This document shows positions 1-64,000 of a stretch of 64,000 bases of DNA, piece after piece (positions within the stretch are counted from its first letter, which is position 1; every line of letters begins with the position of its first letter). The stretch spans positions 1,248,001 to 1,312,000 of the forward strand of contig NZ_JAQNDL010000003.1 of NCBI RefSeq assembly GCF_028368995.1, read 5' to 3'. The notes beneath the pieces are model-generated. The model worked only from the letters and a program-made list of their open reading frames with translations. It searched no databases and had not been told where the DNA came from. The position numbers and the translations under genes are program-made. The stretch comes from Nannocystis bainbridge. GTDB lineage: Bacteria; Myxococcota_A; Polyangia; Nannocystales; Nannocystaceae.

Positions 1-141
1 CGCCTCGAGGTCGACGAGGACGCGTTCGAGCTCGACCCCGGCTCCTCGGCGATGGGCCTCGTGCCCGACGGTCTGCTGCAGTCCGTGCGCGTCGAGGTCT
101 ACGCCGCCAGCCAGGCCGGCCGCCGCCTCACCGACGGCTGA
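1..141 (+). CDS. 3' end of an unknown protein (truncated by window edge)
   Basis: Open frame 1 with GC3-biased codons, RLEVDEDAFELDPG...RRLTDG*, TGA at 139-141. Confidence 0.6.
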   Translation, partial: RLEVDEDAFELDPGSSAMGLVPDGLLQSVRVEVYAASQAGRRLTDG

Positions 142-158
142 GCCCACGTCCGCGAACG

Positions 159-1436
159 CTACCCGCGTCGCCGCCGGCGCAGCAGGGTCAGCACGGCACA
201 TAGCCCGAGGGACATGCCCCATGCGCCATGTCCCTCGGGACTCACGGCGCAGAAGCCCATGAACCCTTCGGTGTCGTCCAGCTCGGCGGGCTCGTACGGA
301 TCGACGGTCGCCAGCTGCCCGAGCGCGCGGGCGTTGCCGGCGGCGTCGTGGGCGACCAGCGCGAACACGTGACCGGAGCCGGGGTCGAGCCCGGTGACGA
401 GCACCGAGGTCTGGTCGGGCGCGATGAAGCCGCTGCACACCCGGCTCCAGTCGAGCCGCTGCATCTCCCGGCTGACGCACAGCTGACAGGTGTCGCTGCA
501 CAGCCCGGCGTCGGAGTTCTGCGTGCCCTCGTCGCACTCCTCGCCCGCGTCGACGCGGCCGTCGCCGCAGAACGCCGGCATATCGCGGTCGACCTTGACC
601 AGCGCCTGCGGCTCGCCCCCGCACACGCTGGCGACTGTGTACCAGCCCGTCCCGTCGGCCACCGCGTCGCGCGCGGGCGCGGGAAATTCAAGCTCCGCCG
701 AGTACTGCCAGTCGGTCTCGCACAGCACACGAAAGCCGGCGATGTCACGCGCATCGGGCAGCTCCCACCGCAGCAGCACGCCGTCGGCCCGCGGCTCGGC
801 CCGCAGCCCGTGCGGCAGCTGGTGCGGCGGCTCGAAGTCGTAGCGCAGCACCCCGGACTCCGCCGTCTCCGGATCGTACACAAAATCCTCCGCCTGACAG
901 CCGGTGACCCCATTCGCCGCCGGGTCGCACAGCCACACCCCGCCCTCGCCCTCGCCCTCGCAGCCGCGCGCCAGCGTGGTGTACGGCGAGTCCGCGCGGC
1001 GCTGCGCCGATTCGACGTAGCTGCCCAGGAACGCCGGATGAAACAGCGCCGTGAAGCCGGTCCGGAACTTCGCCACCGGCTCCTCGAGCAGGATACTACA
1101 CAGCCCGTTGCGCCCCTCCGCGGCCTCGCGGCTGTCGCAGCGATTGCCGACAAACCCGAAGATCGTCCGCGTCGGATCGCCCGCCCCGCCGACGGTCGAG
1201 ACTTCGGCCTGGATCGGCGCACCGCACTCGCAGCGGGCCCGATTGAGCAGGCCCTGGCGGTCGGCGTCGTCGAGGGTCCTCAGGGCCGCGCCGTCCTCGT
1301 CGAGGATCGCGTAGCGCACGCGAGCGTCGAACGACACCTCGCTGGCCCCGGCGGAGCCGGTCGCCCCGAACACACAGATGCACGCCACCAGCGACGCGCC
1401 CGAGCGGCGCGCCCCACCACGAGGTTTTCGAAGCAT
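159..1436 (-). CDS. Secreted protein with FN3-like region, one Myxococcus Cys-rich (DUF4215) repeat and MYXO-CTERM-like anchor
   Basis: ATG at 1436 after a GGAGGGG RBS; signal peptide; CGDGRVDAGEECDEG repeat; FALVAHDAAGN FN3-like strand; C-terminal Cys, hydrophobic helix and RRRRR. Confidence 0.75.
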   Translation of the reverse strand: MLRKPRGGARRSGASLVACICVFGATGSAGASEVSFDARVRYAILDEDGAALRTLDDADRQGLLNRARCECGAPIQAEVSTVGGAGDPTRTIFGFVGNRCDSREAAEGRNGLCSILLEEPVAKFRTGFTALFHPAFLGSYVESAQRRADSPYTTLARGCEGEGEGGVWLCDPAANGVTGCQAEDFVYDPETAESGVLRYDFEPPHQLPHGLRAEPRADGVLLRWELPDARDIAGFRVLCETDWQYSAELEFPAPARDAVADGTGWYTVASVCGGEPQALVKVDRDMPAFCGDGRVDAGEECDEGTQNSDAGLCSDTCQLCVSREMQRLDWSRVCSGFIAPDQTSVLVTGLDPGSGHVFALVAHDAAGNARALGQLATVDPYEPAELDDTEGFMGFCAVSPEGHGAWGMSLGLCAVLTLLRRRRRG

Positions 1437-1574
1437 GGCCCCTCCAACCACCCCGCTCCTGCGAATATTTCCCGCGCCGTCGCACCGACGTGCCGACGTC
1501 GCCAAGTCGCGCGCTTTCGTACCGATCGGCGCTCCGCCAATGATCGGTGTAACGATCGCCTCGAGGCACGTCTT

Positions 1575-2546
1575 CTATCTGCGAACCGGCCGCGCCGACG
1601 CCTGCATCGCGTACGCGATCCCGTGCTCGAGGCTCGGCAGCGTGCGCACGCCGCCGAACTCGACCCCGAGCTCGACGAGCGCGCTCGCTACCTCCGGCCC
1701 GATGCCCGTGAGCACCAGCTCCGCGCCGAGCAGCCGCACCGCGCGGCCGACGTCCGCCAGGGCCCGCGCCGCGACCTCGTCGACCTGCGGCACCCCGGTG
1801 ACGTCGAGCAACACGAACCCGGCCCGCCGCGCCTGCACGCCCTCGAGGATCGCCTCCAACAATCGACCGGCCCGGTCGCCGTCGAAATCACCGACCAGCG
1901 GGACCGCCACCACGCGCTCCGCGATCGGCACCAGCGGGGTCGAGAGCGCCAGCAGCGTCGCCCGCTGGGCCTCGATCACCTGCTGCTGCAGCGCCACGTG
2001 TTCGGCCGTCGCCACCTCGAGCTCGGCCGTCCGCTGGCGCACCCGCTCCTCGAGCTCGACGTTGAGGCGCAGCACCGCCTCGCGGTCGCGCCGCTGCTCG
2101 CTGATGCAGCGGACCACCTTGATGAGCCCGTCCTCGCCGACCCGGATCACCCGCGCCTCGTACCACTCGGTCGCGCCGTCCAGCTCGAGCGCGTACTCGA
2201 GGCGGGCCTTGCCCGCCGGCCCCGCCGCCTCCGCGAACGTCGCCTCGAACTGTGCCCCGATCTCCGCCGGCAGCACGTCCTGCATGCGCCTGCCGAGGAA
2301 CGCCTCCGGCCCCACGTACATCGGCGTCGACGGGCTTGCCAGATAATGGGTGATCGTGCCGTCGAGGCGCATCTGGAAGAACAGGTCGGGCACCCCGCGG
2401 TAGATGTTCTCGAGCGCCGTCGCCAGCTTCAGCCGCTCCGCGTGCGCGCGCTGCACCTCTTGCGCCGCGCGCTCGAGCCGGGCGACCCGGCCGCGGAGCT
2501 CCTCGTTCTCGGCCCGCAGGTCGGCGTCGGTCGGTGCCTCTTCCAT
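1575..2546 (-). CDS. PAS + STAS RsbR-like anti-anti-sigma/stressosome-type sensor
   Basis: Coiled coil, PAS (PDLFFQMRLDGTI...WYEARV), then STAS LSTPLVPI...PLVGDFD...LLDVTGV...LTGIGPEVA. Confidence 0.85.
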   Translation of the reverse strand: MEEAPTDADLRAENEELRGRVARLERAAQEVQRAHAERLKLATALENIYRGVPDLFFQMRLDGTITHYLASPSTPMYVGPEAFLGRRMQDVLPAEIGAQFEATFAEAAGPAGKARLEYALELDGATEWYEARVIRVGEDGLIKVVRCISEQRRDREAVLRLNVELEERVRQRTAELEVATAEHVALQQQVIEAQRATLLALSTPLVPIAERVVAVPLVGDFDGDRAGRLLEAILEGVQARRAGFVLLDVTGVPQVDEVAARALADVGRAVRLLGAELVLTGIGPEVASALVELGVEFGGVRTLPSLEHGIAYAMQASARPVRR

Positions 2547-2989
2547 GGTTGCACCGCGACGATAACCGACCCCCCGGTCCGCCGTTGCGACCCCCCGTTG
2601 CGCGAAGTCACCCCCCGCGCGGGCCCTCCCGAGCCTGCACCCGCAGGCACGCCCGCGCCCGCCCGGGAATGCGAGCAATCCGGGCCAAGGGGACCTCCAG
2701 GCCGGCTTCACGGGCGTCCCCACCGCCGCCGCGCACCCGTCTCCGCGGGATCACGGCGCGACTGGCCGCTGCGACTCCTATCATCACACTCCTGGGACTG
2801 ACTCGATTGGCGAGCGCGCCAGCGCGCCGGCAATGTCAGCACCACCGCGCGCGGAATTCATCGTCCACCATGCAGCGCGCGCAGATGCCCTCGGCATCTC
2901 GCCCACGGGCCTGCCGGCCCTCGGCAAAACTCCCGACCCGCCGCCGCGCGCGTCCCGACCTGCGCACATGCGCGTGATAGCGTCGTCCG

Positions 2990-5098
2990 GTGCCACGCCT
3001 GTCGCCGCTCCAGCGCTCGCTCCTCTTGCCGGTGCTCGTCGCGCTCGGCTGCCCGCAGGGCGGCGACGTCGCCACCGACGCCGACCCTGGCGCCACCGCC
3101 GACGCCAGCACCGGCGCCACCGCCGGCACCGGCGCCCCGACCACCGGCGACACCGGCCCGGGCCCCACCTCGAGCGGCACCGATCCCACCGGTGACACCG
3201 GCGACACCGGCGACACCGGCGAGCCTCCTGGCGAGCCGTCCGGCAACGCGCTCGACCAGAACCTCCTGTTCACCTGCGACGATCGCCCTGCCTTGCCGCC
3301 GGCCGACCTGCGGCTGCTCGACCGCCAGGAGTGGACCCGCAGCGTCGGCAGCTGGACCGGCACCAACCTCGCCAACAATCCGCTGTATCCGCGGGCCTCC
3401 CACCGCTATTCGACCTACAGCGACGGCGAGGCGCTCGACCCCAGCGTGCTCTCGCTCTACCTCGACGTCGTCGGCGGCGCCGGCACCGCGTGGGCCATCG
3501 GCAAGTGGGATGCCGGCCGCGTGCGCACGGTGATCGAGGACCCCGAGTGTCAGTGCTTCCTCAACGACGCCGCCCCCTCGCCCGAGTGCGTCGATTACTT
3601 CGTCCGCCGCTACCTCGAATACGGAGCGGTGTACCGCCCCGCCGGTGACGAGCAGGCGGCCGCGCTGCGCGAGTTCGCCGACACCGTGCTCGCGGGCGAG
3701 GCCGACGTCGCCCAGCGGCCGGCCACCATCAAGCGGATCGCCGCCGCCGCGTGGATGACCACCGCCGCGCTGTATCGGCCCGAGCTCGGCGCCGGCGAGC
3801 CCGACGAGCACGGGCGCCTGCGGCTCGGCGACTGGGAGCTCGCGCAGGCGATCGCCTACGCCCTCACGCGGGCGCCCGCCGGGACCCCGAGCGTCAATCG
3901 CTACTACGAGGCCGGCTACACCAAGGGCGACGTCGATGGTGACCTCGGCGACTTCCTCGACGCCGCCGCCGACGGCACGATCCAGGACCCCGAGGTCGTC
4001 GCCGCGCTGGTCCGCGCCCACTTCGGCGGCCTCGACGAGGAGCGCCGCGACCTCCTGTTCGAGGACCGCGACGCCCGGTGGTGGGAGAACCAGGGCGAGT
4101 ACTGGATGGCCACCGGCGTGCGCGCCTTCTTCCGCGAATGGCTCGACTACGCCGGCCTCGCCGACAAGCCGCCGAAGGTCGAGACCGCCAAGACCTCCGC
4201 CTGGTGGGAGGTCGGCACCACCGAGCTCAGTTACCAAAACACCGTCTCCGGCATCTACGGCACCGAGAACACCCTCGTCACCCAGCTCGACGACATGATC
4301 GCCCGCATCGTCGCCGCCGACCAGGACGTGTTCGCCCAGCTGCTGACCTCGCGCCTGTTCTACACCCCCGCCAACGCCGGCTATCAGGAGGGCGAGAGCT
4401 CCATCTCCAATTCGACCGCCGACTCGCCCCGCGTCTACGGCGTCGCGGGCATCACCGCGCAGACCCGCGAGGCCCGCTGGAAGCAGCTGCCCGAGAACGA
4501 GCGCGCCGGCGTGCTCACCCACCCGGCGTGGCTCGGCGCGCACTCGCTGTCGTTCGAGAACGACCCCAACCTGGTCCATCGCGGCAAGTGGATCCGCGAA
4601 GAGCTGCTGTGCCAGAACATCCCCGACCTGCCGCTCAACGTCGACGCCATGCTGTCCGAGGCGTCGCGCGAGCAGTCGGCGCGCCAGCGGATCTCCGAGC
4701 AGATCGACGCGGACCCGTACTGCGCCGGTTGCCACCAGATGATGAACCCGCTCGGCTATCCGTTCGAGATCTACAACCACGCCGGCTTCCTCCGCATCGA
4801 GGATCACGGCGCCGCGCCGAACGGCACCAGCGTGCTCGCCAACATGCCCGCGCCCGAGCTCGACGGCCCGGTGACCAGCGCGATCGACATGAGCGTGCGC
4901 TTCGCCGGCTCCAAGTACGCCAAGCGCTGCTTCGTGCGCCAGGCCTTCCGCTTCTTCGCCGGCCGCGAGGAGACGATGCACGACGGCTGCACCCTCGTGG
5001 CCATGGAGACCGCCTACGACGACAGCGACGGCTCGTTCGCCGAATTGCTGATCGCCCTCTTCAACAGCGACAGCTTCCAGACCCGCGTGCCCGAGTGA
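2990..5098 (+). CDS. DUF1592/DUF1588/DUF1585-family lipoprotein with CxxCH heme motif
   Basis: Lipobox ALGC, Thr/Gly linker, LRLLDRQEW, ERAGVLTHPAWL, HRGKWIREELLC, CAGCH...MNPLGYPFE. Confidence 0.85.
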   Translation: MPRLSPLQRSLLLPVLVALGCPQGGDVATDADPGATADASTGATAGTGAPTTGDTGPGPTSSGTDPTGDTGDTGDTGEPPGEPSGNALDQNLLFTCDDRPALPPADLRLLDRQEWTRSVGSWTGTNLANNPLYPRASHRYSTYSDGEALDPSVLSLYLDVVGGAGTAWAIGKWDAGRVRTVIEDPECQCFLNDAAPSPECVDYFVRRYLEYGAVYRPAGDEQAAALREFADTVLAGEADVAQRPATIKRIAAAAWMTTAALYRPELGAGEPDEHGRLRLGDWELAQAIAYALTRAPAGTPSVNRYYEAGYTKGDVDGDLGDFLDAAADGTIQDPEVVAALVRAHFGGLDEERRDLLFEDRDARWWENQGEYWMATGVRAFFREWLDYAGLADKPPKVETAKTSAWWEVGTTELSYQNTVSGIYGTENTLVTQLDDMIARIVAADQDVFAQLLTSRLFYTPANAGYQEGESSISNSTADSPRVYGVAGITAQTREARWKQLPENERAGVLTHPAWLGAHSLSFENDPNLVHRGKWIREELLCQNIPDLPLNVDAMLSEASREQSARQRISEQIDADPYCAGCHQMMNPLGYPFEIYNHAGFLRIEDHGAAPNGTSVLANMPAPELDGPVTSAIDMSVRFAGSKYAKRCFVRQAFRFFAGREETMHDGCTLVAMETAYDDSDGSFAELLIALFNSDSFQTRVPE

Positions 5099-5124
5099 GC
5101 GGCGACGCCGACCGGAGACCCATC

Positions 5125-6570
5125 ATGTTCACGCGTCGTAATTTCCTCACCACCGCGGGCCTCTTGACCGGCGCCGGCCTGTTCGGCGGCGCCGCCCTGA
5201 CCGGCCGCCCCACCCGCGCCGCCGACGGCGACCCGCGCCGGATCGTCATCTTCCTCGAGGGCAACGGCATCCGCCCCGAGTGCGTGCGCGACCCACTGAC
5301 GCTCGAGACCCTCGAGGGTTACGCCGGCAAGCCGATCGAGAGCAACCGCGACTACGGCCACGACGATCCGGTCCTCGTGTCCGCGGCCCCGCTCGCCGAG
5401 GCGCGCTCGCTCGCCGCGCTGGCCGCCAAGGACGACGACATCTCGCTGGTCGAGCGCGCCTGCCTGGTGCTCGGATTGTCGGGCACCTACCTGGGCGGCG
5501 GCCACTCCACCGATTTCGGGGCCCTGAGCGCCTCGCAGGCCGCCGGCGGACCCGCCGGGCCGACCATCGAGACCGTGCTCTCGGCCATCCCCGAGGTCCG
5601 CGGCAACACCCCGTTCGACGCCATTCGCATCGGCGTCGGCGCCGCCACGACCCCGCTCAATTATTCCAGCTGCGCCTTCGATGCCGGCAAGCCGGCCCCG
5701 CTGCTGCTCAGTCCCGCCGCCTCGTTCGCCTCGCTGTTCGGCTCGGTCGCCTCCGGCGAGGCCGGCGAGGAGTTCGAGAGCCGCAAGCAGCTGCTGGAGT
5801 TCGCGCTCGAGGACGTCATGCGCGAGCTCAAAGGCTTCGGCGGCTCGAAGCGCGGGCGCGACAAGCTCGAGACCTACGAGGCCTCGCTGCTGACGATGCT
5901 GGCCCGCAACGACCAGATCCTCGGCATGAAGGGCGCGCTGCAGGCCAACAAGCCGCTCGGTCCCGGCGAGTCCGACCCCGACCCCTACGCCTCGGGCGAC
6001 CCGCTCGAGCAGCTGCGCCTGCAAGCCGACATCGCCACCGCCTCGCTGCTGTCCGGTCTCACCAATGTCGCAGTGGTCTCGTTCGGCGCCGGCAGCTACT
6101 ACTGGTCGCTGGAATACCCCAGCCTGTCCGATTTCTACCCCTCCAAACAAGTGATCGGCGGCCACGACCTGCGCCACGGCGAGAGCCCCGCGTTCTACGA
6201 GACCCTGCACGAGGTCACCAGCCGCGGGATCGGCGAGATGGCGCGCATGGCTCGGGCCCTCGCCGCCCGCCCCGAGCAGGGCGGCACCATGCTCGACAAC
6301 ACCCTGCTCCTCTACATGTCCGACAACGGCGAGAAGCACCACTCGAACGCCGAGGAGTGGGCCATGCTCATGCTCGGCGGCAACAACATGGGCTTCAAGA
6401 CCGACGGCCGCAGCGTCACCTATCCGAAGAGCGGCCACGAGAACAATCGTCAGACCTCCAACCTCTTCAACTCGCTGCTCCACGGCGCCGGCCTGCCCAC
6501 CGACGATTTCGGCCACAGCAACCCGGTCACGCGCATCGCCGAGGGCCCGCTCGCCGAGGTGTGGAGCTGA
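5125..6570 (+). CDS. DUF1552-family protein, Tat-exported
   Basis: MFTRRNFL twin-Arg signal; RRIVIFLEGNG; GGGH; EQGGTMLDNTLLLYMSDNG; usual partner of DUF1588 genes. Confidence 0.85.
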   Translation: MFTRRNFLTTAGLLTGAGLFGGAALTGRPTRAADGDPRRIVIFLEGNGIRPECVRDPLTLETLEGYAGKPIESNRDYGHDDPVLVSAAPLAEARSLAALAAKDDDISLVERACLVLGLSGTYLGGGHSTDFGALSASQAAGGPAGPTIETVLSAIPEVRGNTPFDAIRIGVGAATTPLNYSSCAFDAGKPAPLLLSPAASFASLFGSVASGEAGEEFESRKQLLEFALEDVMRELKGFGGSKRGRDKLETYEASLLTMLARNDQILGMKGALQANKPLGPGESDPDPYASGDPLEQLRLQADIATASLLSGLTNVAVVSFGAGSYYWSLEYPSLSDFYPSKQVIGGHDLRHGESPAFYETLHEVTSRGIGEMARMARALAARPEQGGTMLDNTLLLYMSDNGEKHHSNAEEWAMLMLGGNNMGFKTDGRSVTYPKSGHENNRQTSNLFNSLLHGAGLPTDDFGHSNPVTRIAEGPLAEVWS

Positions 6571-6655
6571 CCCCGCGCGCCGTCCGTCATCGCGCGCGAT
6601 CCCGGCGGCGTCGCCCGCTTGTCCGCCGCCGGAGCTTCCGCCACCATCGCCCGCG

Positions 6656-7360
6656 GTGCCACGGATCCTCCACGACCTCGCTTGCCTCGACGACCGCCGC
6701 CTGAGCCCGTACTGCTGGCGCAGCAAGTACGCGCTGGCCCACAAGGGCCTCGAGTTCGAGGCGCGCCCCCACGGCTTCCTCGACATCCAGCAGCTCTACG
6801 GCGGCGCGCACCGGACCTTGCCGATCCTCGACGACGACGGCCGCGTCGTGCACGACTCGTGGGCCATCGCCGACTTCCTCGACACCCACTACCCCGATCG
6901 CCCGCCCCTGTTCTCCGGGCCAGCCGAGCGCGCCCTGTGTCGATTCACCGAGGCGTGGCTGTTCGGCGCCCTCGCGCCGCTGCTGCTGCCGATGCTCGCG
7001 CTCGACATCCACGACCACGCGCACCCGAGCGATCGCGCGTACTTCCGCGAGAGCCGCGAGAAGCGGCTCGGTCGTAGCCTCGAGGCCGCAGCTGCGGGCC
7101 GCGAGGAGCAGCTGAGTGAGCTGCGCGCGGCCCTGAGCCCGCTGCGCCTCACCTTCACCGCCCAGGGCCAACAATTTCTCTCGGGCGATCGGGCGGGGTA
7201 CGCCGACTACATCGCCGCCGGCATCTTCTTGTGGGCAGCGTCGGTGACCACGCTGCCGCTGCTCGAGCGCGACGATCCCGTCGTCGCATGGTTCGAGCGC
7301 ATGCGCGACCTGCACGACGGACTCGGCCGCACCGCGCCGATGTATGCAATTGCGGCGTGA
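6656..7360 (+). CDS. Glutathione S-transferase, LigE/beta-etherase-like class
   Basis: LSPYCWRSKYALAHKGL, LPILDD, DSWAIADFLD, FLSGDRAGYADY, WFERMRDL. Confidence 0.8.
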   Translation: MPRILHDLACLDDRRLSPYCWRSKYALAHKGLEFEARPHGFLDIQQLYGGAHRTLPILDDDGRVVHDSWAIADFLDTHYPDRPPLFSGPAERALCRFTEAWLFGALAPLLLPMLALDIHDHAHPSDRAYFRESREKRLGRSLEAAAAGREEQLSELRAALSPLRLTFTAQGQQFLSGDRAGYADYIAAGIFLWAASVTTLPLLERDDPVVAWFERMRDLHDGLGRTAPMYAIAA

Positions 7361-7442
7361 CGATCGCACTGCGAAGAGCTCGGTGAGACCACGACGATCC
7401 GCGCGCGCGCCCGTGCCCGATCGTCTCTGGCATATTCGCCGC

Positions 7443-8579
7443 ATGCCAGGCACGCGATCGATCTGCGCGGCGTTGGTGCTCGCCGCGTGCAGCAGTGAGC
7501 CCGTCGACACCGCCACCGACACGACCTCGACCACGTCGACCACCTCGACCACGGCGGACACCGCCGACACCACGTCGACCACGGCCACGGACGACACCAC
7601 CTCCACCTCGTCTTCGACCTCGACCTCGACCGGGCCGACGACCACCGTCGAGCCGACGACCACCGGCACCACCACCGTCGACGACACCACGACGACCACC
7701 GGCACCACCACCGAGGCCATGCCGAGCGGGCCCGACGTCGACGTGTCCGACCCGAAGCTCCACGAGTTCTCGTTCAAGGCCGACGAGGCCGACCCCGCGG
7801 CCGCGCTGGCGCTCGGCAACCAGCTGGCCCAGCTCGACACCAGCGCGCCGCTGCAGGGCCGCCTGGTCGTCTACCTCCACGGCGCCGATCAGCCGAGCAC
7901 CTGCGGCTCGCAGGCCCACGGGGTCGAGCTCGCGCGCATGGGCTTCCACGTGATCCACCCGTGCTACGTCGCCAACTACGGCGTCGGCAACTGCGGCGAC
8001 GACATCGGCGGCTGCCGGCTCGAGGCGTTCGAGGGCGTCGATCACCACCCGTTCATCGACATCCCGCCGGCCGACAGCATCGAGACGCGCGTGGTCAAGA
8101 TGCTGGAGCACCTGCAAGCATTGCACCCGGGCGGCGATTGGCAGTACTTCATCGAGGACGGCCTGCCGCGCTGGTCGGAGATCGTGATCTCGGGGATCTC
8201 CCACGGCGCGAGCAGCTCGGGGGTGATCGGGATGAACCGCACGGTCGAGCGCGTGGTGATGCTCTCGGGCCCGCTCGACAGCAATCAGGCGTGGCTGAAG
8301 GCTGACCCGCTGACCCCGATCGACCGCTTCTGGGGCTTCACCCACACCGGCGACGACCAGCACCCCGGCCATTTGAAGAGCTTCGCCGACATGCTGGTGC
8401 CCGGCGAACCATTCGTCGTCGACGGCGCCGAGCCGCCCTACATGGATTCGCACCGCCTCGTCACCTCGGCCCCGACCGACAACGGCCACGTCTCGACCCA
8501 GGCCGGCAGCGCCTCGCCCAAGGAGGCCGACGCCTACGTGTTCACGCCGGTGTGGCGCGCCATGTACGGCGCCGAGTGA
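7443..8579 (+). CDS. Lipoprotein with alpha/beta-hydrolase-like domain (BPSS1187-like)
   Basis: LAAC lipobox, Thr-rich linker, LVVYLHG, ISGISHGA nucleophile elbow, RVVMLSGP. Confidence 0.7.
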   Translation: MPGTRSICAALVLAACSSEPVDTATDTTSTTSTTSTTADTADTTSTTATDDTTSTSSSTSTSTGPTTTVEPTTTGTTTVDDTTTTTGTTTEAMPSGPDVDVSDPKLHEFSFKADEADPAAALALGNQLAQLDTSAPLQGRLVVYLHGADQPSTCGSQAHGVELARMGFHVIHPCYVANYGVGNCGDDIGGCRLEAFEGVDHHPFIDIPPADSIETRVVKMLEHLQALHPGGDWQYFIEDGLPRWSEIVISGISHGASSSGVIGMNRTVERVVMLSGPLDSNQAWLKADPLTPIDRFWGFTHTGDDQHPGHLKSFADMLVPGEPFVVDGAEPPYMDSHRLVTSAPTDNGHVSTQAGSASPKEADAYVFTPVWRAMYGAE

Positions 8580-9051
8580 GCCCGCCCGCGTCCGCCTATC
8601 ATCCTGACCATGATCCCGCGGACCTGCGCAGCCGGGCTCCGCGAAGCGGTCGCTCCCGAGGTCGAAGCTGCGCGACGCCTTTCGCAGGTGCATCGCCCTC
8701 GCACGCGCGAAGCTCTCGCCCGCCGCGCGACCCTCGCCCGTGCGCGGCCCTCGCTGGTCGCGAGGCCCGACTCGACGCCGAAGATCTCGACTCGCGCGCG
8801 TCATCGACCCCGCGACGTCCACCGCGAGCCGTGCACGCCCGAGCTCGCTCTCATCTGCCTGTCCCCGAGGACATGTTATCTGTTCTTCAGGACATCTCAC
8901 GCGCGCGGACCCCGTCCTGCGCGCTCGGCACAGGGGGCCGCGAGCGCCTCGGCCGCGGCCTCCAGGACCCGTTTCGTCGACTCTCACGAATGGCGACGTC
9001 CTTGACGTCGGCGCCGCGGACGGGCACACGAACGGGCCGGAGATTCTTGGC

Positions 9052-10632
9052 ATGCGGACCTCGTTCAAATACGCTCACCTCTCCAACTCTGTCCTCCTCG
9101 GCGCGCTCGTCGGCCTGCTCGCCCCGTCGCTGGCGCAGGCGGCCACCCTGTCGGTCGGCGCCGGCAAGCAATACAAGACCGTCAAGGAGGCGGTCGCGGC
9201 GGCCAAGAGCGGCGACGTCATCGAGATCGATCCCGGCGAATACGTCGACGACATCTCGTCGATCAAGACCGGCGATCTGACGATCCGCGGCGTCGGCGAC
9301 TCCCGCCCGCACCTGCGCGCCACCGTCCCGCCGCCCAACAAGAAGGGCATCTTCGTCGTCGAGGCCGGCGTCGGCCCCGTCACCGTCGAGAACATCGAGT
9401 TCTCCGGCTCGAAGATCAGCCAGGGCGACGGCAACAACGGCGCCGGCATCCGCGCCCAGGGCACCGACCTCACCGTCCGCAACTGCTACTTCCACGACAA
9501 CCAGAACGGCATCCTCGCCGGCGACGGGGCGATGACCGTCGAATACTCCGAGTTCGCCTTCAACGGCGAGGCCGGCTACGAGCACAACATCTACATCGGC
9601 ACCGCGCCGAAGTTCGTGTTCCGCGGCAACTACTCGCACCACGTCAAGTCGGGCCACGCCGTCAAGTCGCGCGCGCTCGAGAACCACATCGTCTACAACC
9701 GCCTGATGGAGGAGGCCGACGGCAACGGCTCGGCGCTGATCGACCTGCCGCAGGGCGGCCTCTCGTACGTGATCGGCAACCTGATCCAGAAGGGCCCGAA
9801 GGCGGAGAACAAGAACCGCATCATCTTCTACAAGGGCGAGGGCGGCACCAACCCCGACCTGCGGCTGTTCGTCAGCCACAACACCTTCGTCAACGACGGC
9901 TCGCCCAACGCGGTGTTCGTCGACGCCCCGGCCGGCACCGAGGTCCACGTCCTCAACAACCTGTTCGTCGGCCCCGGCACCCCGATCAAGACCGGCGACC
10001 CCAACGCGATGGTCGTCGACCTCGGCAACCTGAAGCTCGACGACGCCGGCCTCGTCGACCGCTCCGGCTACGATTATCGCCTGCTGGACGGCGCGCCCGG
10101 GATCGACGCCGGCGAGGCCCTCGACGCCGCGCTGATCCCCGATTCGCAGTACCTGCACCCGAGCCAGACCGAGTCGCGCCCGGTCGTCGGCGCGCCGGAC
10201 GTCGGCGCCTACGAGTTCGGCGTCGACGAGGGCACCACCGGCGAGACGTCGACCGGCACCGATTCGACCGGCGACGATTCGACCGGCGACGATTCGACCG
10301 GCGGCGATCCGACCGGCGAGCCGGGCACCAGCTCCGAGGGCCCGACCACCGACGGCCCGACCACCGGCGGCCCGACCACGAATGACCCCACCACCGACGG
10401 CGCCACCAGCGACGGCGAGACCACCGCGGCCCCGAGCACCGAGGGCAGCATCGGCACGACCGACGCCACCGGCGGCGCCTCCGACACCGACCCCGGCACC
10501 GACACCGACACCGGCTCGGCCGGCGACGACGACGGCGGCTGCGGCTGCCGCAACGACGCCGGCGGCGGCCCCGGGGCCCTGCTGACGGTCCTCGCGGTCC
10601 TGGGCTTTACGGCCCGCCGCCGCCGTCGCTAG
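9052..10632 (+). CDS. Right-handed beta-helix protein with MYXO-CTERM anchor
   Basis: Signal peptide; NGAGIR, FHDNQNGIL, HNIYIG, GHAVKSRA; PDVGAYE; Thr/Asp linker; GCGC, TM helix and RRRRR. Confidence 0.8.
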   Translation: MRTSFKYAHLSNSVLLGALVGLLAPSLAQAATLSVGAGKQYKTVKEAVAAAKSGDVIEIDPGEYVDDISSIKTGDLTIRGVGDSRPHLRATVPPPNKKGIFVVEAGVGPVTVENIEFSGSKISQGDGNNGAGIRAQGTDLTVRNCYFHDNQNGILAGDGAMTVEYSEFAFNGEAGYEHNIYIGTAPKFVFRGNYSHHVKSGHAVKSRALENHIVYNRLMEEADGNGSALIDLPQGGLSYVIGNLIQKGPKAENKNRIIFYKGEGGTNPDLRLFVSHNTFVNDGSPNAVFVDAPAGTEVHVLNNLFVGPGTPIKTGDPNAMVVDLGNLKLDDAGLVDRSGYDYRLLDGAPGIDAGEALDAALIPDSQYLHPSQTESRPVVGAPDVGAYEFGVDEGTTGETSTGTDSTGDDSTGDDSTGGDPTGEPGTSSEGPTTDGPTTGGPTTNDPTTDGATSDGETTAAPSTEGSIGTTDATGGASDTDPGTDTDTGSAGDDDGGCGCRNDAGGGPGALLTVLAVLGFTARRRRR

Positions 10633-10851
10633 CCTCGCCAGGCCCGAAGCCGGGCCCCCGGCGCGTACCGGGGGCCTGCGCTTCGAAGCCCCCGAGCTCG
10701 CGCGCATGGCCGCCACCCCGAACCGCCGACTGCTGCGCGCTCGGCTGGCGGCGCTCCGACGATTGCTGGCACCGCGAGATCGGCTCGTGCGCGGCGAGGC
10801 GGGCGGCGATCGCCCGCTTTCGAGCCCCGGGGCGTCGCCCCGACTCCGCGG

Positions 10852-12060
10852 CTACTCCTCGTCCTCGAGGCTCATGCGCACGTGCCTGCGCCCGTCGTCG
10901 ACCGGCGCGCTGGCCCGCGCCGCCAGGGCCTTGGCCGCGCCGTCGGGATCGCCGAGCAGCAGCACCGCCGAGCACGTGCCCGAGTGCGAGAACTTGGCCT
11001 TCTTGCGCAGCACGTAGGCCACGCACTCCTTCAACGGCTTCGGCGCCTTGCCGACCACCTTGGCCTGCAGCAGCTTGCCGTCCTCGAACTCCCACTTGAC
11101 CGCCAGCGCCGCGCCTTCCTTCGCGCACGAGTCGAGCGAGGGCTTGCCCTTCGCCACCCCCGCGACCACCTTCGCCAGCGCCGGCTCGCCCTGCGCGACC
11201 ATGCGGCACGCCAGGTCGCGCGTCTGCAGCCCGCCCGCGTCCAGCTCGGCCGCCTTGGTCGTCAGCTCGAGCTCGACCGGCTTGCCCCCCGACGCGCTCA
11301 GCTGCTTGGCCACGTGGCACGCGTCGTCGTTCTGCCACTCGCACGCCTTGGCGAAGTGCTGCTCGGCCCGCGCCACGTCGCGCCGGGTCCCGGTGCCGTC
11401 GTGGAACGCGATGCCGGCCTTGAAGCAGCCGTACGCGCTGTGACCGACGCACGCGTTGATGTACGCGTTCACCCCGCGCATCTTGGCGTCGGCCGAGCTC
11501 TGCGCGAACAGCAGGTCGCCGACCCCGGTGCAGCCGTCGATGTCGCCGAGCTTGCAGCCGCTCTGATACATCTCGATCGCCTGCGCCACGTCGGCCTCGA
11601 CCCCGCGGCCGGTGTGAAGCTGCTGGGCCGCCCGCGTACACGCCGCCGGCCGCCCGCCCGTGCACGCCTTGGTCGCGTACTCGAGCTCGATCTGCGGCGT
11701 GCCCGTGCCCTCGCGCGCCAGGTCCGAGCGGCGCTCGCACGCCTCCGGGTAGTCGTTCGCGCACGACTTCTCGTACACCTCCGCCGCCTTGACCAGGTCG
11801 ACCGGCCCGCCGCGCCCCGTCTGGTACAGCTCCGCCAGGCGGAAGCACTGGAACCCGTCGTTCTTCTCGCAAACCGCCGTCAACGGCTCGCGCGCGTTGT
11901 CGTAATCCTTGTAGAACATGGCCGCCTCGGCCTGCTCGACGCATTGCGCGCCGAAGCACGAGTCGTCGGCCGGAGCCGCCGAGGACGACTCCTTGTGACA
12001 GCCCGCCAGCGCGAGCGAGAGCATGGCGGCGAAACGAAAACAGCGACCCCTGCGGCGCAC
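10852..12060 (-). CDS. Sel1-like (Cys-rich, Hcp-type) repeat lipoprotein
   Basis: LAGC lipobox; repeated 'A...Y.KAC......C..LG' units (GRGGPVDLVKAA, GRGVEADVAQA). Start GTG 12060 or ATG 12024. Confidence 0.8.
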   Translation of the reverse strand: MRRRGRCFRFAAMLSLALAGCHKESSSAAPADDSCFGAQCVEQAEAAMFYKDYDNAREPLTAVCEKNDGFQCFRLAELYQTGRGGPVDLVKAAEVYEKSCANDYPEACERRSDLAREGTGTPQIELEYATKACTGGRPAACTRAAQQLHTGRGVEADVAQAIEMYQSGCKLGDIDGCTGVGDLLFAQSSADAKMRGVNAYINACVGHSAYGCFKAGIAFHDGTGTRRDVARAEQHFAKACEWQNDDACHVAKQLSASGGKPVELELTTKAAELDAGGLQTRDLACRMVAQGEPALAKVVAGVAKGKPSLDSCAKEGAALAVKWEFEDGKLLQAKVVGKAPKPLKECVAYVLRKKAKFSHSGTCSAVLLLGDPDGAAKALAARASAPVDDGRRHVRMSLEDEE

Positions 12061-12551
12061 CCCGCCATGAAAAGACCAGGTCCGCGGCCACGTCAACGAA
12101 AATCTGGCCGCGGGCCTTGTATGGCGCTCGGCGCCCTGCGGATACCGGCGACGCAGCGATGAATCTCTCTGCCCGCATATCGCACGTGCGCGTGCGCGTA
12201 CGCTCGCCGCGCCCTCGCGCGCAGGCTCGCCTCGCGCGGCTGCCCGGCGCGCGGAGCGTCGAGCTCGCCCGGCCATTCGTCCGGGGCTTGCGGCGATGAA
12301 AGCAAGCTCGGTCGCGCGACCCGCGATCCCCGGCGCGCAGCGACCTCACCCGGCGAGCGTCGTCGCATTCGCAGCAAGCGAATGTCCACACCCCGCGACC
12401 TCGGGGCCGGCGCGCGCAAGCGATGATGCGATCCCCGACGGCCCCGCGCACGACCTGGGGGCCCAGAACCTCAACCCGCCCTTGTGCCGTGAATCTCGCG
12501 CCAGAGCGCGAATGGGCGGCCCTGGGCGCGGACCGGCGTAGAATCGCGGCG

Positions 12552-13763
12552 ATGCAGCGGCTCACGACGATCGCAGTGGTGGTGACGGGGTTCGCCGTCG
12601 CGGCCTGTCCCGGCAATCAGGGCACGATGACGACCGACACCAGCGACCCGACCGGCGATCCGTCCGGCGGCACCGCCGTCGATCCGACCGGCACGAGCGC
12701 GACCGGCTCGACCACCGAAGGCGACCCGCCGACCACCGCCAGCGCCACCTCGTTGCCCGCCAGCGCCACCGACCCCGCGACCTCGACGACCACCACCGGC
12801 GAGCCCGGCACCACCACCGTCTTCACCACCGACGATTCGACGACCACCGTCAATCCCGGCACCACCACCACCACCACGACCACCACCGGCGAGCCTGCGT
12901 GCGGCGACCAGCCGCCGACCCCTGCCGGGCCCGACGTCGTGCTCGCGCCCGAGTTCGCCGGGCTCTACACCACCTACGAGCTCGGCCAGGTCCCCGGCAT
13001 CCCCGTCGATTCGCGCCTCGGCGGCTGCGTCATCTCCAACGAGGATCCCAACCTCCTGCTCGTCGCCGGCGACTCCGAGACCGCCACCGGCAAGGTGTGG
13101 GCGATCGAGGTCGTGCGCGGCGACTGCGACCACATCGTCGGCTTCAACGGCGTCGCCCAGGTCGTCGCCGACACCCCCTACGTCGACGCCAACCTCGCGC
13201 TCGTCGACTCCGGCCTGATGTTCTACACCGCCTGGCCGATCAACCAGATCGGTCAATTGCTGCCCGGCCAGATGGCCCCCGCCGTCACCACCGACATGGC
13301 CTCGCTCGGCGTCGTCAACTCGGTCAGCGGCCTCGGCTTCGTGCCCCCGGGCTTCGCCGACGCCGGCGGCATGCGCACGATCACCTGGCCCGGCGGCAAT
13401 TGGTATCACCTCGACCGCACCGCCAATGGCAACACCTTCACCCTCGCCAACGCCCAGCAGACCGCCACCCTGCAATTCGGCCCCGGCGGCTTCGCCTACG
13501 TGCCCAAGGGCTCGCCCGGGTTCGACGTCGACCACCTGATCGTCTCCGAGTGGTCGGCCGGGACTGTCGGCGTCTACCAGGTCGACGCCCAGGGCGACCC
13601 GCTGGCCGAGTCGCGCAAGGACTTCTACCTCGACTTCCCGAGCCCCTGGGGCGCCTATTTCGAGCCGCTCACCGGCGACTTCATGTTCCTGACCTGGGGC
13701 GCCGGGCAGGACCGGATCTACATCGTCCAGGGCTTCGAGGCCCCGCCGCCCATCCCGCAATGA
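12552..13763 (+). CDS. Lipoprotein with Thr-rich linker and putative beta-propeller-like C-terminal domain
   Basis: VAAC lipobox; poly-Thr linker; beta-rich C-terminal domain with GC3-biased codons. Confidence 0.7.
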   Translation: MQRLTTIAVVVTGFAVAACPGNQGTMTTDTSDPTGDPSGGTAVDPTGTSATGSTTEGDPPTTASATSLPASATDPATSTTTTGEPGTTTVFTTDDSTTTVNPGTTTTTTTTTGEPACGDQPPTPAGPDVVLAPEFAGLYTTYELGQVPGIPVDSRLGGCVISNEDPNLLLVAGDSETATGKVWAIEVVRGDCDHIVGFNGVAQVVADTPYVDANLALVDSGLMFYTAWPINQIGQLLPGQMAPAVTTDMASLGVVNSVSGLGFVPPGFADAGGMRTITWPGGNWYHLDRTANGNTFTLANAQQTATLQFGPGGFAYVPKGSPGFDVDHLIVSEWSAGTVGVYQVDAQGDPLAESRKDFYLDFPSPWGAYFEPLTGDFMFLTWGAGQDRIYIVQGFEAPPPIPQ

Positions 13764-13859
13764 CGGCACCGCCGCGCCGCTGCCACGATTGCCGCGGTCA
13801 CCTCCGCGCGCCCGGGCGCGGACCCGCGACTTGACGCCCCCGGCCCCGCTCGTCGCATC

Positions 13860-14558
13860 ATGGCGACCAGGGGAAAAGCGTTCATGAGTGATCGATACGG
13901 GAAGGTCGCGGGCGCCGCGGCGGCGCGGGGCTTCGACACCAACGTCGTGGTCGCCGCCGACGTGGCGCGCAAGTTCGTCGCCGACGGCTACAGGTTCTGC
14001 GTCCGTTACGTCAGCCACAGCGAGAGCGAGGGCGACAGCGACATCTCGCGCGCCGAGGTCGAGGCGATCCTCGGCGCCGGCCTGGCGCTGATGATCGTCC
14101 AGCACGTGCGCCGCTCCGGCTGGTCGCCGACCGCGGCGCTCGGCAGCAGCGACGGCGCGCTCGCAGTGCGCCACCTGCAGGAGATCGGCGCGCCGCCGCA
14201 GCTCACGGTGTGGACCGACGTCGAGGGCGTCGACCCCAGCGCGCCGGCCAACAACATCCTCACTTACGGCAACGCCTGGTACAAGGCCGTCGCCGCCGCC
14301 GGCTTCACGCCCGGCCTCTACGTCGGCCGCTTGCCGCTGACCAGCGCGCAGCTGTACCGCGGCCTCAAGTTCCGCAACTACTGGAAATCGGGCATCACCA
14401 CCGTCGAAGTCCAGACCCGCGGCTATCAGATGCTGCAGCTGCCGCCCGCCAACGACCTCGTGCACGGCATCCACATCGATCACGACGCGACCCAGCCCGA
14501 CGACCTCGGCGACCTGCCCACCTGGTGGGTCGGCCCCGGCGACCTGCCCGTCAGCTGA
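13860..14558 (+). CDS. DUF1906 (Rv2525c-like, GH25-related) glycoside hydrolase
   Basis: GFDT...GYRFCVRY...EVEAILGAGLAL...WTDVEG...GLYVG...YW...Q...HIDHD. Confidence 0.8.
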   Translation: MATRGKAFMSDRYGKVAGAAAARGFDTNVVVAADVARKFVADGYRFCVRYVSHSESEGDSDISRAEVEAILGAGLALMIVQHVRRSGWSPTAALGSSDGALAVRHLQEIGAPPQLTVWTDVEGVDPSAPANNILTYGNAWYKAVAAAGFTPGLYVGRLPLTSAQLYRGLKFRNYWKSGITTVEVQTRGYQMLQLPPANDLVHGIHIDHDATQPDDLGDLPTWWVGPGDLPVS

Positions 14559-14562
14559 GCGC

Positions 14563-15249
14563 TCACTCCTTGTCGGGCCGCAGCGGCGCCTCCACGCGCG
14601 CGTGCGGCCCCGTGCGCGCCGCCGGCGTGGTCCAGCCGAGGCGATGCGACACCACCCGCAGCAAGAACGTCACCGCGATCGCCAGCGCCGCCGCGCGCGG
14701 CGGCGGCAGCTCGAGCGCCACGGTGAGCCCGCAGAACAGCGAAGCGCCGGCGCCGGCGACCAGCGCGTAGTACTCGCCCGGCTTGAACAAGAACGGCTCC
14801 TCGCGCACCAGCACGTCGCGCAGCAGCCCGCCGCCGACGGCATTGATCACCCCGATGAAGCACGCCGCGCCGATCCCGAGCCCGATCGCCAGCGATTTCT
14901 GCACCCCGACCACCGCGTACGTGCCGAGCCCGATCGCGTCGACCACGAACAACATCCCGCGGATCCGGTCGAGCGCCGCCGCGAAGAAATAGCCGCACAC
15001 GCTGGCGATCAGCACCACCAGCAGATAGCGCCCGTCCTGCACGCACACCGGCGGCCCCTGCTGCAAGAACAGCCCGTCGCGCAGCAGCCCGCCGCCGACC
15101 CCGGTCGCCAGCGCCACCACGAACAATCCGACCGGGTCATAGCCGCGACGCGCGGCCAGCAGCGCGCCGCTGAGCCCGAACAGCAGCGTCGCGCCGAGGT
15201 CGAAGTAGAGCGGCAGCTGAAAGAACTCCTCCGGGTGGACGGCGACCAC
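14563..15249 (-). CDS. Trimeric intracellular cation channel / UPF0126 membrane protein
   Basis: Duplicated GVGGGLLRD / AVGGGLLRDVL motifs, DAIGLG, 7 TM segments. Confidence 0.9.
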   Translation of the reverse strand: MVAVHPEEFFQLPLYFDLGATLLFGLSGALLAARRGYDPVGLFVVALATGVGGGLLRDGLFLQQGPPVCVQDGRYLLVVLIASVCGYFFAAALDRIRGMLFVVDAIGLGTYAVVGVQKSLAIGLGIGAACFIGVINAVGGGLLRDVLVREEPFLFKPGEYYALVAGAGASLFCGLTVALELPPPRAAALAIAVTFLLRVVSHRLGWTTPAARTGPHARVEAPLRPDKE

Positions 15250-15515
15250 GCGCCGAGTTTAGCCCCCGCCAGGCGCGCGCGGATCTGCCGAACCCCCGCC
15301 GCTGCCAGCGGCCGCAGGACCCCCCGGGCGCCGCCCTCTCGCCGTCCTCGCCGCAGATCGTCCGCAGGCACGCGCGCCACGTCGAGGTCGGCCCGCGCCT
15401 GCAGCGAGCAGCCCCCGCGATCGCCGCGAATCGACCCGAAGCATCGGCGGCCGCGCCGCGCAGTGTGATCTGGTCGGCAACGCCGCGCGCGCCCGGCCTC
15501 TAGACTCCGCCGCCC

Positions 15516-16028
15516 ATGTCCACGCCCGACAAAATGTCCATGAGCGACCGCGTCATCATCGGCCTGCTGGCGTTCTTCCTCTGCATCGCCTTCTCGCTCG
15601 AGCTCTACTGGATCGTCTTCAACGACAGCCTGGTCGCTCGCGCCGACCACGAGCTGTTCGCTCGGCTGTTCCAGATCTACGGCGACGCCGACCGGGCGTA
15701 CTTCGACAAGGTCACGCCGATGGCGATCGGCCTCGAGCAGATCAACGTGTTCGTCACCCAGATCGTCAACGTCTGGCTGCTGTGGGCGATCGTCCAGCGC
15801 GTGTACTACCGCCACATCCTCCAGCTCGTGGTCGGCTCGTACCTCGCCTACTCGGTGGTGCTCTACTTCTGGGCCGCGCACGTCACCGGCTACCCGGACA
15901 TGCGGTACCAGTCGCCCTACACGTTCTTCCTGTTCTACGCGCCCAACCTGCCGTGGCTGCTCGGCTACGCCTACATGGCCTGGGACTCGATCCGCCAGCT
16001 CGGCGCGCGCCTGCGCCACGACGCCTGA
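15516..16028 (+). CDS. EXPERA / emopamil-binding-protein (sterol delta8-delta7 isomerase-like) membrane protein
   Basis: 4 TM helices; ELY, IYGDADRAY, GLEQINV, QLVVGSYLAYSVVLYF, PNLPW match EBP-family signatures recalled from memory. Confidence 0.7.
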   Translation: MSTPDKMSMSDRVIIGLLAFFLCIAFSLELYWIVFNDSLVARADHELFARLFQIYGDADRAYFDKVTPMAIGLEQINVFVTQIVNVWLLWAIVQRVYYRHILQLVVGSYLAYSVVLYFWAAHVTGYPDMRYQSPYTFFLFYAPNLPWLLGYAYMAWDSIRQLGARLRHDA

Positions 16029-16110
16029 GCGCAGCGGCCCCGCCGGCTGGCGACTTCGCCCGCCGCGGCGCTCCCCGGCCGCGTGCTAACGTCGGCCGCG
16101 GAGCACCCGC

Positions 16111-16668
16111 GTGACCACGTTGAAGCCCTTCCGTTACGGCGCCAGCCGCGAGCTGGCGACCACGCCGATCTTCCGCCTGCAGGAGATCGAGGCCGAGCAC
16201 CCGCGCACCGGCAGCCTGCGGCCCTACGTCACCCTCGACACGCCCGATTGGGTCAACCTGATCGCGCTGACGCCGGAGCGGCAGCTGGTCCTGGTCCGTC
16301 AGTGGCGCCACGGCACCCGCCGCTTCGAGCTCGAGCTGCCGGCCGGCGCGATCGAGCCGGGCGAGACGCCCGAACAGGCGGCCGCGCGTGAGCTGCTCGA
16401 AGAGACAGGTTACTCCGCCGCCTCGATCGTCCGCCTCGGCGAGGTCGCCCCCAACGCCGCCTACCAGACCAACCGCTGCTTCACCGTGCTCGCCGAGGGC
16501 TGCCGCCGCACCGGCGAGACCGCCTTCGACGAGGGCGAGGACATCGAGGTCGTCCTCTGCGACCCCGCCGAGCTGCGCCCGCAGATCGGCGACACCGTGA
16601 TCAACTCGATGGTCATCTGCGGCCTCTATTGGTGGCTGTCGTACGAGGGCCGAGTCACCTGGCCCTGA
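16111..16668 (+). CDS. NUDIX hydrolase (ADP-ribose pyrophosphatase-like)
   Basis: [27 protein letters not shown] Nudix box; LVRQWR. Confidence 0.9.
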
Positions 16669-16675
16669 GGACAGC

Positions 16676-17128
16676 TCAACGATCCAGCCCGGCTCGCCGC
16701 TCCTCCACCGCTCCACCCGTGCGCCGCCCCGCCCGCTCGCGCAGCGTCGCCAGCCCGGCCAGCACGCAGTCGAGGTCTTGCTCGGCCGTCCCGCCGCTGG
16801 CCCCGATCGCCCCGACGGCCCGGCCTGCCAGCACGATCGGCGACCCCGCCCCGATCGACACCACCCGCGGCAGCCGGGACCCACCGGCGGGCAGCGCCTC
16901 GCGCCTGGTCGGCGCCCCGAACAGCGCCGCGAAGGCCCTGCTCTGCGCCACCTCGGTGCTGACGAGCGGCGCCCCGGCCATGCGACACAGCGCCATCACC
17001 AGCCCGTTGGCGTCGACCACCGCCACCGAATGCGGCACCCCGAGCGAACGCGCCCGCTCGACCACGGCGAACACGATCGCCTGGGCCGTGAGGTGCGAGA
17101 CGCTGAACTTGACGTGACTCGATTTCAT
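16676..17128 (-). CDS. GlcG/HbpS-family heme-binding protein
   Basis: SVAVVDANG...RMAGA...GSPIV...VGAIGASGGTAEQD. Confidence 0.8.
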   Translation of the reverse strand: MKSSHVKFSVSHLTAQAIVFAVVERARSLGVPHSVAVVDANGLVMALCRMAGAPLVSTEVAQSRAFAALFGAPTRREALPAGGSRLPRVVSIGAGSPIVLAGRAVGAIGASGGTAEQDLDCVLAGLATLRERAGRRTGGAVEERRAGLDR

Positions 17129-18036
17129 GGTGGTCCTCCCGCTGTGCCGCGCCATCGATTCGTAACGCCCATTCGCCGCATGTCCGCGACCGACCTGCCA
17201 AACGTCCCGGGCGACCTGCCGGCACACCGCCGACGCGATCGCCGAGCATCATACTCGCGTCGTGCGGGGCCGGCGCGGCCGTCGAAGCCGTCCTGAAGGC
17301 CCGCAACAGCGCGAGCGCGACCGGACCGCGGCGCCGCCGGGCTCGCGCCCGCGCCCCGGCGAATGCTTTGACTCGCCCTGCGTGGGTGCCCGCCGCCCGT
17401 GCCCACAACCGTCCGCGACGGTGACGCCTCGGCGCGTGTGGACCGACACGGGCGCACGCCAGCGGCTGCCAACGGATTCGCCGGCGACCCAGCCGCCTGA
17501 GCCGCACCGCAGATCTGCCTGCGCAGCCGCTTGCACGCCCGCCCCGGCGCGCCCGCGAGGCCCCGTTTCACCGCCCAACGACGTACTCACAGCATTCGCC
17601 GCCAATGCGAGCACCGCCGACCCGTCGCGCCGGGCGGGCGCGGGCCCCCACGCCCGACCCACACCGCCCGCATGTGCGCCGCGTGTGTCGCCTCATTCGT
17701 CGCACTGCGCCCCCATCAATCGCGCCACCCCACGGCCGAGCCCGCCGCCGCGGATTCGAGGTACGCCCAACCATTGTCGACACTGGACCCAGCTCCCCGC
17801 ACCGCCGGCCGCCCGGAGAGATCTGCCTCGACCGCGTCCTCCCCGTGACAGCCCAGCAAGCTTTTCGATGGACCGCGGACTGCTCTCGCGGACCTGCCCC
17901 GTCCTCGCACCCGCGTCTGGCTCCACGCCGACAGTCCTCGCGAACGCCTCGCTACCGCCGCGTATCACCGCCATGCTCCACGTGCCCACGATGCCCGGCG
18001 AACGGCGTCACCGCGCGCTGTGGTAGGGTCCGCCCG

Positions 18037-20469
18037 ATGCAGCGCATGCGAATCATAGATCGTCCCGTTACCCTCGCTCTGGTCGGCTGCCTGTGGCTGA
18101 CGGCCTGCCCCAATACTCCGCCCACCAACGAGACCGACGCGACCAGCGGCAGCAGCGGCACCGACACCACCACCGATTCCCAGACCACGACGCCGACGAC
18201 GACGACGATCCCCACGACCTCGACCACCGACGTCACCACCACCACCGACACCGCGACCACGACGACCACCACCGGCGATACCGAGACCACCGGCGGCGAC
18301 GGTGTGTGCGGCGACGGCATGCTCGACGACGGCGAGGCGTGCGACGACGGGGCCGACAACGGCGCCGGCAAGAGCTGCAACGCCGCCTGCGTCCTCAACG
18401 TCTGCGGCGACGGCGACGCCGGCCCTGACGAGGCCTGCGACGACGGGGCCGACAACGCCGACGGCAACAGCTGCAAAGCCGACTGTACCGACAACGTCTG
18501 CGGCGACGGGGCCAAGGGCCCCGGCGAGGGCTGCGACGACGGCAACGACGTCGACGACGACGACTGCAGCAATATGTGCGCCCTGGCCTCGTGCGGCGAC
18601 GGGGTGGTCGGCCCGGCCGAGCAGTGCGACGACGCCAACATGGACAGCACCGACGAATGCACGGAGGCCTGCACCCTGCCCGCGTGCAGCGACGGCCACC
18701 TGCAGACCGGCGCCGGCGAACAGTGCGACGAGGGCCCGGCCAACGCCGACGCGGCCGCCTGCACCGGCGATTGCAAGCTCGCGGTGTGCGGCGACGGCCA
18801 CGTGTTCTCGACCGGCGACGGCCTCGAGCAGTGCGACAACGGCGGCGACAACGGCCCCGGCAAGGCGTGCAAGGCCGACTGCACGCTCAACCTCTGCGGC
18901 GACGGCGACGCCGGCCCCGAGGAGGCCTGCGACGACGGCAACCAGGACCCCGGCGACGGCTGCTCGGCGACGTGCAAGCTCGAGGGCTGCGGCAACGGCG
19001 AGCTCGACCCCGGCGAGGCCTGCGACGACGCCCAGAACGGCGACAACGACGACGGCTGCACCGACCTCTGCAAGCTGCCCGCCTGCGGCGACGGCTTCGA
19101 GCAGACCAATGAGGGCGAGGGCTGCGACCTCGGGCCGCAGAACAGCGACACCGGCGCCTGCACCCTGCTCTGCGCCGACGCGACCTGCGGCGACGGCCTC
19201 GTCCACGGCGGCGTCGAGCAGTGCGACGACGGCCCCAACAACGGCCCCGGCAAGGCGTGCAAGGCCGGCTGCATGGCCAACATCTGCGGCGACGGCGACC
19301 TCGGCCCCGGCGAGGGCTGCGACGACGGCAACCTGAATGACGACGACGCCTGCACCTCCGCGTGCAAGCCGGCCGCCTGCGGCGACGGCGTCAAGCAGCC
19401 CGGCGAGCAGTGCGACCTCGGCGGCGCCAACGACAACACCGGCGCCTGCACCTCGATGTGCACCCTGCCCGTCTGCGGCGACAACTTCGTCCAGCCCGGA
19501 GCCGGCGAGACCTGCGACGACGGCAACCTCTCCAACAGCGACGCCTGCCTCGCCACCTGCAAGCTCGCCGCCTGCCATGACACCTTCCTCCACGTCGGCG
19601 TCGAGCAGTGCGACGACGGCAACATGGTCGACACCGACGCCTGCGTGCTGGGGTGCCTCGACGCCAAGTGCGGCGACGGCCTCCTGCACGCCGGCGTCGA
19701 GCAGTGCGACGACGCCAACACCGTCGCCACCGACGCCTGCACCGACAGTTGCAAGCCCGCGACCTGCGGCGACGGCATCGTCTGGGCCGGCCAGGAGCAG
19801 TGCGACGACGCCAACGCCAACGACAACGACGCCTGCACCAACGCCTGCACCGTCGGCCTGTGCGCCAACGGGACCCAAAACGCCGGCGAGCTCGGCGTCG
19901 ACTGCGGCGGCCCGTGCCCCAAGCAATGCCTCGTGATCAACGAGGTCGACTACGACCAGCCGGGCACGGACAACGCCGAGTTCGTGGAGATCTACAACGT
20001 CTCGAGCGGCCCGGTGAGCCTCGCCGGCCACTGGCTGGTGCCGGTCAACGGCAACGGCAACGCGCCCTACTCGGCGGTGGACCTCGGCGCGTCGTTCCCC
20101 TCGCTCGCCGCGGGGCAGTACCTCGTCGTCATCTGGGGCAACGTGACGGTCCCGGCCGGGCAGCTCAAGCTGGTCGCCAACATGATGAGCGTCATCCTCC
20201 AGAACGGCTCGCCCGACGGCGTGGCGCTGGTCCACGTCCCGAGCAAGCAGTACATCGACGCCCTCTCCTACGCCGGCGAGATCAACGGCGTGAACTTCAT
20301 GGGCGTGGGCCCCTTCAACCTGGTCGAGGGCACGCCCGCCAACCTCGTCGACTCCGCCAACAACCCCGGGTCGCTGAGCCGGATCCCCAACGGCATCGAC
20401 ACCAACCAGATGAGCGTCGACTGGAAGTTCGTCAACACCCCGACCCCGGGCGCCGCCAACGTGCCCTGA
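18037..20469 (+). CDS. Lipoprotein with ~17 Myxococcus Cys-rich (DUF4215) repeats and C-terminal lamin-tail domain
   Basis: LTAC lipobox; CGDG...E.CDDGN....D.C...C repeats; LVINEVDYDQPGTDNAEFVEIYN...PTPGAAN. Confidence 0.85.
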   Translation: MQRMRIIDRPVTLALVGCLWLTACPNTPPTNETDATSGSSGTDTTTDSQTTTPTTTTIPTTSTTDVTTTTDTATTTTTTGDTETTGGDGVCGDGMLDDGEACDDGADNGAGKSCNAACVLNVCGDGDAGPDEACDDGADNADGNSCKADCTDNVCGDGAKGPGEGCDDGNDVDDDDCSNMCALASCGDGVVGPAEQCDDANMDSTDECTEACTLPACSDGHLQTGAGEQCDEGPANADAAACTGDCKLAVCGDGHVFSTGDGLEQCDNGGDNGPGKACKADCTLNLCGDGDAGPEEACDDGNQDPGDGCSATCKLEGCGNGELDPGEACDDAQNGDNDDGCTDLCKLPACGDGFEQTNEGEGCDLGPQNSDTGACTLLCADATCGDGLVHGGVEQCDDGPNNGPGKACKAGCMANICGDGDLGPGEGCDDGNLNDDDACTSACKPAACGDGVKQPGEQCDLGGANDNTGACTSMCTLPVCGDNFVQPGAGETCDDGNLSNSDACLATCKLAACHDTFLHVGVEQCDDGNMVDTDACVLGCLDAKCGDGLLHAGVEQCDDANTVATDACTDSCKPATCGDGIVWAGQEQCDDANANDNDACTNACTVGLCANGTQNAGELGVDCGGPCPKQCLVINEVDYDQPGTDNAEFVEIYNVSSGPVSLAGHWLVPVNGNGNAPYSAVDLGASFPSLAAGQYLVVIWGNVTVPAGQLKLVANMMSVILQNGSPDGVALVHVPSKQYIDALSYAGEINGVNFMGVGPFNLVEGTPANLVDSANNPGSLSRIPNGIDTNQMSVDWKFVNTPTPGAANVP

Positions 20470-20564
20470 GCCCGCCGAGGCCGCAGCGCCTCGCCCGAAG
20501 CATCGATCCGCGCGTCGCCCCGAGCCCTCGAGGACCCGACGCGACGCGCAGATCTTATCCAATC

Positions 20565-20612
20565 ATATGTCCAACCGGACATGCTCCTGAGAGCATGTCC
20601 GTGTGGACATCT
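20565..20612. repeat. Four phased hexamers at 14-bp period
   Basis: ATATGT 20565, ACATGC 20579, GCATGT 20593, ACATCT 20607. Confidence 0.8.
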
Positions 20613-20650
20613 CATGACATCGGCCGCAGGACCTCCGGGCGCGCCGGCGC

Positions 20651-23600
20651 TCACTCTCCCGCCGGCTCGACCCGCCGGACCTGCAGCTCGGCCTCTGCCG
20701 GCCGCCCTTCCCACGCCGCGAAGCTCCCGGCGAACGCGGCCCCCGCCGCCTCGATCGCCGCCGCCTCCCCGCCCTCGAGCCCGATCGCCCAGCGCAGCGC
20801 GCCCGCGCCCAGCGGCCGCGGGTACGGCCGCACCCGCGCCCCCGCGTCCTCGAGCGCCAGCAGCAACCACATCACATGTCCTTCGAGCCAGCCGATGCAT
20901 TCGCCGGCCGCCTCGCCCACCCCGATCAGCGTCAGCTCGACGCGCGCCGGATGCTGGGCCGGATCCACCGCGCTGATCAGCGACGGATCGCCCGCGCCGG
21001 CCAGCGCGTGCCCGCGGCGCAGCTCCGCGTGCAGCAGCGCCAGCGTCGAGCGGATCACGTGGCGCGCCGAGTTGAAGGACGGCGGCGTCGGGGTCCAGAT
21101 CGGCCACAGCGGCTTGCGCCCGCCGCTCCGCGGCTCCGGCGGCGCTCCGAACGCGATGGCCGCCCCTGGCGTGCGCGCCGACAGCAGCATGAAGAAATAC
21201 CGCAGCAGCGCCGCCGGCTCCGCCGCCACCTCGGCCTCCCCGGCCGCGCGCAGCGCCCACGCCGTCAGCAGCGCCCACGTATAGCCGCCGAGCAGCCCCC
21301 ACGCCCCGACGTCGAGCTGACGCGCGCGCGCCCACGCCCGCACCCGCGCCAGCGTCTCGCGGAACACCTCGGCCTCGTAGTGCTCGCCCACGAGGGCCAC
21401 CAGCGCGTCGGCATCGATGCAGGCCAGCGCCGCGCGGCGGCTGGCCTCGTCGAGCGTCGCCAGCTCGTCCGCGGCCAGCGACCCCAGCGCTCGCGCCTGC
21501 AGCGGCGGCGGCAAGTCGGCGACCTGCAGATCGACCGCGACCCCCTCGAACCTGCACTTCAGGACAGGCAGCCCCCCGCTCTTGACCGTGCGCACGCCCT
21601 GCAGCTCGCCGGCCGCGGCCAGCCGCTCCGTCAGCGCCGCGAACAGCGGCTCGCGCTCGGCCCCGTCCGAGCCGGCCCACACCAGATCGAGGTCACCGTC
21701 CGGCCGCGCCGCTCCCAGCCGCGCCGAGCCGACCAAATGCAGCTGCGAGCCCGCGTGCACCGCCGCCGTCGCTCGCGCGAACACCCCCGCGACCCGCTCG
21801 TGCGCCGGCGACGGCCAGCGAGCGAACGACGGCAACAGAACCGCCTGTCCCTCAGGACAGCTCGGCACCGTCGCCTTGATCTCGAACGGCCCCTCCTCCC
21901 CGCGGCCGATCAGGTGCACCGCCTCGACCGTGAATTCCAGCGGCCGCCAGCTCGCCTGCCAGCGCGCCATCGCGGCCGCGATCTCCGCCTCGCTGCCCGT
22001 CAGTCTGGCGATCGTCAAATGCGGCGTGAACCCCGGCCCGCGCGACGACTGCTCGTCGCACAGCGGGAACAGCCCCGCCGCGGCCGCCTGCAGCGCCATC
22101 AACGCCCCGGGCGGATCGCTGACCGGCTCGAGCCACACCGTCGTGCTGCCGCGGTGGTCAAACCGGCGCAGCTCCTTCAACACGATCCGCAGCGGCAACA
22201 GCTCGCGCAGCGCCGTCGTCAACGCCTGCGCCGCCGCGGCGAACAGCGCCTCCGGCACGAACCCGTAGATCAAGTTGATGTGCGGCATCCAGCGCCCGTG
22301 GCTCGGGTCGTGGTCCACGCGGATCGCCTCGATCGCCGGCCACGCCGACGCCGGCGGGATCACCACCAGCGCGCTGCGGTGCACCGGCGTCGCCGCGGCC
22401 AGTCGGGCCCGGCGCGCCGCCGCGTCGGCGCCTTCGACCACCTGCAGCAGCGCGCACAGGCCGAAGTGATCCGACACGAACCGCTCCTGTCCCTCGGGAC
22501 CTGTCCCGAACGACCTGTCCCCGAAGATCGTGGCGTCGACCGCCGCCAGCGCCCCGGCCGGCGAGCGCACCAGCGCCCGGTCGAACCGCGCCGCCCGCCC
22601 GGTGCGGCTCGCCAGCGCCGCCAGCGGGTTGGCGACCGGGTCGAACGTGAAGCCCGGGTGATGCGGATGGACCTCGCGCCACACGTCGACGAGGCCCGCG
22701 CGCGCCAGCTGCCGGTCCTCCTCGCCGTCGCCGAAGTTGAGATCGCCGAGCACCAGCGCGTCGTCGACATCGGCCCGGCCGAGCCGCTCGACCAGCACCC
22801 CCAGTTGCTCGGCGCGGCGGTCGTCCGCGTCGGCCTTGCGGTTGCTCGTCAGGTGCACCGCCGCGACCGCCAGCCGTCGCCCCGCCACCTGCAAGCGCCC
22901 GACCACCAGCCGCTTGCGCTCCGAGAACGCGTGCAGCTCGAGCGCCAGCGGCCAGCGCGACAGCAGCACCTGCCCGTACGGCTGCAGCCCCTCCGCGTCT
23001 GGCCCTTCGGACACGTAGTAACCATCGCGCAGCCACGGCGCCGCCAGCAGCGCGGCCCACAGCCCCGGCGTCACCTCCTGCAGCGCGACGATGTCGGCGT
23101 CGCGCTCGCGCAGCAGCTCGAGGCACGCCGGCGTGCGCGCCTCGGTGTACAGCTGCTCGGGCTCGTAGAGGTCGAACAGCACGTTGTAGGTCGCCACCTG
23201 CAGCGCCTCGACCCGGGCCTCGTGCAGCCCGGTCGCCGGCACCGGCAGCCACGCCCCGCTGCGGCGATCGAAGCGGAAGCACGGCCGCGCCACGAACGCC
23301 GCCGGCCCGCCGCGCGCCTTGCCGCGCCGCGTCGGCGGAGCCGCGATCGTCGGCGTCGGCGCGCACGCGCGGGCGATCGCCGGGTGGTCGGCGGCCGGGC
23401 TATCACCTGACCCGAAGACCAGGTCGATGCGCGCCCGGCGATCCCACACCACCAGCTCGCCGGCCTTGATGAAGAAGATCCGGTGCCACGGGATCTCGTT
23501 GTCGCCGGCCAGGAACTCGGCCAGCGGCGCCTCGCGCACCCCCGCGAACCGCTCCTCGTACCCGACCACGAACTGGCGCACGTCGAACGCCGCGTCGAAG

Positions 23601-23662
23601 CGGAGCCGCCCGACCACGTCCTGCACCGGCCGGAGCCCCTGCCTCTCGCGCTGCTTCGCCAT
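20651..23662 (-). CDS. Multidomain RNA end-repair protein: MJ1316 - EEP phosphoesterase - 2H phosphoesterase/2'-5' RNA ligase-like - eukaryote-type poly(A) polymerase
   Basis: MJ1316 (VGYEERF...EIPWHRI...VWDRRARID); EEP (TYNV, LQEV, HLTS, GDLN, FDR, SDH); 2H (PHINL, PHLTI); NTase GSARLG...DGDLD...VDL; PAP central domain VRAWARARQL...GLLGG. Confidence 0.85.
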   Translation of the reverse strand: MAKQRERQGLRPVQDVVGRLRFDAAFDVRQFVVGYEERFAGVREAPLAEFLAGDNEIPWHRIFFIKAGELVVWDRRARIDLVFGSGDSPAADHPAIARACAPTPTIAAPPTRRGKARGGPAAFVARPCFRFDRRSGAWLPVPATGLHEARVEALQVATYNVLFDLYEPEQLYTEARTPACLELLRERDADIVALQEVTPGLWAALLAAPWLRDGYYVSEGPDAEGLQPYGQVLLSRWPLALELHAFSERKRLVVGRLQVAGRRLAVAAVHLTSNRKADADDRRAEQLGVLVERLGRADVDDALVLGDLNFGDGEEDRQLARAGLVDVWREVHPHHPGFTFDPVANPLAALASRTGRAARFDRALVRSPAGALAAVDATIFGDRSFGTGPEGQERFVSDHFGLCALLQVVEGADAAARRARLAAATPVHRSALVVIPPASAWPAIEAIRVDHDPSHGRWMPHINLIYGFVPEALFAAAAQALTTALRELLPLRIVLKELRRFDHRGSTTVWLEPVSDPPGALMALQAAAAGLFPLCDEQSSRGPGFTPHLTIARLTGSEAEIAAAMARWQASWRPLEFTVEAVHLIGRGEEGPFEIKATVPSCPEGQAVLLPSFARWPSPAHERVAGVFARATAAVHAGSQLHLVGSARLGAARPDGDLDLVWAGSDGAEREPLFAALTERLAAAGELQGVRTVKSGGLPVLKCRFEGVAVDLQVADLPPPLQARALGSLAADELATLDEASRRAALACIDADALVALVGEHYEAEVFRETLARVRAWARARQLDVGAWGLLGGYTWALLTAWALRAAGEAEVAAEPAALLRYFFMLLSARTPGAAIAFGAPPEPRSGGRKPLWPIWTPTPPSFNSARHVIRSTLALLHAELRRGHALAGAGDPSLISAVDPAQHPARVELTLIGVGEAAGECIGWLEGHVMWLLLALEDAGARVRPYPRPLGAGALRWAIGLEGGEAAAIEAAGAAFAGSFAAWEGRPAEAELQVRRVEPAGE

Positions 23663-23821
23663 GACGACCTCCCGCGATCGCGGGGTCACGAGGCTAGGCA
23701 GCGCGGCCGGGCGAAGCAAGCGGTTTGCCTCGCGCGCCCGCGCGCCCGCGCCTGCATCTGCGATCCGCCGCGCGCCCTGCCGCGCACCGGCGCCCCCGCC
23801 TGCGGTGTTACCGTCGCCCGC

Positions 23822-25387
23822 ATGCAGCGCCTGCCGATGCTCGCGATCTCTCCTCTCGCCGTCGTCCTCACCAGCGCCACGGCCCACGCCGCCGACGTCC
23901 CGGTGGCCGACGTCGAGGCCTTCCTCGCCGCTGTCGCCGCGGCTCAGCCTGGCGACACCATCGTCCTCGCCGCCGGCGACTACGAGGTCCACCAGAGCAA
24001 GATCGCCTGCAACACCCCCGGCACCGCCGACGCCCCGATCGTCGTGCGCGCCGCCGAGCCCGGCGCCGCCAGGCTGCGCCTCGACTCGCTCGAGGGCTTC
24101 CACGTGCGCGCTCCCTTCTGGAAGTTCGAGGGCCTCGACATCGAGGGCATCTGCGCCGCCGACAGCGACTGCGAGCACGCCTTTCACATCACCGGCGCCG
24201 CCAGCCACACCCACATCGTCGGCAACCGCCTCCACGGTTTCAACGCCATGATCAAGGGCAACGGCGAGCCGATCGGCCCCGACATGGCCTACGAGCACCC
24301 CGACGACGTCGTCGTCGAGTACAACGAATTCTACAACGACGCCCCGCGCGACACCGCCAACCCGGTCACCCCGATCGACGTCGTCGGCGGCCAGCGGTGG
24401 GTCTTGCGCGGCAACTTCATCCACGACCACGCCAAGGGCGGCGGCGACAACATCAGCTACGCCGCCTTCCTCAAGGGCCACGCCAAGGACGGCCTCATCG
24501 AGCGCAACCTCGTCGTGTGCGAGCTGCTCCACAGCGGCCAGGTCCGCCTCGGCCTCTCGCTCGGCGGCGGCGGCTCGGGGCCCGACATGATCTGCGAGGA
24601 CGGCGCCTGCAAGCCCGAGCACGAGCGCGGCATCATCCGCAACAACATCGTCCTCAACTGCCCCGCCGACGTCGGCATCTACATCAACGCCGGCGCCGAC
24701 TCGAAGATTCTGAACAACACCCTCTACAACACCGCCGGCATCGACATGCGCTTCGCCGAGACCACCGGCGTCGTCCACAACAACCTCATGAACGGCAAGA
24801 TCCGCGACCGCGACGGCGCCGTCACCGACAAGCAGAACAACCTCGTCGAGGCCACCCTCGAGCAGTTCGCCGCCTGGTTCGCCGACCCGGCCGCCCAGGA
24901 CTTCACGCTCGTCGACGGCGCCGCGATCGTCGGCCTCGGCCTCGCCGTGCCCGAGGTCACCGACGATTACTGCGGCAACGATCGCAACGACGGCGCGCCC
25001 GACATCGGCGCGATCGAGTACGACGGCGACGGCTGCAACGGCGGCCTCCCGGTCCCCGGCGGCAGCGGCGGCGAGACCTCGACCACCGGCGAATCGACCG
25101 GCGGTGACTCGACCACCGACGATCCCGGCACCCCGACCACCGGTGATTCCGGCGCCCCGACCACCGGTGATTCCAGCGACCCGACCACCGGTGATTCCGG
25201 CGACTCGACCACCACCGATCCGACCGCAGGGACCACCGCCGCGTCGGCCAGCGACACCGCCGGCGACACCGCGCCTGCCACCGACGACGACGGCGGCTGC
25301 GGCTGCCGCAGCGACGCCTCGGCCGGCGGCCCGCTGGCCCTGCTCGCCCTCGCCGGCCTGCTGCGCCGGCGCCGGCGCGCTTCCTGA
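23822..25387 (+). CDS. Chondroitinase-B-like right-handed beta-helix protein with MYXO-CTERM anchor
   Basis: AQPGDTIVLAAGDY, GTADAPIVVRA, Asn-ladder repeats, PDIGAIE; GCGC, TM helix and RRRRR. Confidence 0.8.
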   Translation: MQRLPMLAISPLAVVLTSATAHAADVPVADVEAFLAAVAAAQPGDTIVLAAGDYEVHQSKIACNTPGTADAPIVVRAAEPGAARLRLDSLEGFHVRAPFWKFEGLDIEGICAADSDCEHAFHITGAASHTHIVGNRLHGFNAMIKGNGEPIGPDMAYEHPDDVVVEYNEFYNDAPRDTANPVTPIDVVGGQRWVLRGNFIHDHAKGGGDNISYAAFLKGHAKDGLIERNLVVCELLHSGQVRLGLSLGGGGSGPDMICEDGACKPEHERGIIRNNIVLNCPADVGIYINAGADSKILNNTLYNTAGIDMRFAETTGVVHNNLMNGKIRDRDGAVTDKQNNLVEATLEQFAAWFADPAAQDFTLVDGAAIVGLGLAVPEVTDDYCGNDRNDGAPDIGAIEYDGDGCNGGLPVPGGSGGETSTTGESTGGDSTTDDPGTPTTGDSGAPTTGDSSDPTTGDSGDSTTTDPTAGTTAASASDTAGDTAPATDDDGGCGCRSDASAGGPLALLALAGLLRRRRRAS

Positions 25388-25403
25388 CCACGAGCCCCGG
25401 GAC

Positions 25404-25502
25404 ATTCACCACAGTCGCCCGCGTCTCACGCGGGCTCCCGGGCCGGTCTCGATTCATCACAGTCGCTCGTCCGCGAGCGACGCGAGCATTCATCACAGTC
25501 GC
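25404..25502 (+). repeat. Three direct copies of ATTCAYCACAGTCGC (REP-like)
   Basis: Copies at 25404, 25452, 25488. Confidence 0.75.
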
Positions 25503-25598
25503 CCGCCCGGGCTCGGCGCGGCCCCAGCCGCTCGCTCGCGGCGCATGCATGCAGTCGCCGCACCGTCGAACTCGGTTGCCGCCGATCCGCGACATGCC

Positions 25599-27350
25599 AT
25601 GCTCCTGCGCTCCGCCATGCGCCCCGCACCGCTCCATTCTATTTACCAATCCATCGTCGCGCTCTGCTTCCTCGCGCTGCCGGTCCACGCCCGCGCCGCC
25701 GAGGTAGCGACCGCGATCGGCCCGATCGTCGGTGGCAAGCACGGCATGGTCGTCTCCTCGAGCAACGAGGCCGCGCGGGTCGGCGCCGCGGTCCTCGCCG
25801 ACGGCGGCAACGCCGTCGACGCCGCGATTGCCGTCCAGTTCGCCCTCGGCGTCGCCGAGCCCGGCTACTCCGGCATCGGCGGCGGCGGCTTCATGCTCGT
25901 CTACGAAGCCGCCACCGACGAAGTCACCGTCTTCGACAGCCGCGAGCGCGCCCCTGCCAGCGCCAGGCCAAAAATGTTCCTCAAGAAGAACGGCGAGCCG
26001 ATCGCATTCGCCAAGCGGCGCACGCTCGGCGTCGCTGTCGGTGTCCCTGGCGCGCTCGCCGGCATCGAGGCCGCGCGGCTCGAGTTCGGCACCCGTCCTC
26101 TCGCCGAGCTGATCGCCCCGTCGATCGAGCTCGCCGAGCACGGCGTCATCGTCAGCCGGCTCATGGCCGCCAGCCTGCGCGAGCACGAGGCCGTGCTCGC
26201 CGCCAATCCGGCCGCCAGCGCCCGCTTCTTGCCCGGCGGCGAGCCGCTGGCGATCGGCGACCTGCTGGTTCAGCCCGAGCTCGCCGACACCCTGCGCCTC
26301 ATCGCCGAGGACGGCATCGACGCCTTTTATCGCGGCCCGATCGGCGAGGCCTTCGTCGCCGAGGTCGACGCCGCTGGCGGCGGCATGACGATGGCCGACC
26401 TCAAAAAGTACGCCATCACCCGTGACGAGCCCGTGCGCGGCAATTACGGCGTCTACGAGCTCGTCACCGTCGCCCCGCCCAGCTCCGGCGGCCTCACCGT
26501 CCTGCAGATGCTCGCGCTGCTCGACCGGCTCGACCTCGGCCAGTACCCCGAAGATTCCAGCCTCCGCTACCACGCCGTCTTGAAGGCCATGCACCTCGCC
26601 TTCGCCGATCGCAACGCCTGGCTCGGCGACCCCGAGTTCGTCGACATCCCGCTCGCTGGCTGGCTCGCCCCCAAGTACATCAAGCAGCGCGCCGCCCTCA
26701 TCGACTTCGACGCCGACACCTGCCCCATCCCGCCCGGCGCGCTCGCCGGGGCCGCGCCCGCGCTCGCGCCCCTCGAATTCCTGAACGGCGACCCGCAGAC
26801 CACCCACGTCGACGTCGCCGACCGCTGGGGCAACCTCGTCGCCTTCACCGTCACCATCGAGCAGCACTACGGCACCGGTCGCCTGCTGCCCGGCCACGGC
26901 TTCTTCCTCAACAACGAGCTGACCGACTTCGACCCCCTGCCCGGGCGGCCCAACTCGCCCGCGCCGAACAAGCGCCCGCTCAGCAGCATGGCGCCGACGC
27001 TCGTCCTCCAGGACGGCCAGCCCGCCTACGTCATCGGCTCGCCTGGCGGCCCGCGCATCATCGCCGCCGTCGCCCAAGTCCTGCTCGACCTGCTCGAGTA
27101 CGACCTCGACCTCGAGCACGCGATCGCCCGCCCGCGGGTCTTCGCTGCCGCCTGCGACGACAAGATCCGCTGGGAGGCCGACCTCTCGCCGGCCGTCCGC
27201 AGCGAGCTCGAGCAGCTCGGCCATCGCTTCCGCGACGAACCGCTCGAGGTCGGCGACGTCGGCCTCATCGCCATCGAGGGCGACACCTACGTCGGCGTCG
27301 CCGACCCGCGCCGCGACGGCGTCGCCGTCGGCCTCACCCGCGCCGACTGA
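25599..27350 (+). CDS. ggt: Gamma-glutamyltransferase
   Basis: GGNAVDAAIA, SGIGGGGF, DSRERAP, PPSSGG, TTH catalytic Thr, LNNELTDF, KRPLSSMAP, GSPGG, DPRRDG. Confidence 0.92.
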   Translation: MLLRSAMRPAPLHSIYQSIVALCFLALPVHARAAEVATAIGPIVGGKHGMVVSSSNEAARVGAAVLADGGNAVDAAIAVQFALGVAEPGYSGIGGGGFMLVYEAATDEVTVFDSRERAPASARPKMFLKKNGEPIAFAKRRTLGVAVGVPGALAGIEAARLEFGTRPLAELIAPSIELAEHGVIVSRLMAASLREHEAVLAANPAASARFLPGGEPLAIGDLLVQPELADTLRLIAEDGIDAFYRGPIGEAFVAEVDAAGGGMTMADLKKYAITRDEPVRGNYGVYELVTVAPPSSGGLTVLQMLALLDRLDLGQYPEDSSLRYHAVLKAMHLAFADRNAWLGDPEFVDIPLAGWLAPKYIKQRAALIDFDADTCPIPPGALAGAAPALAPLEFLNGDPQTTHVDVADRWGNLVAFTVTIEQHYGTGRLLPGHGFFLNNELTDFDPLPGRPNSPAPNKRPLSSMAPTLVLQDGQPAYVIGSPGGPRIIAAVAQVLLDLLEYDLDLEHAIARPRVFAAACDDKIRWEADLSPAVRSELEQLGHRFRDEPLEVGDVGLIAIEGDTYVGVADPRRDGVAVGLTRAD

Positions 27351-27665
27351 ATTCATTGTCACCAACGCGGCCAGCGGACGCCGCAGTGTCGTCGACCCTC
27401 CGCCCGCTGCGGCGAGCGCGACCCGGCCCGTGCGCCGCGCGGACCGCGAGCGTCACCACCTGTCCTCAAGTGCATGTCCCGATTCGGCGCCCCGCGGCCG
27501 CGAGCGTGTCGTGCAGGGTGCGGGCCTTCCGACATGCGCGACGGCCGTCGTCGCCGCGGACGGGCGTCCGCGCCGAAAACGCGCCTCATCGATGTGTGGA
27601 CGCGCCGGTCCTGCCAGCGGGTCGCGCCGCGCGAGCGGGCCGGCCCCCGCTGGTAGGATGGTCGC

Positions 27666-29633
27666 ATGTCGATGGCTTCGCTTCGCCCGTTCGTGACTCG
27701 CGCGTCTCTGGTCTTGTCGGCGCTCTCCACCGCCTGCGGCGACAACAGCGGCGTCGCCACCGAGAGCAGCAGCGCCTCCACCACGCTCACCACCCCGACC
27801 AGCGTCACCGACGGCCCCACCACCGACGTCGGCACCGCCTCGATCACCACTGGCACCGGCACCGACACGCTCGGCGGCACCGACAGCGTCAGCGCCACCG
27901 AGTCCCCCACCACCACCGGCACGACCTCCACCTCCACCACCGACGCCACCACCGGCCCCGTCGTCACCACCGGCACCGAGACCGACGTCACCACGATCGA
28001 TCCGAGCCGCGGCACCACCGAGGACACCGACGGCACCTGCATCAAGTGCACCGCCGACCTGCACGGCATCGAGACCTGCAACGGTCAGCCCATCGCCACT
28101 TGCGAGGGCACCGACGGCTGCGACGCCGAGCTCGTCGCCTGCATCAACGCCTGTCAGGCCGCCGAGAACAGCAAACAATCGGTCGGTTGCGAGTACTACG
28201 CCACCTTCATGCAGCACCACGACGGCCCCCAGTCGCGCTGCTTCGCCGCCTTCGTCGCCAACACCTGGAACACCCCTGCCAAGCTCGCCGTCACTCGCCA
28301 GGGCCAGACCCTCGACATCGCCAAGTTTGCGCGGATCCCCAGCGGCATGGGCCCTGGCCTCACCTACGGCCCCTACGACGCCGACGCCGGCCTCGCGCCT
28401 GGCGAGGTCGCCATCCTCTTCCTCGCCGGGCCCAAGGGCGCTCCCATGCAGGGCTCCGCGCCCTGTCCGGTCGACAGCGCCGTCCCGCAGGGCGCCGCCG
28501 TCGCCGGTACTGGCCTCGGGGACAGCTTCCGCATCAGCGCCGACGTCCCCGTCGTCGCCTACCAGATCAACCCCTACGGGGGCGGCAGCGCGGCCGTCAC
28601 CGGCGCCTCGCTGCTCCTGCCGACCAGCGCCTGGGACACCAACTACATCGTCATCAACTCGCTGCAGGCCTCGGTCGGTCAGCCCTCGGCCAACATCGTC
28701 GCTCACAGCGACGGCACCAAGGTCACCATCGAGCCGGTCGTCGCCCTCGCTGGCGGCGGCGGCATCCCGGGCGGCCCTCCCGGCGTCCCGCTCGAGTTCA
28801 CCCTCAACGCTGGCCAGCACGCCCAGCTGACCCAGGGTGCCGAGCTGACCGGCAGCGTCATTCAATCCGACAAACCGATCGGCCTGATGGGCGGCCACAC
28901 CGGCATGCAGGCCCCCGTCGGCACCCCTTATTCCGACCACGCCGAGCAGATGATCCCGCCGATCCGCGCGCTCGGCAGCGAGTACGTCGGCGTCATGCAC
29001 CGCCCGCGCGTCAACGAGCCGGCGATGTGGCGGGTCGTCGGCGCGGTCGACGGCACCGAGCTGACGTGGAGCGGCGACGTCGGCGGGCCGACCAACCTCG
29101 CTCGCGGGCAGAAGGTCGAGTTCGTCACTGCCACCCCGTTCGTGGTCGAGAGCCAGGACGACGAGCACCCCTTCTTCCTCTTCACCTACATGAGCGGCTC
29201 GGGCTGGCAGCCGAACCTCAGCGGCCACGGCGACTCCGACTACGTCATCAGCGTCCCCGTCGACCAGTACTTGCCGCGCTACGTCTTCTTCACCGACCCG
29301 ACCTACCCCGAGACCAACCTCGTGCTCGTGCGCAAGAAGACCGAGGCTGACGTGTTCGAGGACGTCACGCTCGACTGCAGCGGCGTCGTCGGCGGCTGGC
29401 AGCCCGTCGGTGACTACGAGTGGACCCGCGTCGACCTCAGCACCGGTGATTTCCAGCCGGTCGCCGGCTGCTCGACCGGCCGCCACGAGATCACCAGCGA
29501 CGGCCGCTTCGGCATGTGGATCTGGGGCTGGGGCAGCCCGAAGACCACCGTCTTCACCCAGAACGTCTCCTACGGCTACCCCGCCGGCATGAACGTCCAG
29601 CTCATCAACGACGTGATCATCATCCCGCAGTGA
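27666..29633 (+). CDS. Lipoprotein with IgGFc-binding-protein N-terminal domain
   Basis: STAC lipobox, Thr linker, SVGCEYY, VAYQINP...ASLLLPTSAW, DHAEQMIPP, SYGYPAGMN. Confidence 0.8.
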   Translation: MSMASLRPFVTRASLVLSALSTACGDNSGVATESSSASTTLTTPTSVTDGPTTDVGTASITTGTGTDTLGGTDSVSATESPTTTGTTSTSTTDATTGPVVTTGTETDVTTIDPSRGTTEDTDGTCIKCTADLHGIETCNGQPIATCEGTDGCDAELVACINACQAAENSKQSVGCEYYATFMQHHDGPQSRCFAAFVANTWNTPAKLAVTRQGQTLDIAKFARIPSGMGPGLTYGPYDADAGLAPGEVAILFLAGPKGAPMQGSAPCPVDSAVPQGAAVAGTGLGDSFRISADVPVVAYQINPYGGGSAAVTGASLLLPTSAWDTNYIVINSLQASVGQPSANIVAHSDGTKVTIEPVVALAGGGGIPGGPPGVPLEFTLNAGQHAQLTQGAELTGSVIQSDKPIGLMGGHTGMQAPVGTPYSDHAEQMIPPIRALGSEYVGVMHRPRVNEPAMWRVVGAVDGTELTWSGDVGGPTNLARGQKVEFVTATPFVVESQDDEHPFFLFTYMSGSGWQPNLSGHGDSDYVISVPVDQYLPRYVFFTDPTYPETNLVLVRKKTEADVFEDVTLDCSGVVGGWQPVGDYEWTRVDLSTGDFQPVAGCSTGRHEITSDGRFGMWIWGWGSPKTTVFTQNVSYGYPAGMNVQLINDVIIIPQ

Positions 29634-29652
29634 CCCGCGGCGGCCCGGCGAA

Positions 29653-30303
29653 TCACTGCACCACGAGGTCCGCCGGCGAGCGCGGCGCGACCTCGTACGT
29701 GTCCTCGTACTGGAACGCCAGCCCCGTGACCGCCAGCGTCTGCCCCGGCACGATCGCCTGCAGCGCCGCCGCGTCGAAGCCGGCCGACACGTGCACGAAG
29801 ATCTGGATCTGCCCCGAGCCGTCGTCGACCCACAGCTTGTAGCCGTACGGCGAGTCGTCGACGAAGCCCTGCGTCACCGCGCCGGTGACCTTCACCAGCC
29901 GGCCCTCGACCTCCTCGTCGACGTCCGCGGTGGCGACCGCCTCCGGCGCGACTGCCATCGCCTCGCCGAGCGCCGCCACCCCGGCCGGCTCGGCCGTCAC
30001 CACCCGCATCTTCGCCATCTGCCCGAGCACCCCGGTCACCTCCACGCGGTCACCCAGCGCCAGCGTCGCGGCCTCGTCCATCTTCACGTAGATGCCCGCG
30101 CCGCCGTCGGCGATGGCGAAGCCGTGCTCGAAGGTCGCCGACGTGAAGGTCCCCGGCGCCACCGACACATGGCCCTTGACCGTCACCTCGCTGCCGTCGG
30201 CCTGTTCGCGCGCCGCGGCGATCGAGAGGTCCGGTTCGGCCGGCTCGCGGCAGGAGATCAGACAGACAGCGGCGAGCGTGGAGCGGAGCGCGAGGCGGAG
30301 CAT
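29653..30303 (-). CDS. Lipoprotein with two extracellular OB-fold domains
   Basis: LISC lipobox; SIAAAR...VTVKG.V...IADGGAGIYV...GDRVEVTG; EGRLVKVTG...VDDGSG...VTGL...YEVAPRSPADL. Confidence 0.75.
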   Translation of the reverse strand: MLRLALRSTLAAVCLISCREPAEPDLSIAAAREQADGSEVTVKGHVSVAPGTFTSATFEHGFAIADGGAGIYVKMDEAATLALGDRVEVTGVLGQMAKMRVVTAEPAGVAALGEAMAVAPEAVATADVDEEVEGRLVKVTGAVTQGFVDDSPYGYKLWVDDGSGQIQIFVHVSAGFDAAALQAIVPGQTLAVTGLAFQYEDTYEVAPRSPADLVVQ

Positions 30304-30413
30304 CAACCGATTGTACGCCGACGCCGGCGTCCGAGCGAGCTCGACAGTCAACGGCGGCCCCCCTGCGCGCTCGCGCCCACCGGGCTCCACGGGAGCGAAC
30401 GCCGGATTTCGCC

Positions 30414-30489
30414 ACATGGCCTCCAGAGCATGTTCTTCATAACATGCTCTTATCGACATGCCCTTACGGGCATGTCCGAACGTGCATGT
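30414..30489. repeat. Six CATG-core hexamers at exact 14-bp period
   Basis: ACATGG 30414, GCATGT 30428, ACATGC 30442, ACATGC 30456, GCATGT 30470, GCATGT 30484. Confidence 0.9.
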
Positions 30490-30506
30490 CCTGCGGCGGC
30501 GCGCGA

Positions 30507-30893
30507 CTACTTCCGCCGGGTGCTGCGCACGGCCATGAAGGCGAACACCAGGAACGCCAGCGCCCCGCCGCCGATGTACGGATAGGTGTTCGCCTCGCTC
30601 GCGCGCAACATCCGGAGCGTGCCCGTGCCGCTCTCCAGCGTCGACATCGCGCGCCTGTACTGCTCGCGGTCCTCCGGCAGCACGTTGCCTTGCGGGTCGT
30701 ACCGCACCTGAGCGAGCGTGGCGTCCGCGGCCTCGAGCCGTTCGGCCGTCTCGGCCCTCGTGCCCTGGAACTTGCGATAGTCGCTGATGCCGGCGCCGGC
30801 GACGAGCAGCGCGACGAGCGCGAGGAACCCGGCGGCGAAGGTGGTCGAGTTGAAGGAGCGGCGAGCTGGGGTCGAGGTCATCTCGTGGGACAA
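30507..30893 (-). CDS. Hypothetical 2-TM membrane protein
   Basis: N- and C-terminal hydrophobic helices, GC3-biased codons. Confidence 0.6.
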   Translation of the reverse strand: MSHEMTSTPARRSFNSTTFAAGFLALVALLVAGAGISDYRKFQGTRAETAERLEAADATLAQVRYDPQGNVLPEDREQYRRAMSTLESGTGTLRMLRASEANTYPYIGGGALAFLVFAFMAVRSTRRK

Positions 30894-31133
30894 GGACGTC
30901 GCCTTCCGGGCCAGGTCGCACGGAGACTCGCGAAAGCGTCGTTCGTCCGCGAACGCGGAGCCGGCCCCAGGGCGGTCCCCGACTCGCGCCGCACCATCGA
31001 TGCACCCTGCGGCATGCCCTCATTCATGCCACCGGAAGTCCGCCATCGTCGCCGCATGAATCCCGCGTCAGCCGGCGTCGCCGAGGCCCGCGGCTTGACA
31101 AGCCCGGCGCCGATGCCGTCCCCTCCCTCCGCC

Positions 31134-32225
31134 ATGACGCACCCCCCCGACGACGTGTTCGCGCGAGTCTCCCAGCTCCTCGGCAAGCGCTCCGACGACC
31201 CCGCGGTCGTCGCGTTCCATGCGGCCCGCGGCCTCAAGCCGCCGCCGATCGTCACCAAGCTCGACATGCTGTACGACGTGCGCGACCAGGAGGCCGGCTT
31301 CACCCTCAACTACCAGGCGGAGGTGCTGCTGCCCGGCTGCTACCCGCCGCGCCGCGAGGGCGGCAAGTACGTCGCTTACCTCGCGTCGGTCGACTTCCGC
31401 CCGTCGTTCACCGGGCGCATCGCCGGCGAGCTCGACGTCGGATTGCCCGAGGCGCAGGCCAGGACGCTGGCGCAGCAGTTCGAGGACGGCTCGTGGAGCA
31501 CGCCGATGTACCGCGGCCACGTCGTGCGGCGCGAGGCCGGGCAAGAGGTCGTGTTCCTCTACGACCCCGACGACGACAGCTTCGCCGAGGTCCAGCTGCA
31601 GCTCGTGCAGCTCGCCGAGGACGACCCGGCGCTCGCGCAGCTGGCGAGCGACGCGAAGGCCAGCGAGCCCACGCCGGCGCCGCGGCAGTTCCCGCGCCGC
31701 GGCCGCAAGGCGCCGGGCAACGAGCCGCTGCCCGCGCCGCTCGCCGCCCTGTTCGAGCTGCAGGGCAGCGACGGCCTCGGCGAGATCGACCTCGAGGTCC
31801 TGTCGGAGATCGAGGCCGGCGGCCCGGCGGCGTGGACCGGCAACAAGGCGGCGGAGCACGAGCTCCGGGTGTTCGCGCAGGACGGGTCGGGCGGGCTGGT
31901 GGCTTTCTGGATCGTGCAACACGACGACGGAGCCGCGCGGCCGCTGGCGGACCAGCCGGTGGTGTTCCTCGGCTCCGAGGGCGAGCGAGGCGCGGTGGCC
32001 TCCGACCTCGCCGACTTCCTGCATTTGCTGGCCGCGGGGATCGGGCCCTACGAGGTCGTGGAGTACGGCTCGACCGAAGGCGAATCACCGCAACCGGCGA
32101 TCGCCGCGCTCGCCGAGCAGTTCTTCCCCGCCCGCGGCCAGCGCGAGGCCAGCGCGATCATCGTCGACGCCCAGCGCGACTACGCGGATTTCGCCGACCG
32201 CCTCGCGGCGCTGGTGAAGCACTGA
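31134..32225 (+). CDS. Two-domain protein with C-terminal SMI1/KNR4 (SUKH)-like immunity domain
   Basis: C-terminal LRVFAQDGSGGLVAFW...PVVFLGSEG...VASDLADFLHLL. Confidence 0.65.
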   Translation: MTHPPDDVFARVSQLLGKRSDDPAVVAFHAARGLKPPPIVTKLDMLYDVRDQEAGFTLNYQAEVLLPGCYPPRREGGKYVAYLASVDFRPSFTGRIAGELDVGLPEAQARTLAQQFEDGSWSTPMYRGHVVRREAGQEVVFLYDPDDDSFAEVQLQLVQLAEDDPALAQLASDAKASEPTPAPRQFPRRGRKAPGNEPLPAPLAALFELQGSDGLGEIDLEVLSEIEAGGPAAWTGNKAAEHELRVFAQDGSGGLVAFWIVQHDDGAARPLADQPVVFLGSEGERGAVASDLADFLHLLAAGIGPYEVVEYGSTEGESPQPAIAALAEQFFPARGQREASAIIVDAQRDYADFADRLAALVKH

Positions 32226-32238
32226 GAATTCGCCCGCG

Positions 32239-33288
32239 CTACTGACCCAGCGTCGCCGCCAGCCAGGCGTCGATCTGGGCCCAGCCGACCTCGCGGTTCA
32301 GGTGCAGGTTGAAGTCGTGGCCGATGTCCGGCAGCACCTGCACCGTGACCGCCGGAGCGCCGCTGTAAAACGCGGCCTCCTCGGCGGCGACGGAGGCGGA
32401 GGCGATGAGGTCGTGCTCGCCGAGCTGCGACAGCACCGGCACCTCGACCTGGTCGACGCGTGACAACCCGACGATCGCCTCCGGATCGCCGATCGCCAGC
32501 GCCGTCATCATGTCGAGCACGTCGAGCAACAACCCACGCGGCAGCCCCGAGACCATGTTGGCGTTGTCGTACGCGATCACGTCCGGGTCCGCCGTCGGCG
32601 GATAGTAGAACAGCAGCTCGCGCACCGGCGGCGAGAAGGCCACGTAGGGCTGCTGCAGCGGCTCGGCGAACGCCTCCGGATCGATCGGGATGATGCGCGG
32701 CGCGTGGGCCCAGCCGGTCGCCACCAGCGCGTCGGCGATCGGCCCGTAGCTGCCGAGCGCGTACACCGAGGTGATGGTGCCCATCGAGTGGCCGACCAGG
32801 GCCACCTTGTCGAACACCGGATCGCCGAACAGACCGAAGCTCCGCACCCGCGTCAGCACCTGCTCGAGCGCGCTGGCGCTCTCAGCGAGGTCGGCCAGAT
32901 CGCCGGGCGGAGCGCTCGACGCGCCGGCACCCAGCATGTCGAGGGCCAGGACCGCGTAGCAGCGCGCCGTCATGTAGTCGGCATACGAGTAGCGTTCGCC
33001 GTTGATGCGAGGCCCGTCCCAGTACTCACTGTCGTACGTCCCCCCGTGCAGGACCACCTGCAGCGTCCGATCGTGCCACAGCCCGCACGCGCCGCCGAGC
33101 TTCATGGACAAATGCCCGACGACCGTGTAGTCCTGGTCGTCGGACAGCGTGACCACGAATTCGACACGCTTGCCGAGGCTGACGCTCACTGGCAAAAGCC
33201 CGGCCTCGGCGGCCGGGACAGGCAGCAGATTCGCCGCTGCTGCTACCATCAGTGCACCCGCCGCGCGAGCTCCCTTGCGTGCGCTCAT
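32239..33288 (-). CDS. Secreted alpha/beta hydrolase
   Basis: LHGGTY, LDMLGAG, VGHSMG nucleophile, GEHD, IGHDFNLH. Confidence 0.85.
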   Translation of the reverse strand: MSARKGARAAGALMVAAAANLLPVPAAEAGLLPVSVSLGKRVEFVVTLSDDQDYTVVGHLSMKLGGACGLWHDRTLQVVLHGGTYDSEYWDGPRINGERYSYADYMTARCYAVLALDMLGAGASSAPPGDLADLAESASALEQVLTRVRSFGLFGDPVFDKVALVGHSMGTITSVYALGSYGPIADALVATGWAHAPRIIPIDPEAFAEPLQQPYVAFSPPVRELLFYYPPTADPDVIAYDNANMVSGLPRGLLLDVLDMMTALAIGDPEAIVGLSRVDQVEVPVLSQLGEHDLIASASVAAEEAAFYSGAPAVTVQVLPDIGHDFNLHLNREVGWAQIDAWLAATLGQ

Positions 33289-33506
33289 CTCGTCCTCCTA
33301 TGATTCGCCGGGGTCGCGGCCGCGACGACCAGGGCCGCACGGCCCCGCCAGCGACGCCGCACGATCAAGCTACAAGCCCGCGGCGCCGCAGCCAAGACAA
33401 TTCGCGGGACCTTTGGGCATCCCACGCGCTGCGCTGAATGTGGTCACGGGGCGGAGACCGGCCCCGGGGCGCCGGGGCCCCACGCCCGACGTGTCGGATG
33501 CGCCCC

Positions 33507-36689
<3,183 letters not shown>

Positions 36690-36731
36690 CAGCCGCCAGT
36701 CCGCGAGCCCCCTCGCGCAAGCCGAGCGCCT

Positions 36732-37562
36732 TCAGATGTGCTTGCGCGTCACCGCCACCGTCAGCCGCTGATACAGCGACGGCAGCAGGCGCGCCATCAG
36801 GTCGATGAAGTGCGCGTCAGGCCCGACCAGCACCCGGCGCTTGTCCTTCTGCACCCCGCGCAAGATCGTCTCGGCCGCGACCTCGGCGGTGGTGATGAAG
36901 TTCTTCTCGAACTTGAGGTTGGCGTTGTTCGGGTCGCCGCCGAGCGCGGCGATGCTCGGATCGATGCGGCCGGCGCGGGCGATGTTGGTCTTGATCCCGC
37001 CCGGATGCACGCTGGTGGCCGAGACCCCGCAGCGGAGGATGTCGAGCTCCTGCCGCAGCGACTCGGTGAACCCGCGGACCGCGAACTTGGCCGCGTTGTA
37101 GGCCGACTGCGACGGGATGCCGATGAGGCCGAACACCGACGACGTGTTGACCACGTGGCCCTCGCCCGCCGCCTTGAGGTGCGGCAGGAACGCGCGCGTG
37201 CCGTGGACCACGCCCCAGAAATTGATGTTCATCAGCCACTCGAAATCTTCAAGGCGCATGCCCTCGACCGTGGCCCCGAGCCCGACCCCGGCGTTGTTGA
37301 AGATCAGGTTGACCCGCCCGTGATCGCGCACCACCTGGTCGGCCCACGCGAAGATCGCCTCGCGGTCGGCCACGTCGACCCGCTGCGTCGTCACCTTGAC
37401 CCGCGCCTCCCGCAAGAGCGCCGCCGTCTCGGCCAGCCCGATCTCGTTCACGTCGGACAGCGCCAGGTGACAGCCGCGCCGCGCCAGCGCCAGCGCCAGC
37501 GTGCGACCCATGCCCGAGCCGGCGCCGGTGATCGCCGCGACCTTTTCGGTAAAGCTCTTCAT
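36732..37562 (-). CDS. Short-chain dehydrogenase/reductase
   Basis: TGAGSGMG, NNAG, YNAAK. Confidence 0.92.
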   Translation of the reverse strand: MKSFTEKVAAITGAGSGMGRTLALALARRGCHLALSDVNEIGLAETAALLREARVKVTTQRVDVADREAIFAWADQVVRDHGRVNLIFNNAGVGLGATVEGMRLEDFEWLMNINFWGVVHGTRAFLPHLKAAGEGHVVNTSSVFGLIGIPSQSAYNAAKFAVRGFTESLRQELDILRCGVSATSVHPGGIKTNIARAGRIDPSIAALGGDPNNANLKFEKNFITTAEVAAETILRGVQKDKRRVLVGPDAHFIDLMARLLPSLYQRLTVAVTRKHI

Positions 37563-37823
37563 CCCGGCCGGCATACCAGCTTTGCCGGCCCCGGCCCAGC
37601 CCATTCGGCCTCCACCCGCACGTGCCGCCGCTTTTGCACGGCGCGCACGCCCCTGGATCCTGCGAGGAGCAGCCGCCGCCGGCCCCCGTACCGTCGCTCG
37701 CCGGCGTCAGCGTCGGCTCGCCGCTGTCGACGAAGTCCCACAGCGGCCCTGAGCGTCGGATATGATCATAGGACTGCCCGCCAGCGCCGTCATGCAGCGG
37801 CGCTCGGCGGCGCTGCTCTGCGC

Positions 37824-38171
37824 TCAGGTCTCCCAGGAGTAGCCGCCGGAGCCCTGGCTCTTCTTCCCCTTGCTCGACTTCTCGCCGTAGCCGACGACGT
37901 CGAGGGTCGCATCGCCCTCCCACTTGAAGCCGATCGCGTCGCCGCCGGTCAGCTTCTTGTGCCCGCAGTTGCGGGTGGACCCGACGACGACCGCGCCGTT
38001 GCCGTACCAGCCAGTGCCGCGATTGACGATGTCGTCGACGTGCTCGAGGAAATTGTCGTCGACGAGCCGGCTGCAGAACCGCTCCGACGGGAAGCGCACG
38101 GCGATGCCGCGAATATCGAGCGTCGTGCGTTGACCCTGCTTGAGCTCCTCAGCCTCAGGTGTATCCCACAT
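37824..38171 (-). CDS. Small hypothetical protein
   Basis: MWDTPEAEELK... open frame with plausible codon usage; no family recognised. Confidence 0.5.
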   Translation of the reverse strand: MWDTPEAEELKQGQRTTLDIRGIAVRFPSERFCSRLVDDNFLEHVDDIVNRGTGWYGNGAVVVGSTRNCGHKKLTGGDAIGFKWEGDATLDVVGYGEKSSKGKKSQGSGGYSWET

Positions 38172-38389
38172 GTTCGTCCTTTCGAATGGAGGGACATGCA
38201 TACCATGGCACCCGCCCCCGCCTGGGGCCGCCCGGGCACTCGAACTCGAGACAATACCAGTGGTCAGGCGGAGACGGGCGACGCGGATCGCATTCGCCCT
38301 GCAGAGAATCGCGCAATCGGGTCACCAGCGCGCACGACGGGCAATGCGGGTCACCGACGTCGCAGCGGCTCCGCGCAATGACGATCGTC

Positions 38390-39676
38390 TCAGAGCAACA
38401 GGCACGCCGCCGTCGGCACCTCGTGGTCGACCGTCAGCAGGCACTGCGCGCGCAGGCTGATCGCGATAAGCTCGCGCGCCTCCGCCTCGCCCGGCTCGCG
38501 CCCCGCGCCCGCCAGCGCCCGCGCCCGCGCCAGGTCGGCGAGCAACCGCGGCCGCGCCAGCCCCGTGAACTCGTCGGTGCCGCGGACCCCGCCCTCGCCC
38601 AGCCCGGCCGCCAGCAGCTCGGCCAGCACCGCCGCGTCGGCGCTGCGCAGCGGCTGGTCCCGGGCCCAGGCTGGCCGATCGGGCATGTCCGCGAGGACAC
38701 GTACGTGCGCCTCGACCACGTCGACGGCGGCCAGCATCTTGTCGTATTTCAGCGTCTCCGGCGTGTCGCTGGGCTGGTGGTAATGCGGGGAGCGGCCGGT
38801 CGAGACGAACAGCGAGGGGATCTCGCTACCAAAGAAGGCGCCGTGATCGCTGAACGCCTGCCGCCCGTGCGGCAGCTCTTCGACGAGACGCAGGTGCATC
38901 GCCCGCACGGGCAGCCGCGGGTCTTCGCGCAGCGCCGGGGCCGGCGGCCGCACGAAGGTCTCGCGGCCCATCACGTACAGCGGCGAGCGGTAGCCGTCCC
39001 ACAGGTCGCCGCCCATCAGGTCGAGGCAAACCACCGCGACCAATTGCTCGCGGGCGATCGTCGGCCGAGCCACGAAGTAGTCCGAGCCCATCGAAGGCGT
39101 GCGGTAGTCCGGCGGCTCCTCGGCGTCGAAGGCCGCGAGCAGCACGCTACGCGCCGGCGGATCGGCGGCCAGCCGCCTGACGACCGCGAGCGCGACCGCC
39201 ACGCCGCTGGCGTTGTCGTCGGCACCGGGATGCACCACCCCGTCGACCTCGCCGAGGTGATCGTAGTGGGCCGCCAGCACCACGTGCTCGCCAGCCCGCG
39301 CCGGGTCGCGCCCCGGCACCCGCGCCAGCACGTTGGCGCCGCGCGGCAGCGGCTGCTCGAAAGACCCTGTCTCTCCGGCCATCTCGAGCCCGTACGCCCG
39401 CACCCCGGCGACGATCGCCGCCCGCGCCGCCGCCCCGCCCGGGCTGCCGTTGTCGCGCCCGCCGAGCTCCGGCCCGGCCAGCAGCTCGACCCAGCAGCGC
39501 AGCGCCGCCGCCTCGTCGCGCTCGCCGGCGCATGAGGTCGGCGCCACGGCCCGTGGCACCGTCGCCCCGGTCACCCCCGCGTCGGCCACCGGCGCCACCG
39601 ACCCCGCCTCGCCCCGCTCCCCGCAGGCGAGCATCCAGCAGACCGCGAACAGGCGCCAGGGCGACATCCCGACCAT
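38390..39676 (-). CDS. M28-family metallopeptidase lipoprotein
   Basis: AHYDHLG, GADDNASG, DAEE, LDLMG, SDH, HYHQPSDT. Confidence 0.9.
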   Translation of the reverse strand: MVGMSPWRLFAVCWMLACGERGEAGSVAPVADAGVTGATVPRAVAPTSCAGERDEAAALRCWVELLAGPELGGRDNGSPGGAAARAAIVAGVRAYGLEMAGETGSFEQPLPRGANVLARVPGRDPARAGEHVVLAAHYDHLGEVDGVVHPGADDNASGVAVALAVVRRLAADPPARSVLLAAFDAEEPPDYRTPSMGSDYFVARPTIAREQLVAVVCLDLMGGDLWDGYRSPLYVMGRETFVRPPAPALREDPRLPVRAMHLRLVEELPHGRQAFSDHGAFFGSEIPSLFVSTGRSPHYHQPSDTPETLKYDKMLAAVDVVEAHVRVLADMPDRPAWARDQPLRSADAAVLAELLAAGLGEGGVRGTDEFTGLARPRLLADLARARALAGAGREPGEAEARELIAISLRAQCLLTVDHEVPTAACLLL

Positions 39677-39934
39677 GTAGCACGGCGTCCGCCCCCGCCG
39701 GAGCGCGCGTTCGCCGGCACGACGCCCGACCCATCATCGGGGCCGGAAGACCGCAATCTCTCGCGTCTCCGCCTGTGCCCCTGAGCCGGCATCGGGCGAT
39801 TTGTGACCCCGTATACCAAAATTTCGGGTTGCTCGCGACCGCGCGGCTTCCTAGATTCCTCGTACCTCCGGCGAGGTCGGTATGATCAACCGCCATTTCA
39901 CCGCATATACACGTTTCACCGGCGAGGGCGCGCG

Positions 39935-40279
39935 ATGCTCGAAGTAGAGATCGACGTCGAGGTCGTGGCGCCGCCGCCGAACGGCGCGCCGCTCGATTTC
40001 CGCGAGCGACTGGTGCTGGCCCTCAAGACGACCGACGCCGCGGTGCTCGAGGCGGCGGAGGGGGCCTTCCGCGGCGTGTGGCCGAGCATCGACGCTTACA
40101 TCCTCGAGCGGCTGGCCGCCGACCTGCCGCCGGGGCTCGGCTGGGTCCTGGACTGCTGCGACCCCGCCGGCCTGCGCCAGGGCTACGAGGCCGGCGCGCG
40201 CGAGGTCTGGGCCATCCCGCTGGGCCACGGCCGGGCCATGGTGTTCGAGAGCCGCCAGGCCGCCGCCGCGCCGGCGTAG
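39935..40279 (+). CDS. Small hypothetical protein, weakly ArdA-C-terminus-like
   Basis: RBS-like GAGGG, then ATG; AFRGVWPSIDAY...LPPGLGWVLDCCD...MVFES. Confidence 0.55.
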   Translation: MLEVEIDVEVVAPPPNGAPLDFRERLVLALKTTDAAVLEAAEGAFRGVWPSIDAYILERLAADLPPGLGWVLDCCDPAGLRQGYEAGAREVWAIPLGHGRAMVFESRQAAAAPA

Positions 40280-40488
40280 CGGCCCTCGCTCGCGCTCGTA
40301 CGATTGCGCCGCCGTCGCGCGATTCATGCGACCTGGTGCGGCAATCGTGACACCCCGCATTGCCCGCGGCGCCCGTCCGCGATCGGCCGTCGGGACCCGG
40401 ACGGGCCCGCGGGCGAAACCGCGCAAACCCCGCACCCCGGGCCCTCTTGCCGATTTGGCCGGGATTCGGGACGCTGCTTGGGTCACCG

Positions 40489-41202
40489 GTGTCCTTCATC
40501 AACACCAAGGCCGGCGAGATCGGCGTCAAGGTCGTCTACTTCGGGCCCGCGCTGGCTGGCAAGTCGACGAACATTCGCACGATCCACCGCAAGACCCGGC
40601 CGGCCCTGCGCGGGCGGCTCGACGCGATCGCCGGCGACCTCGGGCCGATGCTGTCGTTCGACTTTGCCCCGGACACCTTGCCGCGCATCGACGATCGCTA
40701 CCGCGTGCGGCTGCACCTCGTCACCGTGCCGGGCCCGGTGCTGAGCCCCGTCTCGCGCAAGCTCGTGCTCAAGGGCGTCGACGCCGTCGTGTTCGTCGCC
40801 GACACCCAGGAGGAGGGCGGCGAGCTGGTGCGGTTCGAGGACAACGTCGAGTCGATGCAGCAGCTCCTGACCCTGCTCGACGACCTCGGGGTCGACAGCG
40901 CCTTCATGCCGATGGTGCTGCAGTACAACAAGCGTGACCTCGTCGAGGCCCCGACCCTGCGCCCGTTCGACTCGGCCCACGCCTCGCCGATCCCCCTGAC
41001 GACCCTGGCCGCCCTCGACGAGGCGATCAACCCCAACGGCCTGCCCACCATCGAGGCCGTCGCCACCGCGGGCATCGGCGTGATGGACTCCCTGCGCATC
41101 GTCGTCAAGGACCTGCTCGCCCCGCTGCGCGCCGAGTACGAGGCCAGCGGCGACCGTTACCCGATCGCCGCCGGCAGCTCCGGCGGCTGGCCCCGCGTCT
41201 GA
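40489..41202 (+). CDS. MglA-family small GTPase paralogue (degenerate catalytic residues)
   Basis: GTG-SFIN...KVVYFGPALAGKSTN, FDF, TVPG, SRKLVLKGVDAVVFVAD, QYNKRDL. Confidence 0.85.
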   Translation: MSFINTKAGEIGVKVVYFGPALAGKSTNIRTIHRKTRPALRGRLDAIAGDLGPMLSFDFAPDTLPRIDDRYRVRLHLVTVPGPVLSPVSRKLVLKGVDAVVFVADTQEEGGELVRFEDNVESMQQLLTLLDDLGVDSAFMPMVLQYNKRDLVEAPTLRPFDSAHASPIPLTTLAALDEAINPNGLPTIEAVATAGIGVMDSLRIVVKDLLAPLRAEYEASGDRYPIAAGSSGGWPRV

Positions 41203-41217
41203 CCTGCGCTTGTATCA

Positions 41218-41262
41218 GCGTGTCCCCGGGGACAGGTCATTCACCTGTCCCGCGGGACAGCT
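41218..41262. repeat. Inverted pair of 20-bp motif copies between convergent genes
   Basis: TGTCCCCGGGGACAGGT CATTC ACCTGTCCCGCGGGACA. Confidence 0.75.
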
Positions 41263-41265
41263 CGC

Positions 41266-41901
41266 TTACGCCTCTTTCGCCTCGTACGCGGCGATCAGGT
41301 GCTTGTAGTTCGGCACGTGCTCGACCATCAGCTTGGTGAAGCCGGACTCGTCGTTCCGCCAGTCCCGCATCAGCTCGGACGCGACCGCGAACCATGACAT
41401 CGGCTGCGCCCCGGCCATCGCCATGCGAGCGATCGCCCCGCCGGCCGAGCCGACGCACAGCGAGCCGGACGCGTCGGTCACCACGCGGACGTCGTAGCCG
41501 GCCTCGAGCGCCGACAGGACCACGAACGCGACGCACACGTCGGTCGTGATGCCGGCCACGATGAGCTGCTTGCGCCCGGTCTTCTTGACCGCCTTGACGA
41601 ACTCGGGGCTGTCCCACGCGTTGATCTCGCCCTCGCGGCGGATCACCTGGACCTTCGGCAGCCGCGCGCGCACCTCCGGCATCAGCGGCCCGTTCGGTCC
41701 ATCCTCCTTCGAGGTCGTGACCACTGTCGGCAGCTTGAACAGCTTCGCGGTGTCGGCAAGGGCCAGCACGTTGCGGTCGAACACGTCGGGGACGTGGTCG
41801 TGGACCAGCTGAAACAGGCCCGATTGGTGGTCGATGATCAGCAGCGCCGCCTCGTCCTTCGACAGGCGGTCGTACTTCAGCTTGGCGCGTTCGATATCCA
41901 T
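41266..41901 (-). CDS. YcaC-like isochorismatase-family cysteine hydrolase
   Basis: LLIIDHQ, GPNGP, INAWD, AGITTDVCV, DASG, ELMRDW. Confidence 0.9.
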   Translation of the reverse strand: MDIERAKLKYDRLSKDEAALLIIDHQSGLFQLVHDHVPDVFDRNVLALADTAKLFKLPTVVTTSKEDGPNGPLMPEVRARLPKVQVIRREGEINAWDSPEFVKAVKKTGRKQLIVAGITTDVCVAFVVLSALEAGYDVRVVTDASGSLCVGSAGGAIARMAMAGAQPMSWFAVASELMRDWRNDESGFTKLMVEHVPNYKHLIAAYEAKEA

Positions 41902-42302
41902 GATGTGTCCTTTGGAACAGGTGCGCAGGCGCGCGGATCACCCGTCGCCCGCGACGGTCACCATAGCCACCGCTGCCGGCGCGCGAGCCTCCGGCCCCGG
42001 CGCTGCTCCTGCCCTCTCACGGCCCGGTCGCCGGCCGCACCGGCCCTTTCGGCCGCGGCCGCCGCGGCGCGCCCGTGCCCATGGCCCTACGGCGACCTGT
42101 CCTTCGAGACATCTCATCCGCGCGCCCGCGCGGCGCGCTCCTCCACGCGATCACGCGCCCGATCGCGCCCCGGCGACATCGACCGCCGTCGGTCGTCACA
42201 TACGCCAGGCCCGCCTCGACCTGTCCTCGCGGACATATCACCGCGACCCTCGCCGGCGCCCGCGCAAGTCCCGTGGTCGCCGCGAGGACGACCGGTCGCC
42301 CG

Positions 42303-42755
42303 TCACGGCTCCTTCGCCGCCTCGTGGGTGCCTCGCCACCGTCGCACCGCCAGGTACACCAGCACGTACGACAGCCCCGCCAGCGTCGGGATCGCCACTG
42401 CCGCCCCGAGCGCGAACGGCCCAAGCATCGAAGTGAACAGCTCCCACCAGCCCGACCCGTCGAGCGCCCGCAGCTCGGCCCACGACGGCAGCGGGCGGCC
42501 CATCAGCGCCAGCCCGAGATAGAGCTCGCCGGCGTAGAACACCGCCCCGGTGACCGGGTTCACCACCGCCGTGCCGAGGTACGTCGCCGGGATGTTGAGC
42601 TTGAGCGGCGGCGCCAGGGCCAGCGCCAGCAGCATCCCCGCGAACGGGATCGGGATCAGCGACAGCCCGACCCCGAGCGCGAAGCCGCCGGCGATCCCCT
42701 GCGGCGTGCCGTTCAGGGCCAGGAGCCCCGCGACCCAGGTCCGGACCCGCCCCAC
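42303..42755 (-). CDS. DUF2062 membrane protein
   Basis: TPQGIAGGFALG...IPIP...LN...VVNPVT. Confidence 0.8.
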   Translation of the reverse strand: MGRVRTWVAGLLALNGTPQGIAGGFALGVGLSLIPIPFAGMLLALALAPPLKLNIPATYLGTAVVNPVTGAVFYAGELYLGLALMGRPLPSWAELRALDGSGWWELFTSMLGPFALGAAVAIPTLAGLSYVLVYLAVRRWRGTHEAAKEP

Positions 42756-43153
42756 TACTTCTTGTCCCTCTCGTCCTTCTCGAGCTCCGCGTTCGCGGCC
42801 TCCACACCGGCCTTGGCGGCGCCCTTGATCTCGTTGAACTCGGCCTTGCCCTTCTCGAGGGCATCACGCGCGCCCTGCTCGACCTTGTCGGCGCCGCGCT
42901 GGATGTGCCGCGCCGCATCCTCGGCGCCGTCCTCGATCTTCTCGCCGGCCACCCTCGCCCCCGACTCGACCACGCCGACCGCCTTCTCGGCCCCCGAGCG
43001 GACCTTGTGCCCGGCCTCCTTGGCCGCGTCGGCCGCCGCGTCGATGGCCTCCTTCGTCTCCGCGGCCGCGCGCTTGCTCGTCGGCGAGTCGCCGCAGCCG
43101 GCCAAGAGCCCCGAGAGCACCACCGCGAGCGCTGAAATCCCGTGTTTGCGCAT
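42755..43153 (-). CDS. Small Ala/Glu/Lys-rich lipoprotein (LEA-like helical)
   Basis: LAGC lipobox; amphipathic repeats; stop codon overlaps the start of the DUF2062 gene. Confidence 0.7.
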   Translation of the reverse strand: MRKHGISALAVVLSGLLAGCGDSPTSKRAAAETKEAIDAAADAAKEAGHKVRSGAEKAVGVVESGARVAGEKIEDGAEDAARHIQRGADKVEQGARDALEKGKAEFNEIKGAAKAGVEAANAELEKDERDKK

Positions 43154-43248
43154 GCTTTCTCCTTCGAACCGGCCCAAGCGTGATCGCGAACGGCGAACTC
43201 GACAAGCGCGCTTGCATATCTACTCGGGAGTAGATATGCTCCCCGAGC

Positions 43249-43851
43249 ATGGGTCGTCCGGCAGCTGGGAGCAACACCACGGCCACCCCGGAGCGCCTGC
43301 TCGACGCCGCCGACGCGGTGTTCTCGCAGCATGGATTTCGCGGCGCGCGGCTCGAGGACATCGCCGCGGCCGCGGGCATCCGGCGGCCCTCGCTCCTCTA
43401 TCACTTCCCCTCCAAGGAGCTGCTCTACAACGCGGTGGTCCGGCGCACCTTCCAGCGCCTGGGCGCCGCGCTGACCGAGGCGATGCTGCAGCCCTCGAGC
43501 TTCTCCCAGCGCTTCGACGCCATCATCGACACGTACACCCAGTTCCTCGAGGAGCACCCCGAGCTGGCGCGCATCCTCGTGTGGGAGCTGCTCGACGGCC
43601 AGGGCCCCGGCCGCGTCGTCCTGCTCGAGCAGGTCGTGCCGCTGCTCGACCTGACCGAGCGATTCGCCCGCATCGAGGGTCGCCGCGACATCCGCCCCGA
43701 CCTGCCGGTGCGCGCGGCGATCCTGCAGATCGCCAGCGACCTGGTGCTGCGCACCTCGGCCCGCGAATTCAAGACCGCCCTGTGGGGCGATCAGGACCAC
43801 GCGCGGGTCCTCGCCCGCGCGCTCTTCTTCTCGAGCAACAGCGGAGGGTAA
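43249..43851 (+). CDS. TetR-family transcriptional regulator
   Basis: LLDAADAVFSQHGF...IAAAAGIRRPSLLYHFPSKE. Confidence 0.92.
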   Translation: MGRPAAGSNTTATPERLLDAADAVFSQHGFRGARLEDIAAAAGIRRPSLLYHFPSKELLYNAVVRRTFQRLGAALTEAMLQPSSFSQRFDAIIDTYTQFLEEHPELARILVWELLDGQGPGRVVLLEQVVPLLDLTERFARIEGRRDIRPDLPVRAAILQIASDLVLRTSAREFKTALWGDQDHARVLARALFFSSNSGG

Positions 43852-43855
43852 GCAA

Positions 43856-45025
<1,170 letters not shown>

Positions 45026-45051
45026 GCTCGCCGCGCCCGCGGTCGTCGCCC

Positions 45052-45112
45052 ACATGTCCCCGAGGACATGTCATCGCCCCGGATCGGAGATGACATGTCT
45101 CTCGGGACATCC
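45052..45112. repeat. Inverted pair of 20-bp motif copies between convergent genes (possible terminator hairpin)
   Basis: ACATGTCCCCGAGGACATGTCATC ... GATGACATGTCTCTCGGGACAT. Confidence 0.8.
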
Positions 45113-45114
45113 CG

Positions 45115-45672
45115 TCAATCAAAGCACACCTCCTCGGTCGGCTGGCAGTCCTCGACCCAAGCCGCCGGGTCGCCGCACTCGGGCGTGAACGCGATCAGGC
45201 ACGCCTCGAACAGCTCGCGCGGCTTCAGCATGCAATCGACGATCTCCGCGTAGCCGGGCGGCTGCGTCTGCGAGCGCCACTGCCAGCGCACCTCGTCGGT
45301 CCCCGCGCCGCGGGGGATCAGCCGGTGCAGCGCGCACCCCCCGTCGCAGCGCGCCACCTCGATCACCCCGGTCGCGCGGTCGTAGAGGGCAGCCAGCGCG
45401 CACATGCCCGCGGGGCCAGGTCCCTCGCAGCCGCCCGCGCAGTCCCAGGCCGGGCACAGCGGGTTGTCGAGGCACGCGAACAGCCCCTCCGGCAGGTGCG
45501 GCCCGCTCGCCCCCGGCTCCTCGCTCGCCTCGCTCGTCGCCGCCGTCGTCGGGTCGCCCGCGCCCGTCGTCGCCGTCGAATCACCCGTGCTCGCATCGGG
45601 CGTTCCCGGCAGTCGCTCGCTGCACCCGGCGATCCACACGAAGATTCCGAGCCCGACGAGGCGACGCAGCAT
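45115..45672 (-). CDS. Cys-rich hypothetical lipoprotein
   Basis: IAGC lipobox, Thr linker, Cys-rich C-terminal domain. Confidence 0.65.
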   Translation of the reverse strand: MLRRLVGLGIFVWIAGCSERLPGTPDASTGDSTATTGAGDPTTAATSEASEEPGASGPHLPEGLFACLDNPLCPAWDCAGGCEGPGPAGMCALAALYDRATGVIEVARCDGGCALHRLIPRGAGTDEVRWQWRSQTQPPGYAEIVDCMLKPRELFEACLIAFTPECGDPAAWVEDCQPTEEVCFD

Positions 45673-45795
45673 GCTTCCACCATAGCCGCCGGCTCGCGGC
45701 TCCGCGCCGCCGGTCCGATCGCGGTACGAGCCTCGCGCGGATTCGCCCGGCTCGATCCGCGCCACGGCCTCGCGCGTCGCGGGCATCATGCGCCC

Positions 45796-46173
45796 GTGAC
45801 TGCCCCCCAGCTCCGCCAGATCGGCGCCGCCTCGGCGCTCGTGCTCCCTGATGCCGGCCCCGCCCTCGGCACCCTCGACGACGCCATCCAGCTCATCGGC
45901 GACGCCGGGGGCAGCGACGCCGACACCGTCGTCATCCCGGTCGCCCGTCTCCACCCTGATTTCCTGGTCCTGCGCACCCGCATGGCCGGCGAGTTCACGC
46001 AGAAGTTCGTCCAGTACCGCTGCCGCCTCGTCATCCTCGGCGACCTCTCGCTCGCCCTCATCGACAGCCCCGCCCTCCGCGACTACGTGCGCGAGGCCAA
46101 CCGCGGCGACGACGTGTGGTTCTTCGCCGACTGGCCCGAGCTCGAGCGCCGCCTCACCGGCGAAGCGGCCTGA
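45796..46173 (+). CDS. DUF4180 protein
   Basis: DFLVLRTRMAGEFTQKFVQY...GD...SPALRDYVREANRG. Confidence 0.85.
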   Translation: MTAPQLRQIGAASALVLPDAGPALGTLDDAIQLIGDAGGSDADTVVIPVARLHPDFLVLRTRMAGEFTQKFVQYRCRLVILGDLSLALIDSPALRDYVREANRGDDVWFFADWPELERRLTGEAA

Positions 46174-46355
46174 GCCGCGGCTGGGCCAATCGCAACACAT
46201 GTCCTATCGGCCATGTCTTACGAATCGCCGAGCGCCGTGGACCCCGGCGCGTCGTGCCACCGCCGGCGGCGACCGTCCTCGTCCATAGTCGCGCGATTTT
46301 TGTCACGCCTCCTCGCGGTCGGTTCCTCACCGAACGGTGCTCTAACCGCACCTGC

Positions 46356-47453
46356 ATGAGCGGCGCTCTCCTCTCTCCCCTTCGTCTGCGCAACGGCCTC
46401 GTCGCCCGCAACCGGGTCTGGCTGGCCCCGCTGACCAACCAGCAGAGCCGCGACGACGGCGTGTGTTCGCCCGAGGAGCAGCGCTGGCTCGAGCGGCGGG
46501 CCGAGGGCGGCTTCAGCGTCGTCGAGACCTGCGCCGCCCACGTCTCGCGCGACGGCCAGGGCTTCGACGGCCAGCTCGGCGTGTGGGGCGATCATCAGCT
46601 CCCGCGCCTGCGCGAGCTCGCCGCCGGCATCACCGGCGCCGGCGCGATCGGCCTCGTCCAGCTCTACCACGGCGGCGTCCGCTCGCCCTCGCGGTTGACC
46701 GGTCAGCAGCCGTGGAGCGCCAGCAGCTTCACCGAGGCCAAGCCCGACTTCGAGGTCCCGCGGGCCGCCGACGTGCGCGACATCGAGGACGCGCTCGACG
46801 CCTTCGAGCAGGCCGCGCGTCGCGCCGCCGCCGCTGGATTCCAGGGTGTCGAGCTCCACGGCGCCCACGGTTATCTCCTCGGTCAATTCCTCAGCAGCGC
46901 CATGAATCAGCGCACCGACGAATGGGGCGGCAGCTTCGCCAATCGCGCTCGCCTCATTCGCACCGCCGTCCGCCGGGTCCGCGCCGCCACCCCCGCGCAA
47001 TTCCTCGTCGGTGCGCGGATCTCCCCCGAGGATTTCGGCCACGCCCGCGGCCTCGACCTCGACGAATCGTTGCAGCTCGCCGCCTGGCTGGCCGAGGACG
47101 GCGTCGATTTCCTCCACGTCTCCCTCTGGGACACCAGGAAGAACACCGCCAAGCGCCCCGACCAGCACCCCGTCCCGCTGTTCCGCGCCGCCTTGCCGGC
47201 CGGCGTGCCGCTGGTCGTCGCCGGCAACATCTGGACCCGGGCCGAGGCCGAGGCCCAGCTCGGGCTCGGCGCCGACTTCGTGGCTCTCGGCAAGGTTGCG
47301 ATCTTGAACCCCGACTGGCCGCGACGCGCCGCCGATCCGGCCTACGAGCCCGAGCGCGGCCCGCTCACGCCCGCCCAGCTGCACGACCTGGCCATCAGCG
47401 ACACCTTCGTCGACTACCTGCGCCGCTTCAGGACGATCGTCCGCGACGCCTGA
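46356..47453 (+). CDS. NADH:flavin oxidoreductase (Old Yellow Enzyme family)
   Basis: RNRVWLAPLT, QLYHGG, GVELHGAHGYL, NQRTDEWGGS. Confidence 0.92.
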   Translation: MSGALLSPLRLRNGLVARNRVWLAPLTNQQSRDDGVCSPEEQRWLERRAEGGFSVVETCAAHVSRDGQGFDGQLGVWGDHQLPRLRELAAGITGAGAIGLVQLYHGGVRSPSRLTGQQPWSASSFTEAKPDFEVPRAADVRDIEDALDAFEQAARRAAAAGFQGVELHGAHGYLLGQFLSSAMNQRTDEWGGSFANRARLIRTAVRRVRAATPAQFLVGARISPEDFGHARGLDLDESLQLAAWLAEDGVDFLHVSLWDTRKNTAKRPDQHPVPLFRAALPAGVPLVVAGNIWTRAEAEAQLGLGADFVALGKVAILNPDWPRRAADPAYEPERGPLTPAQLHDLAISDTFVDYLRRFRTIVRDA

Positions 47454-47475
47454 GCTGCCGTCGCCCATCCTGGCG

Positions 47476-47536
47476 CGCTGTGGTGATTCGCCACAGCTCG
47501 CCAATCACCCCAGAGGCCGCCGCTGTGGTGATTCGC
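47476..47536 (-). repeat. Two direct copies of CGCTGTGGTGATTCGC plus an inverted half copy (REP-like)
   Basis: Copies at 47476 and 47521; AATCACCCCAG at 47503. Confidence 0.7.
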
Positions 47537-47676
47537 AACGCCCCGCTCTCCTCTCCAGCTGCGCCCCGATCTATCACCCCCCTCTGAATTTTCCCGCGTG
47601 ACAATGCCGCCGCGCCGCGCCGATCGCCGCCTGCGACGGCGCGAATAAGTCGCCTCCCGGGGCGTCACCGGAGGCC

Positions 47677-48393
47677 ATGACAATCCATCGAAGCGTGCAT
47701 CGCGGCCTCCTCGCCTGGACCCTCGCCTGCGCCGGCGGATGTGGGGACGACGGCGGCGGCTCGACCGGCGACGGCTCCACCACCGAGCCCGCGACCTCCG
47801 CGGCCACCGACGAAAGCACGGGCGCGCCCGGCACCACCACCGACGGCACCACTGGCACTTCCACCACCGGCGAGGACCCGACGACCACCGGCGAGCCGGA
47901 GACCGGCAGCACCACCGAGGCCCCGATCGACGGCAGCGGCCTCAATTGCATGACCCCCGCGACCCCGATCCCGAATCCGGTCCCGCCGGAGATCCTTCCG
48001 ACCTCCTTCACCTTCGATTTCGCCGAGAGCGGGACCGTCGGCGATATCAACGTCAAGCTGCGCACCAGCGAGCTCAAGAGGGCATCCTACGTCGAGATCC
48101 GGCTGACGCACGGCGAGACCACGGTCGTCCTTTCCAAAGACAATTGCGAGGAGAACAAGGACTTCAGCGTCGTCTTCGACGACGAGGCCGGCCCGTTCAC
48201 CTGCTGCGGGGACATCTTCTGCTCCGGCGATCCGCTCGTCGGCGACTTCCAGCCCACCGAGCCGCTCGCCGCCTTCGCCGGCCAGCCGATCGCCGGCACC
48301 TGGACGCTCGACATCTACCCCTTCACGTGGTCCCCGGACCTGCCGTATCAGGGCATCGTCGAGGAGTTCTGCCTCGACATCTCCCTGCCCTGA
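47677..48393 (+). CDS. Lipoprotein with proprotein-convertase P-domain-like C-terminus
   Basis: Signal peptide and Cys, Thr linker, VFDDEA...P.EPLAAFAGQPIAGTWTL. Confidence 0.7.
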   Translation: MTIHRSVHRGLLAWTLACAGGCGDDGGGSTGDGSTTEPATSAATDESTGAPGTTTDGTTGTSTTGEDPTTTGEPETGSTTEAPIDGSGLNCMTPATPIPNPVPPEILPTSFTFDFAESGTVGDINVKLRTSELKRASYVEIRLTHGETTVVLSKDNCEENKDFSVVFDDEAGPFTCCGDIFCSGDPLVGDFQPTEPLAAFAGQPIAGTWTLDIYPFTWSPDLPYQGIVEEFCLDISLP

Positions 48394-48577
48394 TCGAAGG
48401 CGGAGCATCGCTGCGATCGCCGGCGCCGATCGCCGGCACATGTCTCGAGAGACATGTTGTGTCAATTCATCGCTGTCCGCTCGCCGATGCGCATGCCCGC
48501 GCGTGGCATCGCGCCTGCGCGCCCGCGAGCGCTCGCCGTACTTGTGCGCCGGCGGGTCGCTCCCGTATAGCCTGATC

Positions 48578-49456
48578 ATGCGCCGCTCCCTGCTCCTCGC
48601 CTCCCTCGCGCTCGCCTGCACCCCCGCGCCGCCCCAGGGAGTGAGCACCGAGCCCCGCCCTCTCGCGCCCGAGCTCCCCACGCCCGCCCCTGCCCCTGTC
48701 CCCACGCCGGTCCCTGCGCCCACGCCTGCGCCTGCGCCCGTCGTCGCCCCCGCCCCTGCCCCCGCGCCGACCTTGCTCGCCGGCCCCGACCGCTATCGCC
48801 TGCCGAGCGCCGCCCGCTGCCAGGAGGGCGAAGAGGGCCCCTTCTGCGGCGTGTACATCGTCGACGCCGCCACCGGCGACACCACCACCCTGCTGACCCG
48901 CGACGGCTCTGCCTGGCTCGTGCGCGTCGGCAAGACCGAGACGCCGACGGTCGTCGAGTTCGTGGAGATGCCGCGCCCCCCGGAGCAGATCCAGCCCCTC
49001 GATCTGCCGCGCACCGACGCCGGAGCGATGATCGCCTTTTTGCCGCCGCATCCGCTCGTGCCCGAGCCCTTCGCGCTCGCCGGCGTGCGCTCCTTCTTCG
49101 GCGATTTCGTCGTGCTCGGCGACAAGTTCTACGGCGCCGGCCTCGTCAAGGACACGACCCTCCTCGAGATCGATCCCAGGGCCCGCAGCTTCAAGCCCTT
49201 CAACCTCGCCGGCAAGTCGCCGCTCTCCATTCAGCCCGCGGGGCAAAACCTCGCCCTGTCGCTCGCAGGCAAAAAGCGCAAGACGGTCGCCACCTTCGAA
49301 GTCGCGACCGGCAAGCTGCTCCGCGAGTTCGCGCTGCCCCGCGACCTCGAGCCCGAGTGTCGGCGCAGCCATCACTATTACGGCGAGGACCAGGCGCATT
49401 TCGACATGGCGACGGGTCGCTTTTACGTCGGCTTCTCCTGCTTCCCCGACGCCTGA
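48578..49456 (+). CDS. Hypothetical lipoprotein with Pro/Ala linker
   Basis: ALAC lipobox; PAPAPV repeats; beta-rich domain. Confidence 0.65.
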   Translation: MRRSLLLASLALACTPAPPQGVSTEPRPLAPELPTPAPAPVPTPVPAPTPAPAPVVAPAPAPAPTLLAGPDRYRLPSAARCQEGEEGPFCGVYIVDAATGDTTTLLTRDGSAWLVRVGKTETPTVVEFVEMPRPPEQIQPLDLPRTDAGAMIAFLPPHPLVPEPFALAGVRSFFGDFVVLGDKFYGAGLVKDTTLLEIDPRARSFKPFNLAGKSPLSIQPAGQNLALSLAGKKRKTVATFEVATGKLLREFALPRDLEPECRRSHHYYGEDQAHFDMATGRFYVGFSCFPDA

Positions 49457-49808
49457 CAGCAATCGTCGGGCTGCTTCCTCCAGAGCGGAGCGGGGTCCTC
49501 CTTCGCCTCGTCCTGCCGATGAGGAGTTCCCTGACATTGCTATGAGCGGCGCGCGCCGCGGGCTGCCCTCCTCGCGCAGACCTGCGGTCGGACGTCCGTC
49601 CCGCGAAGCAGTTTGTCCGCGCAGCGGCGCACGACCGACCGCATCGCTCCTTCGCGCCTCGCCGCGCCCCCGAAGATTCTCGTCCATACGGCCTCGTGCG
49701 GGCTCCATTCGTCGATTCTCCGTCGCTCGGAATACATGTCCCTCGGGCTATGTTCCATCCCATCAGGACCACCGAGGTGCGCCTCGCTCTGCCTCCTCCG
49801 GAGGCCTC

Positions 49809-50171
49809 AGCGGCGGCGGCCTGGTCAACCTCGCCCGCTACCTCGGCGCCAAGTACCCCGATCAGCGCCTCGGCCTGGTCTCCTCCACCCTCGACGTCAC
49901 GATCCGCTTCTTCTTCGGCTACGGCGAGGACGAGTGCACCCCGAAGACCATCAACGTCCCCGCCGGCGAGTTCGAGGCCGGGCTCGTCGACCTGCGCGAC
50001 AACTACGTGCACGAGCCTTCCGGCGTGTGGAGCACCTACCTGGTCGGCGGCAGCGACGCCCACGTGTGGACCATGAGCTCGCGGTTCGCCAACACCCACG
50101 TCGACGGCGTCCGCTTCGTCGACTGGCTCACCGACCTGCTGGCCGGCGAAGCCCGCCACGTCGGCCCGTGA
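49809..50171 (+). pseudogene. C-terminal fragment of a pectin-acetylesterase-like (myxobacterial) hydrolase
   Basis: GGGLVNLARYLGAKYPDQRLGLVSS..D.TIRFF...H...VDGVRFVDWL has strong coding bias but no plausible start; the upstream in-frame sequence does not look coding. Confidence 0.6.
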
Positions 50172-50452
50172 CCTGCGCTCGCGGACATGCCCAATCGGAC
50201 ATGTCCACGCAGACACATCACACCTCCGCGCCGCAGGTGCGCGCGACGGCTCGATCCGCCGCCGCGATCGAGGTCATCCTTCGCGTCTTCCGCCGTCGAC
50301 TCGCTTCGAGCGGGCAATGACCGCCCGACCGTTCGCCTCGTTCCTGCTGCCCCGAGGACGTCGCACCTGAGGCCGCTCGCGGGTCCGGGTCGGCGATCGC
50401 GCAATGATTTGTCGCCCGCCGCCTCGAACCGCGCGGGGGCATCTGCTACAGC

Positions 50453-51127
50453 ATGGCGATGATCGACCTCTACACCGCAGCCACGCCCAACGGGCACAAG
50501 GTTTCGATCGCGCTCGAGGAGATGGCTCTCCCTTACGAGGTCCACGCGCTCTCGCTCACCCGAGGCGACCAGAAGCAGCCCGAGTTCCTCGCCATCAACC
50601 CTAACGGGCGGATCCCCGCGATCGTCGACCGCGACGCCGGCGACCTCGCCGTGTTCGAGTCGGGCGCGATCCTCATCTACCTGGCCGAGAAGACAGGTCA
50701 GTTCCTCCCCACCGAGGCGCACGCGCGCAGTCGCGTCCTTCAGTGGTTGATGTTCCAGATGGGCGGCGTCGGCCCGATGATGGGCCAGGCCAACGTCTTC
50801 TTCCGCTACGCCCCCGAGAAGATCCCCTACGCCATCGGCCGCTACCAGCGCGAGGTCCGGCGCCTGCTCGAGGTCCTCGACAAGCGGCTCGCCGGCGTCC
50901 CCTACCTCGCCGGCGACTACTCGATCGCCGACATGGCCACCTGGCCGTGGGCCCGCGCCCACGACTGGGGCGGCGTCAGCATCGACGGCCTCGACCACCT
51001 GCAGCGCTGGCTCCGCGACGTCGGCGAGCGCCCGGCCGTCGTGCGCGGCTACGCCGTCCCGCCCTCCGAGGCCCCGCAGCCGACCGACAAGACCGTCGAG
51101 GGCATCCGCAACACCCTCCTCGTGTGA
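50453..51127 (+). CDS. Glutathione S-transferase, YfcG/YghU (Nu) class
   Basis: [40 protein letters not shown]. Confidence 0.92.
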
Positions 51128-51209
51128 CAGCGCCGCCGAAGATCGACCAGTCTGTTCCGTCAGGTCCGAAGGGACATGCCCCGAGAGACATGTCCCAAGA
51201 CCGTCCGCC

Positions 51210-52787
51210 TCACGCCAGCCCGTAGAGCGAATCGACCAGCGCGTCGAGGGCCGGCGCGACTGACGGGTCGCCCGCGCGCCAGCGGTCGACCAGCCTGACG
51301 ATCTCCGCCGCCACCTCCCGGTCCCAGTCCTCCGGGGCCGGCACCGGCAGCCCGCGCAGCTGGCGGGGACCGATCCGCAGGTACCCGCGGGCCAGGCGGT
51401 CGCCGCCGTGCACGTGTTGATAATAGTCGTCGATCACCCGGCTGTGCACGATCGCCGCCAGCACCCGCAGGTCGTCGGGCCACCAGCAGATCGTCGTCGA
51501 CTTGCCGGCCAGCACCTCGCCGCGGGCGTCGATCGTCGCCTCGATCGAGCGCGTCATCCCGGCCACGATCAGCTTCGGCGTGCGCGCCTGGGCCAGCCGG
51601 CGCGGCGGCAGGCGCTCGGGCGCCGCGATCACCGGGCGCAGGAAGCTGCGGCCCAGGTAGCGCAGCGGCGTCTTGCCCCACAGCTCGGCGCAGCGGTCGA
51701 TCGTCCCGCTGTTGACCACGCGCAGCCCTGCTTCGCCCTCCACGATCAGCTCCGCGATCGCGTAGGCCTCGCCGACGGTCGCCGCGCCCCACACCTGCGC
51801 CAGCTCGCCGAGCGGCCGGCCGACCGCGCGCATGTGGGCCACGCAGGCCGCGTCGCCGCGGCCCGAGATCGGCCACGGCCCCTGGGACAGACCTGTCCCG
51901 AGGGACATCTCCTCACATTCGTCCGTGCCGCGCCGCAGCGCCACCGGCGTCGCCTCGCCCGGGCCGCGGCGGGCCACGAACGCCAGCGGGTAGACCCCGG
52001 CCGCGAACGGCAGCGCCTCGCTCAGGTCGTACAGCGCCACCAGCCGGGCCTCGCGCGTCAGCAGCCGGCGGGTCGCCGCCGCGTAGTCGGCCGACGCCAG
52101 CTTGTTCGGCACCACCAGCGCCACGTAGCCGCCCGGCGCGCACAGGCGCAGGCCGAGCTCGATGAACACGCAGAACAGGTCCCAGTTGCCGCGGGCCGCC
52201 TCGTAGCAGCCGGCGCAGTGGCGGCGCAGCGCCGCGTGGTGGCGCGTCATCGCCTCCGCGTCGACGAACGGCGGGTTGCCGAGCACCGCGTCGAAGCCCC
52301 CCGCCGCCAGCGCCGCCGGGAACTCCTCCGCCCACACGAACGGCTGGCCCGCCGCCGCCGGCGCCCCGGCCCCCAGCAGCGCGTTGCCGACCTTGATGTT
52401 TTCGGACATGTCCTCGGGGACAGCTCCCACCAAGCCCGCCACCGCCGCGCGCGCCAGCAGGGCCGCCGCCGGGTCGACGTCGACCCCGAAGATCGCCGCC
52501 TGCAGCAGCGCCAGCCGCTCGCCCGCGCTACGCGCTTCACCTGTCTCTCGGGCCATCTCCTCGTCGCGGGCCAGCAGCGCCGCCGCGGCCGCGATCAAGA
52601 ACGCCCCCGCGCCACACGCCGGGTCGACCACCCGCACCGTCGCCCCCGCCGGCGCCGCCGCCAACACGCGCCCGAGCGCGTCGTCGACCAGCCGGCGCAC
52701 CAGCGGCGCCGGCGTGTAGAACACCCCGTCGCGCTTGCGGCGGGCCGGATCGAGCCCGCGTTCGTGCGCCCGCGCGGCCTCGTTCAT
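51210..52787 (-). CDS. Gamma-class N6-adenine DNA methyltransferase (TaqI/Eco57I-like), orphan
   Basis: GVFYTP, VVDPACGAGAFL, IFGVDVD, GNAL, FDAVLGNPPF, TaqI-C-like target-recognition domain (PKLIV...LRGLPVP). Confidence 0.88.
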   Translation of the reverse strand: MNEAARAHERGLDPARRKRDGVFYTPAPLVRRLVDDALGRVLAAAPAGATVRVVDPACGAGAFLIAAAAALLARDEEMARETGEARSAGERLALLQAAIFGVDVDPAAALLARAAVAGLVGAVPEDMSENIKVGNALLGAGAPAAAGQPFVWAEEFPAALAAGGFDAVLGNPPFVDAEAMTRHHAALRRHCAGCYEAARGNWDLFCVFIELGLRLCAPGGYVALVVPNKLASADYAAATRRLLTREARLVALYDLSEALPFAAGVYPLAFVARRGPGEATPVALRRGTDECEEMSLGTGLSQGPWPISGRGDAACVAHMRAVGRPLGELAQVWGAATVGEAYAIAELIVEGEAGLRVVNSGTIDRCAELWGKTPLRYLGRSFLRPVIAAPERLPPRRLAQARTPKLIVAGMTRSIEATIDARGEVLAGKSTTICWWPDDLRVLAAIVHSRVIDDYYQHVHGGDRLARGYLRIGPRQLRGLPVPAPEDWDREVAAEIVRLVDRWRAGDPSVAPALDALVDSLYGLA

Positions 52788-53050
52788 GCCGGCGATCCCG
52801 GGCCCGCGGCGATCTCCAGCGCGCCCGCCGCGGCGCCCCTGGACGGCGACCACGGCCCGCTCTCCGCCCTCGCCAGGCCCGCCCGCGGCCAGCCCGGCCG
52901 GGCCACGAGCGCCTCGCCGCGGACCTTCGCGGCCCGTCCGGCCCGCGGCTCACGCGACCTGGCGTCGGCGCACACCGGCGCAGTTTACCCACGCCCGCCC
53001 GTCTGTGCTACCACTCCCGCGCGGACGGCTCGCCACCTGTCCGGAGAGAC

Positions 53051-53788
53051 ATGTCCCAACAAACAGCCTCGCCCGAACGGCTCGCGCCGGTGATCGCCCC
53101 CTCGCTGCTCAGCGCCGACTTCGCCCGCCTCGGCGAGGAGGCCGTCGCGCTCGACCGGGCCGGCGCCGACTGGCTGCACGTCGACGTCATGGACGGCCGG
53201 TTCGTCCCCAACATCACGATCGGCCCGCTGGTGGTCCAGGCCCTGCGCCCGCACACCGCGCGCGTGCTCGACTGTCACTTGATGATCGAGGAGCCCGAGC
53301 GCTACGTCGAGGCGTTCGCCGACGCCGGGGCCGACATCATCACCGTCCACCTCGAGGCCTGCCGCCACCTCCACCGCAACCTCCAGCAGATCCGCGACCT
53401 CAAGCGCAAATCTGGCGGGCGGGTGCTGGCCGGCGTCAGCCTCAACCCGCACACCCCCGCCTCGGCCCTGGTCCACGTGCTCGACCTGTGCGACCTCGTC
53501 CTCGTCATGAGCGTCAACCCCGGCTTCGGCGGCCAGCAGTTCATCCCCGCCGTGCGGCCCAAGATCCGCGAGCTGCGGGCCATGATCACCGCCGCCGGCC
53601 TGCCGACCCGGATCGAGGTCGACGGCGGCGTGACCGTCGACACCATCGCCGACATCGCGGCGGACGGCGCCGACGCCTTCGTGTCCGGCACCGGCGTCCT
53701 GCGCAGCCGGCAGTTCGGTCGGGACTACGCCGCCGCCATCGCGGCCCTTCGGGGAACCGCCGATGCCGCCATGATCTGGCGCACCTGA
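53051..53788 (+). CDS. rpe: Ribulose-phosphate 3-epimerase
   Basis: IAPSLLSADF, HVDVMDG.FVPNIT, DCHLMI, MSVNPGFGGQ, EVDGG. Confidence 0.96.
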   Translation: MSQQTASPERLAPVIAPSLLSADFARLGEEAVALDRAGADWLHVDVMDGRFVPNITIGPLVVQALRPHTARVLDCHLMIEEPERYVEAFADAGADIITVHLEACRHLHRNLQQIRDLKRKSGGRVLAGVSLNPHTPASALVHVLDLCDLVLVMSVNPGFGGQQFIPAVRPKIRELRAMITAAGLPTRIEVDGGVTVDTIADIAADGADAFVSGTGVLRSRQFGRDYAAAIAALRGTADAAMIWRT

Positions 53789-53881
53789 CCGGCCGTCCGG
53801 CCCCGCGGAGGCCCTGCGCGATGGCGCGGGAAGTTGGCTGGCGGCGCAATCGGTGTCACAAACGGGCGCGTCGATTCCGCC

Positions 53882-54967
53882 ATGCCGTCGCTCGTCCGTC
53901 ACTCCTCGTTCGTCGCGTTCGCCCTCGTGCTCGCAGCCGCGGGCGACGTCGCCGCCCAATCGCCCACCCCAGCCCCGCCGGCCGAGCCGCCCGACGAAGA
54001 GGCCGCGCCGCCTGCCGAGCCCACGCCGCCGCCTGCCGGTACTGCCGCCTCGACCGCCAAGACGACCGGCACCATCGGCACCCAGGCCCCGGCCAGCAGC
54101 GGCGCCGCCAACCTCGACGACGCCAAGTTCGCCACCACCAGCACCACCGAGCCGATGGACGCCACCGAGGCCGAGGTCTCGGCGGGTGGTCTGTTCACCT
54201 CTGGCAACGCGCGCTCGGCCGCGATGACCGGCGGCGGCCGGTTCCGGATCCGCCGCAAGATCCACGAGTTCCAGGCCCAGTTCGTCGGCAACTACGCCCA
54301 GGCCGCGATCCGCCTGCCCGACGGCGAGCGCAGCAGCCAGCTGACCGCCGGCAACGTCCAGGGCCGGGTGCGCTACGACGTCTACTTCCACCCGCGGGTC
54401 ACGTTCTTCACCATGCTGACCGCGCGCTTCGACCCGTTCCTCGGGCTCAACATGCGCATGCGGGTCGACCCGGGCTTCGCGTTCTACATCATCAACCAGC
54501 CCAAGCACCGCCTGTGGGCCGAGGCCGGCTACGACTTCCTCTACGACCAGCGGCGGCTGCGTCGCGGCGCCGACAATGCCCAGTGTCCGGCCGGCACCAC
54601 CCTCGTGCTCGACGTGCCGAACACCACCGCGGCGATGCCGACCTGCGCCGCCCGCTCGAGCGTCGCCACCCACTCGGGCCGCGTCTTCCTCGGCTACACC
54701 AACCTGCTGTCCGAGTACGTCACCTTCACCACCGGCATCGAGTACATCCAGGCGTTCGCGCCGTTCCGCTCCAACGCGGTCGAGACCGACGGCGGCAAGG
54801 CGCGCAGCAAGTCGTGGGTCAACTGGGACGTGGGCCTCACCACCGCCCTCGGCAAGCGCTTCGCCTTCGCCACCAGCTTCACCCTCCGCTACGACAACGC
54901 CCCGCTGCCGGGCATCAAGAAGCTCGACACGATCACCTCGTTCAGCCTGGTGTTCCGCTTCATCTAG
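53882..54967 (+). CDS. DUF481-family outer-membrane beta-barrel
   Basis: Signal peptide; GG.FTSGNA; alternating beta-strands; YDNAP.PG.KKLDT; C-terminal FRFI. Confidence 0.8.
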   Translation: MPSLVRHSSFVAFALVLAAAGDVAAQSPTPAPPAEPPDEEAAPPAEPTPPPAGTAASTAKTTGTIGTQAPASSGAANLDDAKFATTSTTEPMDATEAEVSAGGLFTSGNARSAAMTGGGRFRIRRKIHEFQAQFVGNYAQAAIRLPDGERSSQLTAGNVQGRVRYDVYFHPRVTFFTMLTARFDPFLGLNMRMRVDPGFAFYIINQPKHRLWAEAGYDFLYDQRRLRRGADNAQCPAGTTLVLDVPNTTAAMPTCAARSSVATHSGRVFLGYTNLLSEYVTFTTGIEYIQAFAPFRSNAVETDGGKARSKSWVNWDVGLTTALGKRFAFATSFTLRYDNAPLPGIKKLDTITSFSLVFRFI

Positions 54968-55017
54968 GCCGGCCCGCGAGCGACCTGCCCCAAAGGACAT
55001 CCGCCCAGCGCGCCGCC

Positions 55018-55325
55018 GGCTGTCTAGTGGGACATGTCGAAAAGGACATGCCCTTCGGGACACCCGGTCTGGCTGCCCCGCGGACACGTCCTTGAAGGCA
55101 CGGCCTTCGGGTCGCCGAACCGGCGTGACCTCGGGAGCATGTCCCTGAGGCCATGCCCTTCGGGTCACCCCACCCGGCCTGTCCCGTGGATATGTCCCCG
55201 AAGACATGCCCTTCAGGTCACCCCACCGCCATGGCTCGTGGACATGTCCTTGAAGCCATGCCCTCCAGGTCACCCGATCGCCAGGGCACCCGGTCACCGG
55301 GCGCGACCTGTCCCTCAAGCCAGAT
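55018..55325. repeat. Tandem array: 5 units of 52-53 bp built on the 14-bp-phased CATG motif
   Basis: Core hexamers at 55032, 55084, 55137, 55190, 55242; consensus GGACATGTCCyTGAAGmCATGCCCTTCrGGTCACCC plus ~17 variable bp. Confidence 0.85.
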
Positions 55326-55351
55326 CGCTCTGATTTTTTCTTAGAAGAATC

Positions 55352-56440
55352 TCACTCGGGCACGTCGCACACCGGCTCCGGCTCCGGCTCCCGGCAGCGA
55401 TCGCCCTCCCCGCACTGCAGGTGGCCCAGGCACTGCACCCACCCGGCGGACTCGCCGCACCCGGCGTCCACCCCCCCGCGGAGCACGCACACCTGCGAAC
55501 CGGCGTTGGGCTTGCACTCCGCGTACGGCTGGCACTCCCAATCCAGGCATGGTTCGCCGGCGGTCGGCAGCTTGACGCACTTCCTGCTCGTCTCGTCGCA
55601 GGTGTTGTCGAGGCGGGCGCACGGCGGGTAGTTGTTCGTCGAGCAGCTCTGGCCCTCGTTCGGCAGCGTCCGGCACGTGCGCCCGCCGTCGTCCGAGGAG
55701 TAGCATTGCAGGCCCTCGGCGCATTCGACCCACCCTGACGAGCAGTCCCCGCCTTCCCCGGTCCGCTCGCGGCAGATCGACTCCGAGAAATCGCAGTACA
55801 GCTCGAGCGCGCACGAGTTGCCGTTGTCCACGCACGACTCCCCCGCCTTGCGCCGCGCCGTGCACACCGTCGGCAGGAACGTATTGGGGTCGCGGGCGCA
55901 GAACGCATCGTCCGCGCAGCCCGAGCCGCTGCACGCGTCGCCGATCTGCGGCCCTGCGCCGCCCAGCACCCGGCACGCCCCCGGGCAGCACATGTCCTCC
56001 TCGCAGCCGAACGGCGAGAACCCGCACACCGCATCGCCCGCGCACTCCTCCGAGTTGAGGCACGGATCGTAGTTGCGGACCTTGCCGACGAACACGTCGG
56101 CGCACACCGCCGGCCCCGCCGTGGGGCCGACGCTGAACAGCACCCGCTCGAGCAGGTTGCGCTCGCACGCCTGCGCGCTCACCTGCTCGAGGCAGGCCTC
56201 GGCCGCCTCGGCGTCGAACTTCACCCGCTCGGCCGCCAGCGCCGCCAGCAGGTACTGGAAGCGCCCGCTCGTGTCCCACACCAGCGATTCGCGGCACTGC
56301 GCCGGCGACTGGAACACCGCGCAGCCGGACGCCCACGCGCACAGCGCCTGCTCGTACTCGCCGGCGAAGTCGTCCGGCGTCGCCGGCTCCGCGCACCCCG
56401 CCGTCACACACAGCACCAGCCCGGCGATCGTCGTCCTCAT
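55352..56440 (-). CDS. Cys-rich (Dickkopf/EB-like repeat) lipoprotein
   Basis: TAGC lipobox; FDAEAAEACL; G..C...C..GL.C repeats. Confidence 0.75.
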   Translation of the reverse strand: MRTTIAGLVLCVTAGCAEPATPDDFAGEYEQALCAWASGCAVFQSPAQCRESLVWDTSGRFQYLLAALAAERVKFDAEAAEACLEQVSAQACERNLLERVLFSVGPTAGPAVCADVFVGKVRNYDPCLNSEECAGDAVCGFSPFGCEEDMCCPGACRVLGGAGPQIGDACSGSGCADDAFCARDPNTFLPTVCTARRKAGESCVDNGNSCALELYCDFSESICRERTGEGGDCSSGWVECAEGLQCYSSDDGGRTCRTLPNEGQSCSTNNYPPCARLDNTCDETSRKCVKLPTAGEPCLDWECQPYAECKPNAGSQVCVLRGGVDAGCGESAGWVQCLGHLQCGEGDRCREPEPEPVCDVPE

Positions 56441-56467
56441 GATGTCCTCCACGACATGTCCTTATGT

Positions 56468-57700
56468 TTATGTCCCTTGAGGCAGCTGATCCGCCGCCGG
56501 CACCGGACACACGCTGTCGATCGCCGGCGCGACGCAGCGGGCGTCGTCCCAGCCGTCGCAGCGCAGCGCCCCGGCGCAGCGCTGGATGTCGAAGCCGCAC
56601 GGCTCGCCCTCGCCGCCGCGGGCCACGCAGACCTGGGTGGTCCAGTCGCAGCTGCTGGACAGCCCGCACACGCTCATCGGGCACGGCTCGCCGGGCCCCG
56701 GCGCCGCCACGCACTGCTCGCTGTCCGGATCGCAGGTCGCCCCGAGCGTCCCGCAGCCGAGGTACCAGTCGGCCTTGCAGGCCGCGCCCAGCGGCGCGAA
56801 CGCGCGGCAGCGGCCCGCGCCGACGTACTCCGGGTCGGCGCAGAACAGCCCCTCCTGGCAGCCGAATTCGCCGAACGGGGCGCACGCCTCACCCTCGCCG
56901 CCGAGCGGCCGACACAGGCCGCTCTGGAAGTCGCAGAAGCTGTCGGCGTCGCACGCGTCGACGCTCTGGCAGGCGCCGCCGGCCGGCCGCTGCGCCGTGC
57001 ACTGCGTGGACGCCCCGGTGTTCGGGTCGCGGTCGCAGAAGCTGCCGGGCTCGCAGCGGCTGTTGCCGTTGCAAGGCGTGCCCACGGTCAGCGACGCCAG
57101 CCGGCGGCAGCCGCCGACGCAGCAGCTGTCGGTGCACGACGGATCGAAGCCGCACACCATCTCCGCCCCCTCCTGCAGCGCGCACTCGGCCGTCAGCAGG
57201 CACGGCCCGTTCTCGACCATCGTCCCGCGCAGGATCGCGTCGCAGGCGGCCCGCCCGGCCGCTTCGGCCTCGTCGACCACGTACGAGCCCAGGAGCTCGC
57301 AGCCGCGGGCCTCGACGTAGGCCAGGCAGCTCGCCGCCGCCTCGGCGTCGAACACCAGCCGCCCCGCCGCCTCCGAGGCCCGCAGGTACGCCGTCGCCTG
57401 CCCGCCCCCGCCCTCGCCCTCGTCGAGCCGCGCCTGGGCCAGCAGCCGCGGCGGATAGACCGTGTCGAAGAACTCGACCGCGCGGCAGTCCGCCTCCGCC
57501 GCGAACGCCCCGCAGCGGACCGCCCAGCCGCAGTAGCTCGCCTCGGCCAGCTCGAAGAAGTCGGCGAACGCGATCGCCTCGGCCGCGCCGGTGTCCGTGC
57601 CCGTGCCCGTGTCGGTGTCCGTCGTCGCGGCCTGGTCGCTGCCGCACCCGAGCACCCCGACCAGGATCACGGCAGAGCACCGACGCAAAGTTAAGCGCAT
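56468..57700 (-). CDS. Cys-rich lipoprotein, paralogue of the adjacent gene
   Basis: VLGC lipobox; FDAEAAASCL; CC.G.CR and FC.RDPNT shared with 55352..56440. Confidence 0.75.
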   Translation of the reverse strand: MRLTLRRCSAVILVGVLGCGSDQAATTDTDTGTGTDTGAAEAIAFADFFELAEASYCGWAVRCGAFAAEADCRAVEFFDTVYPPRLLAQARLDEGEGGGGQATAYLRASEAAGRLVFDAEAAASCLAYVEARGCELLGSYVVDEAEAAGRAACDAILRGTMVENGPCLLTAECALQEGAEMVCGFDPSCTDSCCVGGCRRLASLTVGTPCNGNSRCEPGSFCDRDPNTGASTQCTAQRPAGGACQSVDACDADSFCDFQSGLCRPLGGEGEACAPFGEFGCQEGLFCADPEYVGAGRCRAFAPLGAACKADWYLGCGTLGATCDPDSEQCVAAPGPGEPCPMSVCGLSSSCDWTTQVCVARGGEGEPCGFDIQRCAGALRCDGWDDARCVAPAIDSVCPVPAADQLPQGT

Positions 57701-57731
57701 GCCCCAAGCTACGGGCCGCCCGCGCGGCCTG

Positions 57732-58943
57732 TCAATTCGCCGGCACCGGCGCGGGCGCGGGCGCCCTCGCGGCCGCGGAACGCCGGTCTGCCAGCGCCTT
57801 GCGGGCCCCGACGGCCTCGCCGATCAGCACCGTCGCCGCGCAGCTGGCCGCCAGGCTCGAGCGGGCCCGCTCGACCGCCTTGCGCACGCAGCCCGCCAGC
57901 CTGGGATCGGCCCCCTCGACCCGGACCTGCCCGGCCCGCCCGCCGCGGTAGCTCCAGACCACCGCCACCGCCGCCCCGGCCGGCGCGCAGGCGTCGAGCG
58001 CCGCCTTGTGGGCCGCCACGCCCTCGAGCGCCTCCGCCAGCGCCAGCGGGTCGGTCTGCGGCATCCGGCACGCCAGCTCGTGCACCGTCAGGCCCGCCAT
58101 CGTCAGCGTCGGCGCCCGGCTCGTCAGCGCCACCTCGACCTTGCGCCCGCGCGACCGCTTCAGCTGGGCCGCCAGCTCGCAGCCGTCGCCGTCGCCGCCC
58201 TCGCACGCGCGCGCGAACAGGGCCGTCGCCTGGCCGACGTCGACCGCCGTGCCGACCCCGCGCAGCGCCGCCAGGCCCTGGCGCAGGCACCCCGCCGGCT
58301 GGCCGCCCGCGCACCCGCGCGCGAACAGCTCGACCGCGCGCGCGTTGTCGCCGGGCCGCCCGCCCGCCTCGTCGAAGATCAGGATGCCCGCGTTGAAGCA
58401 GCCGGTCGCGTGCCCGAGCCCGCACGCCTGCTCGAACGCCGCCGCCGCGCGGCCCGGGTCGCGCGTCGCCCCGCGACCTGTCTCGAAGAACAGCCCCGCC
58501 GTGAAGCACGCGAACGCGTCCTGCTTGGCGCACGCCAGCTCGAACATCGCCAGCGCGCGCGGCGGATCGGCCGGCACGGCGGTGCCTTCGGCCAGCATCG
58601 TCCCGACCGTCGCGCACGCCTCGGCGAAGCCGAGCCGGCACGCGCGGTCGTACAAGCCGACGGCCCGCGGCGGATCTTTCACCGCTCCGCCGACCCCGCC
58701 GCGCAGCACCCCGGCGAGGTTGGAGCAGCCGACGGCATGTCCGAGAGAACATGACCGATCGAGCAGGCGCAGCGCCTCGTCGGGGCGCTGCAGGCCGAGC
58801 GCCAGCATGCCCTCGGTGTTGCACTCGGCCGCCTCGCACTGCCGCGGCGGCTCGGCCGGCGCCGCGGTCTCCTGCGCGGCCGGGCAAGCAGCGACGAGCC
58901 ACAGGCCCGCGACCAGGGGCGAGAGACACCCGTGCGTGCGCAT
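57732..58943 (-). CDS. Sel1-like repeat lipoprotein, paralogue of 10852..12060
   Basis: VAAC lipobox; ~6 Sel1 repeats; C-terminal domain homologous to that of the 10.9-kb gene. Confidence 0.8.
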   Translation of the reverse strand: MRTHGCLSPLVAGLWLVAACPAAQETAAPAEPPRQCEAAECNTEGMLALGLQRPDEALRLLDRSCSLGHAVGCSNLAGVLRGGVGGAVKDPPRAVGLYDRACRLGFAEACATVGTMLAEGTAVPADPPRALAMFELACAKQDAFACFTAGLFFETGRGATRDPGRAAAAFEQACGLGHATGCFNAGILIFDEAGGRPGDNARAVELFARGCAGGQPAGCLRQGLAALRGVGTAVDVGQATALFARACEGGDGDGCELAAQLKRSRGRKVEVALTSRAPTLTMAGLTVHELACRMPQTDPLALAEALEGVAAHKAALDACAPAGAAVAVVWSYRGGRAGQVRVEGADPRLAGCVRKAVERARSSLAASCAATVLIGEAVGARKALADRRSAAARAPAPAPVPAN

Positions 58944-59175
58944 ATTTGCGCGAGGGTTGCCCACAGCCCCGGCAGCGTCAAGCCTCGGCGGGCGCGGGTG
59001 CGAGGAACACCGCCCGCGCCCGTATGCGGCCTTCGGCGCCGTCCTTGCGACAGCGCCCGCCTCACGCCCTCGCGCCCGGGATCGCCCGCCTCCGCCGCGA
59101 GCGATCTGCAGCCGTCCGCTCGTGCGGGCCGCCACGCCCGCCGCGTCGCGATCACCGGCGCTCCGCCGCGCCCCA

Positions 59176-59294
59176 AACCCTGGACAGGGACTCCATCCAT
59201 TGCGAGCTCCCCGGTTCCCCGCGCTCGTGGCTCCGCGCTCCGTCGGCGCCTGGCTCGCCGAGCGCCTCGCGGACAACCCTGGACAGGGACTCCA
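59176..59294 (+). repeat. Exact 20-bp direct repeat AACCCTGGACAGGGACTCCA, 99 bp apart
   Basis: Copies at 59176-59195 and 59275-59294. Confidence 0.75.
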
Positions 59295-59741
59295 CACTTC
59301 ATCGCCGCGAATCCCCGAGGCGCTCCGCCGCGCTTCGCCTTCCGCTGCGTCACCGCGCTTGCGGGCCTATCACCGCCGTCTCACGGTCGAGCCCGGTGGC
59401 TCGCGCGCTCGCATCGATGCCCGCACCATCGCCGTCGATCCGCGATTCGCTCGCCGCCTGCACACCGCATGTCTCTTCAGACATGTCCCTTTCGTCATGT
59501 CTGGACTGTCACACATCCCGGGCCCGGGTGTGTGCGAGCGCCACGTCGGCGTCGGGGTTCGTTCGCCCGGGCGCGCCGGCGCCTCGGGCCCCCTAACCTG
59601 CGGAATCCGCCCGAATTTCGCCTGGCATCGCGGCAGGCGCGCCTTTCATCGTCGACATGATCGAGCGGGACGCCGCCTGGCAAAGCTGCGTATCCTCCAG
59701 GGGACGCGCGGACCTTCGGGTCGCGCGCCAGGAGCCTCGAC

Positions 59742-62700
59742 ATGACCATCACGGATGCGACCGAGAGCGGCGCAGGTTGGACTGGCATCGCGACCCCCGA
59801 GCAGCGGCAGCTCTTGCGCGTGCTGCAGGCGGTGCGCGACGGCGACTTCTCGGCCGAGCTGCCGGGCGACTGGACGGGGCTGGGCGGCAAGATCGCCGAC
59901 ACCGTCAACCAGATCATCGTCGCCAACCGGGTCATGGCCGCCGAGCTCGAACGCATCGGCGAGGTCGTCGGCAAGCGCGGTCAGACCCGCCAGCGCGTGC
60001 GCGGCCACAACCGCGTCGGCGCCTGGGGCGAGATGGAGGACTCGGTCAACACCCTGATCGACGACCTCCTGTGGCCCACCGCCGAGGTGAGTCGGGCCAT
60101 CGGCGCCGTCGCCAAGGGCGACCTGACCCAGACCATGCGCATGGACGTCGAGGGTCGGCCGCTGCAGGGCGAGTTCTTGCGCTCGGCCACCATCGTCAAC
60201 ACGATGATCGACCAGATGAGCGTGTTCACCAGCGAGGTGACGCGCGTCGCTCGCGAGGTCGGCACCGACGGCAAGCTCGGCGGCCAGGCCCAGGTCGCCG
60301 GTCTCTCGGGCGTGTGGAAGGACCTCACCGACAACGTCAACTCGATGGCGGGCAACCTCACCGCCCAGGTCCGCAACATCGCCGAGGTCACCATCGCCGT
60401 CGCCAGCGGCGACCTCTCGCGCAAGATCACCGTCGACGTGCGCGGCGAGATCCTCCAGCTCAAGGAGGCCATCAACACCATGGTCGACCAGCTGCGCTCG
60501 TTCGCCTCCGAGGTGACGCGCGTCGCTCGCGAGGTCGGCAGCGAGGGCAAGCTCGGCGGTCAGGCGATCGTGCCTGGCGTCGCCGGCACCTGGAAGGACC
60601 TCACCGACTCGGTCAACGCCATGGCGTTGAACCTCACCTCGCAGGTCCGCAACATCGCCGAGGTCACCACCGCCGTGGCCCGCGGCGACCTCTCGCGCAA
60701 GATCACCGTCGACGTCAAGGGTGAGATCCTCGAGCTCAAGAACACCATCAACACGATGGTCGACCAGCTCAACGGCTTCGCCGCCGAGGTGACTCGCGTC
60801 GCCCGCGAGGTCGGCACCGAGGGCAAGCTCGGCGGTCAGGCTCAGGTCCCCGGCGTCGCCGGCACCTGGAAGGACCTCACCGACAACGTCAACTCGATGG
60901 CCTCCAATCTCACCGCGCAGGTCCGCAACATCGCCGAGGTCGCCACCGCGATCGCCGGCGGCGACCTCTCGCGCAAGATCACCGTCGACGTGCGCGGCGA
61001 GATCCTCCAGCTCAAGGAGACCCTCAACACGATGGTCGAGCAGCTGCGCTCGTTCGCCTCCGAGGTGACGCGCGTCGCTCGCGAGGTCGGCACCGAGGGC
61101 AAGCTCGGCGGCCAGGCCCAGGTCCCTGGCGTCGCCGGCACCTGGAAGGACCTCACCGACAACGTCAACGGCCTCGCCTCGAACCTCACCTCACAGGTCC
61201 GCAACATCGCCGAGGTCACCACCGCCGTGGCCCGCGGCGACCTCTCGCGCAAGATCACCGTCGACGTCAAGGGTGAGATCCTCGAGCTCAAGAACACCAT
61301 CAACACGATGGTCGACCAGCTCAACGGCTTCGCCGCCGAGGTGACTCGCGTCGCCCGCGAGGTCGGCACCGAGGGCAAGCTCGGCGGTCAGGCTCAGGTC
61401 AAGGGCGCCGGCGGCACCTGGAAGGACCTCACCGACAACGTCAACGCGATGGCCTCGAACCTCACCTCGCAGGTCCGCAACATCGCCGACGTGACCACCG
61501 CCGTGGCCCGCGGCGACCTCTCGCGCAAGATCACCGTCGATGTGAAGGGCGAGATCCTCGAGCTCAAGAACACCATCAACACGATGGTCGACCAGCTCAA
61601 CGGCTTCGCCGCCGAGGTGACCCGCGTCGCTCGCGAGGTCGGCACCGAGGGCAACCTCGGCGGTCAGGCTCAGGTCCCCGGCGTCGCCGGCACCTGGAAG
61701 GACCTCACCGACAACGTCAACTCGATGGCGTCCAACCTGACCTCGCAGGTGCGCAACATCGCCGAGGTCACCACCGCCGTCGCCCGCGGCGACCTCTCGC
61801 GCAAGATCACCGTCGACGTCAAGGGCGAGATCCTCGAGCTCAAGAACACCATCAACGTCATGGTGGACCAGCTCAACGGCTTCGCCAGCGAGGTTACGCG
61901 CGTCGCCCGCGAGGTCGGCTCGGAGGGCAAGCTCGGCGGTCAGGCTCAGGTCCCCGGCGTCGCCGGCACCTGGAAGGACCTCACCGACTCGGTCAACGCC
62001 ATGGCCTCGAACCTCACCTCGCAGGTGCGCAACATCGCCGAGGTCACCACCGCCGTGGCGACCGGCGACCTCTCGCGCAAGATCACCGTCGACGTCAAGG
62101 GTGAGATCCTCGAGCTCAAGAACACCATCAACACGATGGTCGACCAGCTCAACGGCTTCGCCGCCGAGGTGACCCGCGTCGCCCGCGAGGTCGGCACCGA
62201 GGGCAAGCTCGGCGGTCAGGCCCAGGTCCCCGGCATCGCCGGCACCTGGAAGGACCTCACCGACAACGTCAACTCGATGGCCTCGAACCTGACCTCGCAG
62301 GTGCGCAACATCGCCGAGGTCACCACCGCCGTGGCCCGCGGCGACCTCTCGCGCAAGATCACCGTCGACGTCGAGGGCGAGATCCTCGAGCTCAAGAACA
62401 CCATCAACACGATGGTCGACCAGCTCAACGGCTTCGCCGCCGAGGTGACCCGCGTCGCCCGCGAGGTCGGCACCGAGGGCATCCTCGGCGGCCAGGCCCA
62501 GGTGCCGGGCGTCGCCGGCGCGTGGAAGGGCCTGACGGACAACGTCAACTCGATGGCCTCGAACCTGACCTCGCAGGTGCGCAACATCGCCGAGGTCACC
62601 ACGGCGATCGCCCGCGGCGACCTCTCGAAGAAGATCACCGTCGACGTCAAGGGCGAGATCCTCCAGCTCAAGGACACCATCAACACGATGGTCGACCAGC

Positions 62701-64000
62701 TCAACGCGTTCGCGGCCGAGGTGACCCGCGTCGCCCGCGAGGTCGGCACCGAGGGCAAGCTCGGCGGTCAGGCCCAGGTCAAGGGCGTCGCCGGCACCTG
62801 GAAGGACCTCACCGACAACGTCAACGTCATGGCCGCCAACCTCACCAACCAGGTGCGCGGCATCGTCAAGGTCGTGACCGCGGTGGCCAACGGCGACCTG
62901 CGCCAGGAGCTCACGGTCGAGGCCAAGGGCGAGGTCGCGGCGCTGGCGACCACGATCAACAACATGACCGGCACGCTCGCCATCTTCGCCGACCAGGTCA
63001 CCTCGGTCGCGCGCGAGGTCGGCGTCGAGGGTCGCCTCGGCGGCCAGGCCAACGTGCCCGGCGCGGCCGGCACCTGGAAGGACCTGACCGCCAACGTCAA
63101 CCTCCTGGCGGCCAACCTGACCACCCAGGTCCGCGCCATCGCCGAGGTCGCCACCGCCGTCACCAAGGGCGACCTGACCCGGTCGATCCAGGTCGACGCC
63201 CGCGGCGAGGTCGCCGACCTCAAGGACAACATCAACGCGATGATCGACAACCTGCGCGCCACCACGGAGCGCAACAACGAGCAGGGCTGGCTCAAGACCA
63301 ACCTCGCCAGCTTCACCCGCATGATGCAGGGCCAGCGCGACCTCATCACCGTGGGCCAGCGCCTGCTGTCCGAGCTGGTGCCGCTGATCGACGCCCAGCA
63401 GGGCGTGATGTACGTGATGGACGGCCTGAGCGGCGAGGCCGAGCTGACCCAGCTGGCCAGCTACGCCGACGCCCGCGATCCCAAGAACCCGCGCCACTAC
63501 GGCGTCGGCGAGGGCCTGGTCGGCCAGTGCGCGGTCGAGCGCCAGCGGATCTTGCTGTCGCACGTGACCGACGAGTCGGTGGTCATCAGCTCGGGGCTTT
63601 TGACCGCCCGCCCGCGCACGGTGATCGTCCTGCCGGTGCTGTTCGAGGGCCAGGTCAAGGCGGTGATCGAGCTGGCCTCGCTGCGCGAGTTCACGGCCTC
63701 GCACCTGGCGTTCCTCGAGCAGCTGACGGGCAGCATCGGCATCGTCATCAACACCATCGAGGCGACCATGCGCACCGAGGGCCTGCTGCAGCAGTCGCAG
63801 CAGCTGGCCGGCGAGCTGCAGGCCCAGCAGAAGGAGCTGCAGCAGACCAACGAGGAGCTGGCGACCAAGGCCAAGCTGCTCGCCGAGCAGAACGCGGAGG
63901 TCGAGCGCAAGAACCAGGAGATCGAGCAGGCCCGCCGCGCGCTCGAGGAGAAAGCGGCCGAGCTGGTGCTGACCTCGCGCTACAAGTCCGAGTTCCTCGC
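59742..64000 (+). CDS. Giant poly-HAMP hybrid histidine kinase (NIK1/OS-1 group III-like), 3'-truncated by window
   Basis: ATG 59742 after a GGAG RBS; 11 tandem 92-aa repeats ([35 protein letters not shown]), then GAF, coiled coil and SRYKSEFLA (start of HisKA). No stop in the window, so it is missing from the ORF track. Confidence 0.93.
60230..63260 (+). repeat. 276-bp coding tandem repeat (11 copies)
   Basis: CGCGAGGTCGGC at 60252, 60528, 60804, 61080, 61356, 61632, 61908, 62184, 62460, 62736, 63012. Confidence 0.95.

What the first reader, a model, noticed from the sequence alone, without database searches (positions are those of the whole stretch)
198..59500. Pervasive 14-bp-phased palindromic DNA motif (AC[A/C]TGTC-N6-GACA[T/G]GT) at ~30 loci: candidate undescribed chromosome-wide DNA signal
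Seen in sequence: ACATGT-like hexamers (ACATGT, ACCTGT, ACAGGT, GCATGT and near variants) recur with start-to-start spacing of exactly 14 bp. Positions: 198/212/226, 8857/8871, 8878/8892, 16391/16405, 16657/16671, 20565-20607 (x4), 20874/20888, 21843/21857, 22485/22499/22513, 27458/27472, 30414-30484 (x6), 38683/38697, 39365/39379, 41218/41232, 41243/41257, 41903/41917, 42095/42109, 42219/42233, 45052/45066, 45093/45107, 46197/46211, 48438/48452, 49734/49748, 50171-50213 (x4), 50679/50693, 51160/51174/51188, 51891/51905, 52406/52420, 52539/52553, 53035/53049/53063, 54983/54997, 55018-55320, 56440-56482 (x4), 58476/58490, 58735/58749, 59467/59481/59495. The spacer varies in sequence but not in length. 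By eye I count about 20 exact ACATGT, most with a partner at +/-14; a rough expectation at ~72% GC (my estimate) is about 3. Inference: roughly one locus per 2 kb, independent of gene function and including convergent 3' ends, is too many for an ordinary regulon. Fixed spacing with a free spacer argues against a mobile element. This fits a site for a protein that polymerises along DNA with a 14-bp step (3 steps = 42 bp = 4 helical turns), for example a nucleoid organiser, or a HIP1/DUS/matS/SlmA-site-like system. I know of no described motif with this geometry; the MrpC/CRP-type site is TGT-N10-ACA, whereas this is TGT-N8-ACA.
Basis: partly seen in the sequence, partly recalled or inferred. 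Interest (0 to 1): 0.9.

Follow-up and report, generated by a model that had tools for sequence, protein, structure and literature searches.

The report
Phased palindrome hairpin arrays after genes
A Nannocystis genome carries about 1,850 arrays of the 10-bp palindrome GGACATGTCC repeated every 14 bp, placed just after stop codons, which most likely act as REP-like RNA hairpins at the ends of messages rather than as a track for a DNA-coating protein.

Summary
Genome-wide, ACATGT pairs occur 557 times at spacing 14, against 2 each at spacings 13 and 15.

The true unit is the 10-bp self-palindrome GGACATGTCC (956 exact copies, 9.5 expected) plus a 4-bp AT-rich spacer. I count 1,853 arrays of two or more strong units (0.75% of an 11-Mb genome).

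- **Placement.** Arrays sit 10-30 nt after stop codons. They occur in 43% of convergent intergenic regions, 12-15% of tandem ones and 5.6% of divergent ones.
- **Pairing.** Adjacent units covary so as to keep base pairs (odds ratios 2.1-3.5; non-pairing controls about 1).
- **Strand.** Stem mismatches are G·U rather than A·C on the sense strand of the nearest gene, after control for replication skew and also within single convergent arrays.

Together these point to transcript hairpins: a REP-like 3'-end element acting as a barrier to RNA decay, a terminator, or both. It lacks a RAYT transposase, the GTAG/CGTC tag and a U-tract.

The paired motif was found only in the genus (9 of 10 other congeners searched) plus three hits in one sister genus. 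It was absent from 400 other genomes of the phylum.

Still unexplained are the invariant core sequence, the strict 14-bp phase and the fast-changing spacers; an unknown sequence-specific factor is possible. No RNA data were available.

The parts
196..247 (.). Array with two strong units (210-233) and degenerate flanking units. It lies inside the last ~30 codons of ORF 159-1373(-).
   Evidence: The RNA fold is -26.9 kcal/mol, z -4.3. It is conserved in G007.
8855..8901 (.). Weak double hairpin (TGTCC-N4-GGACA twice, 21 bp apart). One unit scores at least 9 bits.
   Evidence: The fold z is only -1.2.
20563..20616 (.). Four-unit array in the convergent gap between 18304-20469(+) and 20651-25405(-). 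It can fold as one nested hairpin.
   Evidence: The fold is -31.7 kcal/mol, z -5.2.
22483..22522 (.). Three phased ACCTGT-type units inside the 1,584-aa ORF, at about residue 964-974. This lies between the Exo_endo_phos domain and the 2H phosphoesterase domain.
   Evidence: It is conserved in G007. The linker position is my arithmetic from the coordinates.
30412..30491 (.). Six-unit array, the longest in the window.
   Evidence: The fold is -35.7 kcal/mol, z -5.6, with two local hairpins.
45050..45114 (.). Two hairpins forming one long palindrome, 25 nt after the stop of the AurF-like gene 43856-45025(+).
   Evidence: The fold is -35.7 kcal/mol, z -4.1. Relatives have degenerate versions.
46195..46218 (.). 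Two-unit hairpin 22 nt after the stop of the DUF4180 gene 45796-46173(+).
   Evidence: It was not seen in the four relatives aligned.
48436..48459 (.). Two-unit hairpin in a stretch that four congeners lack.
49732..49757 (.). One strong unit with a degenerate partner.
50169..50222 (.). Array 11 nt after a TGA stop, with two strong units at 50183-50206. It is present at the same place in all five species aligned.
   Evidence: The fold z is -3.7.
51158..51195 (.). Three-unit array in the convergent gap between the GST gene 50453-51127(+) and the methylase gene 51210-52787(-).
   Evidence: It is present in 3 of the 4 relatives.
51889..51914 (.). In-frame array-like site inside the Eco57I-family methylase gene, encoding EMSLGTG. 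It shows no length change against outgroup homologues.
52404..52429 (.). In-frame array-like site inside the methylase gene, encoding VPEDMSEN. It shows no length change against outgroups.
52537..52562 (.). Weak in-frame site inside the methylase gene, encoding EMARETGE. This is where Nannocystis proteins are about 7 residues longer than a 74%-identical homologue.
53033..53058 (.). One strong and one weak unit upstream of ribulose-phosphate 3-epimerase, in a divergent gap. This is one of the rare arrays on the 5' side of a gene.
55025..55320 (.). Five tandem copies of a 52-53-bp block, each holding three phased units. They fill the convergent gap 54968-55351. Relatives have a gap of only about 80 bp here.
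56438..56491 (.). One strong unit with degenerate phased neighbours.
   Evidence: The fold z is -1.0.
58733..58756 (.). Two-unit array inside the ORF 57732-58943(-), which carries Sel1 repeats.
59465..59502 (.). Three-unit array, present in 3 of the 4 relatives.
   Evidence: The fold z is -2.8.

Best explanation
These are a genus-specific family of REP-like repeats that work at the RNA level.

**Proposed mechanism.**
- Each unit is the self-complementary 10-mer GGACATGTCC, and units follow one another every 14 nt.
- The arrays are transcribed as the start of the 3' untranslated region. In the transcript, neighbouring units pair into stems of up to 10 bp with 4-nt loops.
- The stop-proximal hairpin of each gene is the working part.
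- It most likely blocks 3'-to-5' decay and/or helps end transcription, as shown for E. coli REPs. One array can do this for both genes of a convergent pair.

**Shown here.** Abundance, phase, placement, pairing covariation and sense-strand wobble bias.

**Inferred.** That the arrays are transcribed, and that they stabilise or terminate.

**Unexplained.** Why the stem sequence and the 4-nt spacer length are fixed. I take this as a sign of an unidentified sequence- and geometry-specific factor or copying process.
For: **Placement.**
- 692 arrays lie in convergent gaps, 661 in tandem gaps and 91 in divergent gaps. Arrays occur in 43% of convergent, 12-15% of tandem and 5.6% of divergent gaps.
- In tandem gaps the median distance is 30 nt from the stop and 192 nt to the next start. 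In convergent gaps it is 26 and 33.5 nt.
- The stop codon is often embedded in a phased unit, and long arrays fill whole convergent gaps.

**Structure.**
- The first 70 nt after the stop fold 10.5 kcal/mol better than shuffles when an array is present. The excess is 2.5 without an array and 0.3 in 5' controls.
- Of 10 window arrays folded, 7 have z between -2.8 and -5.6.

**Covariation.** In 711 isolated two-unit arrays the stem pairs have odds ratios of 2.1-3.5 (p from 0.011 to 8.5e-7). Non-pairing position controls give 0.86 and 1.09.

**Wobble bias on the sense strand.**
- With the sense strand G-rich, G·U to A·C is 522:169. With the sense strand C-rich it is 278:334. Convergent arrays give 1116:643.
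- The resulting odds ratios are 1.78 (p 7e-9) and 1.44 (p 1e-4).
- Using only well-scored gene calls they are 1.79 and 1.49.
- Spacers and the surrounding 3' sequence show no comparable sense skew.

**Within single convergent arrays.**
- The pair next to the + gene has G·U/A·C 1.03 on the + strand, and the pair next to the - gene has 0.66 (p 9e-4).
- Arrays nearer the + gene give 1.19, against 0.65 for those nearer the - gene (p 1.3e-6).

**Which pairs are best kept.**
- Watson-Crick pairing is higher in convergent arrays (0.785) than in tandem arrays (0.754).
- Terminal pairs pair better than internal pairs: 7.81 against 6.72 (p 5e-20) in five-unit convergent arrays.

**Selection across species (G000 against G007).** Core positions are 0.90-1.00 identical, against 0.84 at third codon positions and 0.77 in other intergenic DNA.

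**Function by analogy.** E. coli REP325 is both a partly Rho-dependent terminator and an mRNA stabiliser (abstract of bioRxiv 10.64898/2026.03.23.713779).
Against: - No RNA data: no RNA run was available, so transcription, 3' ends and half-lives are untested.
- A purely structural hairpin needs neither a fixed stem sequence nor a loop of exactly 4 nt. Spacing 14 occurs 2,639 times against 24 and 20 at 13 and 15.
- The loop shows no tetraloop or strand preference.
- There is no preference for even numbers of units. Extended arrays of 2, 3, 4, 5 and 6 units number 746, 284, 321, 286 and 156.
- 37% of the 956 exact units have no phased neighbour of at least 4 bits.
- Covariation is modest and many stems keep mismatches. 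Watson-Crick pairing is about 75-79%.
- 281 arrays lie in frame inside real coding sequence, where a terminator would do harm.
- Only 3 of 102 tRNA genes are followed by an array.
- All placement and orientation tests rest on my own crude gene finder based on third-position GC.
- The contrast between terminal and internal pairs may be affected by how arrays were chained across weak internal units.
Confidence: 0.6

Rival explanations
1. The arrays would be double-stranded DNA sites for a dimeric protein that binds each 10-bp palindrome. Neighbouring dimers would touch at a 14-bp step, giving a nucleoid-associated protein, a transcription roadblock or a topological barrier at gene ends.
For: - Each unit is a perfect dyad with an invariant CATG core.
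- The period is strictly 14 bp, with AT-rich, strand-symmetric spacers that change freely in sequence but not in length.
- There is no preference for even numbers of units, and 37% of exact units have no recognisable partner.
- Arrays are tolerated in coding linkers.
- Tandem short palindromes at a fixed period are how MetJ-type repressors bind (recalled).
Against: - A symmetric duplex site predicts no compensatory covariation between positions up to about 20 bp apart in neighbouring units, yet it is there.
- It also predicts no dependence of variant type on the sense strand of the nearest gene, yet that is there too.
- No candidate protein was found.
- The known myxobacterial site-specific nucleoid protein CdbA binds a GC-rich direct repeat, not this motif (passages of PMC7156744).
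Confidence: 0.15
2. The arrays would be selfish or mutational by-products with no cellular function. They would be short palindromic repeats that spread by slippage, tandem duplication or an unknown enzyme, and that persist only where they do least harm: after stop codons and in protein linkers.
For: - This genome holds 142 perfect pairs, against 6-69 in its congeners.
- In 21 kb it has 11 clusters of phased units (about 9 arrays once adjacent clusters are merged), against 2-4 in four relatives. Nearly all of theirs are shared with it.
- There is a genome-specific five-fold amplification of a 52-53-bp block.
- Spacers within an array are identical more often than chance, 4.5% against 1.2%.
- Arrays occur in frame in variable linkers, as recalled for Rickettsia palindromic elements.
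Against: - No Y1/RAYT transposase was found.
- Most spacers are unrelated to one another, so simple copying does not make most units.
- Two of the three sites in the methylase gene arose without any length change.
- Core positions are more conserved between species than synonymous sites.
- Sense-strand wobble bias and better-kept stop-proximal pairs imply selection on the transcript.
Confidence: 0.15
3. The motif would be a DNA-level recognition word, such as an uptake or recombination signal like DUS/USS. It would accumulate by molecular drive and form hairpins after genes only as a side effect.
For: - The word is about 10 bp long, and units of at least 9 bits number 12,300, roughly one per kb.
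- It is genus-specific.
- It can arise in place by substitution inside genes.
- Neisseria DUS often sit as inverted pairs after genes (recalled).
Against: - An uptake word has no need for a 14-bp phase.
- Arrays are about 78% intergenic, whereas uptake sequences are common in coding DNA (recalled).
- Covariation and sense-strand bias are not predicted.
- Competence was not examined.
Confidence: 0.05

Closest known systems
REP/BIME elements of enterobacteria and pseudomonads (REPINs)
   Same: - Hundreds to thousands of short extragenic palindromes.
- Placed after genes and between convergent genes, and clustered at regular spacing.
- Able to form RNA hairpins. E. coli REP325 both stabilises the upstream mRNA and partly terminates transcription (abstract).
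- Locations differ between close relatives.
   Different: - No GTAG or CGTC end tag. The tag is described in passages of PMC3733652, and the consensus here lacks it.
- No RAYT gene.
- The repeated thing is a 10-bp self-palindrome, not a 20-40-bp copy with a conserved loop.
- Loops are hypervariable but fixed at 4 nt, and units keep an exact 14-bp phase.
Untagged REP-like stem-loop families (M. tuberculosis, Deinococcus, Bordetella, Brucella, cyanobacteria)
   Same: They are lineage-specific conserved hairpins without a terminal tag or a known transposase. PMC3733652 notes that such families exist and that many more are likely (passage).
   Different: I did not compare sequences or architecture with those families. 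None is reported from Myxococcota in the texts I searched.
DUS/USS uptake sequences as inverted pairs after genes (recalled, not tested)
   Same: A word of about 10 bp at roughly one per kb that is lineage-specific. Pairs form hairpins downstream of genes.
   Different: Uptake words are not self-palindromic, are not phased and are frequent in coding DNA.
MetJ met-box arrays (tandem 8-bp palindromes; recalled)
   Same: Two to five or more tandem copies of a short palindrome at a fixed period.
   Different: Met boxes lie in the promoters of a small regulon. The arrays here avoid promoter regions and number 1,853.
Rickettsia palindromic elements (recalled)
   Same: Palindromic repeats that also occur in frame inside protein-coding genes.
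   Different: RPEs are about 100-150 bp and are inserted. Here two of three sites examined arose with no length change.

Membership tests
REP/BIME (RAYT-associated) | Short imperfect palindrome able to form a stem-loop | tested here: met
   Folds, excess stability of 10.5 kcal/mol and covariation.
REP/BIME (RAYT-associated) | High copy number, extragenic, biased to gene 3' ends and convergent gaps | tested here: met
   There are 1,853 arrays. They occur in 43% of convergent and 5.6% of divergent gaps.
REP/BIME (RAYT-associated) | Conserved GTAG or CGTC tetranucleotide at one end | tested here: not met
   The consensus rrGGACATGTCCyy has neither. The feature itself is taken from PMC3733652.
REP/BIME (RAYT-associated) | A Y1 (RAYT) transposase gene in the genome | tested here: not met
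   PF01797 gives 0 matches in the window's own genome, which is 90.5% complete. The positive controls were detected in 6 of 14 genomes.
Intrinsic (Rho-independent) terminator | G+C-rich hairpin just downstream of a gene | tested here: met
Intrinsic (Rho-independent) terminator | U-tract immediately after the hairpin | tested here: not met
   T is 27-34% only in the spacer-like first 3 nt after the array, and mostly 10-19% beyond that. Canonical sites in 40001-60000 number 8, against 4.8±2.9 in shuffles.
Intrinsic (Rho-independent) terminator | Transcripts end at the site | not testable with these tools
   No RNA run was listed.
Cooperative DNA-binding array (MetJ-like, or a nucleoid protein site) | Tandem palindromic units at a fixed period | tested here: met
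   Spacing 14 occurs 2,639 times, against 24 at 13 and 20 at 15.
Cooperative DNA-binding array (MetJ-like, or a nucleoid protein site) | Strand-symmetric site: no dependence on transcription sense and no pairing covariation | tested here: not met
Cooperative DNA-binding array (MetJ-like, or a nucleoid protein site) | A cognate binding protein | not testable with these tools
   No candidate was found. The CdbA motif is different.
DUS/USS-type uptake sequence | Over-represented lineage-specific word of about 10 bp | tested here: met
   956 copies against 9.5 expected. It is restricted to the genus.
DUS/USS-type uptake sequence | Uptake bias and competence machinery | not tested
   Not examined.

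The most novel reading that the evidence does not exclude
Nannocystis would have a sequence-defined, factor-dependent system for forming 3' ends. An unknown dimeric protein would recognise the two-fold-symmetric GGACAUGUCC duplex made by neighbouring units, or the same dyad in DNA. It would do so only in a 14-nt register, and would use the arrays as bidirectional stop or protection signals for about a quarter of all genes. That would be a lineage-specific 'terminator code' with no counterpart in model bacteria.
Probability: 0.18. Interest if true: 0.85.

Novelty: new variant of a known kind. Interest (0 to 1): 0.5.

Why it matters
What REP-like repeats do, and how they are kept alike, is still debated. 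This family separates features that are usually confounded. The stem sequence is fixed, the loop sequence is free and the loop length is fixed. The unit is its own reverse complement, and no RAYT is present.

That makes it a clean system for asking whether such elements work through structure alone or through a specific factor. It also gives a practical annotation signal for gene ends in Nannocystis, a genus mined for natural products. In addition, it flags that arrays can become protein linkers.

Tried and rejected
- **RNA evidence.** No RNA holder was listed for window 49500-59499.
- **Rfam.** No family reached its gathering score in the window.
- **Earlier findings of this scan.** Nothing was found by place, sequence or words.
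- **RAYT.** None found.
- **U-tract after arrays.** None found. My own terminator scan was confounded by T-rich spacers and I do not use it.
- **Stable tetraloops or strand preference in spacers.** None found.
- **Spacer-to-spacer complementarity within arrays.** At the null level, 1.10-1.14 against 1.09. Only the flanks of two-unit arrays show some, at 1.40.
- **Preference for even unit numbers.** Not seen.
- **Decline of G·U bias from proximal to distal pairs in tandem gaps.** Not seen, 1.84 against 1.68, p 0.6.
- **Register (1,2)+(3,4) in four-unit tandem arrays.** Borderline only, p 0.051.
- **Analogous phased motif in two other genera of the family.** No spike in 166 kb of G011 or 200 kb of G024. 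A plain k-mer census was too insensitive.
- **Viral contigs.** Eight contigs have one pair each, at GC 0.37-0.66. I take these as chance or uninformative.
- **CdbA site.** It is a GC-rich direct repeat and does not match.
- **Wider synteny with G007.** Only 34 arrays fell in the comparable span, and 15 of them had no close anchor. Of 8 arrays in gaps between anchors, 2 had phased units in G007. The turnover estimates are therefore rough.
- **Literature.** Five searches found no description. Supplements were not consulted.

Full report
**1.

The window is 71.7% G+C and holds 21 exact ACATGT. Base composition predicts about 3.

The window lies in an 11.05-Mb genome of five contigs. Genome-wide, ACATGT is the most over-represented palindromic hexamer: 4,234 copies against 581 expected.

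Its copies are spaced as follows:

| Spacing (bp) | 13 | 14 | 15 | 28 | 42 | 56 |
|---|---|---|---|---|---|---|
| Pairs | 2 | 557 | 2 | 172 | 141 | 69 |

Aligning the contexts shows that the repeated thing is the 10-bp self-palindrome GGACATGTCC. It occurs 956 times exactly, against 9.5 expected.
- C4 and G7 are invariant. The middle pair is A5/T6, where only A-to-C and T-to-G are common.
- The most common other variants are A3-to-G and T8-to-C.
- The unit is followed by a 4-bp spacer.

A symmetric matrix finds 12,300 units of at least 9 bits, against 1,819 for the reversed motif. Consecutive units are 14 bp apart 2,639 times, 13 bp apart 24 times and 15 bp apart 20 times.

Chaining units gives 1,853 arrays of two or more strong units. 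Extended in phase, these hold 6,446 units and cover 82.8 kb, or 0.75% of the genome.

In the window itself, 20 unit pairs lie at spacing 14, against 0-1 at neighbouring spacings and 0 for the control.

**2. Where the arrays are.**

I had no annotation, so I called genes from third-position G+C. This method is crude, above all for start codons. Pfam checks of 30 window ORFs supported the strand calls I rely on and showed two long opposite-strand ORFs, which my gene calls had already excluded, to be spurious.

| Context | Arrays |
|---|---|
| Convergent gaps | 692 |
| Tandem gaps | 661 |
| Divergent gaps | 91 |
| Inside ORFs | 409 |

- Arrays occur in 43% of convergent gaps, 12-15% of tandem gaps and 5.6% of divergent gaps.
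- In tandem gaps they lie a median 30 nt after the upstream stop and 192 nt before the next start. In convergent gaps they lie 26 and 33.5 nt from the two stops.
- At single-base resolution the distance to the stop has spikes at 6, 11-12 and -3 to 2 nt. These arise because a TGA stop is often part of a degenerate phased unit.
- The longest arrays fill the whole space between two convergent genes.
- Among 3' regions with at least 70 nt of room, 1,053 of 5,016 carry an array in the first 70 nt.
- Only 3 of 102 tRNA genes are followed by an array. One tRNA-Met has a textbook hairpin-plus-T-tract terminator, so canonical terminators do exist here. They are not enriched in window 40001-60000, where 8 were found against 4.8±2.9 in shuffles.
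- No T-tract follows the arrays.

**3. Evidence that pairing in a transcript matters.**

*Stability.* The 70 nt after a stop fold 10.5 kcal/mol better than their shuffles when an array is present. The excess is 2.5 kcal/mol in array-free 3' regions and 0.3 in 5' controls. Window arrays fold with z scores down to -5.6, and four-unit arrays can nest.

*Covariation.* In 711 isolated two-unit arrays, the variable stem positions of neighbouring units covary to keep Watson-Crick pairs.
- Odds ratios are 2.9, 3.1, 2.1 and 3.5, with p from 0.011 to 8.5e-7.
- The same positions compared in a non-pairing way give 1.09 and 0.86.

*Direction of mismatches.* The genome has a strong replication skew of about ±0.08, and this alone biases the counts, so I stratified by it.

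| Class | G·U : A·C |
|---|---|
| Tandem arrays, sense strand G-rich | 522:169 |
| Tandem arrays, sense strand C-rich | 278:334 |
| Convergent arrays, read on the G-rich strand | 1116:643 |

- These counts give a sense-strand effect of about 1.6-fold. The odds ratios are 1.78 (p 7e-9) and 1.44 (p 1e-4).
- With only high-scoring gene calls they are 1.79 and 1.49.
- Spacers show no sense effect (G/C 1.04), and nor does the surrounding 3' sequence (G/C 0.95, T/A 1.09).

*An internal control free of replication skew.* Within convergent arrays of three or more units, the pair next to the + gene has a + strand G·U/A·C ratio of 1.03. The pair next to the - gene has 0.66 (p 9e-4). Arrays lying nearer the + gene give 1.19, against 0.65 for those nearer the - gene (p 1.3e-6).

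*Which pairs are best kept.*
- Convergent arrays must fold on both strands, and they have more Watson-Crick pairs (0.785 against 0.754).
- Their terminal, stop-proximal pairs are better matched than internal ones: 7.81 against 6.72 in five-unit arrays (p 5e-20) and 7.44 against 6.74 in six-unit arrays.
- That last contrast may be coloured by the way I chained arrays across weak internal units.

A symmetric duplex-DNA site predicts none of these asymmetries. A hairpin in the sense transcript predicts all of them. A hairpin in the displaced non-template DNA strand would fit too, but is less economical.

**4. What a plain hairpin does not explain.**
- The stem sequence is fixed, and the loop is exactly 4 nt.
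- Spacers are 52% A+T in a 28% A+T genome. They are strand-symmetric (YYRR-like) and show no tetraloop preference.
- Unit numbers show no preference for even values.
- 37% of exact units have no phased neighbour of at least 4 bits.
- Between this genome and G007, which are 87% identical over the 19 kb aligned, unit cores are 0.90-1.00 identical and outer unit positions 0.83-0.87. Spacers are 0.61-0.67, third codon positions 0.84 and other intergenic DNA 0.77. There is a single gap in 12 arrays.
- In one six-unit array the cores are kept, while three of the five spacers share no position with their G007 counterparts and a fourth shares one of four. There is no indel.

So the core is under constraint, the spacer length is under constraint, and the spacer sequence evolves at or above the neutral rate. 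The sample is small. This is why I keep an unidentified sequence- and geometry-specific factor in play.

**5. Dynamics and range.**
- The 20-mer made of two perfect inner halves occurs 142 times in this genome. It occurs 6-69 times in 9 of 10 other genomes of the genus. The tenth, G004, is 64% complete and has none.
- It occurs three times in one other genus of the family, and in none of the 29 further relatives searched.
- It occurs in none of 400 other genomes of the phylum, spanning 254 other genera.
- Record titles and protein names place the genus as Nannocystis.
- Two other genera of the family show no analogous phased motif in 166 and 200 kb sampled.
- In a five-species alignment of window 43001-64000, this genome has 11 clusters of phased units (about 9 arrays once adjacent clusters are merged). 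The others have 2-4, of which 11 of 12 are shared with it.
- The gap 54968-55351 holds five tandem copies of a 52-53-bp block of three units, where relatives have about 80 bp.
- Spacers within an array are identical slightly more often than chance, 4.5% against 1.2%.

Arrays therefore grow by duplication at times, but most units are not simple copies.

**6. Arrays inside genes.**

Of 348 arrays lying well inside called ORFs, 281 have coding-type third-position G+C in the same frame on both sides. The unit has no stop codon in any frame.

*Eco57I-family methylase gene, 51210-52787(-).* It contains three in-frame sites. Aligned with homologues from outside the genus, two of them (VPEDMSEN and EMSLGTG) show no length change. 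The third coincides with about 7 extra residues.

*The 1,584-aa ORF, 20651-25405(-).* By my arithmetic from the domain coordinates, its sites fall between domains.

Arrays can thus arise in place in variable linkers. This argues against a simple insertion model.

**7. Comparison with what is known.**

| Candidate | Outcome |
|---|---|
| REP/BIME family | The closest kind. Same copy number, placement, clustering and strain-to-strain variability. E. coli REP325 is both stabiliser and partly Rho-dependent terminator (abstract). |
| RAYT-linked REP superfamilies | Membership fails on two tested features: no GTAG/CGTC tag (feature from passages of PMC3733652) and no Y1 transposase. |
| Untagged REP-like families | Known from other phyla. 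|
| Intrinsic terminators | Membership fails on the U-tract. |
| CdbA site | It is a GC-rich direct repeat. |

Comparisons with DUS pairs, MetJ boxes and Rickettsia palindromic elements are recalled, not tested.

I found no description of this motif in five literature searches, nor in the two REP surveys I searched for myxobacterial names. Supplements were not available.

**8. Verdict.**

The feature is real, abundant and genus-specific. It is best read as a new variant of REP-like 3'-end RNA hairpins (confidence 0.6).

The fixed core, the exact phase and the fast-changing spacers remain unexplained. They keep open a bolder reading: a dedicated factor-dependent system for forming 3' ends (0.18).

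Noticed in passing
window 20651-25405 (-): A 1,584-aa ORF combines several RNA-end domains. They are an MJ1316 RNA cyclic-end recognition domain, an Exo_endo_phos domain, a 2H (2'-5' RNA ligase superfamily) domain and poly(A)-polymerase-like nucleotidyltransferase and central domains. It looks like a large fused RNA repair or processing enzyme. The phased motifs inside it fall between domains.
   Followed up: partly
window 59814-64000 (+), runs off the window: A giant protein with at least 11-12 HAMP repeats and a GAF domain. Its DNA is internally repetitive with a 276-bp ladder in self and cross-species BLAST.
   Followed up: partly
window 54968-55351: A five-fold tandem amplification of a 52-53-bp block of three units, specific to this genome. 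Four congeners have a gap of about 80 bp here.
   Followed up: yes
window about 47500-49700: This stretch is unaligned in all four congeners compared, including the array at 48436. It is possibly an insertion specific to this genome. The ORFs there have no Pfam match.
   Followed up: no
genome contigs C1-C5: There is a strong GC skew of about ±0.08, with a sign change near 1.5 Mb of C3. It is large enough to bias any strand-asymmetry statistic, so orientation tests must be stratified by it.
   Followed up: partly
G000:C1:20972-21116: A tRNA-Met gene is followed by a canonical hairpin-plus-T-tract terminator and then by a two-unit array. This shows that both kinds of element coexist.
   Followed up: no
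window 51210-52787 (-): An Eco57I-family N6-adenine DNA methylase with DPACGAG and NPPF motifs. It is conserved across Nannocystis. More distant homologues carry a TaqI-like specificity domain. I looked for no partner nuclease.
   Followed up: no
L001 (G011:C4:213966-213985) and two further sites in G011: The only hits outside the genus are three perfect pairs, with A+T-rich or A+T-only spacers (AAAT, ATGT, AATT). They lie in a genome sampled at 62% G+C that shows no phased excess in 166 kb. They may be ordinary operators or relics.
   Followed up: no
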